In this document: in pieces, positions 1-64,000 of the stretch
How positions within the stretch are numbered: the first letter of the stretch is position 1
Layout: the number at the start of each line of letters is the position of its first letter
Assembly: GCA_023267595.1 (NCBI GenBank)
Contig: JAHFNB010000002.1
Span: forward strand, 87,947 to 151,946
Reading direction: 5' to 3'
DNA: 64,000 nucleotides
Source: a bacterium
GTDB lineage: Bacteria > Patescibacteriota > Minisyncoccia > Phycocordibacterales > UBA5272
Made by a program: the position numbers and the translations under genes
Notes under the pieces: model-generated
Told to the model about the DNA's origin: nothing
What the model saw: only the letters and a program-made list of their open reading frames with translations
Database searches by the model: none

Positions 1-96
1 GTTCTATGTCAGACTAGCAAAAGATTGCAAAATAAAAAGTAAAAACTTTATTTTGCTACATTCTTTGCAAATTGGATAATAGAGAGGAAAGTCATC

Positions 97-837
97 ATGG
101 GTTTCCTAAAAAGTAGTTCTGCTTTTTTGATTGGATTCCTAAGTGGTTTCCGTGTTAATCAAATAGAACAAAGACCAATTTCTCGAAAACATTTTTTTCT
201 CAAGATTGTTTATCTACTGTCTCTTGTATATTGTTTTTATCAGGCTATTTCGTGGCAAGAGCAGATAATAAGAGATCACTTCCTTGTTTCTTTTTTCTCG
301 GGATTTGGTATTGGTTTGAAGTTAGAAGTAGCAACACTTACGATAAGTGCAGGATTGTTCGTGCTCTACATCATCGGTGTTGTCTTCATTTGCTTTCGTG
401 ATTCTTCGGTGGAAATGCATTGGGCCAGTTTCCCAAACATCGGAGATGCATGTATTACCTGTGCTTTTGCATTATTCGTATATGCATATACGTACGACAT
501 GTTCTATTTTTTTGGAAATCATTGTGTTGCCACAAGTACTCTTTGTGTTAACTTCTCAAATACAGCACATACATTTGCGATTTCCTCTGCAGGTATTTAT
601 CTTCTACGTTCGTACTTCATATTTCGTCCAGAAGAAACAGGAACAAAAATATTTTTTGGACATGAAATAAGAAAGATATACGGAACAGGGAGTTATCTCA
701 TTCCAACAATACCTGTCCCTCACTTTATATACATATGTATGATAAGTGTATGGGATATTATTCCCTTTTTCTGGTTTATGTATCATCATCCGGATGGAAG
801 GGAATCTGCACAGGAACTTCATGTACGAAGGAGGTAA
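97..837 (+). CDS. hypothetical hydrophobic protein (weak call)
   Basis: 246-aa ORF from the track. Hydrophobic, Phe/Cys-rich, no recognisable motifs. Upstream sequence is A/T-rich. Confidence 0.25.
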   Translation: MGFLKSSSAFLIGFLSGFRVNQIEQRPISRKHFFLKIVYLLSLVYCFYQAISWQEQIIRDHFLVSFFSGFGIGLKLEVATLTISAGLFVLYIIGVVFICFRDSSVEMHWASFPNIGDACITCAFALFVYAYTYDMFYFFGNHCVATSTLCVNFSNTAHTFAISSAGIYLLRSYFIFRPEETGTKIFFGHEIRKIYGTGSYLIPTIPVPHFIYICMISVWDIIPFFWFMYHHPDGRESAQELHVRRR

Positions 838-896
838 TACCTACTTTTGGAATGAAGATCACACGATCTAGCAAAGTTAGGTCGTGTTTTCTTTTT

Positions 897-972
897 TGGT
901 GCCCCCAGTAGGGTTTGAACCTACGACCTGCGGATTAAGAGTCCGATGCTCTACCAACTGAGCTATAGGGGC
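897..972 (-). tRNA. tRNA-Lys (anticodon CTT), CCA encoded
   Basis: The reverse complement folds as a cloverleaf. The 7-bp acceptor stem is gccccta/tgggggc, with a D-arm agctcagttggtagagc and a T-loop ggttcaaaccc. The anticodon loop ctCTTaa is read by hand; its anticodon stem is only 4 bp plus a mismatch. Confidence 0.7.
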
Positions 973-1075
973 TTATAATTCTCGAAGATAACTATACCAC
1001 GCAAAGGAGAAATTTTCTAGAGTGTTTACATCAATTATGGTAGAATGAAAAAACTTTTAAGTAGTAAAAGTACAC

Positions 1076-1145
1076 GATGCAGTGGCGAAGTGGTCCATGA
1101 GCATAGCGAAATATATAGATGGCTCTGCGGTTAAACCGCAGCGTT
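1076..1145 (+). pseudogene. truncated tRNA-Cys-like fragment (5' 18 nt identical to the downstream tRNA-Cys, collapsed anticodon hairpin, no T-arm/3' acceptor)
   Basis: gatgcagtggcgaagtgg is shared with the tRNA at 1196. It is followed by a 31-nt unrelated insert and the hairpin ctgcggtt/aaccgcag. No matching 3' acceptor strand (ctgcatc) follows. Confidence 0.4.
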
Positions 1146-1195
1146 AAAAAATAAATCGAAGGTAAATCACATATATACTAAAGATATACGAATAA

Positions 1196-1272
1196 GATGC
1201 AGTGGCGAAGTGGCCTAACGCTGCGGTTTGCAAAACCGCCATTCGCGGGTTCGACTCCCGCCTGCATCTCCA
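1196..1272 (+). tRNA. tRNA-Cys (anticodon GCA), CCA encoded
   Basis: Acceptor gatgcag/ctgcatc. Anticodon arm gcggt-ttGCAaa-accgc. T-arm gcggg-ttcgact-cccgc. Ends tcca. Confidence 0.85.
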
Positions 1273-1297
1273 GTTACGATAAGTAACTAATCAATTT

Positions 1298-1380
1298 GCC
1301 CGGGTGATGGAATGGTAGACATAAAGGACTTAAAATCCTTGGTTGGAAACGACGTGCGGGTTCGAGTCCCGCCCTGGGCA
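1298..1380 (+). tRNA. tRNA-Leu (anticodon TAA), type II with long variable arm
   Basis: Acceptor gcccggg/cctgggc. Anticodon arm aagga-ctTAAaa-tcctt. Long variable arm ggttggaaacgacgt. T-arm gcggg-ttcgagt-cccgc. Confidence 0.8.
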
Positions 1381-1424
1381 CAGCAAAATTAAATCGCACT
1401 AAATAATGCGATTTAATTTTGCTG
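1381..1424 (+). terminator. perfect 18-bp stem / 8-nt loop hairpin immediately 3' of tRNA-Leu
   Basis: cagcaaaattaaatcgca-ctaaataa-tgcgatttaattttgctg. There is no downstream T-run, so classic intrinsic-terminator function is uncertain. Confidence 0.45.
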
Positions 1425-1570
1425 TGTGCAGAGGGAGAAAGCCAACTGTTTGGCTTTCGTCGGGACTCGAATAGGGGTCGAGGAGTCTACTGTTTTGTGT
1501 AATCACAAAACGAGACGAGGTGACCGAACTAGCCCTGGGCACAAAATCATTTGCTATACTTAGTCTCATA

Positions 1571-2188
1571 ATGAAAAAATATTTTCCTCATATCCTCCTT
1601 ATTGTATACATCATTGAGTTTGTTATTTTATCTATTACTCCATACGATAGAAGTGTCTGGCTTACCGAGAATCTAACTGTGCTTCCTATTGTTGTTATTC
1701 TTATTATCTTATATTTCAAAAATATTCGTTTTTCAAATCTCTCATACTTCTTAATGAGTATTCTCATCTATATGCATACACTAGGGGGACATTATACGTT
1801 TGCACTTGTACCTTTTGATTGGTTTAATAATTATTTTGGATTTGAAAGAAACATGTATGACAGAGTGGCACATGCAACAGTAGGATTTTATGCATATCCG
1901 ATTGTTGAATCTCTTATTCGTTATAAGGTTGTGACAAAAAAATGGTTTGCATATTTTTCTGCATTAACGGTTATTATAAGTATCGCAGCAGTCTATGAGT
2001 TATTTGAATGGAGGTATGCAATAAGTGCAGATCCAACAGCAGGTATTGCAGTTCTTGGTTCACAAGGAGATATATGGGATGCACAAAAAGATATGTTGAT
2101 GGATACCTTAGGTGGAATATTTGGAATTGTACTTTACTTTATTGTTTCAAAAGTAACATCATCTGGAACTGGAGTTTCGAAAGTATAG
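1571..2188 (+). CDS. DUF2238/YjdF-like inner-membrane protein
   Basis: ORF from the track, with the probable ATG at 1571 (MKKYFPH...). Multi-TM protein with HTLGGHYTF and YELFEW motifs reminiscent of the YjdF family. Confidence 0.5.
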   Translation: MKKYFPHILLIVYIIEFVILSITPYDRSVWLTENLTVLPIVVILIILYFKNIRFSNLSYFLMSILIYMHTLGGHYTFALVPFDWFNNYFGFERNMYDRVAHATVGFYAYPIVESLIRYKVVTKKWFAYFSALTVIISIAAVYELFEWRYAISADPTAGIAVLGSQGDIWDAQKDMLMDTLGGIFGIVLYFIVSKVTSSGTGVSKV

Positions 2189-2826
2189 TCTTTATTATTA
2201 AGAGTAAAAGAAATAGATTGTGCATGTAATCGTATGCGTGGTGAATCAATGGTACTTCCATAGGCTTTATCTCCAACGATTGGATGATTAATAGAAGACA
2301 TGTGTGCACGCAATTGATGAGTACGTCCTGTAGTAGGGGAGAGTTCTACAAGTGTTGTGTAGGTATTTCTTTTTACTATATGTACGTTTGTGACTGCACT
2401 ACGTAATTCTCCACGAGGATTACTTGGATTGGTTGACTGCTTGTAATCTTTTTTACTACGACCAAGTGGTGCGTCAATAGTAAAAGAATCTTTTTCTAGT
2501 ATTCCATCGACAAGCGCAGTATATTTTTTCTTTGTTGTGTGATTTTTAAATTGTGATTGTAATTCATCAAATATATGTTGTGTTTTTGCAATAACCATAA
2601 CACCAGATGTTTCTCTGTCTAATTTGTGTACTATTCCACCAAGAGAAATAGTACGACCATCTTGTAGTGTGATTGCATTGTTAATCGTAAACATTGATGG
2701 ATAGTATTCATGCAAAAAATCGAGAACTGTATATTCCGTTGAATAATCAAATGGGTGTACAACCATGCCGGATGGTTTATCTAATATAAGTATATTTTCA
2801 TCATCATAGATGATTGTTGGTTTCAT
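2134..2826 (-). CDS. RluA-family pseudouridine synthase
   Basis: Catalytic motif HRLDRETSGVMVIAK and overall RluA-like length. The start ATG is confirmed by plus-strand cat at 2824-2826. Confidence 0.85.
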   Translation of the reverse strand: MKPTIIYDDENILILDKPSGMVVHPFDYSTEYTVLDFLHEYYPSMFTINNAITLQDGRTISLGGIVHKLDRETSGVMVIAKTQHIFDELQSQFKNHTTKKKYTALVDGILEKDSFTIDAPLGRSKKDYKQSTNPSNPRGELRSAVTNVHIVKRNTYTTLVELSPTTGRTHQLRAHMSSINHPIVGDKAYGSTIDSPRIRLHAQSISFTLNNKDYTFETPVPDDVTFETIK

Positions 2827-3067
2827 TTTTTCACTCTAACATATTTATAAAGACTTGGTCACAAAACTACCTCGCTTTGTTGGGAAAGGAATCTTGACTA
2901 CAAGTTTTGTGTCGTCGCCACTCACAAACTCGCAGTCCGCCCCTCGTGGTTTTGCTTTCTAGCAAAACATCACTGCGGTCTTCAAGTCCTTACGCAAGCA
3001 AAGCAGTTTGCTTGCTTCCTAGGCACAACTAAAAAATGGACACTTGTGTGTCTCATTTTTTATGTTG

Positions 3068-3149
3068 TGCCCAGGAAAGGACTTGAACCTTCATGCCTTG
3101 CGGCGCTTGCTCCTAAGGCAAGTGCGTCTACCAATTTCGCCACCTGGGC
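3068..3149 (-). tRNA. tRNA-Leu (anticodon TAG), type II
   Basis: Reverse complement: acceptor gcccagg/cctgggc. Anticodon arm cttgc-ctTAGga-gcaag. Long variable arm. T-loop ttcaagt. Confidence 0.8.
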
Positions 3150-3202
3150 AGGTGAGTAAAGGTGATTATAACGTAAACAATGTTTTTTTGCGAGAAATAA
3201 GA

Positions 3203-3231
3203 AAATAAAAAAGCCGGTCTGTTGACCGGCT
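3203..3231 (-). terminator. rho-independent terminator of the 464-aa gene
   Basis: agccggtc-tgtt-gaccggct, with an A-run on the plus strand (a T-run on the minus strand). Confidence 0.6.
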
Positions 3232-3248
3232 TGATTCCACGAAGGAAT

Positions 3249-4643
3249 CTAGTGTTGATGTATGAGATGTTGCATCTTGCCGAGAAAGCGATTTCGGCGA
3301 TGCGTGAATCCTCGTGATGACTTTTCATCTTCGGAAGCATTGCTCTTTTTCTGTACTTCTTTTTTTGCTTTGATTCCGAGACTCATACCAACGTCTCGCA
3401 GGTATTGGTGCACGACTTTTGCGCCTTCTGCCATTTTTGTCGGCATCCCTGTGATGTCGAGCACTTCATGTTTCAACTTCGCAAACGTGAAGTGGACATT
3501 GATCGAGAGTTCCCCACTTTCTTGGAGGTGGCCGAGCATGTGCTCATTGTCCGCACCTTTGAAGTAGAGTTCTCCATCTTTGTCCAAGGAAAAGAATGCA
3601 TTTGACCCTTTCTCATCTTTCGATTTGTAAAGGTCAGGTTTTGCAGATAAAAAAAGTTCCAACATCTTTTCCGATGCTTCTTCCGCATTGTACGGAATCG
3701 GATTTTTCTTCTGCTCTACCGGAATCATTGCTACAACTTCTTCTTTTTTTTGTGGAGTAGGTGCGGTGATGATCCCTTCTTCTTCCATGATAATACGAAG
3801 GAACGACCACATCTGCTTTTGTATTGCGAAAGCCGCAGGGTTGATGAGTTTGCTTTCGAATTTTTCCGAGCGAAGTTGCACCACTGATACATACAAATTG
3901 GGGTGCAACTCTGCGTCAACCAACCCACTTTCTTCTGTTGCCTTGTGGACATAGATAACCGGCAAGCCAGTTACCAGTTTTGCGATTCTGAAAACGACAT
4001 CCTTGATTCCGACCAGGCCGACGCGATCTTCATCACCCCAGAGAATGCGAGCAACGGCGGACGATTCTTTTTCGATCTGGCTGTAGGAAGAAATTTCCGT
4101 GCGTGTCACTTTACTTTCTGTGACATACTGGATACTTTCCGTCAGACCAAACCCTTCGATCATGATGCGGAGGAACTTGTAGAGTTGCTCCACCATTGCA
4201 TACACCACTTCGTCTTTGATTTGCGCAACGAAGACCGGTTGCTTCAGTTTCGCGAAGGGAATACGCGTTTGCACTTCCACTCCTGCAAGTGCAAGCGGAT
4301 GATACTTCGGTATTTTGGATACTTCGATGAAGATGATTTCGTGACCAACAGGGGCGCCCTTGTACATCGGGTACAGTTGTTTGGTGAACTCGACTCCATC
4401 TTCAGTGCGGTAGAGTTCCTTGTCGAGAACTCCGTTGAAGAGTTCCCGCAGTTCATGACCCATACGAGCATGCTTGTACGGAATTTTATTTCCGCCAGCA
4501 TCCAGACTACGCGGTGCGTAACTGGCAGGCACTAACCCTTTTTCTTTGGGTGGCTTGCGCGGTTTTTCCACATGCGCAGATTTTTTACTTTTATTCTTTG
4601 GCAGACCTTTACTGCCCTTACGTTCTTTGAACGTCTTGCCCAT
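3249..4643 (-). CDS. hypothetical protein with basic N-terminus (464 aa)
   Basis: Long clean ORF with a Lys/Pro-rich N-terminal tail. No family recognised. It appears noticeably more GC-rich than its neighbours. Confidence 0.5.
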   Translation of the reverse strand: MGKTFKERKGSKGLPKNKSKKSAHVEKPRKPPKEKGLVPASYAPRSLDAGGNKIPYKHARMGHELRELFNGVLDKELYRTEDGVEFTKQLYPMYKGAPVGHEIIFIEVSKIPKYHPLALAGVEVQTRIPFAKLKQPVFVAQIKDEVVYAMVEQLYKFLRIMIEGFGLTESIQYVTESKVTRTEISSYSQIEKESSAVARILWGDEDRVGLVGIKDVVFRIAKLVTGLPVIYVHKATEESGLVDAELHPNLYVSVVQLRSEKFESKLINPAAFAIQKQMWSFLRIIMEEEGIITAPTPQKKEEVVAMIPVEQKKNPIPYNAEEASEKMLELFLSAKPDLYKSKDEKGSNAFFSLDKDGELYFKGADNEHMLGHLQESGELSINVHFTFAKLKHEVLDITGMPTKMAEGAKVVHQYLRDVGMSLGIKAKKEVQKKSNASEDEKSSRGFTHRRNRFLGKMQHLIHQH

Positions 4644-4814
4644 GATGTTCTCCTTGAAGAAGTTGTATGGGTATTTCGTTTTGGAATAGAAACTTACTTA
4701 CAACGAACGTTTTACAACTTATGTAAACTACATAAAGCAGTAAAATTAACCTTTACATATTATACACGAAAATAGTATTTTGTCAAGGTGTAAATACCTT
4801 TATTTATAATGGTT

Positions 4815-5204
4815 TTATAACTCTTTCTCTTGTAACTTTTTCTGATATTCTTCGTTTGCAATTTTATCTTTTCGGAGGAGGGAGTCCACGTGTTGTCTAT
4901 TCTTTTCTCCATAGTCTATTTCTACTTCAAAAAATGGAATTACTTTTACAGGAAGTCTCTTCATAACAGTATGACGAAGTTCACTACGCATTCGTTTTGC
5001 AAAGTCTAATGCAGCAGGTTCTTTTTCTTCTGGAATTGCCGTGATGAAAATAGTTGCATGTTGCATATCGGGGGATACTTCTGCACGAGTAACCGTGATG
5101 AGTGAAGCGCCAGATGACTCACGTTGAAAGAAATCTTGGGCAATAGCAAGAATCTCTAATGCAAATTGTATTTGTCGTTTTGAGGGTGCTTTGTTTATCT
5201 CCAT
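4815..5204 (-). CDS. rbfA: ribosome-binding factor A
   Basis: Typical RbfA size and sequence (ITVTRAEVSPDMQHATIFIT...). It lies immediately downstream of infB as in most bacteria. Confidence 0.8.
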   Translation of the reverse strand: MEINKAPSKRQIQFALEILAIAQDFFQRESSGASLITVTRAEVSPDMQHATIFITAIPEEKEPAALDFAKRMRSELRHTVMKRLPVKVIPFFEVEIDYGEKNRQHVDSLLRKDKIANEEYQKKLQEKEL

Positions 5205-5208
5205 ACTT

Positions 5209-6723
5209 TTAAATACGTAATTTTTCTACAAGAAGTGCTTCAAGTACATCAGATGGAATAATTTCAAACTTACTTTCTACCATGAGACCACATTCATTTC
5301 CTTCATTAACAACATCTGTCTTTATTTTTTGTGATTGTAGTTCTATGATACGTCCACGTCCGAGTTCTACACCACGACGAATGATTTTCACCATTGCATT
5401 ATTCTGTATTTTCCCAGTTTCTACTTTTCCACCGATTACATGCTTATCTTTTTGTGAAGAAAATGTTCTCATGACTTTGAGTGTTCCTAGTACTACTTCT
5501 TTTTCTTCATATGGTAAACGTCCTTCAACAATAGTGTCGAACCATTCAGAGAGTTTATAAATAATATCAAAGAGTTCAGGTTTGATATTAAATCTGTCTG
5601 CTTGGTCACGTGCTTTTGCTTCCATCTTTACAGTAAATCCAATGATGATAGTTTTTTCATCAGAAGATGCAAGCATGATATCTCCTTCAGAAATTGCACC
5701 TACTCCTTCTGCAATTATTTTTATCTTTACATCATCAGTTTCTTTCTTCTTGAGTTCTCGTTTTACGGCATCTAATGTTCCAAGTGAATCTGCTTTCACA
5801 ACAACAGGGATAACTACTTTTGCATTACGATAGATACGTGGGTCAAGGACTTCTTTTACCGCATTTCCTTTTGCCTCTTCTTGTAACTTTTCTATTTCTT
5901 TTTTATCAGATGAAGAAATAAAAATAACCCCTGCGTGTGGGACATCATCAAACCCTGTTACTTTTATTGGTTGGCCCGCATGAGGATTTTTGATAGCAAT
6001 ACCTTTAAAGTTTTCGATAATACGAATAGGAGATGCTGCAGTACCTGCAAGAATAGAACCAGATGATGCAAGTGTTCCATCTTTAATAATAAGTGATGCA
6101 GAGATGCCACGTTTTGGATCTACAAAACTTTCAAGGACATAGCCTGTGGCTTCGGTTGATAAGTTTGCTGTTAGTTCATTCATTTCTACGACAAGTAATA
6201 ATGTCTCCAGAAGAAAATCAATACCTTGTCCTGTTTTTGCAGAGATTTCTACACACGGTATATCACCACCGTACCCTTCGAGATAGATTCCGTTTTCAAC
6301 GAGAGAGTTTTTTGTTTTTTGAATATCGGCACCTGATTTATCTATTTTATTAATTGCAACGACAAAAGGGAGTTTACGAGATGAGATAGTTTTCCAACTT
6401 TCAAGTGTTTGTGTCTTTACTCCGTCTTCTGCAGAGACAACCAAGATTGCAATATCTGCAATTTCCACACCACGTTCACGCATACTTTGAAATGCTTCAT
6501 GTCCTGGAGTATCTAAGAATGTGATTGGTTTTACTGTGCCACTGGTGAGTTTGTGTTCCACTTCGTATGCAGAAATACGTTGTGTTATACCTCCTGCTTC
6601 ACCTTCCACTACATTTGATTTACGAATGAAATCAAGAAGAGATGACTTTCCATGATCAACATGCCCAAGTACGGCAATGACAGGCTGACGAGGAACGAGC
6701 ATGGTAGTAGATGCTTTCGACAT
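5209..6723 (-). CDS. infB: translation initiation factor IF-2 (short form lacking the N-terminal extension)
   Basis: G-domain motifs GHVDHGKSSLLD, DTPGHEAF and NKIDK, plus C-terminal beta-barrel regions. The start was moved to the ATG encoding MSKAST (plus-strand cat at 6721-6723). Confidence 0.9.
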   Translation of the reverse strand: MSKASTTMLVPRQPVIAVLGHVDHGKSSLLDFIRKSNVVEGEAGGITQRISAYEVEHKLTSGTVKPITFLDTPGHEAFQSMRERGVEIADIAILVVSAEDGVKTQTLESWKTISSRKLPFVVAINKIDKSGADIQKTKNSLVENGIYLEGYGGDIPCVEISAKTGQGIDFLLETLLLVVEMNELTANLSTEATGYVLESFVDPKRGISASLIIKDGTLASSGSILAGTAASPIRIIENFKGIAIKNPHAGQPIKVTGFDDVPHAGVIFISSSDKKEIEKLQEEAKGNAVKEVLDPRIYRNAKVVIPVVVKADSLGTLDAVKRELKKKETDDVKIKIIAEGVGAISEGDIMLASSDEKTIIIGFTVKMEAKARDQADRFNIKPELFDIIYKLSEWFDTIVEGRLPYEEKEVVLGTLKVMRTFSSQKDKHVIGGKVETGKIQNNAMVKIIRRGVELGRGRIIELQSQKIKTDVVNEGNECGLMVESKFEIIPSDVLEALLVEKLRI

Positions 6724-6764
6724 ATAAATTATCGCACCATTATAACACAATTATGTAAAGATTC

Positions 6765-7262
6765 CTACTTCTTATGTGCAGTTTTTGCGTCTGTTAAAAC
6801 ACTTTGCTCTTCTTCTGTTAAATCGTGAGTACTCGTATACTGCGTAACTGGTTTTGCAAACATACTAAATCTGTCGCGATGATGAAGTGATGAAAGAATA
6901 ACACCGTTACCTTGTTCATTAACAAGTGCAATTGCAAATGATTGATTACTACTGTTAGTATCAAAGGCTTTAAAGCGCACAGTTGAAACATTGCGAATAC
7001 ATTGTGATAGTCGCGTTTCTAAATCCATTGCATGTTGTGCGAGTAATTCATCATGCTTTTTTAAATTATCTACTTTGTCTAAATAGTCACGTATAGTACC
7101 TTCAAGATTTTTCCCATTTTCACCACGCATAAAAATAGATAATTTGTAATATTGATGAATTGTAGTGACAAGGAGTACAACCGTGCAAGCAAATAGGATA
7201 ACAACAGTATACGGAGATGTTGAGTAGATAAGGAGAGTATTCATGTAGAAGAATTGTAACAT
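6765..7262 (-). CDS. membrane-anchored hypothetical protein (DUF4446-like?)
   Basis: N-terminal TM segment followed by a soluble domain. Family assignment is from memory and weak. Confidence 0.4.
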   Translation of the reverse strand: MLQFFYMNTLLIYSTSPYTVVILFACTVVLLVTTIHQYYKLSIFMRGENGKNLEGTIRDYLDKVDNLKKHDELLAQHAMDLETRLSQCIRNVSTVRFKAFDTNSSNQSFAIALVNEQGNGVILSSLHHRDRFSMFAKPVTQYTSTHDLTEEEQSVLTDAKTAHKK

Positions 7263-7410
7263 ATGACACTTATTTTTATGTATATTTTAATTTTGAAAAA
7301 GATTTTTAATTTTGGTATGATACAAAAAGTGATAGGGGTTCATTCCTTTCATGATTGTGTTTGACTAATGATGTCAGACACTCCGCCAAAAACGTCACAG
7401 GAGAAAGCAC

Positions 7411-7476
7411 ATGAAAAAAATCATGCACAACGCGTCCCCGCCGCCGCTCCGACTGACCGTTTCAGGAAGGGGGTGA
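7411..7476 (+). CDS. micro-ORF (21 aa, MKKIMHNASPPPLRLTVSGRG) with SD, inside a GC-rich patch
   Basis: aggagaaagcac precedes the ATG. Contains a PPP tripeptide. Below the ORF-track size threshold. Confidence 0.2.
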   Translation: MKKIMHNASPPPLRLTVSGRG

Positions 7477-7523
7477 TCATATCTAGAGTCTTTGGATAAT
7501 GGAATTTTTTTCCAGAGATTCGG

Positions 7524-7555
7524 GCGGCTGCATGGCAGCCGCTTTCCCATTTTTA
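7524..7555 (+). terminator. intrinsic terminator (gcggctgc-atg-gcagccgc + T-run)
   Basis: GC-rich 8-bp stem followed by tttcccattttt. Confidence 0.6.
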
Positions 7556-7588
7556 TACTTTAAATAATAGCAACATATTTTTGGGTAC

Positions 7589-7616
7589 TTGACAAATATT
7601 TTGTAGATGCTATACT
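7589..7616 (+). promoter_or_regulatory. near-consensus sigma70-type promoter (TTGACA, 16-nt spacer, TATACT)
   Basis: ttgacaaatattttgtagatgctatact. It lies about 55 nt upstream of an SD (aaggagaag) and the small ORF at 7673. Confidence 0.5.
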
Positions 7617-7672
7617 AGTATTTGTAGTACCTTCAACGATTTATTCTTGATTTCAACCACAAGGAGAAGTCC

Positions 7673-7792
7673 ATGAAAAGCCCGCCCGCAGCAATCCCCG
7701 GCAAACCCTATGCCTTCCAGAGCCTGAACCTGATCAAGAAATCCGCCACGGCCAGCGCCGGCCAGGCGAAGGTGCACGCAGTCGCGACCTGA
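7673..7792 (+). CDS. small GC-rich ORF (39 aa, MKSPPAAIPGKPYAFQSLNLIKKSATASAGQAKVHAVAT)
   Basis: Strong SD, ATG, and GC content very unlike the host. Flanked by a promoter upstream and a terminator downstream. Confidence 0.3.
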   Translation: MKSPPAAIPGKPYAFQSLNLIKKSATASAGQAKVHAVAT

Positions 7793-7873
7793 TCGCCCCG
7801 CGCGCCACCGGAGGAAGTAGCACCCGTTGCTTCCTCAATCAAAACATCGTCCACTTCATGTGGCGAGCAGTAC

Positions 7874-7908
7874 CCCGCCGACCAAAGGTCGGCGGGTTTT
7901 CATTTTTA
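7874..7908 (+). terminator. intrinsic terminator (cccgccgacc-aaa-ggtcggcggg + ttttcattttt)
   Basis: 10-bp GC stem plus a T-run. Confidence 0.6.
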
Positions 7909-7937
7909 TAAAATAGATTTTGTTGTAGTATAGTGAT

Positions 7938-9143
7938 ATGTCAATGTTTGGAAATATTTTTAATAAAAAAAGAGTGTATCTTGATAATGGAGGAGCAACG
8001 CCACTATCTGCGCGTGCAAAGCATGTATTTTTATCTGCGTTAGATATGTATGGGAATCCATCATCTATTTTTAAAGAAGGAATAGAGGCTGAGAAACGTT
8101 TAGACGAAGCACGAAAGAAAATTGGAATAGTTATCAATGCCCGTGCTTATGAAATATATTTTACAGGTTCTGGAACAGAGAGTTGTAACCTTGCAATCCT
8201 GGGGACATATTATGCATGGAAAAAGGATAATGAATACGCAACCCATTTACCGCATATTATTATTTCTTCTATTGAACATCCGGCAATCATGGAAGTAGCA
8301 AATTATTTGGCACTTAATTCTCTTGCAAATATTACCTATCTTCCTGTGTATGAAAATGGCATTGTAAAAGTACAAGATGTAAAAAATGCAATTACCAAAG
8401 AAACTATTTTAATAAGTGTGATGTATGCGAATAATGAAATAGGAACAATACAACCAATAAAAGAAATTGGGCGCATGCTTGAGGAATATAAAAAAGAAAA
8501 TAAAAGTGTCTATCCATTGTTTCATACTGATGCATGTCAGGCGGGGAATTATTTAAACCTAGATGTATTTCGTCTGAAAGTGGATATGATGACTATTAAT
8601 AGTAGTAAAGTATATGGTCCAAAAGGGATAGGTGTTTTATATAAAAAAGAAGGAGTAACTATTTCTTCTATTTCATTTGGTGGTGGACAAGAACGAGGAT
8701 TACGTAGTGGTACAGAATCAGTGGCACTGGCTATGTCATTTGCGGAAGCATTAACCGAGGCACAAGAACTACGAGAAAAAGAAAATGCACGCCTTACATT
8801 ACTGCGAGATACATTTAAAGAAATAGTAGAAAAAAGATTACCACAGATAGTATTTTATGGTGTATGGGATGAACGATTACCAAATAATATTAATTGCCGT
8901 ATTCCTGGTATATCTAGTGAAGAAATGATTGTACGATTAGATACAAAAGGATTTTCTGTGTCACATAAATCCGCGTGTGCATCACAAATAGAGGATAGTA
9001 GTTATGTGATCCGTGCACTTGGTGCAACAGAAAAAGAAGCAAAAGAAAATATACGTATCACCTTAGGAAGAGAAACAACAGAAGATAATTTAAAGAGATT
9101 AGTTGATGCTATAGAGGAGATTGTGAAGAAATACAGTCACTAG
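7938..9143 (+). CDS. cysteine desulfurase (NifS/IscS-like class V aminotransferase)
   Basis: 401 aa. PLP-lysine region INSSKVYGPKGIGVLY and overall class-V fold signature. Confidence 0.8.
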   Translation: MSMFGNIFNKKRVYLDNGGATPLSARAKHVFLSALDMYGNPSSIFKEGIEAEKRLDEARKKIGIVINARAYEIYFTGSGTESCNLAILGTYYAWKKDNEYATHLPHIIISSIEHPAIMEVANYLALNSLANITYLPVYENGIVKVQDVKNAITKETILISVMYANNEIGTIQPIKEIGRMLEEYKKENKSVYPLFHTDACQAGNYLNLDVFRLKVDMMTINSSKVYGPKGIGVLYKKEGVTISSISFGGGQERGLRSGTESVALAMSFAEALTEAQELREKENARLTLLRDTFKEIVEKRLPQIVFYGVWDERLPNNINCRIPGISSEEMIVRLDTKGFSVSHKSACASQIEDSSYVIRALGATEKEAKENIRITLGRETTEDNLKRLVDAIEEIVKKYSH

Positions 9144-9210
9144 TTACTAGTCACTCGTTTGTAGTTGTATTACACTAGTAACTATCAACTAGTAACTAAC
9201 AACTAACCAT

Positions 9211-9771
9211 ATGTATACTGCAAAAGATTTTTCACATTTATTAGGAATAACGGGAATGAGTGACGCACTGCTTACTAAGCATTTTACGTTGTATCAAGGA
9301 TATGTAACCAATACAAATAAGTTACTTGAATTATTAAAAACCAAAGAATCAGGGACACCAGAGTTTGCGGAATTACATCGTAGATTTGGTTGGGAATGGA
9401 ATGGTATGCGATTGCATGAACTTTATTTTGGAAATATGGTAAAGGGTGGAGTTGCTTTAAGTGAAAGGATCTTGAAGCAAAAAATTGAAGCGACATGGGG
9501 AACAGTTGAGAATTGGCAAAAAGAATTTATTGGCATGGGTGCTATGCGTGGTATCGGATGGGTTATTCTTGCTCATGATAAAAAAGATGGTGCATTATTT
9601 AATGTATGGGTAAATGAACATGATAGTGGACATTTGGCAGGGCTTACACCATTACTTGTGATGGATGTATTTGAACATGCTTTTATGCTTGATTATGGAT
9701 TAAAGCGTCCGGATTATATTGCTGCGTTTATGTCATCTATCGATTGGCATGCAGTAGAGGAAAGAATATAA
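9211..9771 (+). CDS. Fe/Mn superoxide dismutase-family protein (possibly non-canonical metal site)
   Basis: C-terminal DVFEHAFMLDYGLKRPDYIAAFMSSIDWHAV matches the SOD C-domain signature DVWEHAYYxxYxNxRPDY. The N-terminal HHxKHH region reads LLTKHF here. Confidence 0.6.
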   Translation: MYTAKDFSHLLGITGMSDALLTKHFTLYQGYVTNTNKLLELLKTKESGTPEFAELHRRFGWEWNGMRLHELYFGNMVKGGVALSERILKQKIEATWGTVENWQKEFIGMGAMRGIGWVILAHDKKDGALFNVWVNEHDSGHLAGLTPLLVMDVFEHAFMLDYGLKRPDYIAAFMSSIDWHAVEERI

Positions 9772-9810
9772 AAACAAAACGTGCGATCCTGCATGGATCG
9801 CACGTACTTC

Positions 9811-9996
9811 TTAGTTCTCGTCCTCTTTTTTTATAGGAGCACAGAGGGGATGTAAAATTTTGCCTTCGTGTCGCACGAAGGCTTGTCCACGTTTGAGGTG
9901 GTCTCCACACACACAAAACTCAGGTTCCCCACCTTTTTTTGGTTGGTATCCTGGAGGACATACTGCTCGCACACCATTTTCATTAGAAGAGTACAT
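9811..9996 (-). CDS. small Cys-rich hypothetical protein (61 aa)
   Basis: Cys pattern C-x30-CxC-x19-C resembling a zinc ribbon. Convergent with the SOD-like gene. Confidence 0.3.
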   Translation of the reverse strand: MYSSNENGVRAVCPPGYQPKKGGEPEFCVCGDHLKRGQAFVRHEGKILHPLCAPIKKEDEN

Positions 9997-10251
9997 TGTT
10001 CCCTCGTTATAGTACGATATGGTCCAAAATTAATTTATCATGTATATTATATTTGTCAAGTTGACTTAGGTATTTCATTTTGGCATTGTATATATATCCT
10101 GTATTGATTGCTTATCCACCACGAAAGAAAGGCTAAAATCTGTTACACTGTATATAGTATTTGAATTATTGTGAAAATGGTTTGTATGTATTGAATTTTT
10201 TTATTGTCTTTTCTATTAACTACAAACTAGTATCTATAAACTGTCCATTTT

Positions 10252-12948
10252 ATGCCTCCATCATTTAACAATTTCACCACAAAAGCAAAAGAGGTGATTC
10301 GTCGCGCTCATGAACTTGCAATTGAGCGTGGTCAGAATCAGGTATCCCCACTTCATTTGATGGGTGCTCTTCTTACACAAGAAGAATCTCTTGTACATGC
10401 AATCCTAGAGAGAATGGATATTGATTTAATACATCTTACGGATTCTATTGTGGATGCAATAGAAGTCCCGGGTGCATCTGCTACAATGTCTCCGTCGTAT
10501 CAGATGTATCTTACACCAGAACTAGCAGCAACATTGGAAAGTTCACTTAAGGTAGCACAATCACTTGGGGATGAATTTGTATCTACAGAACATTTGTTCT
10601 TAGCAGTGCTTGATACTCAAGGACAAGTGCGTGAAGTTCTTGCTCGTTTTCGTATCGATAGAGATGCGGCATATCATATATTAGAAGAACTTCGTTCACA
10701 GAATATTACTGAAGCACAAGGTCCGAAGAAAAATAAAGCCCTCGCAAAATATACACGTAATTTTACTGATCTTGCTCGTGCAGATAAATTAGATCCAGTT
10801 ATTGGACGTGATACAGAAATCATGCGACTTATGCAGATTCTTTCTCGTCGTACAAAAAATAATCCGATATTAATCGGAGAAGCAGGTGTGGGAAAGACAG
10901 CCGTTGTTGAAGGACTCGCAATTCGTATGGCACGAGGGGATGTACCAGAGAGTTTAAAAGATAAGGAACTTGTATCACTTGATTTAGGGACACTCATTGC
11001 AGGAACAAAATTTCGTGGAGAATTCGAAGAGCGATTAAAAGCAATTATGAAAGAAATTGAACGCTCAGCAGGAGGTATTATTTTATTTATTGATGAAATA
11101 CATACAATTGTTGGTGCAGGAGCAACAGAAGGGTCAGCAGATGCTGCAAACTTACTTAAACCTGCGCTTTCTCGAGGTGAACTTCGTGCAATAGGTGCAA
11201 CAACCTTAAAAGAATATCAAAAATATATTGAAAAAGATCCTGCACTTGCTAGACGTTTTCAACCTGTCTTTATAGAAGAGCCAAGTGAAGAAGATGCGCT
11301 TGCTATTTTGCGTGGTCTTAAAGAAAAATATGAACTATTCCACGGTGTTCGTATTACTGATAATGCACTTATCTCTGCAGTAAATCTCTCAACTCGTTAT
11401 ATTACGTCACGATTTTTACCAGATAAAGCAATTGATCTTATTGATGAAGCAGGGTCTGCACTTCGTATTGCACTTGAAAATAAACCTCCTATTTTAGATG
11501 AAGCACATAGAAAAATTATGCGTCTTGAAATTGAAAAAGAAGCACTTACCAAAGAATTGGTCACATCAGAAGGAGATACTGATGCTTCAACAAAGAAGCG
11601 TATTACAATTATTGAAGAAGAAATTGCAAATGTAAAAGAACGTACCCGCGAACTAGAACTTAAGTGGAAAAATGAAAAAAAGACACTTACTGAAATTGGA
11701 GAAATAAAAAAATCTCTTGAGTCACTTCGTACTGAGGCGGATAATGCTGAACTTCGTGCAGACTTAACACGTGTAGCAGAAATTCGTTATGGACAAATTC
11801 CAGATTTAACAAAAGAATTACATGAACGATTTGAAAAGTTAAAAAAATTGCAAAAGACTCGTAGAATACTTCGTGAAGAAATTACAGAAGAAGACATTGC
11901 CGGCGTGGTTGCAAAGTGGACAGGTATTCCTGTTGCTCGTATGCTTGAAGAAGAACAAGAAAAGTTATCACGCATGGAAGAAGAATTAGGAAAGCGTGTT
12001 GTTGCACAACGTGAAGCAATAGAAAAAGTCTCTGGTGCGGTACGAAGAAGTCGCGCAGGAATCAATGATCCATCTCGTCCTATTGGTTCCTTTATGTTCT
12101 TGGGTCCAACAGGAGTTGGAAAAACAGAACTTACCAAGGCACTTGCCGAGTTTATGTTTAATGATGAAAAAGCACTCATTAAAGTAGACATGAGTGAATA
12201 CATGGAAAAACACTCAACATCAAAGTTGATTGGTTCACCACCAGGATATGTTGGATATGAAGAATCAGGACAGTTAACAGAAGCAGTACGTCATCGACCA
12301 TACGCAGTAATTTTATTTGATGAAATAGAAAAAGCACATCCAGAAGTATTTAACCTTCTCCTTCAAGTTCTTGATGAAGGACGTCTTACAGATAGTAAGG
12401 GGCGTATTGTTAATTTCAAAAATACTATTATTGTAATGACTTCAAATATCGGTAGTCAGTATATTCAAAAGATGGAACAAATGGGATTTGTTAATCAAGT
12501 AGCAGGAGGTGAATATACACAGGTCAAAGAGCGTGTTATGGAAGCACTTAAAGATTTCTTTAAGCCAGAGTTTTTAAATCGGCTAGATGAAACAATTATT
12601 TTTGATGTACTTTCAAAAGAGGAAATCAAACATATTGTTGGGTTGCAGGTTGCATCACTTGCAAAGCGAATCTTGGAAAAAGATATTGTTTTAGAAGTAA
12701 GTAATAATGCAATTGCGTATATTACAGAAAAATCATATGATCCACATTTCGGTGCACGACCAATCAAGCGATTCATGCAAACACATATTTTAAATAAGGT
12801 TGCAACGATGATGCTTTCAAAGAAGTTTATGAAAGGTAGTGTTGCGTATGTAGATCTAGATAAAAAAGGTGAATTACAAGTTGAAGCAAGAAAACCAAAA
12901 AAGATTGTAAGTCCAATGACCAAAAAGGAAGTTATGACGAAGAAGTAG
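10252..12948 (+). CDS. clpB: ATP-dependent chaperone ClpB
   Basis: 898 aa. Clp N-domain, two AAA+ modules (GEAGVGKTA..., [10 protein letters not shown]), a long coiled-coil middle domain and a ClpB C-terminus. Confidence 0.95.
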
Positions 12949-12956
12949 AAATATAA

Positions 12957-12973
12957 GTGCGCCGGGCTGGATT
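12957..12973. repeat. 17-nt direct repeat gtgcgccgggctggatt (left copy; putative attL, a duplicate of the tRNA-Tyr 3' end)
   Basis: Exact match to 35948..35964, which is the 3'-terminal 16 nt of the minus-strand tRNA-Tyr. Confidence 0.7.
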
Positions 12974-13083
12974 AGGTCACAAAACTACCTCCTCATAAAT
13001 TCGTCGGAGATAGTTTCGCAACCCCGTATTCAAATCCAGACGTACATGACGCAGGTCATGTACTCCTAATGAATATAACCAAA

Positions 13084-13116
13084 AGAAAAAACTGGGGAGA
13101 ACCCAGTTTTTTCTTT
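13084..13116. terminator. bidirectional intrinsic terminator (A-run, actgggg-agaa-cccagt, T-run)
   Basis: aaaaaactggggagaacccagttttttctttt, about 140 nt downstream of clpB. Confidence 0.55.
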
Positions 13117-13484
13117 TGGTGCGCAGTAATAGAAGATGTTAGAACCGAGTTAATGAAGTCGGATACTATTCCTTATATACCTAATCTTAGCATGTGGGCA
13201 CAAAAAGTATAATTTACCCCACAGAAGCGAACACTATATAGACGCCCCTATACCCCCCGACTAGTTACCTTTCATCTTTCGATAACCTGGTAATGAGCGA
13301 TGGTACATACGGGGCATACCCCCCGATGTTGATCCCCGTACCGGTGGAAATAAGCCGATACATAACTTCATGTAAATAAACATACACTCTCGAACTTCGG
13401 AGGTACCCCATACCCCAACTTTTCCAAAGAAATTAATTTCCTAAAATCTGATTTAAATTTTTTATTTTTTTCCACTTGTCTAAT

Positions 13485-13498
13485 ACCCCCTAGGGGGT
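13485..13498. promoter_or_regulatory. putative CsoR operator: perfect 14-bp GC-rich palindrome accccctagggggt within the csoR promoter
   Basis: Located between -35-like ttgtct and -10-like tatact elements, 15 nt upstream of the csoR ATG. Resembles known CsoR operators (ATACCC...GGGTAT type). Confidence 0.5.
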
Positions 13499-13512
13499 GT
13501 ATACTACTAAAC

Positions 13513-13776
13513 ATGCAAAGTCATGATCCAAAACTAGTTAGACGTTTAAAGATTATTGAAGGCCAAGTGCGAGGGTTGCGCGAAATGGTAGAAAGAGGAG
13601 AATATTGCGTTGATGTTATAACGCAAAGCTCAGCTATAAAACAAGGTATATCAAATGTGGAGGATATTCTTTTGAAGAGCCATCTTTCAACATGTGTGGT
13701 AAAGCAAGTAAAAGAAGGTAATTCTGGGAAGGCTGTGGATGAGGTGCTTAAAATTTACCAACTAAAAAGAAAGTAA
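13513..13776 (+). CDS. csoR: CsoR/RcnR-family metal-sensing transcriptional repressor
   Basis: 87 aa. RLKIIEGQVRGLREMVERGEYCVDVITQSSAI is the DUF156/CsoR signature and includes the Cys metal ligand. Confidence 0.8.
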   Translation: MQSHDPKLVRRLKIIEGQVRGLREMVERGEYCVDVITQSSAIKQGISNVEDILLKSHLSTCVVKQVKEGNSGKAVDEVLKIYQLKRK

Positions 13777-14981
13777 TGAACTGCCCCATTTGTACAACTA
13801 GCATTGAAGTCAATTACAAGGAATTAAATGAAAGATGTCTTTGTGGTGATGCAAACACTCAGTCACTATATGCTAATTTCTCTTCACATTCACCAGTTTT
13901 TATCTCTCAAAAGATAGAAGAGAACATACAAGAAGCTATTTCTGTTATAGAAAAAGTAGTACATGGTGATTCCTTTAAAAAATCTCTTATAAAAGACTCT
14001 TTATTAAGTGTGAAAAATAGTGATGGTGGTATTTTATCGTGTTACGATTTTCATCTTGTTGGAGAAACTCCAAAGCTAATTGAAATTAACACAAACGCTG
14101 GTGGTTTTTTCTTAAACTATGAATTACTAAAAAGTTCCACAATTTGTTGCAGTCACACACAGGGACAAAATATAGAGAACTTGGAAGAGAAGATAGTTTC
14201 CATGTTCAAGAACGAATTCAAAAAAAATAGCGATAAAAAACTAGAGACGGTGGCAGTTATTGATGAAAATCCTGAAACTCAGTACCTTTATCCTGATTTT
14301 GTCATTTGTAAGAATATATTAGAAAAAAATGGAATCAAAACTTTTATTTTAAATTCTAAGGATCTACAGATTATTGATGGCACTGCGGTATACGATGGAA
14401 TTACTATCGATTTGATTTATAACAGATTAACAGATTTTTATTTCAAGAACGAAGAAAACCAAAAGTTTATTCCACTTCTAAAAAGCAAGACAACTGTTAT
14501 TTCCCCTAATCCAAATGATTATATTTTGTTCGCTAATAAAGCTAATTTACCATTTCTTCAAAATGAAGATGTTTATAAAGATGTTTTGTCACACAACGAA
14601 ATTGATACACTTAAAAAAACTCTTTTAGAGACGACAATGGTCAACAAAGACACAGCGGAATATCTCTGGGAAAATAGAAAGAAATATTTTTTTAAACCTA
14701 TCAACGGGTACGGTGGAAAAGGTGCTTATAACGGGAAAGGATTAACAAAAAAGGTCTGGGAGTATATTAGTTCTAACAGCTACATTGCCCAAGAAACTAT
14801 TCCTGCAAATACAAAGAATAAACAAATAGATGGGAAGGAGGAATCGTTTAAATTTGATATTAGGGCTTATACATATCAAGGTACTATTTTGCTTCTTGGA
14901 GCACGAGTATATCAAGGGCAGACAACAAATTTTAGAACCTTAGGTGGTGGGTTTGGATCTGTGTTTATTACAGAAAATTAA
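13776..14981 (+). CDS. hypothetical protein with N-terminal CxxC...CxC zinc-ribbon-like motif and possible ATP-grasp-like C-terminal region
   Basis: 401 aa. CPICTT...CLCGD at the N-terminus. C-terminus INGYGGKGAYNGKG...RAYTYQGTILLLGARV is loosely ATP-grasp-like, assigned from memory only. Confidence 0.35.
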   Translation: MNCPICTTSIEVNYKELNERCLCGDANTQSLYANFSSHSPVFISQKIEENIQEAISVIEKVVHGDSFKKSLIKDSLLSVKNSDGGILSCYDFHLVGETPKLIEINTNAGGFFLNYELLKSSTICCSHTQGQNIENLEEKIVSMFKNEFKKNSDKKLETVAVIDENPETQYLYPDFVICKNILEKNGIKTFILNSKDLQIIDGTAVYDGITIDLIYNRLTDFYFKNEENQKFIPLLKSKTTVISPNPNDYILFANKANLPFLQNEDVYKDVLSHNEIDTLKKTLLETTMVNKDTAEYLWENRKKYFFKPINGYGGKGAYNGKGLTKKVWEYISSNSYIAQETIPANTKNKQIDGKEESFKFDIRAYTYQGTILLLGARVYQGQTTNFRTLGGGFGSVFITEN

Positions 14982-14993
14982 TAGAGAAAATAT

Positions 14994-15602
14994 ATGAATA
15001 ACAATATACAAAAGCAAAAGTGTGAATTATGTAAGATGGAGTCAACACATTCTGAAAAGGATACACATGGAATAATTCATTATTTTTGCCAACATCACTC
15101 GCTTAAGCCTTCGGTAGTTAAAGCAAAAAATAAATACAAAGAACTTTTACCTCTCCTGTATGTTTTTCTTGTAATACTTGCCCTATCCTCAGTTAGACAG
15201 ATAGCTTTCGGTGTAAACCCAATGATATTTATGATGGATTTTATGGGAGTCTTTTTCATAGTGTTTGGGCTTTTAAAATTAATAGACTTGAAAGGTTTTG
15301 TCGATGGTTTTCAAGCGTATGACCTTATCGCTAAAAGGTATCGAATTTATGGTTACAGTTATCCCTTTATAGAAATAGTCCTTGGAGGAATGTACTTACT
15401 TGGCATCATGTTTTTGTGGCAAAATATTCTCGTCGTGATCTTAACGTCTATAGGTATATACACAGCTTACAAGTCCATCAATCATGAAGATGAAATTCGT
15501 TGTGTCTGCCTTGGAACTTTGTTTGACCTACCTATGACATGGGTTACTTTTTTTGAAAATACTCTTATGCTCTTGATGGTTATTTTTATGATTATCATGT
15601 GA
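14994..15602 (+). CDS. MauE/DoxX-like membrane protein with N-terminal Cys/His metal-binding motif
   Basis: CELC...HYFCQHH N-terminus followed by 4-5 predicted TM helices. Confidence 0.4.
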   Translation: MNNNIQKQKCELCKMESTHSEKDTHGIIHYFCQHHSLKPSVVKAKNKYKELLPLLYVFLVILALSSVRQIAFGVNPMIFMMDFMGVFFIVFGLLKLIDLKGFVDGFQAYDLIAKRYRIYGYSYPFIEIVLGGMYLLGIMFLWQNILVVILTSIGIYTAYKSINHEDEIRCVCLGTLFDLPMTWVTFFENTLMLLMVIFMIIM

Positions 15603-15644
15603 TACTCATAAAAATTAAAAATTAATTACTATAACTCTAACTAT

Positions 15645-16082
15645 ATGAAAAATAATACAATTTTTGGTGGAGCAATCGTTTCTGTGCTTCTTGGTCTCTT
15701 TATCGGATATGCGGTTTGGGGGAATAAGGCAATGGATAATAACATGAATATGAATATGGGGATGTCACAAAAAACTGGAGGACATATGATGCCAGATGGA
15801 ACTGTGATGGGAGGTATGGGGAGTACGATGTCTATGGAAAGTATGATGACAGGTATGATGGCTAATTTAAAAGGTAAAACAGGCAATGAATTTGATAAAG
15901 CATTTCTAACTGAAATGGTTATGCATCACGAAGGGGCTGTTGTAATGGCACAAGCTGTTCTTACTTCCACAGATCGGCCAGAGCTAAAAAAGCTAGCCAA
16001 TGAAATTATTGTTGCTCAGAATAAGGAAGTTAGTCAAATGCGGGCATGGTATAAAATGTGGTTTGGGACTGAATTAAAATAA
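15645..16082 (+). CDS. DUF305-family protein with Met-rich segment (copper-resistance associated)
   Basis: NEFDKAFLTEMVMHHEGAVVMAQ...KKLANEIIVAQNKEVSQMRAWY are DUF305 signatures. MNMNMGM/MGGMGSTMSMESMMTGMM is a methionine-rich putative Cu(I) motif. N-terminal TM segment. Confidence 0.8.
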   Translation: MKNNTIFGGAIVSVLLGLFIGYAVWGNKAMDNNMNMNMGMSQKTGGHMMPDGTVMGGMGSTMSMESMMTGMMANLKGKTGNEFDKAFLTEMVMHHEGAVVMAQAVLTSTDRPELKKLANEIIVAQNKEVSQMRAWYKMWFGTELK

Positions 16083-16117
16083 TTATAAATTAAGATACTT
16101 TATCAATAAATAAAAAT

Positions 16118-16339
16118 ATGAAACTATCAAAAGTATTACACGTAGGAAGTGTTATCGTTGGACTCATTGGAGTAATTACATTCATAGGAACTCTTATTGG
16201 AGGAGGCGATAACTTGGTATTCGGAGTTACAAAAATGGATGGCCTCGCATGTGCCGGACTCCTTATCCTTATTGCAACTTGGCTCCAAGTTGGAACTATT
16301 CACCACATGATGCTTGAGAAGCGTGGAGAAATTGTTTAA
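16118..16339 (+). CDS. small membrane protein (73 aa)
   Basis: Two predicted TM helices. Lies within the metal-resistance gene string. Confidence 0.4.
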   Translation: MKLSKVLHVGSVIVGLIGVITFIGTLIGGGDNLVFGVTKMDGLACAGLLILIATWLQVGTIHHMMLEKRGEIV

Positions 16340-16352
16340 CCAACATAATTAT

Positions 16353-16571
16353 ATGGAACACACTCACGAATCTGCGAGCAATACATTTTCAAGAAAGACC
16401 TGGTGGATAGTCTTCGCCATTGGTCTTGTCGGATTGGTATTTCTTCTAAGGGATCACACATCGCACGTTTTCTCAGTTCTGCCATTTCTCATTCTTCTGG
16501 CATGTCCCTTGATGCATCTCTTTATGCACAAAGGTCATGACGGCCACGATCACGGATCAGAAAATAAATAA
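16353..16571 (+). CDS. DUF2933-like small membrane protein with His-rich C-terminus
   Basis: One TM segment plus HLFMHKGHDGHDHGSE. Such proteins commonly precede P1B ATPases. Start set at the internal ATG MEHTHES to avoid overlap with the upstream ORF. Confidence 0.45.
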   Translation: MEHTHESASNTFSRKTWWIVFAIGLVGLVFLLRDHTSHVFSVLPFLILLACPLMHLFMHKGHDGHDHGSENK

Positions 16572-18699
16572 TATGGATCACTCCGCACACAAAATTGAGC
16601 ATAATACTCATGCTGGTCACGTGATGGGAGATACCTTAAAAATGACTTTGTGGGGAAAGTTGAAAATGAGTATGACGATGACCATGGGTATGGATCATAC
16701 TGGCCTTGCAGGCAGAGAGATGGCGCGTCTGATGGAAATTGATATAAGGAACAAGTTTTTCTTCTCCTTATTATTTACAATTCCTATAATCCTCTACTCC
16801 CCACTTGGAACAGAATACTTGAAACTTAGTCTTCCTTCCCCACTACCAATTCCGTGGTTACTGTTTATCTTAACCACACCAGTGTTTTTCTATTCTGGGT
16901 GGATTTTCTTGTACTCAACGTATATAGCTTTCAAGAATAAGACGCTTAACATGGCTGTTCTCGTAGCGGTTGGTATAACGGCTGCATACGCATTTAGTAT
17001 CCTTCTAACTTTTATTGGGAGCGCAGACTCATACTATGAAGCAGCAGCAATGCTTATAACCTTTGTTCTCTTTGGACATTGGATGGAGATGAAATCGAGA
17101 CGTGGCACAACAGATGCTCTTCAAGCCCTTTTTAATCTTGTACCCCCTCAAGCAAGAATATTCAAAGATGGAAAGGAGATTATGGTATCTACGGGAGACA
17201 TACAGCTTGGTGATATTATTATCTTGAAACCAGGAGACAAGGTTCCTGTAGACGGTGAAATAATTGAAGGAGAAACTGCAATTGACGAATCCCTAGTAAC
17301 AGGAGAATCAATCCCTACTTCTAAAAAAGTTGGGGATCAGGTTATTGGTGGATCAATCAATACCGCTGGTTCAGTGAAATTTAAAGCTACCAAAATTGGT
17401 AAAGATACCGCACTTGCACGTATTGTGGCGATGGTTGAAGAAGCACAGAACTCAAAGGCACCCGGGCAAAGAATAGCGGACAAGTTTGCAAAGTATCTCG
17501 TTATATTGGCAGTTGGATCAGGGGTTCTCGTTTTTGTAATCTGGTACTTTATTATGAGCGTGCCAATTCTGCTGGCTCTCTCTTTTGCAATTGCCACAGT
17601 TGTCATTGCTTGTCCTGATGCTTTAGGACTTGCTACACCAACTGCAGTTGCTGTAGCGACAGGGCTTGGAGCAAAACACAACATTCTTATAAAAGATGCT
17701 CCAACCCTTGAACAAGTTTCAAAGATTCAGGCAATTGTTCTTGATAAAACAGGTACTCTCACCGACGGAAAACCAACTGTTACTAATGTCGCAACTGTGG
17801 ACGGATATGATGAGGGTGAAGCACTTCGTTTAGTTGGTGCAGCAGAAGCCAAGTCCTCTCATCCACTCGCAGGCGCTGTGCTTGATGAGCTTAAGAGGCG
17901 AGGTCTTACATTGCCAGTGTCCGTTAATAAATTTGAGAATCTTTCTGGCTTAGGGGTTAAAGCTATTGTAGATGGAAAATCAGTACTCATTGGTACTGTT
18001 AAGCTTATGAAAGAAAGCAACGTTGCACTAGGCAGTATAGAGAATAAGATAAATGAGTTTTTGGAAAAGGGAGAAACGATTATGATTTTAGCAGTGGATG
18101 GTGAAATTAAAGCTGTGATTGGAGCAGAAGATCCAATAAAACCAAATGCCATTAAGGCAGTCGAGCGTTTGAAAGCACTAGGTATCGAGATCGCTATGAT
18201 TACGGGCGACAACAAAATGACTGCAGAAAAAGTGGCTAGTCAAATTGGTATAGAAAGAGTGTTTGCTGAAGTGATGCCTGAAGATAAAGCAACTTATGTC
18301 AAAAAGCTACAACAAGAGGGTAAGTTCACTGCAATGGTTGGAGATGGGGTTAATGACGCACCAGCTCTTGCTATTGCTGATGTTGGTATCGCTATTGGTG
18401 CTGGAACTGACGTAGCAATTGAGACTGCAAAGGTGGTCCTTATGAAGTCTGATCCTTTGGATATTCTTAGAGCCATAACTCTGAGCAAGGCAACTGTTCG
18501 TAAGATGAAGCAAAATCTTTTCTGGGCATCAATTTATAATGTTCTTGCGATACCGATTGCTGGTGGAATATTGTACCCGAGCTTCGGCATTATGCTTCGT
18601 CCAGAATTCGCAGCACTTCTTATGAGTGTGTCTTCGATAATCGTGGCCGTAAATGCAGTACTACTAAAGAGAGTGGAAAAGGACCTTATTGCTGTCTGA
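16572..18699 (+). CDS. heavy-metal (copper) translocating P1B-type ATPase with His/Met-rich N-terminus
   Basis: DKTGTLT phosphorylation site, TGES, GDGVNDAPALA, and transmembrane CPD (CPx-type) motif IACPDALGLATP. N-terminal HSAHKIEHNTHAGH/MTMTMGMDH replaces a CxxC HMA domain. Start chosen at ATG 16572 (the track start at 16537 overlaps the upstream ORF). Confidence 0.9.
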
Positions 18700-18761
18700 A
18701 ATTATAAGATACGACCAACAAACTTAATCTACATAATTAAAAAATAAATAACATATAAAAT

Positions 18762-18983
18762 ATGAGCCACAATTTTCACAATGAGGGAAACATAGGAAGA
18801 GTTGCATTCACCTTAGTCATTATTGGTGCTCTTGCTTGGGGAATTCTCGGGGCTTTTAACTACAATGTTATTTCTTCAATCTTTGGTGAAGGAATACTTA
18901 CTAGAGCGGTATATCATCTGATCGGCATATCTGCTTTGTTTGTTGTCTTTAGAAAGTTCTTTCGGGAGAAACATACCCACTAG
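18762..18983 (+). CDS. DUF378-family small membrane protein
   Basis: 73 aa. VIIGALAWGILGAFNYNVI is the DUF378 signature. Confidence 0.55.
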   Translation: MSHNFHNEGNIGRVAFTLVIIGALAWGILGAFNYNVISSIFGEGILTRAVYHLIGISALFVVFRKFFREKHTH

Positions 18984-19025
18984 CTATAGGACTAATGGTA
19001 TGTATGATAAAATAAATTAATAAAT

Positions 19026-19385
19026 ATGAAGAATCTAATAAGCAAGAAAAAAATAAAACTATTTGGTTATATTGCCTTTTTTGCTTTTTCTTTTGCATGG
19101 ATAATATGCAATTCTCATGTAAGTTTTTTATCTTCAACCTCTGGACCAATTACTCATCATGAAGAATCTTCACCTTCGCATAATGAGTCCTGTATAGACC
19201 ATACACAAGTCTTTTCAAGAAGCCAAGGGTCTGACTATCATGCTGATTTCAGCTACATACCAGCAACACCTACCTCGTTAGATTTTTCTTTAGTTCAAAT
19301 GTGGCAGGAAATGACTCCTCCACATCTTGTTGAAATAGATAGTGGACAGCGCTTATTCCTACAAAATAAAGTATTGCGAATATAA
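19026..19385 (+). CDS. small secreted hypothetical protein
   Basis: N-terminal signal/TM peptide followed by a His/Ser-rich region. Confidence 0.35.
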   Translation: MKNLISKKKIKLFGYIAFFAFSFAWIICNSHVSFLSSTSGPITHHEESSPSHNESCIDHTQVFSRSQGSDYHADFSYIPATPTSLDFSLVQMWQEMTPPHLVEIDSGQRLFLQNKVLRI

Positions 19386-19432
19386 AATAATTAGTCTTAT
19401 TTACTAATTACTTTTATCTACACAATACTTAC

Positions 19433-20332
19433 ATGAACAAACAAATTATTATCGGTGTCCTAGCCGTAATCCTTATAGGAGGAGGCGCTTACTACTTCAC
19501 GTCTTCAAAATCAAATGTTGCCTCCGATGGCCATACTGATCATACTCATGAACAAGAGGATATGGCTGGAATGGAGGGAATGGATCATTCAAAAATGCCA
19601 ATGATGGCATCAGGTGCAACACTTGCAGGTACACGAATTAACATAAAAAACCAAAGTTTCAAATCAGGAAGTCAAAATCTATCTTTTGAGCTTTTTGGTC
19701 AAGATGGACATGCGTTTGATGAGAGTCTTCTAAAAATTACTCATGAAAAGAAAATGCACTTCATTCTTGTAAGTAACGACTTTTCTAACTATCAACACTT
19801 ACACCCAGAGTTCAAGAATAATCTTTGGCAGGTTGATGTTGCTTTAGATGCAAATACAGGATATCAGGCCTATGTTGATATTGATTCAAATGAAGACGGA
19901 GCGGAAACATTAAGAGTTCCTGTCATTGTAGGCACCCCTGCTGCAAAGTCTAAAGTCTCACAAAGAGAAACCACACTATCAAAGGACGGGGTATCTATAA
20001 AGATGGATGCGCCAAAAGGATTCCTCTCAGGACATGAAAATGAAGTGACGTTTACTCTCAGTCAAAACGGAAAAACAATAAACCCTGAGAACTATCTTGG
20101 TGCGAAAGGCCACGTTGTTGCCTTAGGAGATGATCCAAATACATTTATTCATGGGCATCCAAGCGAAGACGGTGACAGTGAAGCACATTTTGCTTTCACT
20201 TTTGAAAAGACCGGAACGTACACCCTCTTTGCCCAATTCCAAGTCGGAGGCGTAGTGCGCACATATCCATTTACCGTGAGTGTTGCTGAAGGTAATTCAA
20301 CTGTTGACGAATCTCAACCTCACGATCATTAA
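19433..20332 (+). CDS. secreted Met/His-rich putative copper-binding protein
   Basis: Signal/TM segment, HTDHTHEQEDMAGMEGMDHSKMPMM, C-terminal HDH. Predicted beta-rich domain. Confidence 0.5.
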   Translation: MNKQIIIGVLAVILIGGGAYYFTSSKSNVASDGHTDHTHEQEDMAGMEGMDHSKMPMMASGATLAGTRINIKNQSFKSGSQNLSFELFGQDGHAFDESLLKITHEKKMHFILVSNDFSNYQHLHPEFKNNLWQVDVALDANTGYQAYVDIDSNEDGAETLRVPVIVGTPAAKSKVSQRETTLSKDGVSIKMDAPKGFLSGHENEVTFTLSQNGKTINPENYLGAKGHVVALGDDPNTFIHGHPSEDGDSEAHFAFTFEKTGTYTLFAQFQVGGVVRTYPFTVSVAEGNSTVDESQPHDH

Positions 20333-20343
20333 TCTCTTACTAT

Positions 20344-22131
20344 ATGAAAGAAAAAATCTTTTTAATTAAAAAGAGGTCTTTTGAGATAGTGGGTGGTTTA
20401 CAAAAAAATCAAAAGATCTCTCTTGCCATTGGTGCGCTTTTTGTTGCGGGAAGTATTGGTGTGCTTGTCTATGCTGATGCAGGACACGACACACCAGAAC
20501 CTGTCGCACTACAGCAATCAGAGCAAGTTATAGTTCGTAAAGTTGGGGATGTGGATGCCGATGCCATCTCTCAAGAAGGATTAAGTAGTTTCTTCGGTGA
20601 AGTTATATCGAAAGATATTGCTTCTGTTCACAGCTCTCGTGAAGGTGTGATTACTTCTTGGAATGTTTCAGTTGGTGACCGGGTTTCTGCTGGTACCGTT
20701 CTAGGATATGTGACTGTAACTGGGGTGTCACCTGAACAGCAGATGCAGTTAGCGGAGCAGCAAGCTAACGCACTTAAAGCTAAACTTGATCTTGATACGG
20801 TAAATACAATCGCCACTCAAACAGAATCTGTTTTTAGCAGAATCGCAGAATCATTACGGTCTGTTGCTGATAAACAAAAAGCTATTTATGACGGCACAAA
20901 CGGCAGTGTTACTTCAACATACCTCACTGAGCTTCAAGCTATTCAGTCTCGTCAAGCATCACTTGAAAAGAAGTTACAGGATTTTTCCAATACTGCGCTT
21001 AATGAAATATATCCATTAGTAAGCCAGTATGGACAGTCTCCATTTAACTCTGGATTCTCCGAAACTTCACTAAACCCGGATTTAGGGAATCGAAATAGTA
21101 GTTTAAGAAACATCTACGCGTCGCTTATAAAGCAGTTTGCTTCTAAGGTGACAAGTAGAACTGTGACCGATGACGATGTGAGGAACTTTCTCAATGAAAC
21201 AACTGATATTGTAGAGGCGACTTTACCTGATCAGTCAGTCAGCACAGAAGGAATTACTACTGCTGTAAAAGACCTACAAACTGAATTAAGAGATATATCT
21301 AATGAACTATCTCAAGCAACAATTGACAAAACTGCAAAGGAGAGAGAAAGAAGTCAGGTGGAGATTGAGCTTCTAAGGAGTTTATCTGGATTTGATAATG
21401 ATCTAAGTTTGAAGAAGCTGGAACAGCTATCCGCTGGAGAGAGAGCAAAAAATGAAGCAAAGGCGGCAGAGCTTCTTGCTCAAAAACTCTCTGTAAGCGC
21501 TGGTGGAGTGGTCCCAGTTTTAGCATCAAAAAGCGGAATAGTAGCATCCATAGAAAAGAATGTTGGCGACTATGTTTCTGTTACAGACAAGATTGGGCTT
21601 ATCTCTAATCAAAACCCTACAAAAATAGTTCGCTTCACTGTTCCCTCCTCATGGAGAGACATCAAGAAAGGTGACGCTCTTTCTCTTATCTGGAAGGCGG
21701 ATTTTAAGCCAGGAAGCGCAGTTATCACGGGTATTAGTCCAATCCTCAATGAAAATGGTGGACATCAAGCTGAAGCAGTTCTCTCTAAGAGTACTGTTTT
21801 CCCTGTGGGGTCATCAGTTAGACTTATTCCTGAAAATTCAAAGAAGGGAGTTTTTATTAACTCTAAAGCCGTCGTGTTTGATAACCTAAAGCCTTTTGTT
21901 TGGTTGGTTACAGAAAGTGACACGATAAGAAAACAGGAGATTGTTCCAGGTCGTCAACTTGGTGAATATGTCGAAGTCTTAAGCGGACTTGAAATTGGCT
22001 ACGGGTACTTAGTAATTTTAGACTCATCAGTAAGTTTGGAAAATGGGAAAAAGATATCTGAAATTATAAAAACCACAACCGTAGCACCAGCGCCTACTAT
22101 TCAAGATGAGAGTGTGCCTCACGAACATTAA
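20344..22131 (+). CDS. RND efflux periplasmic adaptor (membrane fusion protein, CusB-like) with long coiled coil
   Basis: N-terminal TM segment, lipoyl-like REGVITSWNVSVGDRVSAGTVLGYV, long coiled-coil insert, C-terminal beta-barrel, terminal HEH. Confidence 0.7.
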   Translation: MKEKIFLIKKRSFEIVGGLQKNQKISLAIGALFVAGSIGVLVYADAGHDTPEPVALQQSEQVIVRKVGDVDADAISQEGLSSFFGEVISKDIASVHSSREGVITSWNVSVGDRVSAGTVLGYVTVTGVSPEQQMQLAEQQANALKAKLDLDTVNTIATQTESVFSRIAESLRSVADKQKAIYDGTNGSVTSTYLTELQAIQSRQASLEKKLQDFSNTALNEIYPLVSQYGQSPFNSGFSETSLNPDLGNRNSSLRNIYASLIKQFASKVTSRTVTDDDVRNFLNETTDIVEATLPDQSVSTEGITTAVKDLQTELRDISNELSQATIDKTAKERERSQVEIELLRSLSGFDNDLSLKKLEQLSAGERAKNEAKAAELLAQKLSVSAGGVVPVLASKSGIVASIEKNVGDYVSVTDKIGLISNQNPTKIVRFTVPSSWRDIKKGDALSLIWKADFKPGSAVITGISPILNENGGHQAEAVLSKSTVFPVGSSVRLIPENSKKGVFINSKAVVFDNLKPFVWLVTESDTIRKQEIVPGRQLGEYVEVLSGLEIGYGYLVILDSSVSLENGKKISEIIKTTTVAPAPTIQDESVPHEH

Positions 22132-22136
22132 AATAT

Positions 22137-25100
22137 ATGTTCAAGAAAATAGTAACGTGGTCAACAATCAATAGAAGTAGGACGCTATTTCTGGCAGTCT
22201 TATTCACTGTTTTGGGTATCTTTGCAGGAATGAATATGGAGGTAGACGTACTACCAAATATTAACAAACCAACGGTAGTTGTATTTGCTGAAGCAGATGG
22301 TTTTGCACCAGAAGAAGTTGAAAGGGCAGTCTTGATACCTTTAGAAAATGCGATCCTTGGAACTGCTAATGTGGAGCGAGTTCGCGGGACTGCTTCTTTT
22401 GCACTCGGTATCGTAAATATTGAATTTCCTTTTGGAAGTGATATTTACAAAAATAGGCAGCTTGTACAAGAAAGAATTTCTAGCATACAGATGCCAGCAA
22501 ATGTACGAGTGTCCCTTGGACCCGTAAGTTCTGTCATGGGAGAAATAATGTGGGCGGGTGTAAAAGGAGGAAATAACTTAAGCTCTTCCGAACTACGTAC
22601 CTATGTAGACTTTACCATGAGGCCCAACCTTCTTAAGGTAAAAGGAATTTCAGATGTGATCGTTATGGGTGGAGATGTTTTGGAGTGGCAAGTGAGACTA
22701 AATGCCGATGCCTTAGATAGACATAAAATTACTCAAGAAGAAATCAACGAGGTCTTACGAAGAAACTTACAAAATTCTTCAGGTGGAATTTTGTCTCAAC
22801 AAAATAAGGAATATCCTATTCGGGTATTCGTTGCACCAAAGGAAATGGAAGAACTTGCCGACATTGCTATCCAAACAGAGGATGGAGTTGTAAGACTGGG
22901 TGAAATTGCTTCCTTTGTGGAGGGCGCAAGCTTAGTGCGAGGCAGTGCATCAGTTGATGGTGAACAAGGAATTATTCTTCGAATATTTAAGCAACCGAAT
23001 GCGGAGACACTCAAGGTCAGTAAGGAAATTGATGCCTTATTTTCTGATCTACAAAAGACAGCACCAACGGGTGTAGTTTTGCGTACTGATTTATTTAGAC
23101 AAGAATGGTTTATATCCGCAGGTCTTCTCAATGTAGAAAAGGCTCTCGTTGAGGCATTGCTCATTGTGGCCTTGATTGTATTCCTCTTTCTCATCAAGTG
23201 GAAACCAACCCTCATCACTCTTCTTGCTATACCAACTTCCATTGCAGTAACCGCCATCATATTTTACTTGTTAGGGCTGTCTGTTAACGTGATGACCCTT
23301 GGAGGTATTGCGGTTGCGATTGGGGAACTGGTGGATGATGCTATCGTGAGCGTGGAAAACATCATAAAACGTCTTCGGGGTAGAAAAGTACAAGGATTGG
23401 AACGATTAAAAGTCATCGTGAATGCCGTGCAAGAAGTTCGTGGGTCTATTATTTATGCCACCGTACTTGTTGTCTTGGTTTTCGTGCCTGTGTTTTTCCT
23501 TCCTGGAGTAGAAGGCAAGCTATTAACTTCACTTGGACTTGCGTATATTGTTTCTCTTATCGCTTCGCTTATCGTGTCTCTTACGCTTACCCCCGCTCTT
23601 GCATCGTTTATGTTAAATGATGAAGATAATGAAGAAAAACCGTCCAAAGTTGTCCACTACATAGAAGCTAGGACAGAACACATCTTAAGAAGAGTTATTG
23701 ATTCTTGGAAAATAATCTCTGCTACGTTTATTGTAATGATTCTCGCTACAGTATTGTTGTATGTAAACGCCGGAAAGGAAGGCATTCCTCCGTTTAACGA
23801 GGACTCTCTTACGATTGGAGTAGTGTTACCAAATGGAACAGGACTAGAAACAACTAATCTTTTCGTCCAGAATGTCGGGTCGCAGATAAAAGCTCTTCCT
23901 TTTGTTTCTGGTGTAAGCAATACCACAGGTCGCGCTGGAGCAGATGCTCATGCTAGTGGGGCAAATTCTGGTGAAATGCAGGTAGTTTTTAAGGAGGGAT
24001 CCACAAAGAAATTAGATGAGTATATTTTGGAAGTTCAAAATATACTTAATAAATATTCTGGGGCAAGTTTCTCACTCGGAAAACCTATTACTCACAGGGT
24101 TGAGGAACTGCTTTCAGGAGTGCGTGCTCCTATTGTTATTAAACTCTATGGAGATGATGTAGAAGCACTTAGAAACTATGGTAACGTCGTGATAAATGCT
24201 CTCCACTCTCAGGCAGGAGTAAGTAACGCTCAGCTGTCTCGGGATGTTAAGGTTTCTGAAATACATATATATCCAGATAAGACGATACTTACAGGTCTCG
24301 GTAAGGATGCTGGATTGATTGGAGAAGAAATCGAGTCAGGATTAATAGGAAATAAGGTGGGTGAAATAGTTTCAGGTCTTCAAAGAATCTCTGTTGTCAC
24401 TAAATTTGATAGCGAAAGTAGAAGCTCTTTTGGTGGGTTGCGCGATACAACCATTGGAGGCACTGCAATGAATGTGGGTAACCTTGCAAGTATTGAATTT
24501 AACGAAGGAAGAACTTCTATTAGTCATGAAGGTGGCAAAAGAGTCGTCATCGTGAGCGCAAACTATGAAGGAGGAGACATTATCGGAGCGGTTGATGCAG
24601 CTAAGGAGATATTAGACAATAGCGCTCGTCCAGAAAATATCACAACAAGTTATGAGGGCACGTATCAAAGCCAAAAAGAAAATAGTACTAGATTAGCGTT
24701 ATTGTTTATTGTTGTTATTCTACTGATTGCGGTAATACTCTACACAGCTTTTTCTTCGTGGATACTTTCAGCTCTCGTGCTACTTAATATTCCTGTTGCT
24801 TTCTTTGGTGGACTTATCTTTGTTTACCTAGAAGGAGGAACGATCAGTTTGGCTCACTTGGTCGGATTCATATCACTTGCAGGAATTGCTTCTAGAAACG
24901 GAATCATGCTTATTTCAAGAGTTCAAGAATTAAGTAAGGAAAGTAGTGATCTCACTAAAACAGAAGTTATCATACATGCCACAAAAGAAAGAGTGGTCCC
25001 AGTACTGATGACTTCCATTGTCACAGCGTTAGCGCTCATTCCGTTCATCCTGGGTGCCAGTGCTCCTGGCAAGGAATTCCTTTCTCCTCTTGCAGTAGTT

Positions 25101-25184
25101 ATTACGGGTGGTCTTGTTACTTCTACTATTACTTCACTTCTCTTTATACCAATTATTCTAAACAAGTTAAAAGATAGAATTTAA
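22137..25184 (+). CDS. RND efflux transporter permease, heavy-metal (CusA/CzcA-like) family
   Basis: 1015 aa, 12-TM AcrB/CusA architecture. The N-terminal sequence is typical of HME-RND pumps. Immediately downstream of the adaptor. Confidence 0.9.
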   Translation: MFKKIVTWSTINRSRTLFLAVLFTVLGIFAGMNMEVDVLPNINKPTVVVFAEADGFAPEEVERAVLIPLENAILGTANVERVRGTASFALGIVNIEFPFGSDIYKNRQLVQERISSIQMPANVRVSLGPVSSVMGEIMWAGVKGGNNLSSSELRTYVDFTMRPNLLKVKGISDVIVMGGDVLEWQVRLNADALDRHKITQEEINEVLRRNLQNSSGGILSQQNKEYPIRVFVAPKEMEELADIAIQTEDGVVRLGEIASFVEGASLVRGSASVDGEQGIILRIFKQPNAETLKVSKEIDALFSDLQKTAPTGVVLRTDLFRQEWFISAGLLNVEKALVEALLIVALIVFLFLIKWKPTLITLLAIPTSIAVTAIIFYLLGLSVNVMTLGGIAVAIGELVDDAIVSVENIIKRLRGRKVQGLERLKVIVNAVQEVRGSIIYATVLVVLVFVPVFFLPGVEGKLLTSLGLAYIVSLIASLIVSLTLTPALASFMLNDEDNEEKPSKVVHYIEARTEHILRRVIDSWKIISATFIVMILATVLLYVNAGKEGIPPFNEDSLTIGVVLPNGTGLETTNLFVQNVGSQIKALPFVSGVSNTTGRAGADAHASGANSGEMQVVFKEGSTKKLDEYILEVQNILNKYSGASFSLGKPITHRVEELLSGVRAPIVIKLYGDDVEALRNYGNVVINALHSQAGVSNAQLSRDVKVSEIHIYPDKTILTGLGKDAGLIGEEIESGLIGNKVGEIVSGLQRISVVTKFDSESRSSFGGLRDTTIGGTAMNVGNLASIEFNEGRTSISHEGGKRVVIVSANYEGGDIIGAVDAAKEILDNSARPENITTSYEGTYQSQKENSTRLALLFIVVILLIAVILYTAFSSWILSALVLLNIPVAFFGGLIFVYLEGGTISLAHLVGFISLAGIASRNGIMLISRVQELSKESSDLTKTEVIIHATKERVVPVLMTSIVTALALIPFILGASAPGKEFLSPLAVVITGGLVTSTITSLLFIPIILNKLKDRI

Positions 25185-25202
25185 GTTTTAAATGGCACAA
25201 AA

Positions 25203-25231
25203 AACTCCCTAATAGGGAGTTTTTTGTGTAT
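25203..25231 (+). terminator. intrinsic terminator (actccct-aat-agggagt + T-run)
   Basis: aaaaaactccctaatagggagttttttgtg. Confidence 0.6.
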
Positions 25232-25265
25232 AGGTTGTTGGGTGGATTTTTAGTAAACTCTATAT

Positions 25266-26018
25266 ATGAAAAAAGGGTTATTGCTCATATTGCTATCAGG
25301 TATAGTTGCTCTAGGATATATAGTATTCTCTGATAAAGTTACCGAGCAAGAACAAAATATACTTACTCCAGCGTCTATTGTAATTTCTAAACAGGATCCT
25401 CAAAAGGAAATTGTTATCGAAAGCGTTACGATGCCAGCAAATGGTTGGGTAGTTGCCAGAGCAATTGAGGGTAATAGATTGGGTCAGATTATTGAAATAA
25501 GCGAATTTCTTTCTAAAGGAAATCATGCCCAAATTGTAGTTCCACTTGGTGATTTTTATAACGGCGAAGAGTTAATTGGTATGATCTATGTGGATAATGG
25601 AGATACTATTTTTAATGACAATGACCAGCCGTATAAAGATACAAAGGGCAACATGATAGCTGCTTATATTAAAACTGGTGAGCTAGTTCCCGTGTCTATG
25701 ATGCAACCTGAAGTAAATGCTGGGCACATGATGGGTGGTAATATGGTTACTGTTACATATACCAATGCTGGTTTTGTACCAGCAAGAATTGAAGTTGCTA
25801 CAGGCACTATGGTTGAATTTATAAATAAAAGCAACAAGGAAATGTGGGTTGCCTCAAACGATCACCCCGGACATGAAGTTCTACCAACTTTTGACCAGTT
25901 TAAAACTATAGGAAAAGGAGGAAGGTACACATATGTTTTTGATAAGCCAGGAACATGGCAATACCATGATCATATTAATCCCGAATTAGTTGGGACTATT
26001 GAGGTACGGACAAACTAA
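25266..26018 (+). CDS. secreted cupredoxin-like putative metal-binding protein
   Basis: Signal/TM segment. C-terminal GTMVEF...HPGHEV...GTWQYHDHINPELVGTIEV resembles a cupredoxin fold with His ligands but no Cys. Confidence 0.4.
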   Translation: MKKGLLLILLSGIVALGYIVFSDKVTEQEQNILTPASIVISKQDPQKEIVIESVTMPANGWVVARAIEGNRLGQIIEISEFLSKGNHAQIVVPLGDFYNGEELIGMIYVDNGDTIFNDNDQPYKDTKGNMIAAYIKTGELVPVSMMQPEVNAGHMMGGNMVTVTYTNAGFVPARIEVATGTMVEFINKSNKEMWVASNDHPGHEVLPTFDQFKTIGKGGRYTYVFDKPGTWQYHDHINPELVGTIEVRTN

Positions 26019-26021
26019 AAA

Positions 26022-26046
26022 GCACCCAACTGGGTGTTTTTTAGAT
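26022..26046. terminator. bidirectional terminator between convergent genes
   Basis: aaaaagcacccaactgggtgttttttag. Confidence 0.5.
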
Positions 26047-26202
26047 TTTGGTTAACCGTACGCAATGGATATGCAATTGATTGTAAAAAGCTAAACTTGA
26101 AAATGCTTCCATATCGTCTCTAAGCTTCTCAATTTGCCCACCAGTGAAGTCTTTACCACCATCTGGTATTATTTTATCTCTCATTTCTTGGATTGTTAGC
26201 AT
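26041..26202 (-). CDS. unannotated small ORF (53 aa) immediately downstream of the 810-aa gene
   Basis: Hand translation MLTIQEMRDKIIPDGGKDFTGGQIEKLRDDMEAFSSLAFYNQLHIHCVRLTKI. Separated by 14 nt from the upstream stop. No clear SD. Confidence 0.25.
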   Translation of the reverse strand: MLTIQEMRDKIIPDGGKDFTGGQIEKLRDDMEAFSSLAFYNQLHIHCVRLTKI

Positions 26203-26216
26203 GGTTTGATTTTGAT

Positions 26217-28649
26217 TTAGTATTGATAACTAATTCTATGTGCTTCGTGCCATACAACCCTTATCCCTAGAGGTTCTAGTTTCTCTTTTAAATTCTTAAT
26301 CCCGTCTTCTATAACTTTTGTCTTTTTCCCATCCATCGAAGAGAACAATAAAATATTAGGCTTGATTCTCTTAGCAAGCTCTAAAGACTCTTCAAAATTA
26401 CTTTTCTTGAAAAGAGATGAGCTTTGTTTAATTTCCCCAAAAATAAATTGGCCGTCTTTTACGCAGACAATGTCTAGATCTCCTAAGTGTTTCCATTTTT
26501 TTCCAATCCTTTTGTATATATCAAGACTAGGGCTATATATAAAAGAAGATCTTGCCTCATCATACAACTCTCCCAATGTAAGGAGAACTGGAACTAACCC
26601 GTGCTGTCTTACCCCACTTTCTACTAGACTATTAAGTCTATAAAGCCACGATACTTCGGGGGCAAGATTAAATATATTTCCACAGCCTCTACACTCCGCT
26701 TTCTGCTTAATATCATCAACATGAAACCAGTTTGCGTATCCACATGACGGACAGTGAGGTTTCAAACCCATGAGCAGAATATTATTATCTACCAAATCTT
26801 CTACTTCTTTCAAAACCTCTTCCTCAAATTGATGTAGTCTTTCCTTACTTAGTTTTATACTTTTACCTTGTGCCTTTAATCCTTCATGTACAATTCTTAT
26901 TTTTTCCTTCAGAAAAAAATCAAACGTTTCTTCCTTACCAGATTTACCGTGCTGTTTAGATTGAAATAGTATATGATCAGCCAACCACTTCAATTCATCT
27001 TCTCTTTCGGTTTTGTTTGTGGGTATTGATTTAAGACTTTTCTTGAGTTTGTTTAAAATAGTAATTTTCTTATCTTCATCAGAAGAAGGATTACTCAGGG
27101 AAAGGGTTTCAAAGATTCCTTTCCAGTATGGTTCTCTAAACTGATAATATACTTGGTTCAATCCTCCGAACAAACCAATGATGCCCTGCAGATAGCGCCC
27201 TTTGTCTGAACGTTGTGTATGAAAGTACGTCCTGTTATCAATTATCCCTGCCCTAGCATCACTAGTATATAATGGTCTATTTTGACCAAAAATCAAAGAG
27301 GAAATTATCTCACGATCTTCAGGTATCTTAATATTTAAATTGGACTCATCAGGTCTAAAAGATGATTTGGTTTCCATTACTACACTTGGAATACCATTGT
27401 GCTGTATTCTGGCTTTCTTGTATGGGAAAAAGGCTTGAGTTAGTTGATTACGATTTGGGACCCTCCACCAATGTCGAAGGTTTGTATATTTGTACCTCTC
27501 AGGTCTATATTGAATATAAAGATCTAGCATCCAATGTCCTCCCTGAACTCCTGCAGGTAATTTTGGATCTTCTACAACAATTGTCTCTTCACGGCTATAT
27601 GCTTGGTAAAGATCCATTCCTGGCCTGACATCAAAATAATCTTTATTATTACCATAATTAGGAAATATCTGTTTAGGAGAAAAAACAATGGCTTTTTTCC
27701 CACACCATGTCTTCTCACCAAGAGAGTCTGTAATTTTTTGCAATCTCTTTTCTGATAAAGAAAAACTAACAAAGTTAATCATTCTTCCATTATTATCATT
27801 CCCTGTACGTGAAGATCTTTGACGAAAAAATAACTGTAAACCTTCCTTTAATTTTTTATCTTCAGCAACTTCTGGTGATAGCCAAACATGACAAATATCT
27901 GGACGCATCCACTGAGGTATTAAAAGAACACGGTTCCAGTAATGTAATAGATCATAAGGAGAGTCACCCACGATAACTGTGAAATGTTCGTTACCTTGAG
28001 CATAGTCAACATCACTTATTTGGTTAGGCACAGATGATAATTGTATCGGGAATACAAAGCTTTTATGTGTATCTCCTAAATCAAGAAGCGCACTATTAAC
28101 ACTTTCAGCAGTATCCACTGTGTATACTACTTTGGCGTCTATTTTTTCTCCCATTTGGTTTAAGAAGTAATCTTCGTAAGTACCAAAGTTAAAGTGGAGA
28201 AATTCTTTTAACTTCTCAGAAGTAAGATCTTTTGTGTTAAAGAAAACAAATGGTTTCTTTTCTGGATGATGATAGACAGACGCTCTTTGTATTAGGTCTG
28301 CTGTAGGGTGATTTATGATTGGAAGCTGATCGTGAAAACTTATATGTTTATGATCATTCACTTCTACAGAGTAAGGTGAGAGCAAGTCTTCCACCTTTTG
28401 AAGCAGCTTTTTTTGTGGCTTAACTAAAAAGCTAATGATATCTGGGTCAAAGTCTTTCAAAAATTCCCAAACCTCTTCTGAAAACTCTCTACCATCAGAA
28501 AAAATAATAGGGTTAAAACGACCCCCATATTTACCTACATTGTAGTCAAAAATGTTTCTAAATACATCTATAGTAAAGTCCTTGGGGCTCACTATAAAAA
28601 CAACTTTTATTAAACGTTTATTTAAGTAGATAGGATATGGTAATTCCAT
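26217..28649 (-). CDS. large uncharacterised protein (810 aa) with C-terminal zinc ribbon + PD-(D/E)xK nuclease-like module
   Basis: C-terminal CPSCGYANWFHVDDIKQKAECRGCG (CxxC-x16-CxxC) is followed by ELYDEA...GDLDIVCVKDGQFIFGEIKQ, the canonical hGDhDhh...hhhhEhK restriction-endonuclease-fold motif. The N-terminal ~600 aa are unassigned. Its start overlaps the Macro gene stop. Confidence 0.6.
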   Translation of the reverse strand: MELPYPIYLNKRLIKVVFIVSPKDFTIDVFRNIFDYNVGKYGGRFNPIIFSDGREFSEEVWEFLKDFDPDIISFLVKPQKKLLQKVEDLLSPYSVEVNDHKHISFHDQLPIINHPTADLIQRASVYHHPEKKPFVFFNTKDLTSEKLKEFLHFNFGTYEDYFLNQMGEKIDAKVVYTVDTAESVNSALLDLGDTHKSFVFPIQLSSVPNQISDVDYAQGNEHFTVIVGDSPYDLLHYWNRVLLIPQWMRPDICHVWLSPEVAEDKKLKEGLQLFFRQRSSRTGNDNNGRMINFVSFSLSEKRLQKITDSLGEKTWCGKKAIVFSPKQIFPNYGNNKDYFDVRPGMDLYQAYSREETIVVEDPKLPAGVQGGHWMLDLYIQYRPERYKYTNLRHWWRVPNRNQLTQAFFPYKKARIQHNGIPSVVMETKSSFRPDESNLNIKIPEDREIISSLIFGQNRPLYTSDARAGIIDNRTYFHTQRSDKGRYLQGIIGLFGGLNQVYYQFREPYWKGIFETLSLSNPSSDEDKKITILNKLKKSLKSIPTNKTEREDELKWLADHILFQSKQHGKSGKEETFDFFLKEKIRIVHEGLKAQGKSIKLSKERLHQFEEEVLKEVEDLVDNNILLMGLKPHCPSCGYANWFHVDDIKQKAECRGCGNIFNLAPEVSWLYRLNSLVESGVRQHGLVPVLLTLGELYDEARSSFIYSPSLDIYKRIGKKWKHLGDLDIVCVKDGQFIFGEIKQSSSLFKKSNFEESLELAKRIKPNILLFSSMDGKKTKVIEDGIKNLKEKLEPLGIRVVWHEAHRISYQY

Positions 28650-29179
28650 TACAAGGAATTATAGTCTTTTAATACCTCCTTTGCACCTTCTTTATATAAA
28701 TGAAAAATCTCTTCTGAAAAGAGAACAAATCTTATTTCTTCAAAATGATCAGATTCTCCTATAAATTCTTTAATGGTTGAAAGTGCTATAGGAACAGCTT
28801 CTTCAGGAGGATACCTAAATGACCCTGTCGCAAGAGAAGGAAAAGCCAGGGTCTTAATATCATGTTTCTTGGCTAAATGTAAAGTGTTTCTGTAACAGAG
28901 TCTTAGTATCTCGGCCTCACTTCCTTTCTCAAAACCATACTCTGGCCCAACCGTATGGATTACGTGCCTAGCGGGTAAATTATGGCCTCTAGTGAGCTTT
29001 GCTTCTGCTGTTTCGCATCTACCTACCAGGTAGCATTCTTCAGTAAATTTTGGGCCAGCTCTACGATGAATAGCTCCTGTTACTCCTCCACCTTTCCCAA
29101 GCCACTTATTGGCGGGGTTTACGATTGCGTCAACAGCTTGTTCAGTAATGTCACCTAAAATTACTGTTACTCTGGTCAT
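28649..29179 (-). CDS. Macro-domain protein (ADP-ribose / O-acetyl-ADP-ribose processing, YmdB-like)
   Basis: ITEQAVDAIVNPANKWLGKGGGVTGAIHRRAGP...VIHTVGPEY...LAFPSLATGSFRYP are Macro-domain signatures. Confidence 0.85.
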   Translation of the reverse strand: MTRVTVILGDITEQAVDAIVNPANKWLGKGGGVTGAIHRRAGPKFTEECYLVGRCETAEAKLTRGHNLPARHVIHTVGPEYGFEKGSEAEILRLCYRNTLHLAKKHDIKTLAFPSLATGSFRYPPEEAVPIALSTIKEFIGESDHFEEIRFVLFSEEIFHLYKEGAKEVLKDYNSL

Positions 29180-29325
29180 GGTTGCTTGGGAATAGGCTTG
29201 TATACAGAGTTCACTAGCGTGATTAAACTCATAGCTTGATCAAGGGCTTCTTGTTCAGAAAGATCTAGTCCTGTTTTTCTTTTGTATATTTCTTTATACT
29301 TTTGGACCAGTTCTTCATTTGTCAT
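29176..29325 (-). CDS. unannotated small ORF (49 aa) translationally coupled (ATGA overlap) to the Macro gene
   Basis: Hand translation MTNEELVQKYKEIYKRKTGLDLSEQEALDQAMSLITLVNSVYKPIPKQP. Its stop overlaps the Macro ATG. Predicted helical. Confidence 0.3.
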   Translation of the reverse strand: MTNEELVQKYKEIYKRKTGLDLSEQEALDQAMSLITLVNSVYKPIPKQP

Positions 29326-29327
29326 AA

Positions 29328-30317
29328 TTAGAATTTAAAAAACCTTGAAAAGATCTCTTTATACCATTTTACTTTGCTTTTGTTTTGGATATCCGTAACT
29401 GGAGTTGTAGTTGTAGTTACTACTCCAACCATGGAAGTCGTCGCTATTACTGTTGTACTAGATTTGGATTCCATAATTACCGTTTTTGATTTAGCAATAG
29501 CTTTAACAGTAGGAACTTTTTTAGTAACAATAGTTGTACTTGTTGAGGTGGGTGTTTCTTTAAATGCCTTGGAGAGCACAGAAGCAAAAGGATTACCTGT
29601 GTTATTCCATTTAGTCTCATCCTTGATAACCTCAGCACTGATTTTAGGAGGAGTAGTAACACAACCAGTTGCAGATAAGCTATACCCTGAATCACAGACA
29701 CATTTATTATTTTCTGTGTGGGTATTTGGATACTTTACTGTACAAGAATCTGTGCGATCAACAACTAAACACGATAGAAGAGTCTTGTATTTGAAAATAG
29801 TATCCTGAGAATTATAGAGACAGGAATTATATTTGGTCTTATTGTATTCAGTCTGTTTCGCCTTAGCGTCTTCACAGTCAGTTGTGTTGGCATATAGTCC
29901 AGCACTCACACTGCCCGCTATATTCATCATACTTTGCCTAGACTTTACACAAATTTGATATGTTTGCTCATTCCTTCCTTCATCTGTACTAAGGAAGCCT
30001 TGGCACATGGTTTGTGTACTCGATTCTACTTTACTTATAGAGCTTTCTACTTCCTGTTTCTGTTTATCATATTCAGCTTGTGGCAAATACATAGGACAAC
30101 TTGTCTTAGTGTTCTGACATGAGCTCATTGAAGAATAAGAAACTGAACTATCTTTCCATCCATCATTACAAATTACACTTCCATCCCAATCTGCACCCGC
30201 CGAACAACTAACTCCACCATGATATGAACATGCCCCCGCATCAGCACTTACTAAACTAGTATTAGAAATAGAAAAAACAAGAAACAAAATATAAAAAACA
30301 GATATTGTATTTTTCAT
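29328..30317 (-). CDS. secreted Cys-rich protein with Thr-rich C-terminal linker
   Basis: Signal peptide, about 20 Cys residues, and a TTTTTPVT/TSTSTT low-complexity tail. Confidence 0.5.
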   Translation of the reverse strand: MKNTISVFYILFLVFSISNTSLVSADAGACSYHGGVSCSAGADWDGSVICNDGWKDSSVSYSSMSSCQNTKTSCPMYLPQAEYDKQKQEVESSISKVESSTQTMCQGFLSTDEGRNEQTYQICVKSRQSMMNIAGSVSAGLYANTTDCEDAKAKQTEYNKTKYNSCLYNSQDTIFKYKTLLSCLVVDRTDSCTVKYPNTHTENNKCVCDSGYSLSATGCVTTPPKISAEVIKDETKWNNTGNPFASVLSKAFKETPTSTSTTIVTKKVPTVKAIAKSKTVIMESKSSTTVIATTSMVGVVTTTTTPVTDIQNKSKVKWYKEIFSRFFKF

Positions 30318-30572
30318 TTTAGCGTGGGATTAATCTGTGTCAGGCAACAAAAATGGTCCCCCGATACAGCGACAATCTCCGAAGAGACGTCCCTCAACCT
30401 TTCAGTTGAGGACCCACGCTAATGAATGCCGATCAGGAGACCGTTTTTATTAGCGTGGGTTTTGTCAGCCATGACACCATAATTAAAAGTGTTTTAGGCT
30501 ACAAATATTCAATTGTCCATACTATTATCGCAGAAAAAGGCTAAATAAACAATTATTCTGTCAAGGTTAAAT

Positions 30573-31322
30573 ATGGTATATTTTGAGCTAATGAGTAACC
30601 TGTCGATTATAGAAAAACAAAGTCTTTCTGTCCTGGAACATCTGGAATATATGATTGATCTAGGGCATGTAATTCCACTAAATAAAAGTGGGGTTAAGAT
30701 CCAAAAATATGACGTCACATTTGGTGATATCGACTTTAAAGCTCTGGGTTTGCCTAAACTAGAAAACTTTTATGGTATTTCTAAGTACTTACGAAATAAT
30801 GGCGTGATGTTTACCATAGACTTTGATTTAGTAAACGATCACCCCGCGCAGGAGGTGAGTGGAGAGATCTATGATGAAGACATGGTTCACCTGGGTTCTC
30901 TAGAAGGTCCAAACATAAAAGCCATCAGAGAGAACATAGCATCTCTTAAACAAAAGATTGTCGGTAAAAATATTACAGACAACCAAAAAGGAAATATAAA
31001 AATAGTTTTTAATATTAAGAAATATTCTCTTAATATTAATGCTGATACGATTCTTTTTGACCCCAGCACTTTAGATTGGAGCTTAATTAAAGTTCTTGTT
31101 GAGAAACAGTATCAAGGAAAGACACTAATTTCGTGGGACGAAGTTCTTGAATTCTTCAATGGAAGACCTTATACGGGTAAACCTGTCATAGGGCAAAAAC
31201 AAGTTGGAGATTCGAGAGACCGCTTAAACAGAAAAATTAAGAGTTCCTTTGGCCTAAAAGAGAACCTTATCACTAGGAAAAAGAATCAATACTCACTAAC
31301 AAAAAAAGTGACTAAAAAGTGA
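30573..31322 (+). CDS. hypothetical protein (island gene)
   Basis: 249-aa ORF with basic C-terminus. No family recognised. Confidence 0.4.
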   Translation: MVYFELMSNLSIIEKQSLSVLEHLEYMIDLGHVIPLNKSGVKIQKYDVTFGDIDFKALGLPKLENFYGISKYLRNNGVMFTIDFDLVNDHPAQEVSGEIYDEDMVHLGSLEGPNIKAIRENIASLKQKIVGKNITDNQKGNIKIVFNIKKYSLNINADTILFDPSTLDWSLIKVLVEKQYQGKTLISWDEVLEFFNGRPYTGKPVIGQKQVGDSRDRLNRKIKSSFGLKENLITRKKNQYSLTKKVTKK

Positions 31323-31576
31323 CCGTAAGTGAGTCACCACTAGTTATTAGAAAATCGGGATACAGTATCCTGATTTTTTATTGGGATCTGTATTACAAAA
31401 TGCAGATTAGTGAAGAACATCTTAAAAAATATCAAACTATCTTTTTTGAGGTATATGGATATGAAATAGATAAAACTCAGGCTCTAACTGAGCTTACTTC
31501 TCTTGTCTGTTTAATTAATGCTGTTCATAAGCATTTAAACACTAAACCCCATGCTAAAAGAGTACCTGCAGAATAA
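31319..31576 (+). CDS. hypothetical small protein (island gene)
   Basis: 85-aa ORF overlapping neighbours by 4 nt and 26 nt. Confidence 0.3.
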   Translation: MTVSESPLVIRKSGYSILIFYWDLYYKMQISEEHLKKYQTIFFEVYGYEIDKTQALTELTSLVCLINAVHKHLNTKPHAKRVPAE

Positions 31577-33707
31577 AGGAATATCCTTCCGAGAATCAAA
31601 TGGAGAGCTAATTGTAAGGTGTCTTTTTAACGACTGTGATAAAGATAGTCGTGGACAAGAGGCACACTTATATTTCGACGCGTCCACATCTCAATATCAT
31701 TGTAAAAAATGTGATTCCCGCGGAAATATAATAACGCTTAAAAAACACTTAGGCGATGTTTCAGTTCCTGTTCAAAATCAAAACAAAAGGAACATCAAAA
31801 CTCTAACACCTCTTATGGTGGAAAGATATCATAACGACTTACCTCAACACATTGTTGATTACCTCCATAAGCGTGAAGTTACTGATGAGATTATCTCTAA
31901 ATATAAATTAGGGTATAAACAAGAATATGGCACCTTTTGGATTACTGTCCCTATAAAAGATATAGATGGAAATTATGCTTTCTTCAAACTTCGTCAAGAT
32001 CCAAAGCTTGGTAGCGAAAAGCGTATGTGGCCCGCATCTGAAAATGGTGCACAAATATTTGACTGGGAAACTCTTTTAATGGCAAAAGAAAGAATTCTTA
32101 TCGTCGAAGGTGAAGGTGATGCTCTTACGGTTAAGTCTCGCAATATCGATTGTATTTGTGGCACAGCAGGAGCGGGCACCTGGAAAGAATCATGGAATGA
32201 ACATCTAAGACCAGAGCTTGAGTATTTTATATGCTATGACAATGACGAACCTGGGAGAAAAGGTGCGTTGCGTGTAGCAGAGAATCTTTTTAAGCATGGA
32301 TGTGAAAAGATTCGCATTGTTACTCTTCCACCAGAAGTAGGTGATAAGGGTGATATTGGAGACTACTTGGCACGCTTAAAAATGCCACTGGAGGATCTTT
32401 TTACTAAATATGCGGAGGAATACCCAAAGAAGATAGATACGCGTAGTTTTACAGAGGTTCATATTGATTTTGTGAAAGATGTTCTTGAAAGCACAATTAA
32501 AAAAGATGATGACAACAAGATTATTACATTTCTATCAATGCTGACAACCTATACTGATGAAGCGCAAATAAACATTCTCTTTAATGCTCCAAGTTCAACA
32601 GGTAAGTCTCACCTGCCAATATCAGTTAAAGACTTATTCCCGTTGGAAGACCTTATAGTCTTAGCCAACTGTTCTCCTACGGCGTTTTTCCACGAGCAAG
32701 GACAATATGACAAGGAGAAGAATCAAATTATGGTAGATCTGTCGAGAAAAATTCTTATCTTTACTGATATGCCTAACTCTGGATTGCTAGAACGACTTCG
32801 TCCAATGTTATCTCACGATCAAAAAGAATCAGTTATGAAGATAACTGATAAGAATCAGAAAGGAGGAAATAAGACAAAAACAGTGGTCCTTGTGGGATAT
32901 CCAAGCGTGTACTTCTGTACTGCTGGCCTAAAGATAGACGAACAGGAAACAACAAGGTTTATTACATTGAGTCCATCAATTGAGCAAGACAAACTAACAG
33001 CGGGAATTAAGCAATCTATTGCAAAAGAATCAGACCGAGAGAAATTCTTATCAGAAGTAAATGCAGATCCAAATAGGGAACTTTTGAAAGAAAGAATACG
33101 AGCAATCAAACAAGAAAGTGTTGTGGATATAAAAATAAAGGATACAAAACTTATTGAAGACATGTATTTAGACAATAAGAAGTTGGTAAAACCACGTCAC
33201 CAACGTGATGTGAAGAAAGTCATTTCCCTTATCAAGGGTTTCACTCTTCTTAATTTGTGGTTTAGAGAAAGAAAAGGAGGACATGTTTTTGCTAATGAAG
33301 AGGATATAAAAAATGGTGTAAATCTCTGGTTACAAATATCTGATGGTCAGGATTATGGTGTAGCACCATATGTCCTTGAAATCTTCAAGGAGGTTATTCT
33401 TCCTACGTGGCAAGAACACAAGAGCAAAGCCTTGGGTTCAGGTTTTGGGGTAGAAGGAATATCGCGTGCCGAGATACAAGAAAAGCATAAATTGAAGTAC
33501 GGACGCTCCATCAGTCCCGTATACCTCAGACAACAAATCCTCCCTCAAATGGAGGGTGCAGGCCTCATCTCACAGGAACAAGACCCACTTGATAAGAGAT
33601 TCTCTCTCGTAACCCCACTAGAGAGTGAATTTGAATCTGAAACGAATATAGTGTTGCCACATGTGGGGGTAAACATCGACAAAAATGAAGAAAATAATCC
33701 AAATTAA
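31551..33707 (+). CDS. primase-like replication protein: CHC2 zinc finger + Toprim domain fused to a C-terminal P-loop ATPase
   Basis: Zinc finger CLFNDC...HCKKCDSRGN. Toprim acidic motifs ILIVEGEGDALTV and YDNDEPGRKG. Walker-A-like NAPSSTGKSH and hhhhD ILIFTDM. Confidence 0.7.
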   Translation: MLKEYLQNKGISFRESNGELIVRCLFNDCDKDSRGQEAHLYFDASTSQYHCKKCDSRGNIITLKKHLGDVSVPVQNQNKRNIKTLTPLMVERYHNDLPQHIVDYLHKREVTDEIISKYKLGYKQEYGTFWITVPIKDIDGNYAFFKLRQDPKLGSEKRMWPASENGAQIFDWETLLMAKERILIVEGEGDALTVKSRNIDCICGTAGAGTWKESWNEHLRPELEYFICYDNDEPGRKGALRVAENLFKHGCEKIRIVTLPPEVGDKGDIGDYLARLKMPLEDLFTKYAEEYPKKIDTRSFTEVHIDFVKDVLESTIKKDDDNKIITFLSMLTTYTDEAQINILFNAPSSTGKSHLPISVKDLFPLEDLIVLANCSPTAFFHEQGQYDKEKNQIMVDLSRKILIFTDMPNSGLLERLRPMLSHDQKESVMKITDKNQKGGNKTKTVVLVGYPSVYFCTAGLKIDEQETTRFITLSPSIEQDKLTAGIKQSIAKESDREKFLSEVNADPNRELLKERIRAIKQESVVDIKIKDTKLIEDMYLDNKKLVKPRHQRDVKKVISLIKGFTLLNLWFRERKGGHVFANEEDIKNGVNLWLQISDGQDYGVAPYVLEIFKEVILPTWQEHKSKALGSGFGVEGISRAEIQEKHKLKYGRSISPVYLRQQILPQMEGAGLISQEQDPLDKRFSLVTPLESEFESETNIVLPHVGVNIDKNEENNPN

Positions 33708-33725
33708 GAGCTAATAGCCAAAATT

Positions 33726-34187
33726 ATGAACAATAAACATAAGATACAGAGAAATAGACCTATCTTACTCACAGATATTCTGAGTAAAAACGTGCTTTTA
33801 CCAGGAGAAAGTCAGTACGAGCTTCAGAAAATACGTGAAAAGACCTTAAAAGACGTAGTTCCGATAGGAGCTTTAGAAGAAATTCTTTTTTCAAAAGTAG
33901 TTGCCGATACATGGAAACTGAGAAGGTTGTATGTTCTGGAAACAAGTGTTTTAAGGGATCAACAAATTGTTTGGGCTAAAAAACAGGCAAGTGAGAATGA
34001 GTTTTCCCTTGAGGTATACAGAGGCGACAAAGCCCTTAAAAGATTCCGCAGTACCGCTAAACAATTGAAGTACACAAAACAACTTGAGGATATTCAAAGA
34101 CATCAAACAAGTCTGGAATCTAGTCTTATTAAAACGATCTCGGAATTAAAGGATCTACAAAAAGTAAGGTTGAAAAATAAAAACTAG
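33726..34187 (+). CDS. hypothetical coiled-coil protein upstream of the recombinase (candidate directionality factor)
   Basis: 153 aa, charged and helical. Position only. Confidence 0.35.
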   Translation: MNNKHKIQRNRPILLTDILSKNVLLPGESQYELQKIREKTLKDVVPIGALEEILFSKVVADTWKLRRLYVLETSVLRDQQIVWAKKQASENEFSLEVYRGDKALKRFRSTAKQLKYTKQLEDIQRHQTSLESSLIKTISELKDLQKVRLKNKN

Positions 34188-34275
34188 CTTCATCGAATAT
34201 GTTATTATTAATATGCTCATCCAAATACGCATTGTCAGAAATCTCTAATACACTAGAGAATAGTCTGTATTGTCG

Positions 34276-34349
34276 CACTAAAAGGCGGTCCTTTCCGATA
34301 ATACAGGCTTCGGCTATGTGTATTGGATGAGCAGGACCGCCTTTTAGTG
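34276..34349. repeat. 17-bp perfect inverted repeat (cactaaaaggcggtcct / aggaccgccttttagtg) with 40-nt spacer, just upstream of the recombinase start
   Basis: Read directly from the sequence. The right arm ends 10 nt before the ATG at 34359. Confidence 0.6.
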
Positions 34350-34358
34350 TTATTAATT

Positions 34359-36014
34359 ATGAACAACAATATCAAGTGGGTAATATATGCGCGTAAGTCA
34401 ACAGAATCAGAAGATAAACAGATTCAATCAATTGACGACCAAACTAAATACATGCGAGAGATCGCAACGCGCGAAGGTTTGAATGTGATCGAAATCATTA
34501 CTGAATCAAAATCTGCAAAAGTGAAAAATAACCGTGAAGGGTTTAGTAGACTTCTTTCACTTATTGATTCAGGAAAGGTCCAAGGTATTCTTTGTTGGAA
34601 AATGGATCGTCTTTCGCGCAACCCTGTAGAAAGTGCGAATATTCAAGAGGCTCTACAACTACGAAAACTGGAATGTATATATACAGCCGAAAGAAAGTAC
34701 TGGCCTGAAGATAATGCTCTCATCTTTGCAGTTGAACAAGGAATGGCCAATCAGTACTCACGCGACCTTTCAAAAAATGTGAAGCGTGGTATGCAATCAA
34801 AAGCTGAAAAAGGATGGTTCCCGAATATTCCTCCTATTGGTTATCTAAATTCAAAACTAAGAGACAAAGGTAATGAGACTATTTTGATAGATGAGGAGCG
34901 ATTTAAAATTGTAAGAAAAATGTGGGATCTTATGCTTACAGGAACATATTCATTACCTCAAGTTCTTAGAATAGCCACTAATGATTGGGGACTTACCACG
35001 CCAACTAGAAAGAAACTTGGTGGAAAAGCTGTATCTATAAGCTATGTATACCTAATGTTTTCTAACGAGTTCTATACAGGAACATTTAAGTATTCAGGGA
35101 AAATATATCAAGGCAAACATAAGCCAATGATCACAAGAGATGAATTTGATAAGGTCCAAATGATTCTTGGAAAGAAAGGTAAACCAAGAGCAAAAACACA
35201 TTCTTTCCCTTTTACAGGACTGCTTCATTGTTCTGACTGTAGCGCAATCATTACCGCTTCTGAAAAACAAAAGCTTGTTAAGTCTACTAACACTGTGAAT
35301 ACATATGTCTACTATCACTGCACGAAGAGGAAGAAGTACGTTAAATGCTATTCGGCTCCAATTCGCGTAGAGGAACTAGAGAAGCAGGTAATATCACTGA
35401 TAGAGAAAAATTCTATTAATCAGAAGTTCTATGACCTTGCATTAGAAGTATTTAAAGGAATGCATGAAGTTGAGGTTGATACTCGCCAGGCTATTTATTC
35501 TACACAGTTAAGAAACGTAGAAGTAACGCAAGCCAAGATTGATAGAGCTAAGACATTTCTTTTTAATGGAACAATTTCTGAAGAAGAGTACAAGACACAA
35601 AAGGCAGAATGTGAAAGTGATTTAGTAAGACAAAAAGCTCAGCTACTTGAAACAGAGAAGCGCGCGCAAAATTGGAACCAATTAACTGAAGACGCTTTTC
35701 ACTTTGCAAAATATGCAATCAATGCATTTTCATCCGATGATAATCAAATCAAAAAAGAAGTAATAACTAGCTTAGGTTGGAACCATGAAATAAAAAGCAA
35801 AGAAGTCTTAATCAATCTGCATTCATGGTTTACGGTACTAAAAAATGGTGAAATTGATATAACAGAACAGATGAGACGGTTGGAACTAAACAAAACCCTT
35901 ACACCCGAACGACGAAAAGAGGCATCAGCCTCAATTCATACTAGGTTGTGCGCCGGGCTGGATTTGAACCAGCGAAGCCCGAAGGGCGACAGATTTACAG
36001 TCTGTTGTGATTGA
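34359..36014 (+). CDS. large serine recombinase (resolvase/invertase N-domain + recombinase domain + zinc ribbon)
   Basis: VIYARKSTESEDKQ...DRLSRN catalytic-domain motifs (Ser nucleophile in YARKST). About 550 aa, with a Cys cluster HCSDCS...HCTKRKK. The C-terminal 66 nt overlap the antisense tRNA-Tyr. Start moved to the ATG encoding MNNNIKWVIY. Confidence 0.85.
   Translation: MNNNIKWVIYARKSTESEDKQIQSIDDQTKYMREIATREGLNVIEIITESKSAKVKNNREGFSRLLSLIDSGKVQGILCWKMDRLSRNPVESANIQEALQLRKLECIYTAERKYWPEDNALIFAVEQGMANQYSRDLSKNVKRGMQSKAEKGWFPNIPPIGYLNSKLRDKGNETILIDEERFKIVRKMWDLMLTGTYSLPQVLRIATNDWGLTTPTRKKLGGKAVSISYVYLMFSNEFYTGTFKYSGKIYQGKHKPMITRDEFDKVQMILGKKGKPRAKTHSFPFTGLLHCSDCSAIITASEKQKLVKSTNTVNTYVYYHCTKRKKYVKCYSAPIRVEELEKQVISLIEKNSINQKFYDLALEVFKGMHEVEVDTRQAIYSTQLRNVEVTQAKIDRAKTFLFNGTISEEEYKTQKAECESDLVRQKAQLLETEKRAQNWNQLTEDAFHFAKYAINAFSSDDNQIKKEVITSLGWNHEIKSKEVLINLHSWFTVLKNGEIDITEQMRRLELNKTLTPERRKEASASIHTRLCAGLDLNQRSPKGDRFTVCCD
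35948..35964. repeat. 17-nt direct repeat gtgcgccgggctggatt (right copy; within the tRNA-Tyr 3' end, putative attR)
   Basis: Exact match to 12957..12973. Confidence 0.7.
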
Positions 36015-36032
36015 CCACTCCACCACCGACGC
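35949..36032 (-). tRNA. tRNA-Tyr (anticodon GTA), type II
   Basis: Reverse complement: acceptor gcgtcgg/ccggcgc. Anticodon arm acaga-ctGTAaa-tctgt. Long variable arm. T-arm ctggttcaaatccag. No encoded CCA. Confidence 0.8.
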
Positions 36033-36096
36033 GTGTAGCAAATATCTTAACACAAAATAAGGGTTATGGGAATGGTTGTATGGTACACTTTCACCT

Positions 36097-36636
36097 ATGA
36101 TAAAGTCACTTATTCTTGCAGGTGGATGTTTCTGGTGTGTAGAGCATGATATGCGCAAAGCAGATGGAGTTGTGACTGTTACTTCGGGATATTCTGGTGG
36201 AGAAAGTATTAATCCAACATATGAAAATCATGTAGGGCATAAAGAAGTAATACTATGTGAATATGATGATACAAAAACATCATATAGAAAACTTTTACAG
36301 TATTTTATTGATCATATTGATCCAACTGATAATGGGGGACAATTTGGAGATCGAGGAGCAAGTTACGAAACAGTAATTTTTTATGAAAATGATGAAGAGA
36401 AAAAAATTGCCGAAGAAGTGATTGATGAATTAAATAAAAGTAAGGTGTATGAGAAACCATCTGTTGTACAAATACTTCCTCGAAAAGAGTTTTATAAAGC
36501 AGAAGAGTATCATCAGAATTATGCAGAAAAGAATCCTACACACTATGTGATGTATCGTGAAGGTTCTGGACGAGAAGATTTTGTAAATAAAACGTGTGCA
36601 ATACGAGAAGAAAAACATATCACGTGGAGTCAATAG
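36097..36636 (+). CDS. msrA: peptide methionine sulfoxide reductase MsrA
   Basis: GGCFWCVE active-site motif. Start set at the ATG encoding MIKSLILAGGCFWC (the track ORF begins at a TTG at 36076). Confidence 0.85.
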   Translation: MIKSLILAGGCFWCVEHDMRKADGVVTVTSGYSGGESINPTYENHVGHKEVILCEYDDTKTSYRKLLQYFIDHIDPTDNGGQFGDRGASYETVIFYENDEEKKIAEEVIDELNKSKVYEKPSVVQILPRKEFYKAEEYHQNYAEKNPTHYVMYREGSGREDFVNKTCAIREEKHITWSQ

Positions 36637-36690
36637 TATTTGTATTGTATTTACTATAAACTAGTAACTATCAACTAAAAACTATTAATT

Positions 36691-37068
36691 ATGGATATAG
36701 AAGCACGAAAGAAAGAATTATCACCAGAAGAAAATCATGTGCTCTTTAATGGTGGTACAGAAATACCATTTTCTGGTGAATTATTAAACGAAGAACGTAA
36801 TGGAAAGTTTTTATGCAAAGTATGCCATACTCCACTTTTTAACTCTGATGCAAAGTTTGATTCAGGAACTGGGTGGCCATCATTTGATCAGGCACTGCCA
36901 CATGCAGTGGAATATATTGATGATACAAGTATGGGAATGATTCGTCGTGAAGTGAGATGTGCAACATGTCACGCCCATTTGGGACACGTATTTCCAGATG
37001 GTCCAACAACTACAGGGAAGAGATATTGTATGAATTCAGTATGTCTTACATTTGAAGAGAAAAAATAA
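36691..37068 (+). CDS. msrB: peptide methionine (R)-S-oxide reductase MsrB
   Basis: CxxC...CxxC zinc site, GWPSF, and RREVRCATCHAHLGHVFPDGP. Confidence 0.9.
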   Translation: MDIEARKKELSPEENHVLFNGGTEIPFSGELLNEERNGKFLCKVCHTPLFNSDAKFDSGTGWPSFDQALPHAVEYIDDTSMGMIRREVRCATCHAHLGHVFPDGPTTTGKRYCMNSVCLTFEEKK

Positions 37069-37084
37069 GGAGTATACTGGAAAT

Positions 37085-37468
37085 ATGAGTACTATTTTTT
37101 CAAAGATAATTTCGGGGGAAGTTAAAGGATATAAAATTTATGAAGATGAATTTGTATGTGCATTTTTAGACATAAATCCAATTCAAAAAGGTCATACCCT
37201 TGTTGTTCCAAAACAAGAAGTTGAGGATATGTTTTTGTTAGATGAAGTAATGTATGACAAGGTAATGCATCGTGTGCGGTATGTAGCACAGATACTGAAG
37301 GCAAAGTTTGATTGCGCGCGTGTATGTGTTTTTGTTGAAGGATATGTTATTCCTCATGCCCATGTACATCTTGTTCCAACAAATAAACCAGAAGATTTTG
37401 ATAAAAAGTTTGCACATCCTGCAACTGAACAAGAATTAGAAGAAGTACAACAGTTACTTACACACTAA
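37085..37468 (+). CDS. HIT-family (histidine triad) protein
   Basis: HAHVHLVP histidine triad. Start set at the ATG for MSTIFSKII. Confidence 0.8.
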   Translation: MSTIFSKIISGEVKGYKIYEDEFVCAFLDINPIQKGHTLVVPKQEVEDMFLLDEVMYDKVMHRVRYVAQILKAKFDCARVCVFVEGYVIPHAHVHLVPTNKPEDFDKKFAHPATEQELEEVQQLLTH

Positions 37469-37471
37469 GAT

Positions 37472-37723
37472 ATGTCATTTACTCATAATGTGTATAATGT
37501 TGTAGCAAAAATCAAAGAAGGTGAAGTGCTTACATACAAAGAAGTGGCAATACGTGCAGGTAGTCCTCGTGCATATCGAGCAGTTGGAAATATTTTGAAT
37601 AAAAATTACAATTCAGAAATCCCATGTCATCGAGTTATTAGAAGTAATGGAACAATTGGTGGTTACAATAGAGGGCAAGACACAAAAATTGCAATCTTAC
37701 GAAAAGAAAATGCTATTATATAA
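37472..37723 (+). CDS. MGMT-family protein (methylated-DNA-protein-cysteine methyltransferase DNA-binding domain only)
   Basis: IPCHRVI motif in an 83-aa single-domain protein. Confidence 0.7.
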   Translation: MSFTHNVYNVVAKIKEGEVLTYKEVAIRAGSPRAYRAVGNILNKNYNSEIPCHRVIRSNGTIGGYNRGQDTKIAILRKENAII

Positions 37724-37726
37724 TAT

Positions 37727-38065
37727 ATGAATTATATTCTTGTACGAACTGTTGCGATACTTATAGCAAGTTATATAACTCATGTTGGTGTTGCTCTGAC
37801 ACTTAATATAAACACTGCATGGGTTGCCTTGCTTACTGCACTTGTACTTGCGGTTATTAATCATACGATTAGACCGATTATTAGTGCAATTTCTCTACCG
37901 ATTACTATGCTTACACTAGGTGCTTTTTCATTAGTTATTAATGGGGCGATGATAGTACTTGCAAGTTATTGTGTAAGTGGATTTGTGATCCCTTCGTTTA
38001 TTATGGCGATATATTTCTCGATTGTACTTACTGCTGTAAACTGGCTACTTCACATATTTGAGTAA
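37727..38065 (+). CDS. DUF360/holin-4-like small membrane protein
   Basis: 112 aa, 3-4 TM helices. Family assigned from memory. Confidence 0.4.
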   Translation: MNYILVRTVAILIASYITHVGVALTLNINTAWVALLTALVLAVINHTIRPIISAISLPITMLTLGAFSLVINGAMIVLASYCVSGFVIPSFIMAIYFSIVLTAVNWLLHIFE

Positions 38066-38131
38066 ATATGCTTTGTAGTATAGGGTTTTAACCTCATTTT
38101 CATCATGTGCAATTAGTGATAGAATGGGGGT

Positions 38132-39262
38132 ATGGGAATAACAACAATTGCAGGATTCGGGATAGTATTTCTATTTATCATTGTGGGAATTGGGTTCTTT
38201 ATTTATTCACTTATTACTTCAAAAAATACTATGAATGGCGAAGCAAAAACAAAAGCAATAGATGTATTTATGTATCTAGGTATTGGTATTACGCTTGTAA
38301 CTAGCGTCTGGTATCTTTTAGAGATTATATTTGTTGCTATAGAACGTAAGTTTCCTGACGTCCTAGGTGCATATACATACGTTGATATTTATAGTAGTGA
38401 TGTACGTATGGCAATAGCAACACTAGTTGTTGTGTATCCACTTTACGTAATTCTTTCATGGTATGTGGCAAAAGATATTGCAAAATTCTTATATAAACGT
38501 GATTTAACTATTCGTAAAATTATTATTTATACGACATTATTTGTAACGGTGTGTACTTTGATTGGAACACTTGTTTCAATTATCTATACATACTTAGGTG
38601 GGGAATTATCTGTACGATTTACACTTAAAGCACTCTCCGTATTTGTTGTAGCATTAGCAGTGTTCGGATATTATTTCTATTCTTTGCGACGTGATTATGC
38701 ACAACCTAGTCATGTACCAATGATTACAACAGTTTTAGCAACAGTTTCAGTTATTGCTGCTCTTGTATGGAGTATCTTAATTATTGGTTCACCATCTGAA
38801 ATGCGTGCAAAGCGAATTGATGGTACAAGACTTTCAGATATTTCTCGTATACAACAAGAAGTATTTAATCATTTTCAGACAACTGAAAAATTACCAACAT
38901 CATTGGTTGAATTAAATGATGCTTTCCAAGGTTATGCAGTTCCTGTTGATCCAGTCACTCAAATGTCGTACACATACAATGTAGTACAACAACCAGTAGT
39001 ATCAATGAATTACACAACAAATAAAAAAGAACTTACAAAAAATGGAATATTTGAATTGTGTGCAAATTTTGAAACTGTTCGTGAATACGACGCACGTGGT
39101 CAAACATATCCTGTAAAAGGTGGAATGGGAGGTGGAGTTGATATTCTCTATTCAGTTACTAATTATTACTATGAAGGGGATCAATCACCATTTTGGAATC
39201 ATGGAATAGGTGAAACATGTTTCAAGAGAATTATCTCCTCTGATATGTATTATCCTCGGTAG
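38132..39262 (+). CDS. membrane protein with C-terminal extracytoplasmic domain (hypothetical)
   Basis: About 7 TM helices followed by a roughly 150-aa soluble domain. Confidence 0.4.
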   Translation: MGITTIAGFGIVFLFIIVGIGFFIYSLITSKNTMNGEAKTKAIDVFMYLGIGITLVTSVWYLLEIIFVAIERKFPDVLGAYTYVDIYSSDVRMAIATLVVVYPLYVILSWYVAKDIAKFLYKRDLTIRKIIIYTTLFVTVCTLIGTLVSIIYTYLGGELSVRFTLKALSVFVVALAVFGYYFYSLRRDYAQPSHVPMITTVLATVSVIAALVWSILIIGSPSEMRAKRIDGTRLSDISRIQQEVFNHFQTTEKLPTSLVELNDAFQGYAVPVDPVTQMSYTYNVVQQPVVSMNYTTNKKELTKNGIFELCANFETVREYDARGQTYPVKGGMGGGVDILYSVTNYYYEGDQSPFWNHGIGETCFKRIISSDMYYPR

Positions 39263-39271
39263 TCTATATAA

Positions 39272-39302
39272 TAAAAAGTCCTCCTATGGAGGACTTTTTA
39301 TT
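39272..39302 (+). terminator. intrinsic terminator (agtcctcc-tat-ggaggact + T-run)
   Basis: aaaaagtcctcctatggaggactttttatt. It overlaps the track start of the leuS ORF, which argues for the later ATG. Confidence 0.6.
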
Positions 39303-39348
39303 ATATAGAGAGTTTCTTTTCCATAATTTTATTGTTAGTATAGATACT

Positions 39349-42201
39349 ATGAAATCCTATGATCACAAAAAGATTGATGCATATTGGCAAGATAAGTGGC
39401 AGAGTGATTCACTCTATAAAACTTCAGAACTTCCACAAGGAAAAAAAATCTACGTGCTCGATATGTTTCCATATCCATCAGGTGAAGGATTGCATGTAGG
39501 ACATCCAAAAGGATATATTGCAACTGATATCTATTCTCGTTTCAAAAGAATGAATGGATATGATGTACTACATCCAATGGGTTGGGATGCATTTGGACTT
39601 CCAGCAGAACAATTTGCGCTTAAACATAAAATACATCCACGTATTGCAGTAGAAAACAATATTGCGAACTTTAAGAACCAACTTTCACACATAGGACTTG
39701 ATTATGACTGGTCACGAGAAATAAATACAACGGATCCAACGTTTTATAAATGGACTCAGTGGATATTTACAAAATTATATGAAAAAGGTCTTGCATATGA
39801 AAGTCACAAACCAATTAATTGGTGTCCATCATGTAAGACAGGTCTCGCAAATGAAGATGTAAATCATGATGGTACTTGTGAGAGATGTGACACAAAGGTG
39901 GAGAAAAAACCAATTCGTCAGTGGGTACTTAAGATCACTGATTATGCAGATAGAATGCTTACAGATTTGGACACACTAGAATGGCCAGAAGGAGTCAAAC
40001 TTGCTCAAAAGAATTGGATAGGGAGAAGTGAAGGGGCAGAGTTTGATTTTTCATTAACAGATGTAAAAGATCATACTGACGGGTCAATGTCAGTAAAGGT
40101 ATTTACTACACGAGCAGATACATTGTTTGGCGCAACATTTATTGCAATTTCTGCAGACACTGCTAGAGAATGGTTTAATGCTGGTTGGGAAACAATAGAT
40201 GGGGTGAAAGAATATGTTATCGAGACATTAGAAGAACAAAATAAAGAAAATGATTATTCTGTAGTCCCAGAAAAAACAGGAGTATACAGTGGGATTAATG
40301 CTATTAATCCTGCAACAGGTGAGAAAATTCCTGTTTGGATTGCAAATTATGTATTAGGTGGTGTAGGAACTGGTGCAATTATGGCGGTACCTGCACATGA
40401 CGAACGTGATTTTGAATTTGCCAAGAAATATAATTTACCAGTTAAACAAGTTATCTCTCCAGAAACAGGAGTCGTACAAACAAATCCAGAGTTTAGAAAA
40501 AGTATTGTAGCCATTCTGTGGGATAAGAAACAAAATAAGTTTCTCAGTATTAATTGGGGTAAAAACTTAGGTGGAAACTTATTTATTGGTGGTGGAGTAG
40601 ATGGTGATGAAGATAGTATTATTTGCGCCACTCGAGAAATCAAAGAAGAGACTGGCTACACGCATATACGTTATCTTTCTAAGACAGAAGTAATTCATCA
40701 TAATTATTTTGCGCATTCAAAAAATGTAGGACGACGCATTGAAGCAGTAGGACTTTTATTTGAACTTATTGATGATACACAAGAAGAGGTGTCACTTGAA
40801 GAAAATGAAAAGAATAAGTTTACGACAGAGTGGTTATCCAAACAGGAAGTAGAATCAAAAATAGAAGATGCATTACATGCTCTTGTGTATACAATGCTTG
40901 TTAAAGAAGAAATCTATACTGGAGACGGGACACTTATCTCTTCTGGAGAACATGATGGTATAACAAGTGATGAAGCAAGAAATAGATTTGTAGAAAAGTA
41001 CAGTGGGAAAAAAGTTATAAAATATAAAATGGAGGACTGGGTGTTTGCGCGGCAGAGATACTGGGGTGAACCATTTCCAGTAGTGCGTGATAACAATGGA
41101 AAAGTATATATGGTAGATGAATCCGAACTCCCAGTACTGCTTCCAGAAGTGAAGAGTTATGAACCAACAGGAACAGGAGAATCTCCGCTTGCAGCAATTA
41201 CTGATTGGGTTAATGTACGAGGATACATTACTAATAAAGGTACCTTTAAACAATCAAATGATGGAGAAATATTTACTCGAGAGACAAATACCATGCCTCA
41301 GTGGGCAGGATCTTCGTGGTATTACTTACGTTTTGCAGATCCACATAACGATGCTGCACTTATTTCTCCAGAAATAGAAAAGAATTGGTTACCAGTGGAC
41401 GTGTACGTTGGAGGTGATCATGCAACACGGCATTTAATTTATGCACGATTTTGGCATAAGTTTTTATATGATATTAGAGTTGTCTCTACTACTGAGCCGT
41501 TTTCTCGTCTTGAATTTTTAGGATTTATTCTTGCAGAAGATGGACGTAAAATGAGTAAACGTTTAGGTAATGTTATCAATCCTGATGATGTTATTAATGA
41601 GTATGGAGCAGATACCTTTCGTGTCTATGAGATGTTTATGGCACCATTTGATCAGACCGTGGCATGGAGTACGACAAGTATAAAAGGTGCTGATAAATTT
41701 ATAGATAGAGTTTATAGTTTACAAAAGAAAATAAGTGAAACAAGTACAGTTTCAAATATGCTTCATAAAACAATTAAAAAAGTTGGTGAAGATATAGAAA
41801 AGTTCAAGTTTAATACTGCAATATCTCAAATGATGATATTGGTAAATGCTATGGAAGAGGGTAGTTTTACACATGAAGAGTATAGTACTCTTGTTACACT
41901 TCTTGCACCATTTGCGCCACATATGACAGAGCAGATTTGGAATGAATTAGGAAATACCACCTCTATACATAAAGTATCGTGGCCATTGTACGATGAATCA
42001 CTTTTAGTAGAAGATAGCACAACAATATCATTACAGATTAATGGAAAGTTACGCGGAACATTTGTTGTTCCTTTTGGAAGTGATGATAGTACAGTCTTAG
42101 AAGAGGCAAAAATACTAGAATCCTATAAGAAATATGTAGGTGAACTCAAGCCTAAGAAGGTAATTATTATCAAAAATAGACTCATAAATATAGTAATTTG
42201 A
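39349..42201 (+). CDS. leuS: leucyl-tRNA synthetase with an internal Nudix-hydrolase domain insertion
   Basis: HIGH-like PYPSGEGLHVGH, editing-domain TTRADT, and AVPAHDERDFEFA. KMSKR(L) reads GRKMSKRLGN. Between the editing domain and the RQRYWGEP region lies a complete Nudix box GGGVDGDEDSIICATREIKEETGY. Confidence 0.9.
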   Translation: MKSYDHKKIDAYWQDKWQSDSLYKTSELPQGKKIYVLDMFPYPSGEGLHVGHPKGYIATDIYSRFKRMNGYDVLHPMGWDAFGLPAEQFALKHKIHPRIAVENNIANFKNQLSHIGLDYDWSREINTTDPTFYKWTQWIFTKLYEKGLAYESHKPINWCPSCKTGLANEDVNHDGTCERCDTKVEKKPIRQWVLKITDYADRMLTDLDTLEWPEGVKLAQKNWIGRSEGAEFDFSLTDVKDHTDGSMSVKVFTTRADTLFGATFIAISADTAREWFNAGWETIDGVKEYVIETLEEQNKENDYSVVPEKTGVYSGINAINPATGEKIPVWIANYVLGGVGTGAIMAVPAHDERDFEFAKKYNLPVKQVISPETGVVQTNPEFRKSIVAILWDKKQNKFLSINWGKNLGGNLFIGGGVDGDEDSIICATREIKEETGYTHIRYLSKTEVIHHNYFAHSKNVGRRIEAVGLLFELIDDTQEEVSLEENEKNKFTTEWLSKQEVESKIEDALHALVYTMLVKEEIYTGDGTLISSGEHDGITSDEARNRFVEKYSGKKVIKYKMEDWVFARQRYWGEPFPVVRDNNGKVYMVDESELPVLLPEVKSYEPTGTGESPLAAITDWVNVRGYITNKGTFKQSNDGEIFTRETNTMPQWAGSSWYYLRFADPHNDAALISPEIEKNWLPVDVYVGGDHATRHLIYARFWHKFLYDIRVVSTTEPFSRLEFLGFILAEDGRKMSKRLGNVINPDDVINEYGADTFRVYEMFMAPFDQTVAWSTTSIKGADKFIDRVYSLQKKISETSTVSNMLHKTIKKVGEDIEKFKFNTAISQMMILVNAMEEGSFTHEEYSTLVTLLAPFAPHMTEQIWNELGNTTSIHKVSWPLYDESLLVEDSTTISLQINGKLRGTFVVPFGSDDSTVLEEAKILESYKKYVGELKPKKVIIIKNRLINIVI

Positions 42202-42248
42202 CGTTTTTGGCAAGTTATAGTAAAATAAGAGGATAATTCAATAAAACT

Positions 42249-43277
42249 ATGTCAGGTATTACCTTTAAACCAAAAGCCGTTTCAAAGAAACTTTTGACCA
42301 CACTTAACCCACGAACTCGTGAAATCGTGGTTAATCGTTATGGTCTAGAAAAAGAAGGAAGAATGACACTTGAGGCTATTGGGAAGACATATGATATTAC
42401 TCGTGAACGTGTTCGCCAAATTGAAAACTTTGCCCTTGCAACAATTAAGAAATCAAAAGAGTTTAAGGAACATGCATATGTTTTCGATGAATTAAAGAAA
42501 ATTATCAAGGAACTTGGTGCTGTTGTTTCAGAAGAACATCTCATGCGTCATATTTCAAAAGATCCTGTGATTCAGAATCATATTAATCTCTACTTAGCAC
42601 TTGGAGAAGATTTCAAGAAACATAAGGAAGATGATAATTATAAAACACATTTTGCAACTGATGATAAAACTGCAGCACATGTTCGTGAAGCATTAGGAAA
42701 ACTATATACTTCTATTAACGAAGATGATCTTATTACTGAAGAAGAAATATTTACTCGTTTCGTTGCGCATCTTTCTGAACTCGTTTCTGAATACAAGAGT
42801 AATAAAGAAGTTATCTACAGATATCTCGCACTTTCAAAAGTAATCGGTAAGAATCAACTTTCTGAATGGGGTCGTACATCATCTCCGCACGTAAAAGCAC
42901 GTGGTATTAAGGACTATGCATATCTTATTATGCGTCGTAAAGGAGTTCCTATGCATTTTAAAGAAGTAGCACTCGAAATCAATAAGACATTTGGCAAGAA
43001 GGCACACGTCGCAACCTGTCACAATGAACTTATTAAGGATTCTCGTTTCGTACTTGTAGGACGCGGTATGTATGGTCTTAAAGACTGGGGGCACACAGGA
43101 GGTGTGGTACGTGATGTGATCACTGAAGTTCTAAAAGAATCAACTCGTCCACTCTCAAAAGATGAAATTATCAAGCGTGTACTTGCAAAGCGTATTGTAA
43201 AACCAAACACAGTACTTGTTAATCTTCAGAATGCTAAGTATTTTAGAAAAGTAGCAGGAGAATATACATTGGCGTAA
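42249..43277 (+). CDS. sigma-70 region-4-like HTH domain protein
   Basis: N-terminal TLEAIGKTYDITRERVRQIENFAL resembles sigma-70 region 4. The C-terminal ~250 aa are unassigned. Confidence 0.5.
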   Translation: MSGITFKPKAVSKKLLTTLNPRTREIVVNRYGLEKEGRMTLEAIGKTYDITRERVRQIENFALATIKKSKEFKEHAYVFDELKKIIKELGAVVSEEHLMRHISKDPVIQNHINLYLALGEDFKKHKEDDNYKTHFATDDKTAAHVREALGKLYTSINEDDLITEEEIFTRFVAHLSELVSEYKSNKEVIYRYLALSKVIGKNQLSEWGRTSSPHVKARGIKDYAYLIMRRKGVPMHFKEVALEINKTFGKKAHVATCHNELIKDSRFVLVGRGMYGLKDWGHTGGVVRDVITEVLKESTRPLSKDEIIKRVLAKRIVKPNTVLVNLQNAKYFRKVAGEYTLA

Positions 43278-43388
43278 AGGTAAATGTTGGAAGTTAGAAG
43301 GTGGAAAAAATAATGACGTCGTAGACGTCATTATTTTTGTTTAAACTAGTCCCTAGTTCCTATAATCTGCTTTTGGTATACTAGGTTC

Positions 43389-44915
43389 ATGCAGTTTCTC
43401 ATTGATATAGCACTTCTTCTTGTCTATGTATGTGGGTTCTTAATTATTGCCGCATGGGCGTGGCGGTTTTGGATGGCGTATATACATGGTAAATTTTTGA
43501 AAAAAATAGATGAAGAAAGTACTGTATTACTAGAAATAAAAATCCCTCGAGAGATTATGAAGTCTCCTCTTGCTATGGAGACATTTATTCTTAATTTAAA
43601 TCAAGGGTCAGGAATAGGAAGTATATATGAAAGAAATTTTAAAGGAAATCTACCCTCTAGAAGTTCTCTAGAAATTGCTTCTCTTGAAGGTATTATACAT
43701 TTTTATATTCGTACAGAGAAAAAATTTCGTTTGCTCATGGAAGCAAGTTTGTATGCTCAATATCCAGGTATTGAAATATCTGAGGCAGATGATTATACAA
43801 AACTAATTCGCTATCATCATTTATCCAAAGATACTTCTATTTGGGGAGTAGAGGAATTTCTTACACAAAAATGGAAGCCTGTTGACGAGAAAACAGGGCA
43901 GAATTATATGAAGGGTGGTAAAGATTATGAGATGAAAGCAGATTTTCTTCCTATTAAGACTTATGTAGATTATGGACTTGATAAAGATCCAAAAGAAGAG
44001 TTTAAGACAGATCCACTTGCTCAATTAATAGAATTGATGGGAAGTATTGGTGAGGGTCAATATTTTTGGTATCAAATTGTTGTTCAAACTGAAAGTGTTT
44101 TTGATAATAAGAAAAAATTCCCAGGTTTTTTCTTTAATGAAATTTCTGGTGAACATTATACGTTAGTTGATATGGCAAATAAATACAAAAAGCAAATCCG
44201 TACTGCAGGTTTTAATGTTAAGAATAAACCAATGACTGATGAGTATGGTGATATTAAACAAAAGAAGATAGGTACTGATAAAGAAGGTAAGCCTATTTTT
44301 GGTGATGCTCTTTATAAAGAAACTAAGGCTCTTCCAAAAAAAGAAATGGATCTTACCAAAGAAGAAAAAGATACTTTAGATGCAATAAATAGGAAAATTT
44401 CTAAGCCACTTTTTTGTGTAATTATACGTTTTATATATATAGCAAAGAAGGATAAATTTAATTACCAAAATATCTTTAGCCTCCTTAATGCTTTTAGGGG
44501 ATTTAACGGTATGAATTCATTTGCACCATCTCCCACTGACCCATATGATTTTCCTTGGCAAAACGTTGGAGGAAAAAGAGTGGCATGGCGTTCAGAAGAA
44601 GCCTTTGATAGATATGTTGAACGTGAAGGGTTTTTCCCGCATATGCGTAATAAACATTCAAATGATACCTATAGCCTTGAGGCGTGGGAAGATAGATTCT
44701 TTTGGTCATCATCTATGAAAACAAGAAAAATATTTCATCAAATATATGATATTATTTTTCATCCTTTTAGTCATGCAACACCCGATAATGTTTCTGTTTT
44801 AAATACAGAAGAATTGGCAACGATGTGGCATTTCCCAGGAGCAGTTGTTGGTACACCTACGCTTCCTCGTATTGATAGTATGAAAGGTGTTCCTCCCGTT
44901 AATCTTCCTCAGTAA
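43389..44915 (+). CDS. hypothetical membrane-anchored protein (508 aa)
   Basis: N-terminal TM segment and a large soluble domain. No family recognised. Confidence 0.4.
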   Translation: MQFLIDIALLLVYVCGFLIIAAWAWRFWMAYIHGKFLKKIDEESTVLLEIKIPREIMKSPLAMETFILNLNQGSGIGSIYERNFKGNLPSRSSLEIASLEGIIHFYIRTEKKFRLLMEASLYAQYPGIEISEADDYTKLIRYHHLSKDTSIWGVEEFLTQKWKPVDEKTGQNYMKGGKDYEMKADFLPIKTYVDYGLDKDPKEEFKTDPLAQLIELMGSIGEGQYFWYQIVVQTESVFDNKKKFPGFFFNEISGEHYTLVDMANKYKKQIRTAGFNVKNKPMTDEYGDIKQKKIGTDKEGKPIFGDALYKETKALPKKEMDLTKEEKDTLDAINRKISKPLFCVIIRFIYIAKKDKFNYQNIFSLLNAFRGFNGMNSFAPSPTDPYDFPWQNVGGKRVAWRSEEAFDRYVEREGFFPHMRNKHSNDTYSLEAWEDRFFWSSSMKTRKIFHQIYDIIFHPFSHATPDNVSVLNTEELATMWHFPGAVVGTPTLPRIDSMKGVPPVNLPQ

Positions 44916-45823
44916 TGAACAGTATATTTCGTACTTCTTTAGTAAAAATCATAGCAATAGTATGTTGTAGTTTCATACTTGGTTATGTATATTATGAGAC
45001 ACGTACAATTCCAAGTAATTTTCCTGTAGGAAAGCATTTTATTGTTGAAGAAGGGGAAACACTTAGAAGTGTTAGTGTTCGTCTGGAGGAAGAACACTTT
45101 ATTTATTCTGCACTTTTCTTTCGTATTTGGATATCAACACTTGGGCGTGATAGGCACTTGCAGTTAGGAGAATATATTTTCAATGAAAAACATGTACTTG
45201 GGTATATGGTGAAAAAGTTTGTTTCTATTGGTCCTGATATTCCTCTTATTAGTGTGACAATTCCAGAAGGAAGTACTACCTACGAAGTATCACAATTTAT
45301 GAAGAAAGCACTGCCACATTTTTCTCCAGATATTTTTGGCGAGAAAGTATTTGCAAAAAGTGCAGATGGTAAGTTATTTCCTTCTACGTATTTCCTTCTT
45401 CCGTCAACCACAGAAGAACGAGTTGTTGAAATTATGACTTCAACATTTACCAAAAAATATAAAGATACATTTTCTTCTGAGACCATACGATCTCCATTGA
45501 AGAATGAAAATGATGTCATCTCTCTTGCAGCAATATTAGAAGGTGAAGCAAAAACAAAAGAGGATATGCAAGTAGTTTCAGGGATTTTACAAAAACGAAT
45601 GACTCTTGGTATTAGATTACAGGTGGATGCTGCAAAAGAAACATATACTATTAAAGGATTGCCAGAACAACCTATTAATAACCCTGGGCTTATTGCATTA
45701 TATGCCACATTTCATCCTATAGAGAGTCCATATCTCTATTACATAACAGGTAAAGATGGTACAATGCATTACGCCAAAACCTTTGAAGAGCATAAGAAAA
45801 ACATTCAAAAGTATTTACGATAA
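44915..45823 (+). CDS. mltG: endolytic murein transglycosylase MltG (YceG family)
   Basis: N-terminal TM segment and YceG-like fold with conserved LAAILEGEA and GLP...NPG regions. ATG overlaps the upstream stop (taATG). Confidence 0.7.
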   Translation: MNSIFRTSLVKIIAIVCCSFILGYVYYETRTIPSNFPVGKHFIVEEGETLRSVSVRLEEEHFIYSALFFRIWISTLGRDRHLQLGEYIFNEKHVLGYMVKKFVSIGPDIPLISVTIPEGSTTYEVSQFMKKALPHFSPDIFGEKVFAKSADGKLFPSTYFLLPSTTEERVVEIMTSTFTKKYKDTFSSETIRSPLKNENDVISLAAILEGEAKTKEDMQVVSGILQKRMTLGIRLQVDAAKETYTIKGLPEQPINNPGLIALYATFHPIESPYLYYITGKDGTMHYAKTFEEHKKNIQKYLR

Positions 45824-45851
45824 TTATTAGCACAAAGAGAAAGACGCACTC

Positions 45852-46403
45852 ATGAAAATACACAATCTTGCATTTATAGATACAGAAACAACAGGAACTG
45901 ATCCAGAAAAACATGAAATTATTGAACTTGCCGTTATTGTGGCACGTCAGGTAGAGCGACCAGGGAAGGGACCATCACTTGAAATTATCGAAGAAGCAGA
46001 ATGGAAAATAAAACCCACTCATATAGAAAATGCAGATGAAGAAGCATTACGAGTTAATGGGTATAATGAAGTGGACTGGATGTTTGCCGTTGAGAGAAAA
46101 AAAGCACTCGAAGAATTTGCAAAGAAAACACAAAGTTGTATCTTTGTATCACATAACCTTGTATTTGATTATGCGTTTGTTATGAAAGCCTTTGAAGAAA
46201 CTGGTATAGAAAATAAAATGCACTATGGAAAATTAGATACTATCTCTATAGCATTTGCACGACTATATGATGCACCACTTGCAGAGAGATTTTCATTACG
46301 AGCACTCTGTGAGTTATTAAAAATAGAAAATAGTAAAGCACATACCGCACTTTCTGATACTAAGGCACTTGTTGCTGTTTATAGAAAGTTAATGGGTATC
46401 TAG
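45852..46403 (+). CDS. DEDDh 3'-5' exonuclease (DnaQ/epsilon-like)
   Basis: Exo I FIDTETTG, Exo II HNLVFDYAFV, Exo III HTALSDTKAL. Confidence 0.75.
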   Translation: MKIHNLAFIDTETTGTDPEKHEIIELAVIVARQVERPGKGPSLEIIEEAEWKIKPTHIENADEEALRVNGYNEVDWMFAVERKKALEEFAKKTQSCIFVSHNLVFDYAFVMKAFEETGIENKMHYGKLDTISIAFARLYDAPLAERFSLRALCELLKIENSKAHTALSDTKALVAVYRKLMGI

Positions 46404-46545
46404 TTTGTAAAATTGTTTCATCTACTTTATCGCTACGAGATTTTTTCAGTTGCCGTGCTAGTATGTACGGTCTCCTTCTAAAATCTCTATGCTTCGCGTA
46501 TCTAAAACAATTTTACAAACCAGATAAACATGATAGAGTAATCGA

Positions 46546-47577
46546 ATGAATAAGAAAGTATTTGTTGGATTATCAGGTGGAGTGGATTCTTCCGTATCTG
46601 TGGCTCTTCTGAAAGAACAAGGGTATGATGTTACAGGAGTATTTATCAAAGTCTGGCAACCAGACTTTGTAGAATGTACATGGAAAGAAGACAGGTTAGA
46701 TGCTATGCGAGTAGCATCTATTTTGGATATTCCATTTGTAACTCTCGATCTTGAAAAAGAATATAAAGAAGGTGTAATTGATTATATGATAGATGAATAT
46801 AAAAGTGGAAGAACACCAAATCCAGATGTCATGTGTAATAAAGAAGTAAAGTTCGGTGCATTTCTAACATGGGCTCTAGCACAAGGTGGAGATTATGTTG
46901 CTACAGGTCATTATGCACAGACGGATGGGAAGTCTTTAATGATTAGTAAAGATACAAATAAAGATCAGTCATATTTCTTGTGGACACTTACGCAAGAGCA
47001 ATTGAAACATATTCTTTTCCCTGTTGGTGGAATGACAAAAGATGAGGTACGAGTTCTTGCAGAAAAATATAATCTTCCGGTTGCTGATAAGAAGGATAGT
47101 CAAGGTCTTTGTTTTGTTGGAACTATTGATATAAAAACCTTACTTAAACAATATATTGAAGAAAAGAAAGGGGATGTAGAAAATGAAGAAGGAAGAGTTA
47201 TAGGATATCATAGTGGTGTTACATTTTTTACCATTGGCGAACGACATGGTTTTACCATTACTGAAAAGACTACAGAAGATGTACCATATTTTGTGGTGAG
47301 AAAAAATATTTCAAAAAATGTACTTGTAGTTTCTCATTTTCCACCACAGGAAAAAGAAGGAAATGATATTGCACTTGAAAAAGTGAATTGGATTAACAAT
47401 ATAGAGAAAGGAGATAGTTATATGGGGCGTTCACGATATCGAGCACCACTTACAAAAATAGAAGTTATAAGTAATATAAAAGTAAAAGTTCTAGAAGGAG
47501 ATTTAACTAAGACTTCTGGTCAGTCACTTGTGCTTTATGATGGAAATATATGTATTGGTGGTGGAATTATTTCCTAA
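46546..47577 (+). CDS. mnmA: tRNA-specific 2-thiouridylase MnmA
   Basis: PP-loop VGLSGGVDSSVS, catalytic Cys positions, typical length. Confidence 0.9.
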   Translation: MNKKVFVGLSGGVDSSVSVALLKEQGYDVTGVFIKVWQPDFVECTWKEDRLDAMRVASILDIPFVTLDLEKEYKEGVIDYMIDEYKSGRTPNPDVMCNKEVKFGAFLTWALAQGGDYVATGHYAQTDGKSLMISKDTNKDQSYFLWTLTQEQLKHILFPVGGMTKDEVRVLAEKYNLPVADKKDSQGLCFVGTIDIKTLLKQYIEEKKGDVENEEGRVIGYHSGVTFFTIGERHGFTITEKTTEDVPYFVVRKNISKNVLVVSHFPPQEKEGNDIALEKVNWINNIEKGDSYMGRSRYRAPLTKIEVISNIKVKVLEGDLTKTSGQSLVLYDGNICIGGGIIS

Positions 47578-47587
47578 CATTACGTAA

Positions 47588-48340
47588 TTAGAGTGTTGTA
47601 AGAATACAGTACATCAGTAATGCTCCAAGTACTGTCATACCAACAGTGAGCCATGAACTGCGTTTGCTATGTGCTTCAGGTAATATATCAGATGAGCCAA
47701 TATAGAGGAGAAATCCTGCAAATATACCTAAGTATATAAGTGAATATACTGGAGAAAGTGTAAAGAAAAGTGTTGAGAGTGCACCAAGCACTGGGGCGAA
47801 AGCATCTAATGCAAGAAAGGCTAATGCTTTTAATCGTGAATTGTTATGTCGAATCATAAGTGAGACAGTATTTATACCATCAGAAAAATCATGTGCGAGA
47901 ACAGCAATTGCTACTGCAATACCTGTTATTTCTGATATTTGAAATGCAAGTCCAATACCTACTCCATCTAAAAATGAATGTCCTATAAGAGCCATTGCTT
48001 GCCCAATGCCGATAGTTGGGTGTTTATGTTTCTCATAGTCTTCTTCATGGGTGTGGTGTATGAGGATATATTTTTCAATAATATGAAATAGTAGAAATCC
48101 AACAACAAGAGGAATAAATGCATGTTGTATATCAATTGAAAGTTTTTCTGACAGATCAACAATTTCTGGTAATAAATCAAATGACACAACAGACAAGATT
48201 ACTCCTGCAGTAAAACCAAGCAACAGGTGAATACGTGTATGGAGGCTAAGAGCAATTGTTCCACCAATAAATGTTGCAAGACACGTAAGTATAATAAACG
48301 TGATAAATGGAGGAAGTGAAAAAAGTGATACCATGTACAA
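47588..48340 (-). CDS. ZIP-family metal (zinc) transporter
   Basis: 8 TM helices. HSFLDGVGIG and AHDFSDGINT motifs, and a His-rich cytoplasmic loop HHTHEEDYEKHKH. Confidence 0.7.
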   Translation of the reverse strand: MYMVSLFSLPPFITFIILTCLATFIGGTIALSLHTRIHLLLGFTAGVILSVVSFDLLPEIVDLSEKLSIDIQHAFIPLVVGFLLFHIIEKYILIHHTHEEDYEKHKHPTIGIGQAMALIGHSFLDGVGIGLAFQISEITGIAVAIAVLAHDFSDGINTVSLMIRHNNSRLKALAFLALDAFAPVLGALSTLFFTLSPVYSLIYLGIFAGFLLYIGSSDILPEAHSKRSSWLTVGMTVLGALLMYCILTTL

Positions 48341-48397
48341 AGTCTATACAATATGCGAGTAACTTGCAAGAAATAAGTAACATGCTACCATGTATGT

Positions 48398-48826
48398 ATG
48401 GCATTATACTCAAAAGAAGATTTACTTATGATGATAAAAGAAGCCGGGCTTCGAATAACTGATCATCGATTATCAGTACTCTCATTTTTGGCAAAAGTAA
48501 AACAACCTATAACGGTATATGAACTTGTTGATTCGCTTCGGAAAAAAGATAACATTGACCAAGCAACGGTGTATCGTAACTTAGACACACTCCATGAAGC
48601 AGGATTGTTACGACGCTTAGATTTTAATCATGGTCATGCACATTATGAGTTAGAAACTGGACGTCCATCACATCAACTTGTTTGTAGTAATTGTGAGACT
48701 GTAGAAAAAATAGAAGGTATTTCTATTGATGATACAATAAAAAAAATGTTGAAAAAGAGTAAAAAATTCAAACATACAACCACACATTCAATGGAACTCT
48801 ATGGGTTATGTAGAAATTGCATTTAA
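48398..48826 (+). CDS. Fur-family transcriptional regulator (Zur-like by context)
   Basis: Winged-helix Fur N-domain and C-terminal CxxC pair VCSNC...LCRNC. Divergent from the ZIP transporter. Confidence 0.8.
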   Translation: MALYSKEDLLMMIKEAGLRITDHRLSVLSFLAKVKQPITVYELVDSLRKKDNIDQATVYRNLDTLHEAGLLRRLDFNHGHAHYELETGRPSHQLVCSNCETVEKIEGISIDDTIKKMLKKSKKFKHTTTHSMELYGLCRNCI

Positions 48827-48847
48827 GATTTTGTTATACTATGTCAT

Positions 48848-49303
48848 ATGATTCAACTCAATAAAAAAGCGCCTACTTTTATACTTCCTGATCAAGATGG
48901 AAAGATACATCGTCTACAAGACTATTTGGGTAAAAAAGTTCTTCTTTATTTTTATCCGAAAGATGATACTCCAGGGTGTACTACAGAAGCATGTAACTTT
49001 CGTGACGGTTATAAAGAATTTACAAAAATAGGGTTAGTTATTTTAGGAGTGAGTGCGGATTCTGTAAAAAGTCATAAAAAGTTTGCAGAAAAGTTTAAAC
49101 TTCCATTTCCTCTTTTATCTGATGAAGACAAAAAAGTATGTGAAAAATATGGTGTATGGCAGAAGAAAAAATTTATGGGACGCGAATATATGGGTATTGT
49201 CCGCAGTAGTTTTTTAATTGATGAAGAAGGTAAAATTGCAAAAATCTATAATGAAGTAAAAGTGAAAGATCATGCAGAAGAAGTAAAGAAAGATAGTAAA
49301 TAA
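48848..49303 (+). CDS. bcp: thiol peroxidase Bcp (peroxiredoxin)
   Basis: FYPKDDTPGCTTEAC peroxidatic-Cys motif. Confidence 0.85.
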   Translation: MIQLNKKAPTFILPDQDGKIHRLQDYLGKKVLLYFYPKDDTPGCTTEACNFRDGYKEFTKIGLVILGVSADSVKSHKKFAEKFKLPFPLLSDEDKKVCEKYGVWQKKKFMGREYMGIVRSSFLIDEEGKIAKIYNEVKVKDHAEEVKKDSK

Positions 49304-49356
49304 AGAAATAAAAAAGGAGGTGCGGTGAAGCATCCTCCTTTCAGGAAACGAGAAAC

Positions 49357-49746
49357 TTACGGGGTGTGAGCACCACCCTCTAATGCTATCTTGAAACTTG
49401 GCGGTGGTCCGTCAACCTTCATGGCATGGAAAGCATCCTGATACCAGATATTGAAGGAAGGCACCTGAGACGGGTGGACGAGACCATATTTCAACAACGT
49501 ACCTTTATTGTTTTCCACGATGAGGGAGAACATCCCATCTTTGTCGATGATGACACTTTTGACAGAATGTTCCGGATCTTTGAACGTACAATCCACCATG
49601 CCGCCGCAGGTGCAATTTGCACGAAATTGCAAACCAGTCGGCCTCCTCATGCAATACGCAAAGATGGAGTGTATACCTTCTTTGGTGATAACTACTTCTT
49701 TCTCTTTTTTGGTGACTGTTGTGTCACCTTCGATAACGGATTTCAT
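49357..49746 (-). CDS. hypothetical protein (GC-rich relative to neighbours)
   Basis: 129-aa ORF with no recognised motifs. Its composition differs from surrounding genes. Confidence 0.35.
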   Translation of the reverse strand: MKSVIEGDTTVTKKEKEVVITKEGIHSIFAYCMRRPTGLQFRANCTCGGMVDCTFKDPEHSVKSVIIDKDGMFSLIVENNKGTLLKYGLVHPSQVPSFNIWYQDAFHAMKVDGPPPSFKIALEGGAHTP

Positions 49747-49857
49747 TTTTTTCTTCCCCTTGTTTACTCTTTAAAAAGAACTATGACGGTTCGTGTGGTA
49801 TTTCGATAAAGCCCACAAAAGATATCCTACGCCCGTTAGAGAGTATTGTAAAGTGAA

Positions 49858-50550
49858 CTACTTATTGAGGGCTTCATCAATGGTTGCTTTGAAATATGAG
49901 TATGGTCGTGCGCCATTAACAAGAGAAATAATATCGTACCCTTTTCGATTCTTTACAAGAACAAATGTTGTTGGAGTTCCTTGAACACCTGCTTGTAATC
50001 CATCTGTAATAGAAGTTGTTACTACGTTTTCTGTTTGGTTAGTTTTCATACATGTTGAAAATAATGTCGTATCAAGACCAATATTTCGTGCTATATCTTC
50101 TTTTCCTGTATTTGGTAATTGATTCGTCTGATGATCAGATTTATAACTATAGACATTGTCTATGTATTCATAAAACTTTTTTACTCCACCAAGAGCACCT
50201 GCACATGCAATTGCTCGTGATTCATCAAATGCATGAGCATGAATTTGTGTAAGAGGAAAATGTCGATATACAAAGGCTACTTTGTCTTCATAATCTTTAC
50301 GTAATTGTTTTAGTGTTGGATATACAGAAATACAATACGGACATTCTGGATCAGAATAGGCAACTATAACAACATTACTTTTCGTGTTACCCTCTACAAA
50401 ATCAGTCCCATCTACTGCTTTTCCTGTAAAAAGAGTTGTGGTAGAAGTGGTAGAAGTTTTTGTAATAAAACCATAGGATATAATACCTAGAGCAATAATA
50501 ATAGATCCAAGAAGTATTGCCAGAGGAGTTGAAAGTGTTATAGATTTCAT
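49858..50550 (-). CDS. DsbA-like thiol:disulfide oxidoreductase (membrane-anchored)
   Basis: CPYC active site in a thioredoxin fold with an N-terminal TM anchor. The start could alternatively be at 50592. Confidence 0.7.
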   Translation of the reverse strand: MKSITLSTPLAILLGSIIIALGIISYGFITKTSTTSTTTLFTGKAVDGTDFVEGNTKSNVVIVAYSDPECPYCISVYPTLKQLRKDYEDKVAFVYRHFPLTQIHAHAFDESRAIACAGALGGVKKFYEYIDNVYSYKSDHQTNQLPNTGKEDIARNIGLDTTLFSTCMKTNQTENVVTTSITDGLQAGVQGTPTTFVLVKNRKGYDIISLVNGARPYSYFKATIDEALNK

Positions 50551-50618
50551 AGTAGTTATAGATGTTTTTATAAAATGATGAACTTTTTGCATAGTAGTTT
50601 ATACTGTACGAGTATAGC

Positions 50619-51194
50619 ATGACTCATTCGTCTTTATTTTCTGGAAATGTGTTTAAAAAGATTCTCATTGGAGGGTTACTTGAGTTTGGACCAATAATTA
50701 TTTTCCTTCTTTCTTTTGAACATTTTCATGTGTATAAAGCAACACTTATTCTCATGATAATGACTATATTTTCTACACTTGCGACATATATTATACAGAA
50801 ACGTTTACCATATCTTGCACTTTACGTTGCACTTCTGACTCTTGTTTTTGGCTATTTAACTATTTCGCATCATCAGCCACGTTTTATTCAAATGAGAGAT
50901 ACTCTCTATGATATTACGTGTGCACTCACTCTTCTTATTGGTCTTATGATTAATGTTCCTTTCTTAAAATTGGCTTTTGACAAAGTACTTGTGATGACTA
51001 TTCGTGCATGGACAAGACTTACGTATGGATGGATTTTCTTTTTTGTTATGGCAGCAATACTTAATGAACATGTTCGTAGAACAATGTCATTACAAGTGTG
51101 GTTTGACTTTAAAGCCATTATGGCTATTGCTACATGCATTTTCGGTATTATATTACTATATGGTATTTATGAGAAAAGTGACGAAGAAGTATAG
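50619..51194 (+). CDS. YciB/IspZ-like inner membrane (septation-associated) protein
   Basis: 191 aa, 5 TM helices, LLEFGPIIIFL N-terminal signature. Confidence 0.45.
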   Translation: MTHSSLFSGNVFKKILIGGLLEFGPIIIFLLSFEHFHVYKATLILMIMTIFSTLATYIIQKRLPYLALYVALLTLVFGYLTISHHQPRFIQMRDTLYDITCALTLLIGLMINVPFLKLAFDKVLVMTIRAWTRLTYGWIFFFVMAAILNEHVRRTMSLQVWFDFKAIMAIATCIFGIILLYGIYEKSDEEV

Positions 51195-51211
51195 TATGCT
51201 AGACTTTTTTT

Positions 51212-51661
51212 ATGAATGAACTTATTATTTTTTGTGGGGTCTACCTTATATATATTAGTGTTTTCTATGCAGTACTTCACGTATTTTTGAAACATGAAAA
51301 AAAGCATCATGTTCGACATATTATTACTATACTAGTAACTGCAGTTTTCGCTTGGATAGTAGGTCACGTGTTAAAAGGAGTTATTGCTCATCCACGACCA
51401 GATAGTATCAGTGCTCTTATTATTCCAGACGATGTGTATAGTTTCCCTTCAGGACATGCTACGTTTATGTTTGCACTTGCAATGAGTATGCTTAGTTTTG
51501 ACAGAAAAGCAGGAAGAATTATTTTATTGATGGCAGTAGTCACTGGTGTGGCGCGAGTTCTTGCAGGAGTACATTTCTGGTATGACATAGTTGGTGGGTT
51601 TATTCTCGGAGCCTGTATTGCATATTTTGTTACTCTTATTACCAAACGTTTTCGAGATTAG
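51212..51661 (+). CDS. PAP2-family phosphatase (undecaprenyl-diphosphatase-like)
   Basis: KGVIAHPRP...SFPSGHAT...RVLAGVHFWYD are the PAP2 motifs. Confidence 0.75.
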   Translation: MNELIIFCGVYLIYISVFYAVLHVFLKHEKKHHVRHIITILVTAVFAWIVGHVLKGVIAHPRPDSISALIIPDDVYSFPSGHATFMFALAMSMLSFDRKAGRIILLMAVVTGVARVLAGVHFWYDIVGGFILGACIAYFVTLITKRFRD

Positions 51662-51718
51662 TTTTTCACAGAGATAAAAAATATAAGAAAGTATACATGG
51701 TACACTTTGTATATCTGT

Positions 51719-53959
51719 ATGCGTCTTTCGCACATAACTATACAAGGGTTTAAATCCTTTGCAAAGAAAACTACGCTTGATGTGACACATCAGGTTACTG
51801 GTGTTGTTGGACCAAATGGAAGTGGAAAATCTAATATTGCCGAAGCAATACGATTCGTACTTGGTGAGCAATCTATAAAAAGTATGCGTGGAAAAACGGG
51901 TACTGATGTTATTTTTAAAGGATCTGAACATTTACCAGCACTATCTCGTGCGTCTGTTACTATGGTTATTGACAACAAGAACAAGACAATGAAAAGTATT
52001 GATACTGCTCACGCAAATCAAGATCTTGCACCATTTCTTGTTTATGATGAACTCACACTTGCACGTGTTATTTATGCGGATGGAACAAGTGATTATCTGT
52101 TAAATGGTGCAAAGATTCGTCTGAAAGATGTACAAGAATTATTATCATTTGCAGGAATCGGAGGGAGTGCACACACAATTATTAATCAAGGTGAAGCAGA
52201 TAAGATACTTCTCGCATCTCCACGTGATAGAAAAGAATCTCTTGAAGATGCACTTGGACTTCGTGTATATCATATGCGCTTAAACGAAAGTGCACGTAAA
52301 TTAGAGCGCGTAAAAGCACACGTTCATGAAGTTGAGTTACTTCGTAAAGAAATCAAACCACATCTTACACATCTCGAACGTCAAGTACAAAAAATAGAAT
52401 CACAAGAGGAAGAAAGGAAAAAGTTACTTGTTTTTTTAGAAGCATATTTATCTCGCGAAGAATACGAACTTGCAGTATTGCGAGAACGTATTGTAGAACA
52501 AGGTACATCCTCATCACTATTACTTATTACTGATTCTATTCGAAAGGAATTGGAATTATTAAAACATGCAAAACACGATTCTCATACAGGAGGGGTTGCT
52601 GAAAAACAAACATTACAAGCAGAAATGAGATCACTTTTTGAACGTCGGGACCAAATAACAAAAACACTTGGAAGACTTGAGGCAGAAAAGATATACATAG
52701 AAAAAGAGATAGCAAAACAAAAAGAAAATAAAGACGTTATCATTCCACATAATGATTTTAAAGATATCTATAAAACAGTAAAGAATAAGTTTGAGATAAT
52801 CCACAAAGCCTTTGCTACTTCATCCTTTAATGAGGCACAGTCAGGTATTAAAGATATCTTATTTTTCCTTGAATCTTTTTTTACAAAACATGCGATACAT
52901 GAAGATTCAAACCATGAATCATATCATCATAGTAAAAAGATACTAGAGCAAGATATTAAAGATCATGAAGAAAAGGCACAAAAATTAGAGAAAGATATAT
53001 CTATAATAGAAGAGAAGATTTCTATGATTGATATGCATACACAGAAAACGATACAGACCAAACATGAGGAAGAGAAAAAAATTATGATATTGGAAAGTAA
53101 ACTTCGTGAACTTGAAAGTACTATTGCATTACGTAAACAAGAAGAAGGAGAAATAGAACTTCGTAAACAACATTTTGATGCATTACTTCAAGAGGGTGTA
53201 ATGATTGTTGGGCGTGAAGTGCTTTCATATACTAATAAAATTATTGAAGAGAAATATAAAATTATGCCAAAACACGATTTATTACGTGCTATTGAGCGCT
53301 CAAAGTTGCGTATCGAAGAAGCAGGTATCCCAAATCGTGGAGAAGTGATAGCAGAATATAAAACAACAAAAGAACGTGATGAATATTTAACCAAAGAACT
53401 CATTGATATTAGAGATAGTGAAGAAAAATTACTTGCTCTTATTAAAGAACTTACATCTTCATTAGAAGAACGATTTTCTAGTGGTGTTAAAGAAGTTTCA
53501 AAAGTATTCAGTGAGTTTTTCGCAGAAGTATTTGTTGGTGGAAAAGGAAAGTTGACTCTTGTTGATTTAATTAAAATAGACGATGATGGAAATCAAATAG
53601 TAGAACAGGGTATTGATATCGATGTTTCACTTCCAAATAAAAAGATAAAAGAAATTAGTATGTTTTCAGGTGGTGAGCGTGCACTTGTTTCTATTGCATT
53701 ATTGTTTGCGATGAGTTCAATTACCCCACCACCATTTATGGTACTCGATGAAACAGATGCGCCACTTGATGAATCAAATGCAAGAAAATATGGAGTAATG
53801 TTGAAACGTCTTTCTGAAAAGAGTAAGTTGCTCGTTATAACACACAATCGTGAGACAATGAATCATTGTGACATGCTATATGGTGTGACCCTTAGTGTTG
53901 ATGGAGGAAGTCGATTACTCTCAATACAATTTAAAGAAGCAGAAGAATATGTACAGTAA
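51719..53959 (+). CDS. smc: SMC-family chromosome-partition ATPase (short form)
   Basis: Walker A GPNGSGKSN, long coiled coil, signature MFSGGERALVSIALLFA, Walker B FMVLDETDAPLDE. Start at the ATG for MRLSHITIQGFKSF. Confidence 0.75.
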   Translation: MRLSHITIQGFKSFAKKTTLDVTHQVTGVVGPNGSGKSNIAEAIRFVLGEQSIKSMRGKTGTDVIFKGSEHLPALSRASVTMVIDNKNKTMKSIDTAHANQDLAPFLVYDELTLARVIYADGTSDYLLNGAKIRLKDVQELLSFAGIGGSAHTIINQGEADKILLASPRDRKESLEDALGLRVYHMRLNESARKLERVKAHVHEVELLRKEIKPHLTHLERQVQKIESQEEERKKLLVFLEAYLSREEYELAVLRERIVEQGTSSSLLLITDSIRKELELLKHAKHDSHTGGVAEKQTLQAEMRSLFERRDQITKTLGRLEAEKIYIEKEIAKQKENKDVIIPHNDFKDIYKTVKNKFEIIHKAFATSSFNEAQSGIKDILFFLESFFTKHAIHEDSNHESYHHSKKILEQDIKDHEEKAQKLEKDISIIEEKISMIDMHTQKTIQTKHEEEKKIMILESKLRELESTIALRKQEEGEIELRKQHFDALLQEGVMIVGREVLSYTNKIIEEKYKIMPKHDLLRAIERSKLRIEEAGIPNRGEVIAEYKTTKERDEYLTKELIDIRDSEEKLLALIKELTSSLEERFSSGVKEVSKVFSEFFAEVFVGGKGKLTLVDLIKIDDDGNQIVEQGIDIDVSLPNKKIKEISMFSGGERALVSIALLFAMSSITPPPFMVLDETDAPLDESNARKYGVMLKRLSEKSKLLVITHNRETMNHCDMLYGVTLSVDGGSRLLSIQFKEAEEYVQ

Positions 53960-54022
53960 TTGACAATTTTATATTTTTAATGTATTTTGATATATAAATG
54001 TACCTACTATAAGTGAGTAATC

Positions 54023-54448
54023 ATGAATCTTAGGATTGTAGATGCACTCTATCCTGAGGTTACTCAGGAAGAATTAGATAGTTTTGTAACACGGGCGCAA
54101 AAAGATCATTACTGGAGAGGGTTTCGTAATGATGAGATTCAAATCAAATTTTTCTACAACGTATGGTTTGATCTCATTAATCGATTACTTGCTTCACAGT
54201 ATGTGACTGCACACCAAGAAGAATTCGAAAAAATACAAGAGATTCTTTTGGACGTAATTGTTGACCTTCCCAAAGAAGCATCTTACCTACATCCTTTTCT
54301 TTTACTTCACGAAAACAAACAAGCACACCCTGCTCGGAGGAGAAATAGTCAAGTTGTTTATCCAAGTTTGATACAGTATTTTGAGGAACTTGGAAAAATT
54401 CGCATCGATAAGAATAAATATAACGGAGATTTACTCCTTCAGTTGTAG
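54023..54448 (+). CDS. hypothetical protein
   Basis: 141-aa ORF. No family recognised. Confidence 0.35.
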   Translation: MNLRIVDALYPEVTQEELDSFVTRAQKDHYWRGFRNDEIQIKFFYNVWFDLINRLLASQYVTAHQEEFEKIQEILLDVIVDLPKEASYLHPFLLLHENKQAHPARRRNSQVVYPSLIQYFEELGKIRIDKNKYNGDLLLQL

Positions 54449-54520
54449 AAATACTTTGTCTTCACAATGAAAGACTGCTTCAAAGGAAGCAGTCTTTTTT
54501 ATGGTATACTTATCTTAATT

Positions 54521-56461
54521 ATGGAACGTACGTTTACTGGTTCGGTCAGTATTACTTCAAAAAAAGATGGATATGTACGAGTGGCAGAACTTGAGCATGA
54601 AGGTGCTGTTTTTGTTGATCATAGTCATTTAAATACTGCACTTCATGGGGATATCGTCGAAGTAGAATTACTTGGTAAAAAGAAAAATGAAAAAGGAGAA
54701 GATCAGTTGTATGGAAAAATTACAAAAATACTTGAACGTGGGAAGAAAGGATATGCAGGAGTTTTGGAAGAAGAAAATGGAATGTTTTTCTTGGTTCCTG
54801 ATGATAAACGAATGTATACAGATATTATTATTCCGAATAATGCGCGCAAAGATGCAGAGGTTGGAATGAAAGTAATGGTCGCATTAACAAATTGGGTTGA
54901 TCCAAAAAAGTCCCCAATAGGTGAAGTGTCAGTCGTACTTGGTCATCCTGGAGAAAATGACGCAGAAATGATGGCGTATGCTTTAGAACGCGGGTTTAGT
55001 GATAAACACAGAGATGAAGTAAACGAAGAAGCAGAAAAAATACAGGCACGAGGTATTACGGAGGAAGATAAAGCAAATCGTAGAGATTTTAGAACTATTC
55101 CAACATTTACCATAGACCCAATTGATGCGCAGGATTTTGATGATGCGATTTCTTTTCAAACACTTCCAAATGGTCATTATGAAGTAGGTATTCACATTGC
55201 AGATGTTTCTTTTTATGTAAAACCAGGTATGCATCTTGATGAAGAGGCAATTTCTCGTGAGACATCAGTGTATTTGGTAGATAGATGTATTCCTATGCTT
55301 CCAGAAGTATTATCAAATGATTTATGTTCTCTTGTACAAGGCCAAGATAGACTTGTAATGTCTTGTGTACTTGAAATTGATGATGAAGGAACTGTTCATA
55401 ATGAATGGTATGGTAGATCACTCATTAATTCACATCGTAGATATACCTATGAAGATGCACAAGTAACACTTGATACTAAGAAGGGGGACTTTTTTGAAGA
55501 GTTAAATATTTTAAATACCATTGCAAAAAAGTTGACACAGAAGCGATTTGATAATGGAGCACTTCAACTTGAAACAGAAGAAGTAAAGTTTAAGTTAGAT
55601 GAAAAAGGAGTACCAATTGATGTGTATGTTAAAGAGCGTATTGAAACAAATAAATTAATTGAAGAATTTATGCTTCTTGCAAATCAATACGTGAGTAAGT
55701 TTATTACTTCAAAGCAAGAGGAGAAATCAGGAGTTGGAAAGGCAATTTGTATCTATCGTATTCATGATAAACCAGATCCTGATCGCATGCATGATCTTGA
55801 TTTGTACATTCGAGGATTAGGCGAACATGTGAGATTTATGGACGGACTTATTCCTTCAAAAGATTTGAATGATTTATTGAAACGAATGGGAGATAGACCA
55901 GAGAAAGCATTACTACAAGTTCATATCACTCGTTCAATGGCAAAAGCAATTTATAGTACCAAAAATGTTGGACATTATGGTCTTGCATTTCCGTATTATT
56001 CACATTTTACTTCCCCAATTCGTCGTTACCCTGATGTGTTAACACATAGACTTATGATGCGGATTCTTGAAGGAGATTACCCAAAAGAAACTGAACGAGG
56101 ACTGTATGACAAGTTTTGTATGCAAGCATCTCGCCGTGAAAAAGAAGCATCTGATGCAGAACGTGGAAGTATAAAATACAAACAAGTAGAGTATATGTCA
56201 TATCGCATTGGAGAGGAGTTTGATGGTATGGTAACGGGCGTATCAGAATGGGGTATTTATGTAGAAGAAAAGAAGAGTAAATGTGAGGGTATGATACGAC
56301 TTCGAGACTTGGGAACAGATTTTTATAACTACGATCAGAAGGGTGGGCGCGTATTTGGAGAAAGGGAAGGAAAGGAGTGGAAAATAGGCACATCGGTCAA
56401 AATTAAGGTCAAGAACGCCAATCTAGAGATGCGGGTGATTGATTATAGTTTGGTCGCGTAA
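54521..56461 (+). CDS. rnr: ribonuclease R / RNase II-family 3'-5' exoribonuclease
   Basis: RNB catalytic motif IDPIDAQDFDDAIS, cold-shock-like N-terminal region and C-terminal S1 domain. Start moved to the ATG for MERTFTG. Confidence 0.85.
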   Translation: MERTFTGSVSITSKKDGYVRVAELEHEGAVFVDHSHLNTALHGDIVEVELLGKKKNEKGEDQLYGKITKILERGKKGYAGVLEEENGMFFLVPDDKRMYTDIIIPNNARKDAEVGMKVMVALTNWVDPKKSPIGEVSVVLGHPGENDAEMMAYALERGFSDKHRDEVNEEAEKIQARGITEEDKANRRDFRTIPTFTIDPIDAQDFDDAISFQTLPNGHYEVGIHIADVSFYVKPGMHLDEEAISRETSVYLVDRCIPMLPEVLSNDLCSLVQGQDRLVMSCVLEIDDEGTVHNEWYGRSLINSHRRYTYEDAQVTLDTKKGDFFEELNILNTIAKKLTQKRFDNGALQLETEEVKFKLDEKGVPIDVYVKERIETNKLIEEFMLLANQYVSKFITSKQEEKSGVGKAICIYRIHDKPDPDRMHDLDLYIRGLGEHVRFMDGLIPSKDLNDLLKRMGDRPEKALLQVHITRSMAKAIYSTKNVGHYGLAFPYYSHFTSPIRRYPDVLTHRLMMRILEGDYPKETERGLYDKFCMQASRREKEASDAERGSIKYKQVEYMSYRIGEEFDGMVTGVSEWGIYVEEKKSKCEGMIRLRDLGTDFYNYDQKGGRVFGEREGKEWKIGTSVKIKVKNANLEMRVIDYSLVA

Positions 56462-56512
56462 AAGCCTTGCGTAGACTTTCCTTTTTTCAGAGTTTATGGT
56501 AGAATACGTCAC

Positions 56513-56815
56513 ATGTTAAAAATCAGATTACAACGTGTAGGACGCAAGAACGACCCACATTTCCGTCTCATTGTCGCCGAAAGTACCCTCAAACCAAAGA
56601 CTTCTCAGTTTGCTGAAATCTTAGGAACATATAATGTAAAGCAGGGAATTTTTGAAGCCAAAGGGGATAGAGTAAAACATTGGGTTTCTGTCGGTGCGCA
56701 AGTTACACCAACAGTACACAATCTTTTAATTTCAAAAGGAGTGATTGAAGGAAAGAAGAAAAATGTTCTTCCAAAAAAATCTCCTCAGAAGAAAGAAGAA
56801 GCAAAGGTGGCATAA
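56513..56815 (+). CDS. rpsP: 30S ribosomal protein S16
   Basis: MLKIRLQRVGRKNDPHFRLIV is the bS16 N-terminus. Confidence 0.9.
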   Translation: MLKIRLQRVGRKNDPHFRLIVAESTLKPKTSQFAEILGTYNVKQGIFEAKGDRVKHWVSVGAQVTPTVHNLLISKGVIEGKKKNVLPKKSPQKKEEAKVA

Positions 56816-56818
56816 ATA

Positions 56819-56852
56819 AAAATCTCTGCAATATATTGCAGAGATTTTTATT
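56819..56852 (+). terminator. intrinsic terminator after rpsP
   Basis: aaatctctgcaatatattgcagagatttttattt. Confidence 0.6.
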
Positions 56853-56919
56853 TATGTGAATAACTTTTATTTATTAAGACTGTAAGATTGATACACTGAA
56901 AGAATACAAAATAAAATAT

Positions 56920-57273
56920 ATGAAAGATCAAGAATTTGTTGAGTATGTTGTGAAAGCATTGGTAGATAATGCGGATAAGGTGAAAGTAGAAAGACGAGTA
57001 GATGAAATGGGAGTATTAATTACCCTTGATGTTGCAGGAGAAGATATGGGAAAAATAATTGGAAGAGATGGAGCAACTGCAAAAGCACTTCGTACACTTC
57101 TTCGTGTCGTTGGTATGAAAAATAATGCACGGGTTAATTTAAAGATTAATGAACCAGAAGGACGAGTAAATATTGCACGTGAGGAACGTGAAGAAATAGG
57201 TGGGCAGTCATACATGCCAAGATATGATACGTCAGATGTTGACGCAGTGATGAATGATCTAAAGAGTATTTAA
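56920..57273 (+). CDS. KH-domain RNA-binding protein (KhpA/YlqC-like, extended)
   Basis: KH GxxG GKIIGRDGATAKALR. Conserved position downstream of rpsP. Confidence 0.7.
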   Translation: MKDQEFVEYVVKALVDNADKVKVERRVDEMGVLITLDVAGEDMGKIIGRDGATAKALRTLLRVVGMKNNARVNLKINEPEGRVNIAREEREEIGGQSYMPRYDTSDVDAVMNDLKSI

Positions 57274-57275
57274 TA

Positions 57276-57304
57276 ATAAAAATCGCCGAAAGGCGATTTT
57301 TCCT
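57276..57304 (+). terminator. intrinsic terminator (aatcgcc-gaaa-ggcgatt + T-run)
   Basis: aaaaatcgccgaaaggcgatttttcc. Confidence 0.6.
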
Positions 57305-57312
57305 TTCGGTGG

Positions 57313-57699
57313 TTATTTTCTATGTGGTATGAAAAGTTTCCATCCATTCCATGCTCGTTTTCCTTCGTAGGCTATAAGTATTGCAACTATGAGCATTAGA
57401 TACCCATGATAGTAATGTGCTTTAATGGTTGTACCGGATAGAACAAGAAGGATGAAACCCTCTATGTATAAACCAAGTCCACGTAGTTTATACATTTCAA
57501 AGCCCTTTTTCTCTGTTTTTTGTGTTTTTCGTAGTTCCCAATACCCCTGTACTGTTACGAAAAAAATTAAAAGAGAAATTATAATTCCTATTTCGGATAT
57601 TTTTTCTCTTTGAGATAGGATCATAAGCGAAGGAACGATACCAAAAACAATAAATGAAAGACATGAAGCCAATTTAAAGAACGGTGAAAGTTTCTGCAC
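57313..57699 (-). CDS. hypothetical membrane protein
   Basis: 128 aa, 4 TM helices. Confidence 0.35.
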   Translation of the reverse strand: MQKLSPFFKLASCLSFIVFGIVPSLMILSQREKISEIGIIISLLIFFVTVQGYWELRKTQKTEKKGFEMYKLRGLGLYIEGFILLVLSGTTIKAHYYHGYLMLIVAILIAYEGKRAWNGWKLFIPHRK

Positions 57700-57814
57700 G
57701 GTACTCTCCCTGAGTAAATTGTTTTTATTATATATTGATTATGCTCTTATGTCAAGTATCTCATGTATTAGAATAATAAAGTATAAAAGCAGGCATACGC
57801 CTGCTTTTCCATTT

Positions 57815-58063
57815 TTATTTGGTTAGGTAGAAAGACGAGATGGTCATTTCATTACCATCTATATTGACAATAACCCACGGGTAATACCCATGATCCTTTC
57901 CACAGTAAGAACCAGAAAGTCCTACCTTGTTCTTCTCTTCACCTATGAAAGTAACTTTCTTTCCTTCATAAGGTACGAGTGATCTTCCGGATCTATTCGG
58001 ATTAATCTCGTCATGAAGGACTATTATGCGTCCTTCATGACGAAGAGTTGCTATGGTTGCCAT
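57815..58063 (-). CDS. hypothetical small protein
   Basis: The ORF was shortened to the internal ATG (MATIATLRHEG...) so it does not overlap the divergent trmD start. Confidence 0.3.
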   Translation of the reverse strand: MATIATLRHEGRIIVLHDEINPNRSGRSLVPYEGKKVTFIGEEKNKVGLSGSYCGKDHGYYPWVIVNIDGNEMTISSFYLTK

Positions 58064-58122
58064 GAAAGAACTCCTAAAAGTTGATGTTGTTATATTAGAA
58101 TGTATTTGGTATACTGTCAAGT

Positions 58123-58794
58123 ATGCGATTTCATGTGGTGACAATTTTCCCGAATATGTTTGAGAGTTATTTTGCAGAGTCCATTATTGCTCGTGCTATT
58201 AAAAATAAACTTCTTGAGATACACACGTATGCTTTACGTGATTTTACTTTTGATAAACATCGTAGAGTTGATGGTCGTCCGTATGGTGGAGGTCCAGGGA
58301 TGGTTATGTGGGTAGACCCACTTATTAAATGTGTGGAAAAGATAGATAAAAAAATACAAAAAAAGAAAAATACAAAGGTGCTCGTGGTTATGTTTAATCC
58401 AGGAGGTGATATGTTTACAAATACATTAGCAAAGACTGTTTCAAAAAAGTATACAGATATTATTTTTATTTGTGGTCGCTATGAGGGAATAGATGCACGT
58501 GTAAAGAAAATTTTGAAAGCAAAAGAATGGAGTATTGGTCCGTATGTGTTAACTGGTGGAGAATTACCTGCAATGGTTTGTATAGATGCGATTACTCGTC
58601 AAATAAAAGGTGTGTTAAATACTGAAGATAGTATAGAAGAAAATCGTATCGCATCACATGAGATATATGCGCGACCTGAGGTATATGAATATAAAGGAAA
58701 GAAATATAAAGTACCAAAAGTATTAGTGGAAGGAAATCACAAATTAATAGATGAATGGCGGAAGAATCACTCTACAGGGAAAAATGTATCTTAA
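58123..58794 (+). CDS. trmD: tRNA (guanine37-N1)-methyltransferase TrmD
   Basis: MRFHVVTIFPNMFESYF N-terminus and SPOUT knot region GGELPAMVCIDAI. Confidence 0.9.
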   Translation: MRFHVVTIFPNMFESYFAESIIARAIKNKLLEIHTYALRDFTFDKHRRVDGRPYGGGPGMVMWVDPLIKCVEKIDKKIQKKKNTKVLVVMFNPGGDMFTNTLAKTVSKKYTDIIFICGRYEGIDARVKKILKAKEWSIGPYVLTGGELPAMVCIDAITRQIKGVLNTEDSIEENRIASHEIYARPEVYEYKGKKYKVPKVLVEGNHKLIDEWRKNHSTGKNVS

Positions 58795-58996
58795 ACTTAA
58801 AGTACTTGTTGATGCAAAGGAAGAAAAGGTAGAAAAAATAAGTAATGACTCTTGGCATATATGGGTAACATTTCCTGCAGAAAATAATCTAGCAAATAAT
58901 CGTGTCCTTGAAATAATTCGTAACGAATATAGAAATCGATCAGTTCGTATTGTAAGCGGACATCATTCACCATCAAAAATTATTTCTATTGGTTGA
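58784..58996 (+). CDS. DUF167 (YggU-like) family protein
   Basis: LKLKVLVDAKEEKV...WHIWVTFPAENNLANNRVLEIIRNEY...VRIVSGHHSPSKII matches the YggU pattern. Start set at the ATG for MYLKLKV, overlapping the trmD end. Confidence 0.5.
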   Translation: MYLKLKVLVDAKEEKVEKISNDSWHIWVTFPAENNLANNRVLEIIRNEYRNRSVRIVSGHHSPSKIISIG

Positions 58997-59068
58997 GCCA
59001 GAGGGCAGAATCGAACTGCCGACCTTTTCGTTACGAGTGAAGTGCTCTACCAACTGAGCTACTCTGGC
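58996..59068 (-). tRNA. tRNA-Thr (anticodon CGT), with unusually weak anticodon stem
   Basis: Reverse complement: acceptor gccagag/ctctggc, D-arm gctc-agttggta-gagc, T-arm ggcag-ttcgatt-ctgcc. The anticodon loop ctCGTaa has a stem with two terminal C/A mismatches. Confidence 0.55.
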
Positions 59069-59074
59069 TTTGGG

Positions 59075-59147
59075 AGCCGTTGGCCAGAATCGAACTGGCG
59101 ACCTCTTCCTTACCATGGAAGTGCTCTACCAACTGAGCTACAACGGC
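59075..59147 (-). tRNA. tRNA-Thr (anticodon GGT)
   Basis: Reverse complement: acceptor gccgttg/caacggc. Anticodon arm cttcc-atGGTaa-ggaag. T-arm gccag-ttcgatt-ctggc. Confidence 0.8.
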
Positions 59148-59204
59148 AAAATAAGCCTTCAAATTATAGCAAAAGTATATCTCAAATGCTATTATCATAA
59201 GAAA

Positions 59205-60083
59205 ATGGAATCAGAAAATATACATAATGAAATACAAGAATTAGAAGCCAAAATGCTTGAGGTTGATTTTTGGAATAATAAAGAAAAAGCACAAGAAGTG
59301 ATAAAGAAAATTAAAGAATTAAAAGATAAACGTGATGGGGTAAGCATACTTGATAAAGGGAAGGCTGTCATGACAATTTTGGCAGGTGCAGGAGGGGATG
59401 ATAGTGAGGACTTTGTACGAATGTTACTTGAGATGTATCAAAAATATTTTTTGAATAAACATTTCTCATATTCTGTACTTCACAGCAATACAAATGATCA
59501 TAATGGATATAGAAATATAACTATTGAGATAGATGGAAAAGGAGCCTATGGATTATTAAAAAATGAATCAGGAGTGCACAGACTTGTACGTATTTCTCCA
59601 TTTAATGCGAACGCAAAACGTCACACATCATTTGCTATGGTAGAGATATTACCCGTATTGCCAGATATAGAACGTACAAAAATAAATCCTGATGAAATAA
59701 AAATAGAAACATCAAAATCTAGCGGGCCAGGTGGACAAAATGTTAATAAAAGAGAAACGGCTGTTCGTATTGTACATATTCCTACAAATATTGCGGTATC
59801 TGTTTCTACGGAGCGCCAACAAGAACATAATAAACAAAAAGCATTAGATATCTTATCTGCAAAATTATTTACACTTAAACAAGAAAAAAGAGAAGCAGAC
59901 ATAGAAGGGAGACAGATTAGTAAAACTATGGAAATAGAATGGGGAAATCAAATACGTTCATATGTATTACATCCATACAAAATGATAAAGGATCATAGAA
60001 CAGACTACGAAACAAGTGATGTGGAAGGAGTATTAGAAAAAGGAGAATTGGATGGGTTTATTGAAGCCGAAAGAAATATATAA
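59205..60083 (+). CDS. prfB: peptide chain release factor 2 (short form, no programmed frameshift visible)
   Basis: GGQ motif SGPGGQNVNKRETAVRIVHIPT and the RF2-specific SPF tripeptide RISPFNANAKRHTSF. The track ORF start at 59070 overlaps the antisense tRNAs, so the start was set to the ATG for MESENIHNE. Confidence 0.85.
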   Translation: MESENIHNEIQELEAKMLEVDFWNNKEKAQEVIKKIKELKDKRDGVSILDKGKAVMTILAGAGGDDSEDFVRMLLEMYQKYFLNKHFSYSVLHSNTNDHNGYRNITIEIDGKGAYGLLKNESGVHRLVRISPFNANAKRHTSFAMVEILPVLPDIERTKINPDEIKIETSKSSGPGGQNVNKRETAVRIVHIPTNIAVSVSTERQQEHNKQKALDILSAKLFTLKQEKREADIEGRQISKTMEIEWGNQIRSYVLHPYKMIKDHRTDYETSDVEGVLEKGELDGFIEAERNI

Positions 60084-60134
60084 AGGTTGTGGTTGTATTC
60101 ACACACAGTTTTTTACATGTGGTACAATTACTAC

Positions 60135-60815
60135 ATGCTTTACTTTGATCGAGTATCAAAAGAATATGACGACGGCAACAAAGTCCTCGATAATATCTCT
60201 CTTACAGTTCACAAAGGTGAATTGGTGTCTATTGTAGGCCATTCAGGAGCAGGAAAGACGACCCTTATTAAACTACTCTTAGCAGAAGAACATCCAACTG
60301 AAGGGACAGTGTCTTTCCATTCTGATAATATTCATAAGTTAAAAGGTAACGATATGGTGAAATATCGTCGAAAGGTGGGAGTTGTATTCCAAGATTTTCG
60401 TCTTATTCCAAACAAAACTGCGTATGAGAATGTGGCTTTTGCGATGGAAGCAGCAGGAAAACATGATGATGATATTACTGAGGATGTACCACATGTGCTT
60501 GATTTGGTAGATTTAAAAAATAAAATGCACCATTTCCCACATCAACTCTCTGGTGGTGAACAACAGCGTGTTGCTATTGCACGTGCAATTATTAATCGTC
60601 CAGAAATAATTATTGCAGATGAACCGACGGGAAACTTGGATCCACTTAATACCTATGATATTGTACAAATTTTAAAAAAGATTAATGATTTAGGAACAAC
60701 AGTTATTCTTACTACACATAATAAAGGGATTGTAGATTCTCTTGGTCGTCGTGTGATTACTATGGAAGATGGAAAAGTAACACGTGATCATAAGTCTGGT
60801 AAGTTCGCGATGTAA
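60135..60815 (+). CDS. ftsE: cell-division ABC ATPase FtsE
   Basis: Walker [10 protein letters not shown], signature [14 protein letters not shown], Walker [13 protein letters not shown]. Start at the ATG for [11 protein letters not shown]. Confidence 0.85.
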
Positions 60816-60825
60816 CAAGAAATAT

Positions 60826-61758
60826 ATGGCAATAAAAACAACACTCACACGAAGAATAATTACTGCAGGATTACAAGGATTTTATCGTAATCGCACGGTA
60901 TCATTATCTTCTATTTTTATTTTGACTATTACGCTTTCTATTATTACATCATTTTATCTATTTCGAGCAATTTTTGATTACACACTTGATCAGGTGCGTG
61001 AAAAAGTAGATGTACGAGTGTATTTCACGGTGGACGCAAGTGAGCAGGATATTATAGACGTAAAAGCAAAATTACTCGGACTATCTCAAGTAAAATCTGT
61101 GACGTATACATCTCGTGAACAAGCATTGAATGATTTTAAAGCAAAACATGGAGGAGATACACTTACTCTTCAAGCACTTGATGAACTTGGCACAAATCCG
61201 TTTGGTGCGTCGCTTGCAATTACTGCAAAAGATACCTCTCAATATGAATCTATTGCAAATCAATTAACATCATCATCTGGGTTACTTGGTGATTCATCCG
61301 GTGCAGTGGATAAAATAAACTATTATCAATTAAAAGATAGTATTGATAAATTAAACAGTATTATAGGGTGGACTGATACGGTTGGGTTTTGGTTATCAAT
61401 GATATTTATTTTGATGAGTTGTATGATTGTGTACAATACGATACGTCTTGCAATCTTTGTGTATCGTGATGAAATTGCTGTGATGAAATTAGTAGGAGCA
61501 TCAAATATGTTTATACGTGGTCCATTTATTGTAGAGGCAGTACTTTATGCACTTATTGCTACAATTATTACACTTGCAATCTTTTATCCTGCAACAGTAT
61601 GGGTGACTAAGAAGACAGTATTTTTCTTCGAAGGTATGAATATTAACCATTATTTTGTGACACACTTTTTCCAACTCACAGGACTGTTACTTCTATCTGG
61701 TGTGTTGCTCGCCGTAATTTCATCACTTCTTGCCGTGCGAAAGTATTTAAAAGTATAA
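60826..61758 (+). CDS. ftsX: cell-division permease FtsX
   Basis: 4-TM FtsX topology with a periplasmic loop. Immediately follows ftsE. Start at the ATG for MAIKTTLTRR. Confidence 0.8.
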   Translation: MAIKTTLTRRIITAGLQGFYRNRTVSLSSIFILTITLSIITSFYLFRAIFDYTLDQVREKVDVRVYFTVDASEQDIIDVKAKLLGLSQVKSVTYTSREQALNDFKAKHGGDTLTLQALDELGTNPFGASLAITAKDTSQYESIANQLTSSSGLLGDSSGAVDKINYYQLKDSIDKLNSIIGWTDTVGFWLSMIFILMSCMIVYNTIRLAIFVYRDEIAVMKLVGASNMFIRGPFIVEAVLYALIATIITLAIFYPATVWVTKKTVFFFEGMNINHYFVTHFFQLTGLLLLSGVLLAVISSLLAVRKYLKV

Positions 61759-61782
61759 CTTTTATTCATGATAAAATAGGGT

Positions 61783-63438
61783 ATGACTCAAAAAGAGGCG
61801 ATCTCTATACTTAAACTCGGGCATACTACATTTCTTACGGGGGCTGCAGGGGCAGGGAAATCATATGCACTTCGTGAATATATTTCATATTTACGAAAGC
61901 ATGGTGTGAAATACGCAGTAACTGCATCTACTGGAATTGCGTCAACTCATATTAACGGTACAACGATCCATTCATGGAGTGGTATTGGTATTAAACAAAA
62001 ATTGTTGACATATGAATTAGATGAATTGGAAGAAAAACAAAATCTGTATAAAAGATGGAATGAAACACAAGTATTGATAATAGATGAAGTATCTATGCTT
62101 CATGCTTCATTTGTAGATATGTTAGACAAAGTAGGAAAACATTTACGAAGAAGTGATAAACCATTTGGTGGTATACAAGTTGTATTTACAGGAGATTTCT
62201 TTCAGTTACCACCAGTTGTGCGTGGGGGAAATGAATATGAAAGTACAGATGTTTTTGCATTTATGTCCAAAGCATGGAAGGAAGCAAAACCTGTCGTTTG
62301 TTATTTAACGGAACAATTTCGGCAAGATGATGATAGATTATCGAGCATACTTGATGCAATACGATTAGGTGAAGTAGAAGAAGAGCATTTTGAATTATTA
62401 CAAAAAGCAAGTAAAAGTAAACATAAAGATGATCATATAAAACTCTATACACATAATGAAAATGTAGATGAAATAAATATAAAAGCATTTAATGCAATAC
62501 AAGGTGATGTACGAACCTATGCGATGATTACAAAGGGAAAGGCATCTCTAGTAGAAGGGTTAAAAAAGAATTGTCTTGCAGAAGAAAATTTAAAATTAAA
62601 AATAGGTGCAAAAGTTATTTGCATAAAAAATGCTCAAGACAGAAGTTATGTAAATGGTTCTATGGGTGTTGTTGTCTCCTTCGATAAGGAGAGTGCGCCG
62701 GTTGTAGAACTTATAAATGGGAAAAAAGTAACAATACAGGCGGATTCGTGGAAAATAGAAGAAGATGGAAAAGTACGAGCAGAGTTACAACAGTTACCAC
62801 TGAAACTGGCATGGGCAATTACGGTACACAAATCTCAAGGTATGACACTGGAAAAAGCAGAGATTGATTTAAGTAGATCTTTTGCTTCAGGGCAGGGATA
62901 TGTTGCATTGTCTCGTCTTAAAACTTTACAAGGATTATATTTAAAAGGATTTAATAATCAAGCACTTATGATAGCAGAAGAAGTACGAGAAGCAGATGCT
63001 TTATTTCGTGCTAGAAGTATTCAAGCAGAAAATGCTATTGCAAAATATTCTGCAAAACAGTTAGAAACTTTGCACGAGAAATTTTTGATAGAACATGGGG
63101 GACAAGTTACTGAATTAAACGATGAAGATCTAGAAGAAATAGAAGTAAAAGTTCCGTCCCATACAAAGACACAAGAGATGCTCAAAGAAAAAAAGAGTTT
63201 ACAGGAAATTGCAAAAGAACGTAATGTATCGATTGATACAGTTATTGGACATATTGAAAAATTAGTGGGATTACGAGAAAAAGTAGAATTAAAGCACGTA
63301 CTTCCAAAAAAGAAAGATTTAGATAGTATCAAGAAAGCATTTAAAGATTTAAAAACTACAAAACTAACACCAGTATTTGAAATATTACAAGGAAAATATT
63401 CATACCATGAGATACGTCTTGTGCGTGCTTCTCTTTAG
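61783..63438 (+). CDS. PIF1/RecD-like superfamily-1 DNA helicase with C-terminal HTH
   Basis: Walker A GAAGAGKS, motif LIIDEVSM, QVVFTGDFFQLPPV, C-terminal UvrD_C-like region VHKSQGMTL. Confidence 0.75.
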   Translation: MTQKEAISILKLGHTTFLTGAAGAGKSYALREYISYLRKHGVKYAVTASTGIASTHINGTTIHSWSGIGIKQKLLTYELDELEEKQNLYKRWNETQVLIIDEVSMLHASFVDMLDKVGKHLRRSDKPFGGIQVVFTGDFFQLPPVVRGGNEYESTDVFAFMSKAWKEAKPVVCYLTEQFRQDDDRLSSILDAIRLGEVEEEHFELLQKASKSKHKDDHIKLYTHNENVDEINIKAFNAIQGDVRTYAMITKGKASLVEGLKKNCLAEENLKLKIGAKVICIKNAQDRSYVNGSMGVVVSFDKESAPVVELINGKKVTIQADSWKIEEDGKVRAELQQLPLKLAWAITVHKSQGMTLEKAEIDLSRSFASGQGYVALSRLKTLQGLYLKGFNNQALMIAEEVREADALFRARSIQAENAIAKYSAKQLETLHEKFLIEHGGQVTELNDEDLEEIEVKVPSHTKTQEMLKEKKSLQEIAKERNVSIDTVIGHIEKLVGLREKVELKHVLPKKKDLDSIKKAFKDLKTTKLTPVFEILQGKYSYHEIRLVRASL

Positions 63439-64000
63439 TTATTTTGTAAACGTAAATGTCTTTATAATCTCTTCTCCTTGCATATAGTAATTTTGCAATG
63501 TACTTTCTGGTGTCCCTGTAGACATAGTCTCATCACGATAGTGTGAACCAGTTTTTATTTGTTCAAGGACATAACATTGATTATTATGAATTGTTCTATA
63601 ACTTATTCCTTCCATAAATTGCATCATTGCAGCATCTGAGAACAAGAATTTTTTAAATGGAATAGAATTAATTGTAATATCAGTGACTGTTTGATTATTG
63701 TATCCTGCATCAGTTGTATAACATGTCGAAGTTGCATTACTTACCCCAATACGAACTTCAGTATCAAAGAAAAGTGGATATGGTTTACCAGTTGCTACAC
63801 CACCTTGATCTATTCTATAGATAGGTATTGAAACTATTGGAATACCTTGTTCACCTTCTTGTGCAAAAGTACGCCATGTTGTAGAAAGATTATGGAAAGA
63901 TTGAAACGTTGTGGTTGTAAGTGTATTTGGGTAATCAATAGTAAAGTTATACGTATCATTTATGTATTGTTTTGTTGTAGAAGGCAGAGCACTATCTTTG
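63439..64000 (-). CDS. hypothetical protein, 5'-truncated by window end
   Basis: A minus-strand reading frame remains open from 63439 to the window edge. The track lists only its TTG-initiated tail, 63439..63645. Thr/Asn-rich, possibly secreted. Confidence 0.4.
   Translation of the reverse strand, partial: KDSALPSTTKQYINDTYNFTIDYPNTLTTTTFQSFHNLSTTWRTFAQEGEQGIPIVSIPIYRIDQGGVATGKPYPLFFDTEVRIGVSNATSTCYTTDAGYNNQTVTDITINSIPFKKFLFSDAAMMQFMEGISYRTIHNNQCYVLEQIKTGSHYRDETMSTGTPESTLQNYYMQGEEIIKTFTFTK

Follow-up and report, generated by a model that had tools for sequence, protein, structure and literature searches.

Short open reading frames in structured RNAs have been described from several bacterial systems. 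In the dual-function RNAs SgrS/SgrT, RNAIII/delta-haemolysin and SR1/SR1P, a stand-alone unit of 200-600 nt carries an ORF of 25-45 aa that is led by a Shine-Dalgarno (SD) sequence and lies in a structured RNA. In trpL, hisL and ermCL a short SD-led ORF and, after it, an intrinsic terminator precede a structural gene of the same strand, and in the type I systems AapA1/IsoA1 and Fst/RNAII a small ORF is carried by an mRNA that folds strongly and partly sequesters the SD. The STAB-SD of the cryIIIA mRNA of Bacillus thuringiensis is reportedly an orphan Shine-Dalgarno sequence that binds the 3' end of the 16S rRNA and stabilises the RNA. To our knowledge, next to nothing has been described of the small proteins and sRNAs of the Candidate Phyla Radiation (CPR), since they escape both gene callers and RNA family libraries. 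In AT-rich genomes, GC-rich intergenic regions have been taken as candidates for noncoding RNAs (GC-IGR approach; PMC11109978).

We analysed a stretch of 64 kb (the window) from an AT-rich, Parcubacteria-like genome. The 675-nt spacer between a DUF4446 protein gene and a cysteine desulfurase gene holds two tiny stand-alone genes between housekeeping genes. The DUF4446 gene is the first of a minus-strand string and is followed downstream by the ORFs for IF-2 (infB) and RbfA (rbfA). Unit 1 (7293-7554) and unit 2 (7589-7906) each extend independently from a promoter to a terminator. We see an even chance that they are a pair of small genes, each transcribed on its own and restricted to one clade of Parcubacteria, with unit 2 as a translated micro-gene and unit 1 as an sRNA. 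The features of the region are as follows.

6765-7262, minus strand: DUF4446 protein gene, 165 aa (Pfam PF14584, E = 3e-37)
7293-7321, plus strand: unit 1 promoter TTGAAA-17-TATGAT with extended TG (promoter scan, 10/12 matches)
7399-7476, plus strand: SD AGGAGA (7399-7404) and 21-aa micro-ORF (7411-7476), GC3 0.71
7465-7486, plus strand: conserved unit 1 motif GGAAGGGGGTGATCATATCTAG, kept in the window, L005 and L090 while its flanks diverge
7489-7518, plus strand: unit 1 stem-loop TCTTTGGA...TCCAGAGA, kept in position, with a different sequence in each lineage
7522-7554, plus strand: unit 1 intrinsic terminator (hairpin 7522-7544 with a 10-bp stem, then a T-run)
7589-7616, plus strand: unit 2 promoter TTGACA-16-TATACT with extended TG (11/12 matches), kept in all related loci
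7623-7672, plus strand: predicted AT-rich 5' UTR of unit 2 (alignment of 7 lineages)
7673-7792, plus strand: SD-led 39-aa sORF MKSPPAAIPGKPYAFQSLNLIKKSATASAGQAKVHAVAT, GC3 0.82 (from GC3 outlier status, periodicity and comparison)
7793-7873, plus strand: predicted structured 3' UTR, 63% GC, with hairpins at about 7811-7836 and about 7847-7866
7874-7906, plus strand: unit 2 intrinsic terminator (hairpin 7874-7896 with 10 bp, 9 of them G-C, then a T-run), flanks kept
7905-7934, plus strand: promoter-like element TTTATA-18-TATAGT of the cysteine desulfurase gene (promoter scan), kept in relatives
7938-9143, plus strand: cysteine desulfurase (Aminotran_5), 401 aa (Pfam PF00266, E = 1e-50)

The elements named in a preliminary description of the locus, namely two SD-led ORFs, one of them with a PPP motif, a promoter and two terminators, were all found again in their places. 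The single cassette of about 0.5 kb into which they had been joined did not hold, as they belong to two units and the GC-rich DNA forms two patches, one at 7372-7505 reaching 0.575 and the other at 7645-7903 reaching 0.75, with AT-rich promoter DNA in between. The interval assigned to that cassette, 7380-7910, does contain the listed elements, but the unit 1 promoter falls outside it. The strikingly GC-rich composition was borne out when GC content was computed in 80-nt windows: the maximum of 0.75 within 7645-7903 is the highest value in the 64 kb, against a mean of 0.364 (sd 0.065). The signals exceed chance as well, since six terminator-like and eight promoter-like sites were found where shuffles gave 0.9 and 3.6, respectively. 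An SD is rare in the window, being present in only 4 of its 51 genes, and a strong -10 box is situated 4-12 nt before the start codon in 7 of the 51; given this last count, a statement that many genes are leaderless was toned down.

Unit 2 was found directly upstream of the desulfurase gene in at least eight lineages (the window, L005, L006, L088, L090, L095, L097 and L103), across which the flanking enzymes are 65-83% identical. In L097 another gene is inserted further upstream, and unit 2 still adjoins the desulfurase gene. The copies keep the promoter, the first bases of the predicted transcript, the SD and the terminator, whereas the body can hardly be aligned at all: alignments between lineages are confined to the promoter and terminator regions, and the bodies have neither a common fold nor alignable sequence across them. 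Transcription of unit 2 would start at about 7623, and the 5' UTR so defined runs from the conserved TGTAGTACC to the strong SD AAGGAG (7661-7666), 6 nt from the ATG. Unit 2 therewith has its own promoter and terminator, an SD and a start codon, as small-protein and dual-function genes do. For 7615-7905 a fold z-score of -4.8 was obtained, the related units also fold better than shuffles (z-scores of -2.3 to -5.3), and the SD is partly paired in the minimum-energy fold. The T-run of the terminator, which is located 40 nt upstream of the desulfurase start codon, overlaps the -35 region of the desulfurase promoter. This promoter-like element is 93% identical to that of L005 across 44 nt, and with its TATAGT -10 box 3-9 nt upstream of the start codon the desulfurase mRNA should have no leader or almost none.

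The composition of the sORF is that of a coding sequence with unusual codons. GC3 amounts to 0.74-0.86 in all seven sORFs read whole, compared with 0.25 (sd 0.07) for the genome, where GC-ending codons are rare and no window of 39 codons exceeds 0.69, as against 0.82 for the sORF. A three-base GC periodicity is restricted to the sORF, follows the frame defined by the SD and ends at the stop codon at all five long-sORF loci where it was detectable. L006 and L095 share the N-terminus MKK.LATLD, its codons differing by synonymous changes, and the indels between them have lengths divisible by three; for the window and L006, the nucleotide homology of the sORF is weak but above that of shuffles. 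The frame is thus kept and the composition is codon-phased, while conservation of the peptide is weak, with 23-32% identity between lineages in forced alignments. In two lineages the sORF is shortened, to 8 aa in L005 and to 14 aa in L103. These short forms argue that the peptide is dispensable or not the key product. The units with truncated sORFs are also less GC-rich, which suggests that the GC-richness is tied to the intact gene. Among the eight copies examined, only that of L097 had been annotated as a gene (by JGI). We consider it likely that the 39-aa sORF is translated and fast-evolving, and the peptide would most likely be the effector of unit 2.

Downstream of the sORF the units differ strongly. 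Judging by the lengths of the 3' UTRs, the sORF stop and the terminator are separated by between about 80 and about 430 nt, depending on the lineage. Even between L005 and L099, with flanking genes that share 85% nucleotide identity, the 3' UTRs cannot be aligned, so that the turnover must be faster than neutral point substitution. The opposite was seen in L006 and L095: the 3' core of these two sequences is 88-92% identical, compared with 65% at the third codon positions of the flanking genes, and in this comparison of two sequences only, five of five substitutions in predicted helices keep the pair. A second ORF in this core was rejected as coding, as its dN/dS was about 1 by hand count and a 68-nt identical stretch showed no synonymous changes. 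No equivalent of the core is recognisable in the window. A noncoding segment that is conserved more than the ORF is reminiscent of dual-function sRNAs, and an additional role of the 3' domain at the RNA level appears likely in at least some lineages. The reading of unit 2 that we favour is a translated micro-gene, confined to these lineages and carried on a stable RNA, possibly with such a dual function. It agrees with SgrS/SgrT, RNAIII and SR1 in being a stand-alone unit with an SD-led ORF in a structured RNA of similar dimensions, but it has no sequence or Rfam relationship to them, its GC3 excess is extreme for an AT-rich genome, and its 3' domain is replaced between close relatives.

The preliminary description had proposed searches for a known RNA that would explain the patch and for known relatives of the DNA and the peptides, and no match obtained in them explains either unit. 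With Rfam 15 no match in 7200-8000 reached the gathering threshold, and permissive thresholds gave best E-values of 1.8-6.8, to unrelated eukaryotic families; in five related loci, unit 2 had no match at E ≤ 1. In the unit 1 part of L005 an L20_leader match was seen that stayed far below the gathering score (E = 0.29, 26 bits vs 58.7). ARAGORN found seven tRNAs and no tmRNA in the window. By blastn, 7330-7910 yielded a single 67-nt match among plasmids (E = 4e-3) and none among phages, that is, no donor DNA. The 39-aa product is not on record by exact look-up; an exhaustive phmmer search with it against 1.84 billion representative proteins had no match, and a profile of six peptides retrieved from 5.8 billion proteins only the L097 peptide itself. 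Pfam had no family for either window ORF, nor for ten long pieces taken from six-frame translations of the GC-rich bodies, which means that these bodies cannot be recognised as gene fragments. In viral contigs the promoter pattern matched only a generic phage promoter, the unit 1 motif matched once in a GC-rich phage gene, which we judged to be chance, and the body sequences had no match. A metagenome scan with the desulfurase recovered only relatives of at most 57% identity, mostly with spacers of 50-130 nt, none of which contained the element. A DGR or retron was also considered and rejected, as the window contains no repeat of the patch that could be a VR-like copy and the genes flanking the patch are not reverse transcriptases. 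As in the GC-IGR candidates, the spacer is a long intergenic region far GC-richer than the genome; unlike them, it matches no curated family, and its GC excess is partly codon-phased and marks a coding segment.

Taken as a translated micro-gene, unit 2 could work in the following way. From the near-consensus, sigma-70-type promoter an RNA of about 280 nt would be made, whose AT-rich 5' UTR would present a strong, genome-rare SD for translation of the 39-aa peptide. The GC-rich and hairpin-rich coding part and 3' UTR together with the strong terminator would presumably protect this RNA from AU-directed endonucleases and 3' exonucleases and so give it a long life and a high abundance. The terminator may in addition insulate the leaderless desulfurase promoter directly downstream.

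Unit 1 has a different character. Its transcription probably starts at about 7328. The product of the 21-aa ORF, MKKIMHNASPPPLRLTVSGRG, contains the PPP motif, but the ORF is lineage-specific: at the same place L005 lacks a corresponding SD and ATG, and the UGA stop of the window ORF falls within the conserved motif. The latter reads GAAGGGAGGTGATC(N2-3)TAYCTAGCCTTGTT in the relatives (also written GAAGGGAGGTGATC..TAYCTAG). With a generic 16S rRNA 3' end, used because the organism's own 16S rRNA lies outside the window, it is predicted to form a duplex of -32 to -35 kcal/mol, whereas a canonical SD with the same generic end reaches only -20 kcal/mol. No start codon is present at SD spacing; ATC or ACC followed by TAG is found there instead. 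The motif is thus an orphan "super-SD", with extended complementarity to the generic 16S end and without a spaced start codon. In all three lineages carrying it, hairpins of variable sequence come after it, and in L088, L095 and L097 the position of unit 1 is filled by unrelated small genes. In its SD-like sequence, its extended complementarity to the (generic) 16S 3' end and the lack of a start codon at SD spacing the motif resembles the STAB-SD, but the latter lies at the 5' end of a long mRNA, while the unit 1 motif belongs to a short sRNA-like unit and is located about 70 nt before the terminator. Unit 1 may accordingly be an sRNA whose single-stranded orphan extended SD could pair with the 3' end of the 16S rRNA and would then act as a STAB-SD or as a decoy for 30S binding. 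Adjoining infB and rbfA, this 16S-complementary sequence is a lead on the regulation of these ribosomes.

Several other explanations were weighed against two small genes of this kind. Both units could be purely noncoding structured sRNAs, with the GC content due to structure and the SD-led ORFs incidental or ribosome-loading. A GC-rich patch in an AT-rich genome is what other stable RNAs in such genomes show, and the folding z-scores of -2 to -5, the L006/L095 core with its conservation above silent sites, its pair-preserving substitutions and a putative ORF2 with dN/dS of about 1, and the poorly conserved peptides, truncated in L005 and L103, agree with it. We consider it unlikely nonetheless: against it stand a GC periodicity limited to the sORF in its SD-defined frame at the five long-sORF loci where it was detectable, the SD and ATG kept in all lineages, and the frame-preserving changes between L006 and L095, and the bodies match nothing in Rfam and share neither alignable sequence nor fold. 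The spacer might instead be a hot spot for GC-rich DNA that is foreign or selfish, for example captured fragments or insertions of the MITE type, and of no function to the host. Composition and codon usage are atypical and look foreign, unrelated small genes occupy the unit 1 position in three lineages, turnover of the 3' bodies outpaces that of silent sites, and GC-rich palindromic repeats occur in related genomes. Yet the GC-rich segment begins at the homologous sORF start codon, behind a conserved native promoter, 5' UTR and SD; within the 64-kb window there is no second copy of the patch and no flanking repeat; plasmids, phages and viral contigs contained no donor, and no frame contained a relic of a protein domain. 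Persistence of the high GC across lineages of 65-83% identity also speaks against a recent transfer that has not ameliorated, and this origin is distinctly unlikely. The horizontal acquisition suggested in the preliminary description is not supported as a recent event: at least eight lineages have, at this very site, a promoter, SD and sORF that are homologous, and the patchy presence, border repeats and donor of a recent genomic islet were not found.

The leader-peptide attenuator of the same description would make unit 2 a cis-acting leader, in which translation of the rare-codon sORF controls the terminator hairpin at 7874-7896 and thereby read-through into the desulfurase gene. As in trpL, hisL and ermCL, a short SD-led ORF is followed by an intrinsic terminator; unit 2 has the orientation of the desulfurase gene and always lies directly upstream of it, also in L097, its terminator is near the start codon, and the GC-ending codons are rare in the genome. 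But the terminator hairpin formed in the same way when the sORF was forced to be single-stranded (six lineages, minimum-energy folds only), so that in these folds it forms regardless of the occupancy of the ORF; no antiterminator is predicted, the window sORF contains no Cys codons, and the peptides differ without a shared pattern of regulatory codons. Together with the conserved -10 box TATAGT, which gives the desulfurase gene a promoter of its own, and the variable distance from the sORF stop to the terminator, this makes a leader quite improbable. Of the "small toxin or peptide module" the peptide part found support in the coding signatures of the 39-aa ORF in relatives, whereas a type I toxin-antitoxin or other small-toxin module is very improbable. 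A highly structured RNA that carries a small SD-led ORF, the SD being partly paired in the minimum-energy fold, is shared with AapA1/IsoA1 and Fst/RNAII, but the peptides are not membrane-like (GRAVY -0.29 to 0.30, no TM segment; highest 15-residue hydropathy of 0.4-1.8 over the peptides and 0.43 for that of the window), no promoter-like site was found inside unit 2 on either strand in seven lineages, and a second, overlapping antisense RNA gene is absent. An assembly chimera had been considered as well, and the composition does shift abruptly. It is hardly conceivable now, and sequence comparison, to the extent that it can decide, refutes it: the 675-nt spacer and both flanking genes are 100% identical in contigs of three independent assemblies, two from Logan (SRR14366796 and SRR14366791) and one from ENA (ERZ27279937), and homologous architecture occurs in other species.

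Read as two independently transcribed small genes, the locus is a concrete and comparatively supported example of a CPR micro-gene, and it suggests a rule for recognising others, namely an SD-led ORF of high GC3 in an SD-poor, AT-rich genome. As to the reason for the high GC3 of the sORF, we infer that the composition, if it is held by selection, points to RNA stability or to a specialised SD-dependent translation in organisms that mostly initiate without an SD. A further reading takes the spacer as a conserved "expression platform", made up of promoter, 5' UTR, rare strong SD and terminator, for a payload whose GC-rich codons are held by selection against the AT bias, next to an sRNA able to pair with the 16S 3' end, and serving an SD-dependent translation circuit or a product tuned for a GC-rich host; we regard it as improbable. 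In one variant proposed here both units would together make up a circuit dedicated to SD-dependent translation, in an organism that is otherwise poor in SDs. In the alternative variant the peptide or the RNA would be tuned for use in the GC-rich host of a presumed episymbiont.

The preliminary description had reported a single GC-rich mini-cassette at 7380-7910, holding two micro-ORFs, a promoter and two terminators. Its ORFs, SDs, promoter and terminators were all found again. An extra promoter lies just beyond that interval, at 7293-7321, and the cassette is therefore organised as two tandem promoter-to-terminator units:

6765-7262, minus strand: DUF4446 gene, one flank of the spacer
7263-7937: 675-nt spacer between the DUF4446 gene and the desulfurase
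about 7293-7554: unit 1, promoter to terminator
7293-7321: unit 1 promoter, TTGAAA-17-TATGAT
7399-7404: SD AGGAGA, preceding the 21-aa ORF
7411-7476: 21-aa ORF with PPP
7522-7544: unit 1 terminator with T-run
7589-7906: unit 2, promoter to terminator
7589-7616: unit 2 promoter, TTGACA-16-TATACT with extended TG (11/12 matches)
7661-7666: SD AAGGAG, preceding the 39-aa ORF
7673-7792: 39-aa ORF (sORF) of unit 2
7874-7896: unit 2 terminator, 10 bp with 9 G-C pairs
7938-9143, plus strand: class-V aminotransferase / cysteine desulfurase gene, the other flank

Six terminator-like sites were seen (0.9 expected from shuffles). The unusual composition was borne out in 80-nt windows: GC peaks at 75% in 7645-7903, the maximum of the 64 kb (mean 36.4%, sd 6.5%), and reaches 57.5% in 7372-7505.

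Divergent DUF4446 and desulfurase genes with a long spacer (570 to about 1470 nt) are kept where the desulfurase is 65-79% identical to that of the window, namely in the related contigs L005, L006, L088, L090, L095, L097 and L103 and, partially, L099; among themselves these desulfurases are 64-83% identical. Judging from the source names of the desulfurase homologues, the organism is Parcubacteria-like. In distant relatives (desulfurase 57% or less) the spacer is mostly 50-130 nt and the element is absent, as it is in relatives with a VKOR gene preceding the desulfurase.

A platform corresponding to unit 2 is situated directly upstream of the desulfurase in 8/8 full copies. It opens with a conserved promoter, (C/G)TTGACAA...TG(C/G)TAT(A/G)(C/A)T, and a conserved start of the transcript (TGTA(G/A)(T/C)AC within the first ~10 bases). 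There follow an AT-rich 5' UTR with a strong SD at its end, a short ORF and 100-450 nt of 3' region. The T-run of the closing terminator borders directly on a highly conserved -10 box immediately 5' of the desulfurase start codon. Between promoter and terminator almost nothing can be aligned across lineages, except L006 with L095.

At the unit 1 position L088, L095 and L097 carry small genes that are unrelated (54 aa at 1560-1724, 55 aa at 1671-1838 and 154 aa at 286-750, respectively; none with a Pfam match), which marks the DUF4446/desulfurase spacer as a hot spot of small-gene gain and loss. A GC-rich palindromic, MITE-like repeat (GTCATTCCCGCGCAGGCGGGAATC...) occurs at L097 100-158 and 1529-1560 and at 129-190 of a further contig, L050. 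The copy at L097 1529-1560 falls within the N-terminal coding extension annotated for the homologous protein P0012 and encodes its RGND motifs; the further homologues P0011, P0014, P0017 and P0019 have extra low-complexity segments, N-terminal or internal.

The 39-aa sORF is very probably translated, as several features of its sequence suggest. Its GC3 is 0.82, and 0.74-0.86 in 7/7 lineages examined, compared with 0.25 (sd 0.07) for the window's 51 long ORFs, among which no 39-codon window exceeds 0.69. Three-base GC periodicity is above the detection threshold in all five long-sORF loci scanned (the window, L006, L088, L090 and L095), in each case in the frame defined by the SD, and is gone past the stop codon though GC stays high. 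L006 and L095 share MKK.LATLD despite synonymous changes (CTT/CTC, GCC/GCG, CTG/TTG), and every indel between their sORFs is a multiple of three. Nucleotide similarity is weak but above shuffles (window and L006, z = 3.4; L095 and L097, z = 4.2), and the aligned stretches take in the stop-codon context; the sORF is therefore homologous and evolves in place rather than being swapped in.

Amino-acid conservation of the peptides is poor and the ORF is truncated in L005 (8 aa) and L103 (14 aa), which counts against a strictly required peptide. The truncated copies are also less GC-rich (L005 3' UTR 0.51, L103 unit 0.44) than most long-sORF copies (0.57-0.63), a range outside which L088 falls with a long sORF and a GC of 0.49. 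We read the lower values as GC-richness decaying after gene loss; selection would then hold it up in the intact copies.

An SD-like motif precedes only 4/51 long ORFs of the window. In 7/51 a strong -10 box is found 4-12 nt 5' of the start codon, as would fit leaderless or near-leaderless mRNAs. The organism seems to initiate mostly without SD and partly on leaderless mRNAs. Few ORFs stood out in a scan for intergenic SD-led ORFs, so that strong SD-led initiation is exceptional in this genome: the two micro-ORFs of the spacer, a 75-aa ORF (57046-57273) and a 464-aa ORF (3249-4643, minus strand). The last adjoins tRNA-Leu (3067-3149), has a strong SD (CAAGGAGAAC) and a GC3 (0.50) double the genome mean, and lacks a Pfam match; by its likeness to the micro-ORFs in SD and GC it may have been acquired, or be a further member of their special class. 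The highest GC3 among the long ORFs (0.52) is that of a 129-aa ORF (49357-49746, minus strand) with an upstream AAGGGGAAG motif and no Pfam match.

Unit 2 RNAs of all lineages fold better than dinucleotide shuffles (z -2.3 to -5.3, plus strand). Right after the stop codon, the two species L006 and L095 share a structured core of about 200 nt (L006 3661-3874, L095 2058-2271) at 88-92% identity, with a 68-nt identical run, compared with 65% at third codon positions of the desulfurase. A 12-bp closing helix is predicted for it, and 5/5 substitutions in RNAalifold helices of these two sequences keep pairing. A putative second ORF in the core has a dN/dS of about 1 (hand count on the alignment) and was rejected as coding, which points to constraint as RNA, not protein. 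We regard the core, which has no equivalent in the window, as a candidate new RNA motif. Between L005 and L099, whose desulfurase genes are 85% identical (third positions 71%), the 3' body has no detectable similarity (z = -0.3); by this comparison its turnover outpaces neutral point substitution.

In the window and in L005 and L090, unit 1 has a 3' half made up of a conserved, single-stranded motif, GAAGGGAGGTGATC(N2-3)TAYCTAG(CCTTGTT), then a hairpin of different sequence in each lineage, then the terminator. It is almost perfectly complementary to a generic bacterial 16S rRNA 3' end, with a predicted duplex of -32 to -35 kcal/mol; a canonical SD gives -20 and the SD of unit 2 gives -13. No start codon follows it at SD spacing; ATC or ACC, then TAG, occupy that position. 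A 1-nt deletion in the window breaks the reading frame through the motif, so conservation is at the nucleotide level. The 21-aa ORF stops at a UGA within the motif and is lineage-specific, without equivalent in L005. The sole match to the motif in viral contigs, L102 781-803 (minus strand), was judged a chance match within a GC-rich phage gene (translation ...SKGGDPYLGVMADEV...).

Several explanations had been considered for the patch. Contigs with both flanking proteins were retrieved by exact look-up (Logan SRR14366796 and SRR14366791, ENA ERZ27279937), and all 675 nt of the spacer are the same in these three independent assemblies, which strongly argues against an assembly chimera. Recent acquisition of foreign DNA is contradicted by the conserved platform, the homologous sORF and the lack of border repeats and of a donor match; blastn of the spacer region against plasmids and phages gave no significant match. 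A leader-peptide attenuator does not fit either: the terminator is unaltered in constrained folds mimicking a translating ribosome, the sORF of the window has no Cys codons, the distance from stop codon to terminator spans about 80 to about 430 nt, and the desulfurase has its own conserved -10 box. As to a toxin module of type I, the peptides are not hydrophobic and unit 2 contains no promoter-like site on either strand in seven lineages.

Nor is the patch a known RNA or protein family. Rfam gave nothing meaningful for 7200-8000 even at E <= 10 and nothing on five related loci, and ARAGORN found no tmRNA. Elsewhere in the window Rfam matched tRNAs and, as the sole other match, LOOT RNA RF03000 (30371-30500, minus strand; 63.3 bits, gathering score 46.4). 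Pfam matched neither the micro-ORFs nor any of the long frames in the GC-rich bodies. A search of 1.84 billion representative proteins gave no relative of the 39-aa peptide, and a six-peptide profile retrieved only a JGI 'hypothetical protein', the L097 copy. The locus is absent from Rfam and Pfam, and among the loci examined only one copy was ever called as a gene.

In kind, the locus combines an sRNA with a gene for a small protein or dual-function RNA. Two traits are unusual: the GC3 excess that it maintains although the genome is AT-rich and poor in SDs, and an orphan motif complementary to the generic 16S 3' end, beside infB and rbfA. We give an even chance to a joint mechanism in which unit 2 is a lineage-specific translated micro-gene, and in some lineages a dual-function RNA, and unit 1 an sRNA with an orphan super-SD. 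What the data show are the signals, their conserved position, the coding signature and the composition; expression, stability, 30S binding and a biological role are inferred. The strong unit 2 promoter would yield an RNA of about 280 nt, on which the rare strong SD would recruit 30S subunits to make a 25-40-aa peptide. This RNA would be stabilised by its GC-rich codons, its 3' hairpins and the strong terminator, and the terminator would also insulate the neighbouring leaderless desulfurase promoter. In at least some lineages the 3' domain may have an additional RNA-level role, making the transcript a dual-function RNA. The orphan super-SD of the unit 1 sRNA could bind the 16S 3' end, by analogy with a STAB-SD or a decoy.

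Further features were observed elsewhere in the window. Direct repeats of 14 nt in tandem (TAGTAACTATCAAC-like) at 9162-9206, 10214-10244 and 36648-36692 lie just 5' of the genes for superoxide dismutase (9211) and ClpB (10252) and of a gene at 36691; they resemble an operator common to a stress regulon. Between the superoxide dismutase and ClpB genes a 61-aa Cys-rich ORF (CPPG...CVCG...HPLC; 9811-9996, minus strand) is followed by a terminator, and its promoter at about 10026-10061 has the same -35 context, ACTTGACAAATAT, as unit 2.

What the first reader, a model, noticed from the sequence alone, without database searches (positions are those of the whole stretch)
9139..9210. Tandem heptad AACTNNN direct repeats forming a shared motif upstream of three stress-response genes
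The 5' region of the SOD-like gene reads ACTagtAACTatcAACTagtAACTaacAACTaac, five AACT units at a 7-nt period. An 18-nt block of it, actagtaactatcaacta, recurs exactly 14 nt upstream of msrB (36660..36677). A 17/19 match, aaactagtatctataaact, sits 10 nt upstream of clpB (10224..10242). All three downstream genes are oxidative or proteotoxic stress genes. The motif position, overlapping the core promoter and 5' UTR, and its heptad direct-repeat architecture recall CtsR-type operators (tandem heptads) with a different consensus. An undescribed stress regulon operator is plausible.
Basis: seen in the sequence. Interest (0 to 1): 0.6.

Follow-up and report, generated by a model that had tools for sequence, protein, structure and literature searches.

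The report
Heptad-repeat leaders upstream of stress genes
Three stress genes (sod, clpB, msrB) of this Shine-Dalgarno-poor candidate-phyla-radiation bacterium are each preceded by five 7-nt units with an invariant CTA, ending at a fixed distance from the start codon; the element is real and non-random, but it looks like an mRNA leader related to the unexplained TAACTGA heptamer repeats of other bacteria, not like a CtsR-type DNA operator.

Summary
(CTA-N4)x4 occurs only upstream of sod, clpB and msrB, always on the sense strand (5 matches, 0.00 expected). All three arrays have five heptads ending 2-5 nt before the ATG.

The organism is a Paceibacteria-like CPR bacterium. About 7% of its genes have an SD-like motif. 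In 968 kb of related loci, period 7 is the only enriched periodicity upstream of genes (38 genes, against 3 at period 6 or 8). CTA is the top core and TAG is never seen. sod and clpB are enriched (OR 6.4). The canonical form is five CTA units at -36 to -8.

In several relatives the array overlaps the 3' end of iscS, so it is anchored to the start codon and not to a promoter. CtsR, CIRCE and PerR consensus sequences are absent.

Similar AACTANN arrays abut start codons of housekeeping genes in Bacteroidota, Cyanobacteria and other CPR. This matches the TAACTGA repeats described in 2015, whose function is unknown.

Best reading: a start-codon-anchored, G-poor heptad leader acting post-transcriptionally. 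A stress-regulon DNA operator remains a weaker rival.

Side finding: 23S-IVS-type four-helix-bundle genes are flanked by inverted heptad arrays.

The parts
9175..9209 (+). sod heptad array: five CTA-N4 units (CTAGTAA CTATCAA CTAGTAA CTAACAA CTAACCA) at -36 to -2 relative to the ATG
9139..9158 (+). Reverse-oriented heptads (ACTAGTT ACTAGTC ACTCGT) overlapping the iscS stop codon. They form the left arm of an imperfect inverted repeat with the sod array. TAGTTACTAGT at 9141-9151 is perfectly complementary to ACTAGTAACTA at 9174-9184.
   Evidence: The RNA fold is not significant (z -1.2). Relatives hold an IVP gene between such arms.
9166..9173 (+). TGTATTAC, a -10-like box aligned with TGTATACT of relatives. 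This is a putative sod promoter element and is inferred only.
   Evidence: Upstream sequences. The consensus scan did not call it.
9211..9771 (+). Fe/Mn superoxide dismutase-like gene (186 aa)
10213..10247 (+). clpB heptad array: CTATTAA CTACAAA CTAGTAT CTATAAA CTGTCCA (-39 to -5). The fifth unit is degenerate.
10252..12948 (+). clpB (898 aa)
36654..36688 (+). msrB heptad array: CTATAAA CTAGTAA CTATCAA CTAAAAA CTATTAA (-37 to -3)
36637..36690 (+). The 54-nt msrA-msrB spacer that carries the array. It is absent from relatives: the spacer is 5 nt in L002 and the ORFs overlap in L001. The module was therefore gained here.
36691..37068 (+). msrB (SelR domain, 125 aa)
43346..43362 (+). Weak three-unit CTA-N4 site (CTAGTCC CTAGTTC CTA), 27 nt before the ATG of an unannotated 508-aa ORF. 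Its membership is doubtful.

Best explanation
Each array is a start-codon-anchored heptad-repeat leader. Five units of (A)ACUA-N2/3, with an invariant CUA every 7 nt, few G and no Shine-Dalgarno sequence, fill roughly -36 to -2 of the sod, clpB and msrB mRNAs.

The element acts on the RNA at translation initiation. It offers an unstructured, periodic landing site to the SD-independent ribosome or to a single-strand RNA-binding factor with a 7-nt register. Candidates are the tandem OB folds of bS1, cold-shock-domain proteins, KH proteins, or a ring-shaped oligomer. This would give these leadered mRNAs efficient and possibly co-ordinated translation, in an organism where most genes are leaderless or SD-less.

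It is the CPR counterpart of the TAACTGA-type heptamer direct repeats that replace SD sequences in Beggiatoaceae, Cyanobacteria and Bacteroidetes.

Shown: the architecture, the periodicity, the strand bias, the register relative to the ATG, and the enrichment at sod and clpB.

Inferred: that the array is transcribed, that it acts at translation, and the direction of the effect.
For: - Specificity in the window.
- Related CPR loci: a trinucleotide recurring at least 4 times upstream of genes is found at period 7 in 38 genes, against 3 at period 6 and 3 at period 8. The counts are CTA@7 = 11 and TAG@7 = 0.
- Register: the last CTA is at -8 in 9 of 19 arrays. Five units span -36 to -8 in window sod, L005 sod, L147 sod, L133 clpB and L139 HIT. 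The spacers all differ.
- The iscS ORF ends 14-21 nt before the sod ATG, inside the array, in L147, L151, L156, L159 and L206. Where a promoter box is recognisable, its distance varies. The array therefore follows the ATG.
- Composition: arrays have 10% G against 18% elsewhere, and only 5% have SD-like 4-mers. About 7% of window genes have an SD-like 4-mer.
- Diverse genomes: of 130 AACTANN arrays, an ORF start lies within 12 nt in 17 cases in sense orientation and 1 in antisense. The genes are atpG, atpC, rpsM, rpmA, fusA and similar. Other genes of those loci again show period-7 arrays only (47 against 0-3).
- Precedent: PMC4679880 and the Nostoc preprint.
Against: - There are no transcription start data. 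In the window a -10-like box abuts the first unit, so unit 1 may not be transcribed.
- Enrichment at stress genes is also what a regulon operator would show. So is the sequence homogenisation within a genome: 18 nt shared by sod and msrB, and 15 nt shared by L139 sod and clpB, against a mean of 6.2 between genomes.
- The diverse-genome sample was selected with my own AACTA pattern.
- No trans-acting factor has been identified.
- No organism has experimental proof that such repeats act in translation.
- Close relatives lack the array or carry a different one (L003 at 89% and L001/L002 at 82-86% SOD identity). It is therefore dispensable or turns over fast.
Confidence: 0.55

Rival explanations
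1. The array is a DNA operator of an undescribed stress regulon. A repressor or activator binds the tandem heptads on double-stranded DNA at and just downstream of the promoters of sod, clpB and msrB.
For: - The motif is restricted to three stress genes in the window.
- sod and clpB are enriched for arrays in relatives. Arrays also occur before an HtrA-like protease, HIT and iscS.
- Arrays of different genes within one genome resemble each other more than arrays between genomes.
- The array starts next to a -10-like box.
Against: - A 7-bp period places successive sites on different faces of the helix. Known direct-repeat operators use about 10-11 bp.
- Only 3 nt per unit are conserved, and the spacers are free.
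- Orientation and G depletion are strict.
- The register is fixed to the ATG and not to a promoter, and the array overlaps the iscS ORF end in relatives.
- The unit sequence is not conserved in orthologous positions at 82-90% protein identity.
- There is no CtsR, HrcA or PerR consensus.
- No regulator gene is linked to the arrays. The only nearby regulators are CsoR, which lies inside an island, and a Fur-family gene next to an array-less peroxiredoxin.
Confidence: 0.17
2. The arrays have no function for the downstream gene. Heptamer tandem repeats arise easily by slippage. Alternatively they are left behind as arms of IVS-like four-helix-bundle gene cassettes. They persist only where a G-poor unstructured spacer is tolerated, which is just upstream of SD-less start codons.
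For: - Turnover among close relatives is fast.
- The sod array is a 14-nt tandem duplication with one mismatch.
- The msrB module is a recent gain that shares 18 nt with sod.
- Six close relatives carry an IVP gene or remnant between inverted heptad arms at exactly the iscS-sod spacer. The window keeps an inverted pair there.
- Heptamers are the commonest long simple repeats in bacteria (Mrazek 2007, as cited in PMC4679880).
Against: - Within an array the spacers differ while CTA is invariant. This points to selection on the core and not to recent duplication.
- The same five-unit, -36 to -8 architecture recurs in different gene families and genomes.
- Sense orientation outnumbers antisense 17 to 1 next to start codons.
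- The clpB and msrB arrays have no partner arm.
Confidence: 0.2
3. The motif is simply the organism's generic promoter or generic 5'UTR composition.
For: Other leaders in the window are also A/T/C-rich and contain ACTA or CTAA words.
Against: - Only 3 of about 59 genes carry three or more phased units.
- Many other genes show a TATACT box 5-12 nt before the ATG and no array.
- Period 7 is absent from most upstream regions.
Confidence: 0.03

Closest known systems
TAACTGA heptamer direct repeats of marine Beggiatoaceae, Cyanobacteria and Bacteroidetes (MacGregor 2015, PMC4679880)
   Same: - Tandem 7-nt units share the AACT core (TAACTGA in tandem reads AACTGAT).
- There are 2-6 copies in forward orientation within a few nt of the start codon.
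- They replace the SD sequence and sometimes overlap the end of the upstream ORF.
- The host genomes are SD-poor.
- The repeats occur in ribosomal-protein operons.
- The function is unproven, and S1, Csp and CsrA have been proposed as binders.
   Different: - Here the units are degenerate: only CTA or AACTA is fixed and the spacers vary.
- The copy number is typically exactly five, with a fixed register of -36 to -8.
- The host is a CPR bacterium.
- Only a few genes carry the array, and they are biased to sod and clpB. BOGUAY has about 170 sets with no functional pattern.
Contiguous heptamer repeats near start codons in Nostoc PCC 7120 (bioRxiv 10.1101/2022.06.06.494920)
   Same: Three to eight heptamers lie within 30 nt of, or overlap, the start codon of several genes. 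A role in translation or in promoter access has been proposed.
   Different: The units differ (TTCAAAA, GACYAAT). The reporter data are inconclusive. The taxon is a cyanobacterium.
CtsR operator (Firmicutes class III heat-shock repressor)
   Same: It is a tandem heptad direct repeat upstream of clp genes (own knowledge).
   Different: - The consensus is RGTCAAA-NAN-RGTCAAA with a 10-bp period and two units on dsDNA.
- That consensus is not present here beyond chance.
- No CtsR gene was seen in the window.
TRAP and HutP binding sites (Bacillus)
   Same: - The sites are triplet cores separated by non-conserved spacers on single-stranded leader RNA.
- HutP uses UAG-N4, which is a 7-nt period.
- The sites are bound by ring oligomers.
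- TRAP sites at trpG and trpP overlap the initiation region.

All of this is from own knowledge.
   Different: - The core is NAG or UAG and not CUA.
- No TRAP or HutP gene is known here.
- Those systems control antitermination or SD occlusion.
G-poor, CAA/ACAAUUAC-repeat translational enhancers such as the TMV omega leader, which substitutes for an SD in E. coli
   Same: The leader is unstructured, nearly G-free and repetitive. It works without an SD, presumably through S1 (own knowledge).
   Different: The origin is viral or eukaryotic. The repeats have 3- or 8-nt periods. There is no fixed register to the AUG.
23S rRNA intervening sequences encoding PF05635 proteins
   Same: In relatives the sod array is one arm of a perfect inverted repeat that encloses a PF05635 gene. 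This resembles an IVS stem with the ORF in the loop.
   Different: The cassette lies between protein-coding genes and not in rRNA. The window itself has no such gene.

Membership tests
TAACTGA-type heptamer direct repeats upstream of start codons | Two or more tandem 7-nt units | tested here: met
   There are five phased units at each of the three genes.
TAACTGA-type heptamer direct repeats upstream of start codons | Forward orientation, ending within a few nt of the start codon | tested here: met
   The arrays end 1, 2 and 4 nt before the ATG, all on the sense strand.
TAACTGA-type heptamer direct repeats upstream of start codons | No Shine-Dalgarno sequence between repeat and start codon, in an SD-poor genome | tested here: met
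   There is no GGAG, GAGG or AGGA upstream of the three genes. About 7% of window genes have one.
TAACTGA-type heptamer direct repeats upstream of start codons | The unit sequence is exactly TAACTGA | tested here: not met
   The units are TAACTAT, CAACTAG, TAACTAA and CAACTAA in that register. Only AACT is shared.
CtsR operator | Consensus RGTCAAA-NAN-RGTCAAA | tested here: not met
   There are 14 hits with up to 3 mismatches against 13.5 expected. None is at the three loci.
CtsR operator | A CtsR repressor gene in the genome | not testable with these tools
   Only 64 kb of the genome is available. No CtsR domain was found among the roughly 50 window proteins scanned.
CIRCE/HrcA | TTAGCACTC-N9-GAGTGCTAA | tested here: not met
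   There are 0 hits with up to 3 mismatches.
PerR/Fur box | TTATAATNATTATAA 7-1-7 palindrome at sod, msrB or clpB | tested here: not met
   There are 25 hits against 19.6 expected. The only one nearby, at 36645-36659, has 3 mismatches.
Curated RNA families (Rfam 15) | A match at or above the gathering score over the arrays | tested here: not met
   Only tRNAs and a LOOT RNA were found in the window.
Structured 5'UTR hairpin or terminator | A fold more stable than shuffled sequence | tested here: not met
   The z-scores are -1.2 (sod), -0.2 (msrB) and -0.2 (clpB).
IVS-like PF05635 cassette | A four-helix-bundle ORF enclosed by complementary heptad arms | tested here: not met
   There is no PF05635 homologue in the window by tblastn. 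Only an 11-bp perfect, or 24-nt 79%, inverted pair remains at sod.
TRAP/HutP-type triplet-repeat RNA operator | A cognate ring-shaped RNA-binding protein and demonstrated RNA binding | not testable with these tools
   No candidate gene was identified, and the test requires biochemistry.

The most novel reading that the evidence does not exclude
The heptad arrays may be the nucleic-acid targets of the enigmatic PF05635 '23S rRNA intervening-sequence / four-helix-bundle' proteins, which are Avd-like. The two PDB relatives have five chains per entry.

These genes are almost always enclosed by inverted heptad-periodic arms: 7 of 7 in my loci and most of 13 found independently on plasmids. Six close relatives carry one, or a remnant, exactly between iscS and sod, with the right arm forming the sod leader.

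A pentamer reading five 7-nt units (5 x 7 = 35 nt, -36 to -2) would be a TRAP-like translational regulator. The cassettes would be 'mRNA intervening sequences' whose stems are processed like rRNA IVSs.
Probability: 0.12. Interest if true: 0.85.

Novelty: new variant of a known kind. Interest (0 to 1): 0.6.

Why it matters
How ribosomes find start codons without a Shine-Dalgarno sequence is an open question. The lineages concerned include CPR, Bacteroidota, Cyanobacteria and many uncultured bacteria.

The element found here has a sharply defined, start-codon-anchored architecture: five CUA-N4 units at -36 to -8. It recurs across gene families and genomes of a CPR clade. It has looser counterparts in other SD-poor phyla.

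This gives a concrete sequence that can be synthesised and tested as an SD substitute or as the binding site of a translational regulator. It also extends the unexplained TAACTGA-repeat phenomenon to the CPR.

The bias towards sod, clpB, msrB and an HtrA-like gene suggests that reduced-genome symbionts may co-ordinate stress proteins post-transcriptionally.

The link between heptad arrays and PF05635 genes offers a first functional lead for a large protein family of unknown function.

Tried and rejected
- **Hairpin or terminator reading.** RNA folds of the three upstream regions are no better than shuffled sequence. Only sod has a partner arm.
- **Known operators.** CtsR, CIRCE and PerR/Fur consensus scans are at chance.
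- **Known RNA family.** Rfam at gathering threshold finds none.
- **Sigma-70 consensus scan.** It called nothing at the arrays.
- **Generic promoter or generic leader.** Rejected by the window-wide scans and by the list of upstream regions.
- **Three-frame stop-codon barrier** (TAA or TAG every 7 nt). Only 27 of 61 units have TAA or TAG after the C, and the conserved C is not explained.
- **Fetching the rest of the source contig.** The SOD product and its 100% cluster representative are not in the gene-position index. An edge gene returned only a 2.9-kb contig. No whole-genome scan of the source organism was therefore possible.
- **Sequence conservation of the motif in orthologous positions.** The exact sequence is not conserved at 82-90% SOD identity. 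Only the architecture is.

Full report
**1. The observation**

The three sequences are present as described. Read in the register CTA-N4, each gene has five heptads directly before its start codon.

- sod: 9175-9209, CTAGTAA CTATCAA CTAGTAA CTAACAA CTAACCA, then T, then ATG.
- msrB: 36654-36688, CTATAAA CTAGTAA CTATCAA CTAAAAA CTATTAA, then TT, then ATG.
- clpB: 10213-10247, CTATTAA CTACAAA CTAGTAT CTATAAA CTGTCCA, then TTTT, then ATG.

The 18-mer shared by sod and msrB is exact. The statistics are as follows.

- The 18-mer with up to 3 mismatches gives 4 hits against 0.15 expected.
- The AACT-N3 x3 pattern with up to 1 mismatch gives 9 hits against 0.91 expected.
- CTA-N4 x4 gives 5 hits against 0.00 expected.

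All hits are in these three places and on the sense strand. ACTAGT as such is not over-represented. Pfam confirms Sod_Fe_C, ClpB and SelR/MsrB.

**2. The organism and its translation signals**

DUF5671, DUF4446 and the names attached to SOD homologues (Paceibacterota, Nomurabacteria, Parcubacteria) place the window in the CPR/Patescibacteria. About 7% of window genes have an SD-like 4-mer. In 18 of 55 genes a TATACT-like box lies 5-12 nt before the ATG, which marks them as leaderless candidates. The three array-bearing genes are therefore unusual in having a 35-45-nt G-poor leader.

**3. Relatives**

The order iscS-sod-(X)-clpB ... msrA-msrB-HIT is conserved in relatives. In the window a roughly 23-kb integrated element separates clpB from msrA (see section 8).

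The exact motif is not conserved upstream of orthologues.

- L003 (89% SOD identity) has a short leader.
- L001 and L002 (82-86%) have none.
- L005/L006 (90%) have a different array: CTAATAG CTAACGT CTAACGT CTAATAA CTACCCC, then T, then ATG.

The msrA-msrB spacer that carries the array is 54 nt in the window. It is 5 nt in L002 and the ORFs overlap in L001, so the module was gained here.

A protein-guided metagenome scan gave 80 further loci at 59-83% SOD identity. Many of them have heptad arrays before sod, with other unit sequences.

**4. Statistics on 968 kb of CPR loci (788 non-redundant ORFs)**

- Periodicity. A trinucleotide recurring at least 4 times at a fixed spacing in the 65 nt upstream of a gene is found at period 7 for 38 genes. 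The count is 3 at period 6 and 3 at period 8.
- Core and strand. The leading cores are CTA (11), AAC (9) and ACT (6). TAG, the complement of CTA, scores 0.
- Families. For runs of at least 4 / at least 3 / family size, the counts are sod 12/22/73 and clpB 5/11/24. Among genes with at least 50 nt of upstream spacer, sod plus clpB score 25/65 against 44/496 for the rest (OR 6.4, p = 4.5e-9).
- Other carriers. Sense arrays also precede an HtrA-like Trypsin_2 protease, HIT, iscS, DprA, DUF2238, a T4SS pilin and an RsmI-like methylase.
- Register. Aligned on the ATG, the last CTA lies at -8 in 9 of 19 arrays. Five units span exactly -36 to -8 in window sod, L005 sod, L147 sod, L133 clpB and L139 HIT. 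The positions are -37 to -9 in window msrB, -35 to -7 in the L206 protease gene and -39 to -11 in L138 clpB. The spacers differ while CTA is invariant.
- Upstream ORF. In L147, L151, L156, L159 and L206 the iscS ORF (about 400 aa) stops 14-21 nt before the sod ATG, which is inside the array. Where a TATACT box is recognisable, its distance from the array varies. The array therefore follows the start codon and not a promoter.
- Composition. Arrays have 10% G against 18% in other upstream regions.
- Within-genome similarity. Arrays of different genes are sometimes homogenised within a genome. The longest common substrings are 18 nt (window sod/msrB), 15 nt (L139 sod/clpB) and 10 nt (L138), against a between-genome mean of 6.2.

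**5. Beyond the CPR**

Most were Bacteroidota, Cyanobacteria, CPR, Planctomycetota and Acidobacteriota.

Of 130 arrays, 35 have an ORF start within 60 nt in sense orientation, against 12 in antisense. Within 12 nt the counts are 17 against 1. The downstream genes include atpG, atpC, rpsM, rpsQ, rpsH, rpmA, fusA, nusA, gatA and rubrerythrin, recognised from their N-termini.

Genes of those loci that were not used for the selection again show period-7 arrays (47 of 579). Other periods give 0-3. The heptad-periodic leader is therefore a genome-wide habit of several SD-poor lineages.

**6. Literature**

MacGregor 2015 (PMC4679880) described TAACTGA direct repeats in Beggiatoaceae, Cyanobacteria and Bacteroidetes.

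- There are 2-6 copies, mostly in forward orientation.
- The largest class ends 1 nt before the start codon.
- They replace the SD sequence and sometimes overlap the upstream ORF.
- They include ribosomal-protein operons.
- Downstream genes show no functional pattern.
- S1, Csp and CsrA were proposed as binders, and there has been no experimental test.

A Nostoc preprint reports heptamers at start codons with inconclusive reporter data. My searches found nothing on CPR.

**7. Interpretation**

Four features argue for an RNA-level, translation-initiation element and against a CtsR-like dsDNA operator.

- The period is 7 nt. This is out of phase with the DNA helix, but it is typical of single-strand binders such as HutP (UAG-N4) and CspB (one protein per heptamer).
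- The conserved core is only 3 nt, and the spacers are free.
- The array is strictly sense-oriented and G-poor.
- It is anchored to the ATG.

CtsR, CIRCE and PerR consensus sequences are absent. No Rfam family matches. The regions do not fold better than shuffled sequence.

In other phyla the arrays precede highly expressed housekeeping genes. I therefore favour an SD-substitute or landing-pad role over a repressor site, but this step is inferred.

The element is rare in the window, it is enriched at sod and clpB in the clade, and it is homogenised within genomes. Against a general oxidative-stress regulon, several genes lack it: the peroxiredoxin next to a Fur-family regulator (48398-49303), msrA and a DsbA-like gene.

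A neutral origin, by slippage or as cassette remnants, also remains possible. It does not explain the invariant core or the repeated five-unit register.

**8. Side findings**

a. PF05635 (23S_rRNA_IVP) genes and heptad arms.
- The Pfam match for the L139 protein has E = 6e-40.
- The genes lie between iscS and sod in L128, L133, L136 and L139. Remnants lie there in L135 and L138.
- They are enclosed by perfect inverted repeats made of the heptads: 24/24 in L139 and 29/29 in L128. The right arm is the sod leader.
- The arms differ between genomes but stay complementary within each genome.
- All 7 family members in my loci are flanked in this way.
- Of 13 genes found independently by protein similarity on plasmids of Nostocales, Riemerella and others, most also have inverted arms, usually 7-periodic. 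Such arrays are otherwise rare in the surrounding 28-40 kb, at 0-13 per locus.
- The cassettes sit inside operons: cas6-IVP-cas4, cas10-IVP-cmr3 and iscA-IVP-sufB.
- The PDB relatives 2GSC and 2RLD have five chains per entry.
- The window has no such gene. It keeps an inverted pair at sod.

b. Integrated element. A 17-bp direct repeat, GTGCGCCGGGCTGGATT, occurs at 12957 and at 35948, the end of a tRNA gene. The two copies bracket a roughly 23-kb element carrying a serine recombinase, CsoR, a P-type ATPase, RND efflux genes, a cupredoxin, a macro domain, a Toprim protein and a LOOT RNA.

**9. Verdict**

The element is best filed as a new, sharply defined variant of the heptamer-repeat leaders already described in other bacteria. 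It differs in having a degenerate unit with a CTA core, five copies, a fixed register, a CPR host and a bias towards stress genes. The mechanism is unproven.

Noticed in passing
L128 9500-10000; L133 1000-1505; L136 3320-3825; L139 2080-2562; L138 9614-9790; L135 283-402; also L087, L115, L121 and L208-L221: Genes of the PF05635 '23S rRNA intervening sequence / four-helix-bundle' family are enclosed by inverted arms that are mostly heptad-periodic. The left arm is G/T- or purine-rich and the right arm is A/C- or pyrimidine-rich. The arms are perfect at 24/24 in L139 and 29/29 in L128. They differ between genomes but stay complementary within each genome. The cassettes sit inside operons: iscS-sod, cas6-cas4, cas10-cmr3 and iscA-sufB. 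My literature searches found no mention of this.
   Followed up: partly
window 12957-35964: A roughly 23-kb integrated element lies between clpB and msrA. It is bracketed by a 17-bp direct repeat, GTGCGCCGGGCTGGATT, at 12957 and 35948. The second copy is the end of a tRNA gene at 35949-36032(-). The element carries a serine recombinase (34323-36014), CsoR (13513-13776), a P-type ATPase (16537-18699), HlyD/AcrB efflux genes (20344-25184), a cupredoxin protein, a macro-domain protein and a Toprim protein. Relatives L001 and L002 lack it.
   Followed up: partly
window 30371-30500 (-): There is an Rfam LOOT RNA match (RF03000, 63.3 bits against a gathering score of 46.4) inside the integrated element.
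   Followed up: no
window 39286-42201 (+): The leucyl-tRNA synthetase carries a NUDIX domain (residues about 404-524) inserted next to the editing domain.
   Followed up: no
window, whole: The genome is SD-poor. About 7% of ORFs have GGAG, GAGG or AGGA at -20 to -4. In 18 of 55 ORFs a TATACT-like box lies 5-12 nt before the ATG, which suggests many leaderless mRNAs.
   Followed up: partly
window 48398-49303 (+): A Fur-family (PerR-like) regulator gene is followed by an AhpC/TSA peroxiredoxin gene. Neither has a heptad array. The peroxiredoxin looks leaderless (TTATACT atgtcat ATG).
   Followed up: no
L046 900-6350 (Levyibacteriota); L019 1250-7400 (Saccharibacteria): In other CPR phyla the intercistronic spacers of the ribosomal-protein operon carry CTA-periodic heptads. 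An example is CTAGAAG CTAAACG CTAGAAG CTAAACG before rplO, rpsK and rpsD. They often have the reverse-complement heptads just upstream, giving significant hairpins (z = -2.4 for L046).
   Followed up: partly
L159 1123-1153; L160 3339-3369; L161 5087-5124; L174 2258-2281: Heptad arrays such as ACTAAAA ACTTAAA ACTAAAA ACTGATA ACT lie about 650 nt upstream of sod. This appears to be inside, or in frame with, the iscS coding region, just before the conserved FHTDAVQ motif. I did not check whether this segment is translated or interrupts the gene.
   Followed up: no
L144 8370-8436; L146 8500-8568; L168 13290-13351: Ribonucleotide reductase small-subunit genes are preceded by a different, G-containing heptad array (GTCGTAA GTCGTCA GTGGTCA GTCGTAA). 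Period 7 is therefore not tied to the CTA core.
   Followed up: no
window 43346-43362 (+): This is the only other phased CTA-N4 site in the window, with three units (CTAGTCC CTAGTTC CTA). It lies 27 nt before the ATG of an unannotated 508-aa ORF and overlaps promoter-like boxes.
   Followed up: no

What the first reader, a model, noticed from the sequence alone, without database searches (positions are those of the whole stretch)
12957..35964. ~23-kb integrative island at tRNA-Tyr carrying copper/heavy-metal resistance, a primase-ATPase and a serine recombinase
An exact 17-nt direct repeat (gtgcgccgggctggatt) occurs at 12957..12973 and at 35948..35964. The right copy is the 3' end of the minus-strand tRNA-Tyr, and the left copy is an orphan just downstream of clpB. 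Between them lies a coherent metal-resistance set: csoR with operator, DUF305, DUF2933-like, a Met/His-rich P1B ATPase, DUF378, a CusB-like adaptor, a CusA-like RND pump and secreted Met/His-rich proteins. Alongside it are a CHC2-zinc-finger/Toprim primase fused to a P-loop ATPase and a terminal large serine recombinase whose 3' end overlaps the tRNA. This is the textbook footprint of tRNA-targeted integration.
Basis: partly seen in the sequence, partly recalled or inferred. Interest (0 to 1): 0.8.

Follow-up and report, generated by a model that had tools for sequence, protein, structure and literature searches.

The report
tRNA-Tyr island with split serine integrase
A 22.8-kb mobile element carrying copper-resistance genes sits in the tRNA-Tyr gene of a candidate-phyla-radiation (CPR) bacterium, inserted by a large serine recombinase whose own gene contains the recombination site, so integration detaches its last 29 codons; this is unusual because serine integrases were not known to target tRNA genes.

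Summary
The 17-nt repeat is real and the gene content is as described. A related genome (L003) has the empty site, with clpB, a terminator, tRNA-Tyr and msrA in a row. So there is an integrated island, but the 17-mer is not its recombination junction.

The true junction is a 6-bp core, GTGCGC, at 13119-13124 (attL) and 35948-35953 (attR). The element's attachment site (attP) lies inside the large serine recombinase (LSR) gene. Integration leaves the last 29 codons (VIEDVRTELMKSDTIPYIPNLSMWAQKV*) at the far left end, 13125-13212. The integrated LSR instead reads into the antisense of tRNA-Tyr.

Supporting evidence:
- Unintegrated homologues carry exactly this native tail.
- A complete 9.4-kb relative (L087) is split the same way.
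- An ~8.8-kb relative assembles as a circle with an intact LSR gene.
- A 99.6%-identical copy of the backbone sits at tRNA-Tyr in another species whose clpB is only 82% identical.
- About 75 of the 120 closest homologues end in tRNA-antisense peptides. Other relatives abut tRNA-Gln, tRNA-Asp and tRNA-His.

The left 17-mer lies 163 bp outside the junction and is probably an older scar. I found no conjugation or virion genes. I class this as a new variant of a known kind and moderately interesting.

The parts
10252..12948 (+). clpB, the host gene on the left flank
   Evidence: Pfam AAA_2, ClpB_D2-small and Clp_N domains. It is 93% identical at protein level to clpB in the empty-site genome L003.
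12957..12973 (.). Left copy of the 17-nt repeat: a displaced fragment of the tRNA-Tyr 3' end running from the T-loop to C74. It lies outside the recombinase junction.
   Evidence: Exact match to 35948-35964 and only two copies in the window. It is not at the homology breakpoint.
12974..13118 (.). 146-nt structured non-coding segment with three hairpins. The last hairpin (13078-13120) is a terminator-like 19-bp stem that ends in TTGG. Probably the remnant of an older insertion at the same tRNA.
   Evidence: RNA fold of -60.4 kcal/mol, z = -10. Its first 17 nt, GGTCACAAAACTACCTC, recur at 2857-2873 beside tRNA-Leu(tag) in the same layout. No Rfam family reaches its gathering score (best sub-threshold hit: ncr1015, 37.9 bits against 60).
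13119..13124 (.). attL core, GTGCGC
   Evidence: Identical to 35948-35953. Left of it is host-type sequence (terminator plus TTGG), laid out as in the L003 empty site. Right of it is element sequence that aligns with the attP forms L096, L097 and L099.
13125..13212 (+). Detached 3' piece of the recombinase gene. Joined to the GC at 35952-35953 it encodes A-VIEDVRTELMKSDTIPYIPNLSMWAQKV*.
   Evidence: The reconstituted 560-aa protein aligns end to end with the intact homologues P0003, P0028, P0050-54, P0059-63, P0067 and others. L087 has the same arrangement.
13250..13502 (+). Left-end non-coding region with four ATACCCC repeats. The last repeat lies in the palindrome ATACCCCCTAGGGGGTGTAT upstream of csoR.
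   Evidence: Four of the 8 ATACCCC sites in the window lie here. ACCCCATACCCCA also follows the recombinase stop codon in the circular relative L099. Sequence read.
13513..26018 (+). Cargo block: csoR, a 401-aa ORF, MauE/DoxX, DUF305, DUF2933, P1B copper ATPase (16537-18699), DUF378, two His-rich secreted proteins, RND adaptor (20344-22131), CusA/CzcA-like RND pump (22137-25184), and a DUF7282/cupredoxin protein
   Evidence: Pfam and NCBIfam (TIGR01511 at 589 bits, above its cut-off; TIGR00914 at 557 bits, the best hit but below its cut-off). Residue composition.
26217..29325 (-). 810-aa protein of unknown function, a Macro-domain protein (28649-29179) and a 49-aa ORF
   Evidence: Pfam Macro at 3.7e-37. 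No hit in PADLOC, PHROGs or NCBIfam for the 810-aa protein. All are present in the second copy of the element, L098.
29328..30317 (-). 329-aa backbone gene that sits downstream of the LOOT RNA
   Evidence: Its N-terminus is conserved in the L087 gene at the equivalent position.
30371..30500 (-). LOOT RNA (Rfam RF03000), a conserved backbone feature
   Evidence: 63.3 bits against a gathering score of 46.4. Found at the same position in L098, L087 (87 bits) and circular L099 (74 bits).
30573..34187 (+). Replication module: a 249-aa ORF, an 85-aa ORF, a 718-aa primase-ATPase (31551-33707) and a 153-aa ORF
   Evidence: Toprim domain and phrog_47 DNA primase. Zinc finger and Walker A motif. The module is conserved in L083, L087, L089, L096, L097 and L099.
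34359..36014 (+). Large serine recombinase in its integrated form (551 aa). The last 20 residues are encoded by the antisense of tRNA-Tyr.
   Evidence: Pfam Resolvase, Recombinase and Zn_ribbon_recom domains; phrog_95 integrase at 1e-75. Matches solved structures of the A118 and TP901-1 integrases and TnpX.
35948..35953 (.). attR core, GTGCGC (tRNA positions 74 to 69)
35948..36032 (-). tRNA-Tyr(gta), intact. Its first 17 nt on the + strand are the right copy of the repeat.
   Evidence: ARAGORN and Rfam tRNA model at 59 bits. Over the shared span (35948-36032) it is 100% identical to the L003 tRNA-Tyr, which additionally encodes the 3' CCA.
36097..37068 (+). msrA and msrB, host genes on the right flank
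   Evidence: Pfam PMSR and SelR. They are syntenic with L003, L006, L008 and L009.

Best explanation
Window 13125-35953 is a 22.8-kb integrative, plasmid-like element of a CPR (Patescibacteria) bacterium. Its own large serine recombinase (LSR) inserted it at the extreme 3' end of tRNA-Tyr.

The element's attachment site lies inside the LSR coding sequence, about 29 codons before the stop. It is centred on the conserved Cys codon in TGTGC. Recombination with the tRNA end (antisense GTGCGC, tRNA positions 69-74) exchanges strands within a 6-bp core; the crossover dinucleotide is probably TG or GT. This has three consequences:
- The tRNA stays intact.
- The LSR gene stays next to the tRNA but acquires a 20-aa tail encoded by tRNA antisense.
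- The native 29-codon tail is carried to the opposite end of the element.
Excision would rebuild a 560-aa LSR on a 22,829-bp circle.

In the free state the element presumably replicates with its primase-ATPase module. The slot between the detached tail and the LOOT-RNA/regulatory region carries variable cargo. Here the cargo is a CsoR-controlled copper and heavy-metal efflux set.

Shown by comparison: the insertion, the core, the split gene, the circular relative and the copy in a second species. Inferred: the crossover dinucleotide, replication by the primase, excision competence, the route of transfer between cells, and any function of the tail swap.

The 17-nt repeat 163 bp further left most likely marks an earlier, unrelated insertion in the T-loop of the same tRNA, of which only 146 nt remain.
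For: 1. Empty site. L003 (ClpB 93% identical, MsrA 88%) has SOD, clpB, a terminator hairpin, TTGG+tRNA-Tyr and msrA in a row, with about 35 nt between clpB and the tRNA. L009 is the same. The window flanks, joined together, align to L003.

2. Split gene.
- Eighteen of the 120 closest LSR homologues end in ..(L/M)C-x-(V/I/L)-(E/D)-x-VRTEL..IP-x-L-x-W.
- The window encodes this peptide at 13125-13212, in frame after the core.
- The reconstituted protein aligns fully with those homologues.

3. An independent complete element. L087 (LSR 62% identical) has a TGTGCG core at both ends, 9.4 kb apart. Its detached tail abuts the start of alr. No longer repeat is present.

4. Unintegrated forms.
- L096 and L097 have an intact LSR and no tRNA.
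- L099 is 8,862 nt with a 30-nt terminal overlap, and L100 is a circular permutation of it, so it assembles as a circle.
- DNA homology between the attL and attP forms begins exactly at GTGC.

5. Mobility. L098 is 99.58% identical to window 25578-36032 over 10.4 kb, and the match ends at the 5' end of the tRNA. Its host flank has clpB inverted and only 81.8% identical, with SOD and SufS at 74%.

6. Family-wide habit.
- LSR homologues in L083, L087, L089, L090 and L098 overlap tRNA-Tyr in the same reading frame.
- L091 overlaps tRNA-Gln and L092 tRNA-Asp; L095 lies ~25 nt from tRNA-His.
- About 75 of the 120 homologues end in peptides that look like T-arm antisense.

7. Enzyme class. The LSR has the Resolvase, Recombinase and Zn-ribbon domains. 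It matches solved LSR structures. An AlphaFold model of the intact homologue P0003 has long coiled-coil helices.
Against: - No reads were available, so no excision junction or circular form of this particular element was seen. Its exact reconstituted LSR is not in the protein collection.
- No recombination directionality factor was identified.
- The tail swap begins inside a confidently predicted helix (pLDDT about 87-91). The integrated LSR may therefore be impaired and the element locked in place.
- The origin of the 17-mer and the 146-nt segment is inferred only.
- All comparison sequences are metagenome assemblies.
- The left junction of the second copy (L098) lies off the end of its contig.
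- GC content does not distinguish the element from its flanks.
Confidence: 0.85

Rival explanations
1. The 17-nt repeat is the att core, and the island is 12974-35947, integrated in one step in the T-loop-to-3'-end manner.
For: The repeat is exact and unique in the window, and it covers exactly the T-loop-to-3'-end block typical of tRNA-targeting integrases.
Against: - A circle joined at the 17-mer would give the recombinase a premature TAG stop and leave its conserved tail 150 nt away.
- Intact homologues have the tail contiguous with the rest of the gene.
- Homology to unintegrated forms starts at 13119, not at 12974.
- L087 has only a 6-bp core.
- The hairpin-plus-TTGG layout directly before the tRNA 3' end is the same as in the L003 empty site (the hairpin sequences differ), and this sequence lies inside the proposed island.
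- No tyrosine integrase is present.
Confidence: 0.05
2. The element is now a fixed, immobile remnant. Integration destroyed the recombinase's C-terminal domain, as with the 'suicidal' SSV-type integrases of archaea, so the element can no longer excise on its own.
For: The swap point lies in the middle of a confident C-terminal helix of the model. The native tail is conserved across homologues that are only 45-82% identical, which suggests it is needed. No circular form of this element was found.
Against: - A near-identical copy (99.6%) sits in a different species, which implies very recent mobility.
- Both gene pieces are intact and in frame, in the window and in L087.
- One 90%-identity cluster contains both free and integrated forms (P0003, P0123 and P0125).
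Confidence: 0.15
3. The element is a prophage, or a phage satellite that depends on a helper phage for transfer, like a phage-inducible chromosomal island (PICI).
For: An integrase plus a primase-helicase module is the typical satellite core. PHROGs matches the primase and the integrase.
Against: - Pfam and PHROGs find no capsid, portal, terminase, tail or packaging-redirection genes in the window element. The complete relatives L087 and L099 were checked only against precomputed Pfam annotations, which list none.
- No relative of the recombinase, and no match to the attP patterns, was found in 2.9 million IMG/VR contigs.
Confidence: 0.1

Closest known systems
Large serine recombinase (serine integrase) elements, such as phage A118, TP901-1, Bxb1, phiC31, R4 and the SCCmec CcrAB system
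   Same: The same three-domain enzyme. The recombinase gene is next to the att site. The identity core is short, and no arm-type repeats are evident.
   Different: - The target is the 3' end of a tRNA gene. Mageeney et al. 2020 (PMC7192596) state that serine integrases were 'not known for targeting tRNA genes' and found only 14 of 297 cases.
- attP lies inside the recombinase ORF.
- In phage R4, which I checked as a possible precedent, attP lies just upstream of the integrase start codon and not in the coding sequence.
SSV-type 'suicidal' tyrosine integrases of archaeal viruses and plasmids (Badel et al. 2020, PMC7253208)
   Same: attP is inside the integrase ORF, the target is a tRNA gene, the integrase gene is partitioned on integration, and it is rebuilt on excision.
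   Different: Those enzymes are tyrosine recombinases in archaea, and their gene is cut into two inactive halves. Here the enzyme is a serine recombinase in CPR bacteria, and only the last 29 codons are exchanged for a tRNA-antisense tail.
tRNA-inserted genomic islands and integrative mobilisable elements with tyrosine integrases (T-loop or 3'-end classes)
   Same: The element sits at a tRNA 3' end, the tRNA is preserved, relatives have an empty site, the cargo is adaptive, and more than one event has accumulated at the same tRNA.
   Different: The recombinase family differs. The core is 6 bp rather than 15-50 bp. No relaxase or oriT was identified.
Integration-dependent immunity of mycobacteriophages (attP inside the repressor gene). 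Cited from my own knowledge, not checked here.
   Same: Integration changes the C-terminus of a phage or element protein because attP lies in its coding sequence.
   Different: There the gene affected is the repressor, not the recombinase, and the integrase is a tyrosine enzyme. A regulatory role for the swap here is only a hypothesis.

Membership tests
Large serine recombinase (serine integrase) | N-terminal resolvase catalytic domain with a serine nucleophile | tested here: met
   PF00239 at 1.3e-22 over residues 20-164. The motif IYARKSTE is near the N-terminus. Matches the TP901-1 and TnpX catalytic domains.
Large serine recombinase (serine integrase) | Recombinase domain plus zinc-ribbon domain with a coiled-coil insertion | tested here: met
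   PF07508 and PF13408. Matches the A118 integrase C-terminal domain structures 4kis and 6dnw. The AlphaFold model of intact homologue P0003 has long helices at 373-453.
Large serine recombinase (serine integrase) | Simple short att sites with a short identity core around a 2-bp crossover | tested here: inconclusive
   A 6-bp core in the window and a 6-bp core in L087 are shown. The crossover dinucleotide (TG or GT) is only inferred.
Large serine recombinase (serine integrase) | Catalyses attP x attB recombination; excision needs a directionality factor | not testable with these tools
   This needs an in vivo or in vitro recombination assay.
tRNA-inserted integrative genomic island | Related genomes have the uninterrupted site | tested here: met
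   L003 and L009 have clpB, a terminator, tRNA-Tyr and msrA adjacent.
tRNA-inserted integrative genomic island | The tRNA gene is kept intact, with a recombinase gene adjacent to it | tested here: met
   tRNA-Tyr is intact: over the shared span it is identical to the L003 gene, which additionally encodes CCA. The recombinase gene overlaps it. The encoded CCA is lost, but four other tRNAs in this window (both tRNA-Leu and both tRNA-Thr) also lack an encoded CCA.
tRNA-inserted integrative genomic island | The flanking direct repeat equals the att core | tested here: met
Met for GTGCGC (13119-24 and 35948-53).
SSV-type suicidal integrase | attP within the integrase ORF, with the gene partitioned on integration | tested here: met
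SSV-type suicidal integrase | Tyrosine recombinase fold | tested here: not met
   The enzyme is a serine recombinase. It works in a similar way but is not a member.
Integrative conjugative element (ICE) | Type IV secretion system, coupling protein and relaxase | tested here: not met
   None of these appears among the Pfam, PHROGs or NCBIfam hits of the main predicted genes of the island. The proteins of 810, 401, 329, 299 and 249 aa remain unassigned.
Prophage or phage satellite | Virion or packaging genes, or presence in viral collections | tested here: not met
   PHROGs matches only the primase and the integrase. No relatives in IMG/VR.
Copper and heavy-metal resistance determinants | CsoR-family repressor, P1B-1 copper ATPase and HME-type RND pump | tested here: inconclusive
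   CsoR Pfam domain met. ATPase above the TIGR01511 and TIGR01525 cut-offs. For the RND pump the best family is CusA/CzcA (557 bits), but this is below the 701-bit cut-off. The adaptor match is weak. Metal specificity was not tested.

The most novel reading that the evidence does not exclude
A whole clade of large serine recombinases, widespread in CPR bacteria, is specialised on the extreme 3' ends of tRNA genes and keeps attP inside its own coding sequence.

The enzyme would then exist in two forms that report the element's state. The free form has the native, folded C-terminal tail. The integrated form has a tail encoded by tRNA antisense. This swap could act as a built-in switch for recombination direction or for the enzyme's activity or stability.

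Target switching between tRNAs (Tyr, Gln, Asp, His) would then be coupled to evolution of the protein's own C-terminus.
Probability: 0.3. Interest if true: 0.8.

Novelty: new variant of a known kind. Interest (0 to 1): 0.6.

Why it matters
- Serine integrases are prized genome-engineering tools. They were thought to avoid tRNA genes, so a large natural clade with tRNA 3' ends as targets widens the catalogue of conserved, predictable landing sites.
- An attachment site inside the recombinase gene was previously described for archaeal tyrosine integrases. I found no serine-recombinase case in a capped, keyword-based search of the held literature; the one candidate precedent I could test (phage R4) was ruled out. 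It offers a testable way for an element to sense whether it is free or integrated.
- Mobile elements of CPR bacteria are poorly known. This work defines a family with a recognisable backbone: LOOT RNA, primase-ATPase and recombinase. It has a circular form, variable cargo and evidence of recent spread between species. In this case the cargo is a full copper and heavy-metal efflux set.
- It is also a caution for island callers. The longest tRNA repeat beside an island is not necessarily the junction made by the recombinase the island carries.

Tried and rejected
- An exact-pattern scan of JGI metagenome contigs for the empty junction predicted from the 17-mer model found nothing. That pattern was wrong anyway, because the true empty site contains the 146-nt segment.
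- Exact-protein look-ups of ClpB, SOD and the 563-aa recombinase ORF found nothing. The start codon or the allele differs from what is on record.
- No long repeat was found around the tRNA in L083, L087, L089-L092 or L095. This first suggested the core is short.
- IMG/VR scans for the recombinase, for attP, for the conserved element-side arm of attP and for the GGTCAC 17-mer were all empty.
- PADLOC, PHROGs and NCBIfam gave no function for the 810-aa, 329-aa, 249-aa, 153-aa or 401-aa proteins.
- No Rfam family reaches its gathering score on the 146-nt segment (best sub-threshold hit: ncr1015, 37.9 bits against 60, E = 0.00075).
- I recalled that phage R4 has attP inside its integrase gene. I tested this and rejected it, because attP ends at the start codon.
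- GC content as an island marker is not informative here.
- Literature searches found no description of tRNA-targeting serine recombinases in CPR bacteria, or of a serine-integrase attP within its own gene.
- The supplement of the paper describing LOOT RNA is not held, so the published context of that RNA was not checked.

Full report
**Observation**

The 17-mer GTGCGCCGGGCTGGATT occurs exactly twice in the window, at 12957-12973 and 35948-35964. No further copy appears with up to 2 mismatches, and none appeared in 100 shuffles. tRNA-Tyr(gta) lies at 35948..36032 on the minus strand, so the right copy is the tRNA's 3' end, from the middle of the T-loop to C74. The left copy starts 9 nt after the clpB stop codon.

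- CsoR, DUF305, DUF2933 and DUF378 proteins.
- A P1B copper ATPase that scores above the TIGR01511 cut-off.
- An RND adaptor protein and an RND pump whose best family is CusA/CzcA.
- A cupredoxin-like protein.
- A zinc-finger/Toprim/Walker-A primase.
- A three-domain large serine recombinase (LSR) whose reading frame runs 67 nt into the tRNA.

No tyrosine integrase, conjugation gene or virion gene was found.

The host is a CPR (Patescibacteria) bacterium. This follows from its relatives and from flanking genes such as DUF5671.

**It is an insertion**

A scan of species-representative genomes with MsrA found L003, whose ClpB is 93% and MsrA 88% identical to the window's. L003 has SOD, clpB, a terminator hairpin, TTGG+tRNA-Tyr, msrA, msrB and HIT in a row. 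Only about 35 nt separate clpB from the tRNA. L009 has the same arrangement. The window's two flanks, joined together, align to L003, and over the shared span (35948-36032) the tRNA is 100% identical; L003 additionally encodes the 3' CCA.

**The 17-mer is not the junction**

In L003 the tRNA end is preceded by a terminator and TTGG, which is the antisense of CCA. In the window that arrangement is not at the left 17-mer. It is 146 nt further right: a 19-bp hairpin at 13078-13120, then GTGCGC at 13119-13124, then AGTAATAGAAGATG....

The C-termini of the 120 closest LSR homologues fall into three groups:
- About 75 end in peptides that are antisense translations of tRNA T-arms, such as ..DLNQR.., ..DSNPR.. 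and ..ESNP...
- About 20 stop 2-3 residues after a conserved Cys.
- 17-18 (depending on the pattern used) end in a conserved native tail, ..(L/M)C-x-(V/I/L)(E/D)-x-VRTEL...IP-x-L-x-W...

The window encodes precisely this native tail at 13125-13212. I joined 34359-35953 to 13125-13212. The result is a 560-aa protein ending HTRLCAVIEDVRTELMKSDTIPYIPNLSMWAQKV*. It aligns column for column with the intact homologues, for example P0003 (82% identical), which ends ..TSMCTLIDNVRTELMKSEVVPYIPNLRAWSEKV*.

So attP lies inside the LSR gene. The shared core is GTGCGC, at 13119-24 and 35948-53. Integration moved the last 29 codons to the other end of the element and gave the integrated gene a 20-aa tail encoded by tRNA antisense. 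The element is 22,829 bp.

**Independent confirmation**

- L087 (LSR 62% identical) is a complete 9.4-kb element. Its attR is TCTC-TGTGCG-TAGAGAGG, at tRNA-Tyr. Its attL is TTTT-TGTGCG-GAGTACTGG, four bases from the alr start codon, and is followed by ..VLEDVRTELMKSPVTPYIPNLSMWACKVK*. It has no longer repeat.
- L096 and L097 carry intact LSR genes with no tRNA nearby.
- L099 is 8,862 nt with a 30-nt terminal overlap, and L100 is a circular permutation of it. Together they indicate an ~8.83-kb circular episome, seen on 18 contigs, with an intact 560-aa LSR.
- In a DNA alignment of the two attL forms with the three attP forms, homology begins exactly at GTGC and runs rightwards through the tail and a conserved TTTACCCCACA..ACACTATA block. 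To the left, the attL sequences are host sequence and the attP sequences are LSR coding sequence.
- The core common to all cases is GTGC(G). The crossover dinucleotide is therefore probably TG or GT, because GC is palindromic. This is an inference.

**Mobility**

L098 comes from a different sample. It is 99.58% identical to window 25578-36032 over 10,455 nt, and the match ends at the 5' end of the tRNA. Beyond that point its host DNA has clpB on the opposite strand at 81.8% identity, with SOD and SufS at 74%. The same element has therefore entered the tRNA-Tyr of two different species recently.

**Family habit**

- LSR homologues in L083, L087, L089, L090 and L098 all overlap tRNA-Tyr in the same reading frame.
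- More distant homologues overlap tRNA-Gln (L091, 43% identical) and tRNA-Asp (L092, 42%); L095 (30%) lies ~25 nt from tRNA-His.
- The backbone is conserved. It consists of a minus-strand gene preceded by LOOT RNA (RF03000), a ~249-aa ORF, an ~85-aa ORF, a ~700-aa primase-ATPase, sometimes a ~153-aa ORF, and the LSR. LOOT RNA was detected in the window, L098, L087 and L099 but not in L083, L089, L096 or L097. The primase N-terminal domain is Toprim in some members and Prim-Pol in others.
- The cargo between the detached tail and this backbone varies:
  - metal resistance in the window;
  - type I restriction genes and a GH18 enzyme on the P0002 contig;
  - an SNF2 helicase and DnaJ in L083;
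  - DUF3800 and HEPN/AbiU2 in L099.

**Comparison with what is known**

The enzyme is a bona fide large serine recombinase. Mageeney et al. [quoted passage not shown] They found 14 of 297 cases and called for experimental proof.

An attP inside the integrase ORF, with the gene partitioned on integration into a tRNA, is the hallmark of archaeal SSV-type 'suicidal' tyrosine integrases (PMC7253208). The present system works in a similar way, but it uses the other recombinase family and detaches only the C-terminal tail.

I checked phage R4 as a possible serine-integrase precedent. Its attP ends at the integrase start codon, so it is not a precedent. Literature searches found no description of this arrangement.

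An AlphaFold model of the intact homologue P0003 has a mean pLDDT of 81. It places the swap point in the middle of a confident helix (residues 534-560, pLDDT 87-91). That helix is followed by the IPxL segment and a short helix. The tail therefore looks like part of a folded C-terminal domain, and the integrated enzyme may differ in function. Whether this regulates direction or merely impairs the enzyme is unknown.

**The 17-mer**

The 17-mer and the 146-nt segment (12957-13118) lie between clpB and the true attL. The segment forms three strong hairpins (z = -10).

Its first 17 nt, GGTCACAAAACTACCTC, recur at 2857-2873. There, too, they follow a sequence that looks like a T-loop half (AGACTT, against GGACTT in the tRNA). 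They are followed by about 190 nt, a terminator and the 3' end of tRNA-Leu(tag). L008 likewise has a degenerate second copy of the tRNA-Tyr 3' end about 175 nt beyond the gene.

The most economical reading is that these are scars or miniature remnants of earlier insertions at the T-loop, made by another kind of element. The recombinase element later inserted next to one of them. This is inference, with confidence of about 0.5.

**Verdict**

What lies underneath is more interesting than the finding as first stated.

Noticed in passing
window 30371-30500 (-); L098 4794-4923; L087 6176-6294; L099 1-111: LOOT RNA (Rfam RF03000), an sRNA motif for which I could retrieve no functional description, is a conserved backbone part of these recombinase-primase elements. 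It is always immediately 5' of a minus-strand gene and divergent from the replication module. It was found in the window, L098, L087 and circular L099, but not in L083, L089, L096 or L097.
   Followed up: partly
window 12975-12991 and 2857-2873: An exact 17-mer, GGTCACAAAACTACCTC, occurs at two places in the window. Each copy is adjacent to a sequence like a tRNA T-loop half. Each is followed by a structured 100-190 nt stretch, a terminator and a tRNA 3' end (tRNA-Tyr and tRNA-Leu-tag). These may be miniature or decayed integrative elements of a second type.
   Followed up: partly
window 13250-13502; L099 5422-5434: ATACCCC repeats cluster at the element's left end, with 4 of the 8 sites in the window. 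ACCCCATACCCCA also follows the recombinase stop codon in the circular relative, which has no csoR. So these repeats are not only a CsoR operator and may be iterons or another binding site.
   Followed up: partly
L083, L096, L097 and the P0002 contig, compared with window 31551-33707, L087 and L099: The ~700-aa replication protein keeps its C-terminal ATPase part (59% identical), but the N-terminal primase domain is Toprim/DnaG-type in some elements and Prim-Pol in others. This is a domain swap within one backbone.
   Followed up: partly
L006, L008, L083, L087 and L098, compared with the window, L003 and L009: The orientation of tRNA-Tyr relative to clpB is inverted between related species, so the same element ends up beside either end of clpB. 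L008 also carries a degenerate second copy of the tRNA-Tyr 3' end about 175 nt downstream of the gene.
   Followed up: no
P0125, compared with P0003 and P0123 (one 90%-identity cluster): Within one cluster of near-identical recombinases, most members are free forms with the native tail. One member ends ..[14 protein letters not shown].., which suggests integration into a tRNA with a different acceptor and T-arm. This may be a case of rapid target change or of a different host.
   Followed up: no
L002, L004, L085 and L086: Several independent metagenome contigs end inside tRNA-Tyr at or near the junction. This is what is expected if assemblies branch at a polymorphic insertion site.
   Followed up: no
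window 20344-25184: An RND pump with a periplasmic-adaptor-type partner is carried by a bacterium of a group generally thought to lack an outer membrane. No outer-membrane factor gene was seen in the island.
   Followed up: no
window 26217-29325 (-): An 810-aa protein with no detectable family is translationally coupled to a Macro-domain protein and a 49-aa ORF. The trio is conserved in the second copy of the element and may be a toxin-antitoxin or defence module.
   Followed up: partly
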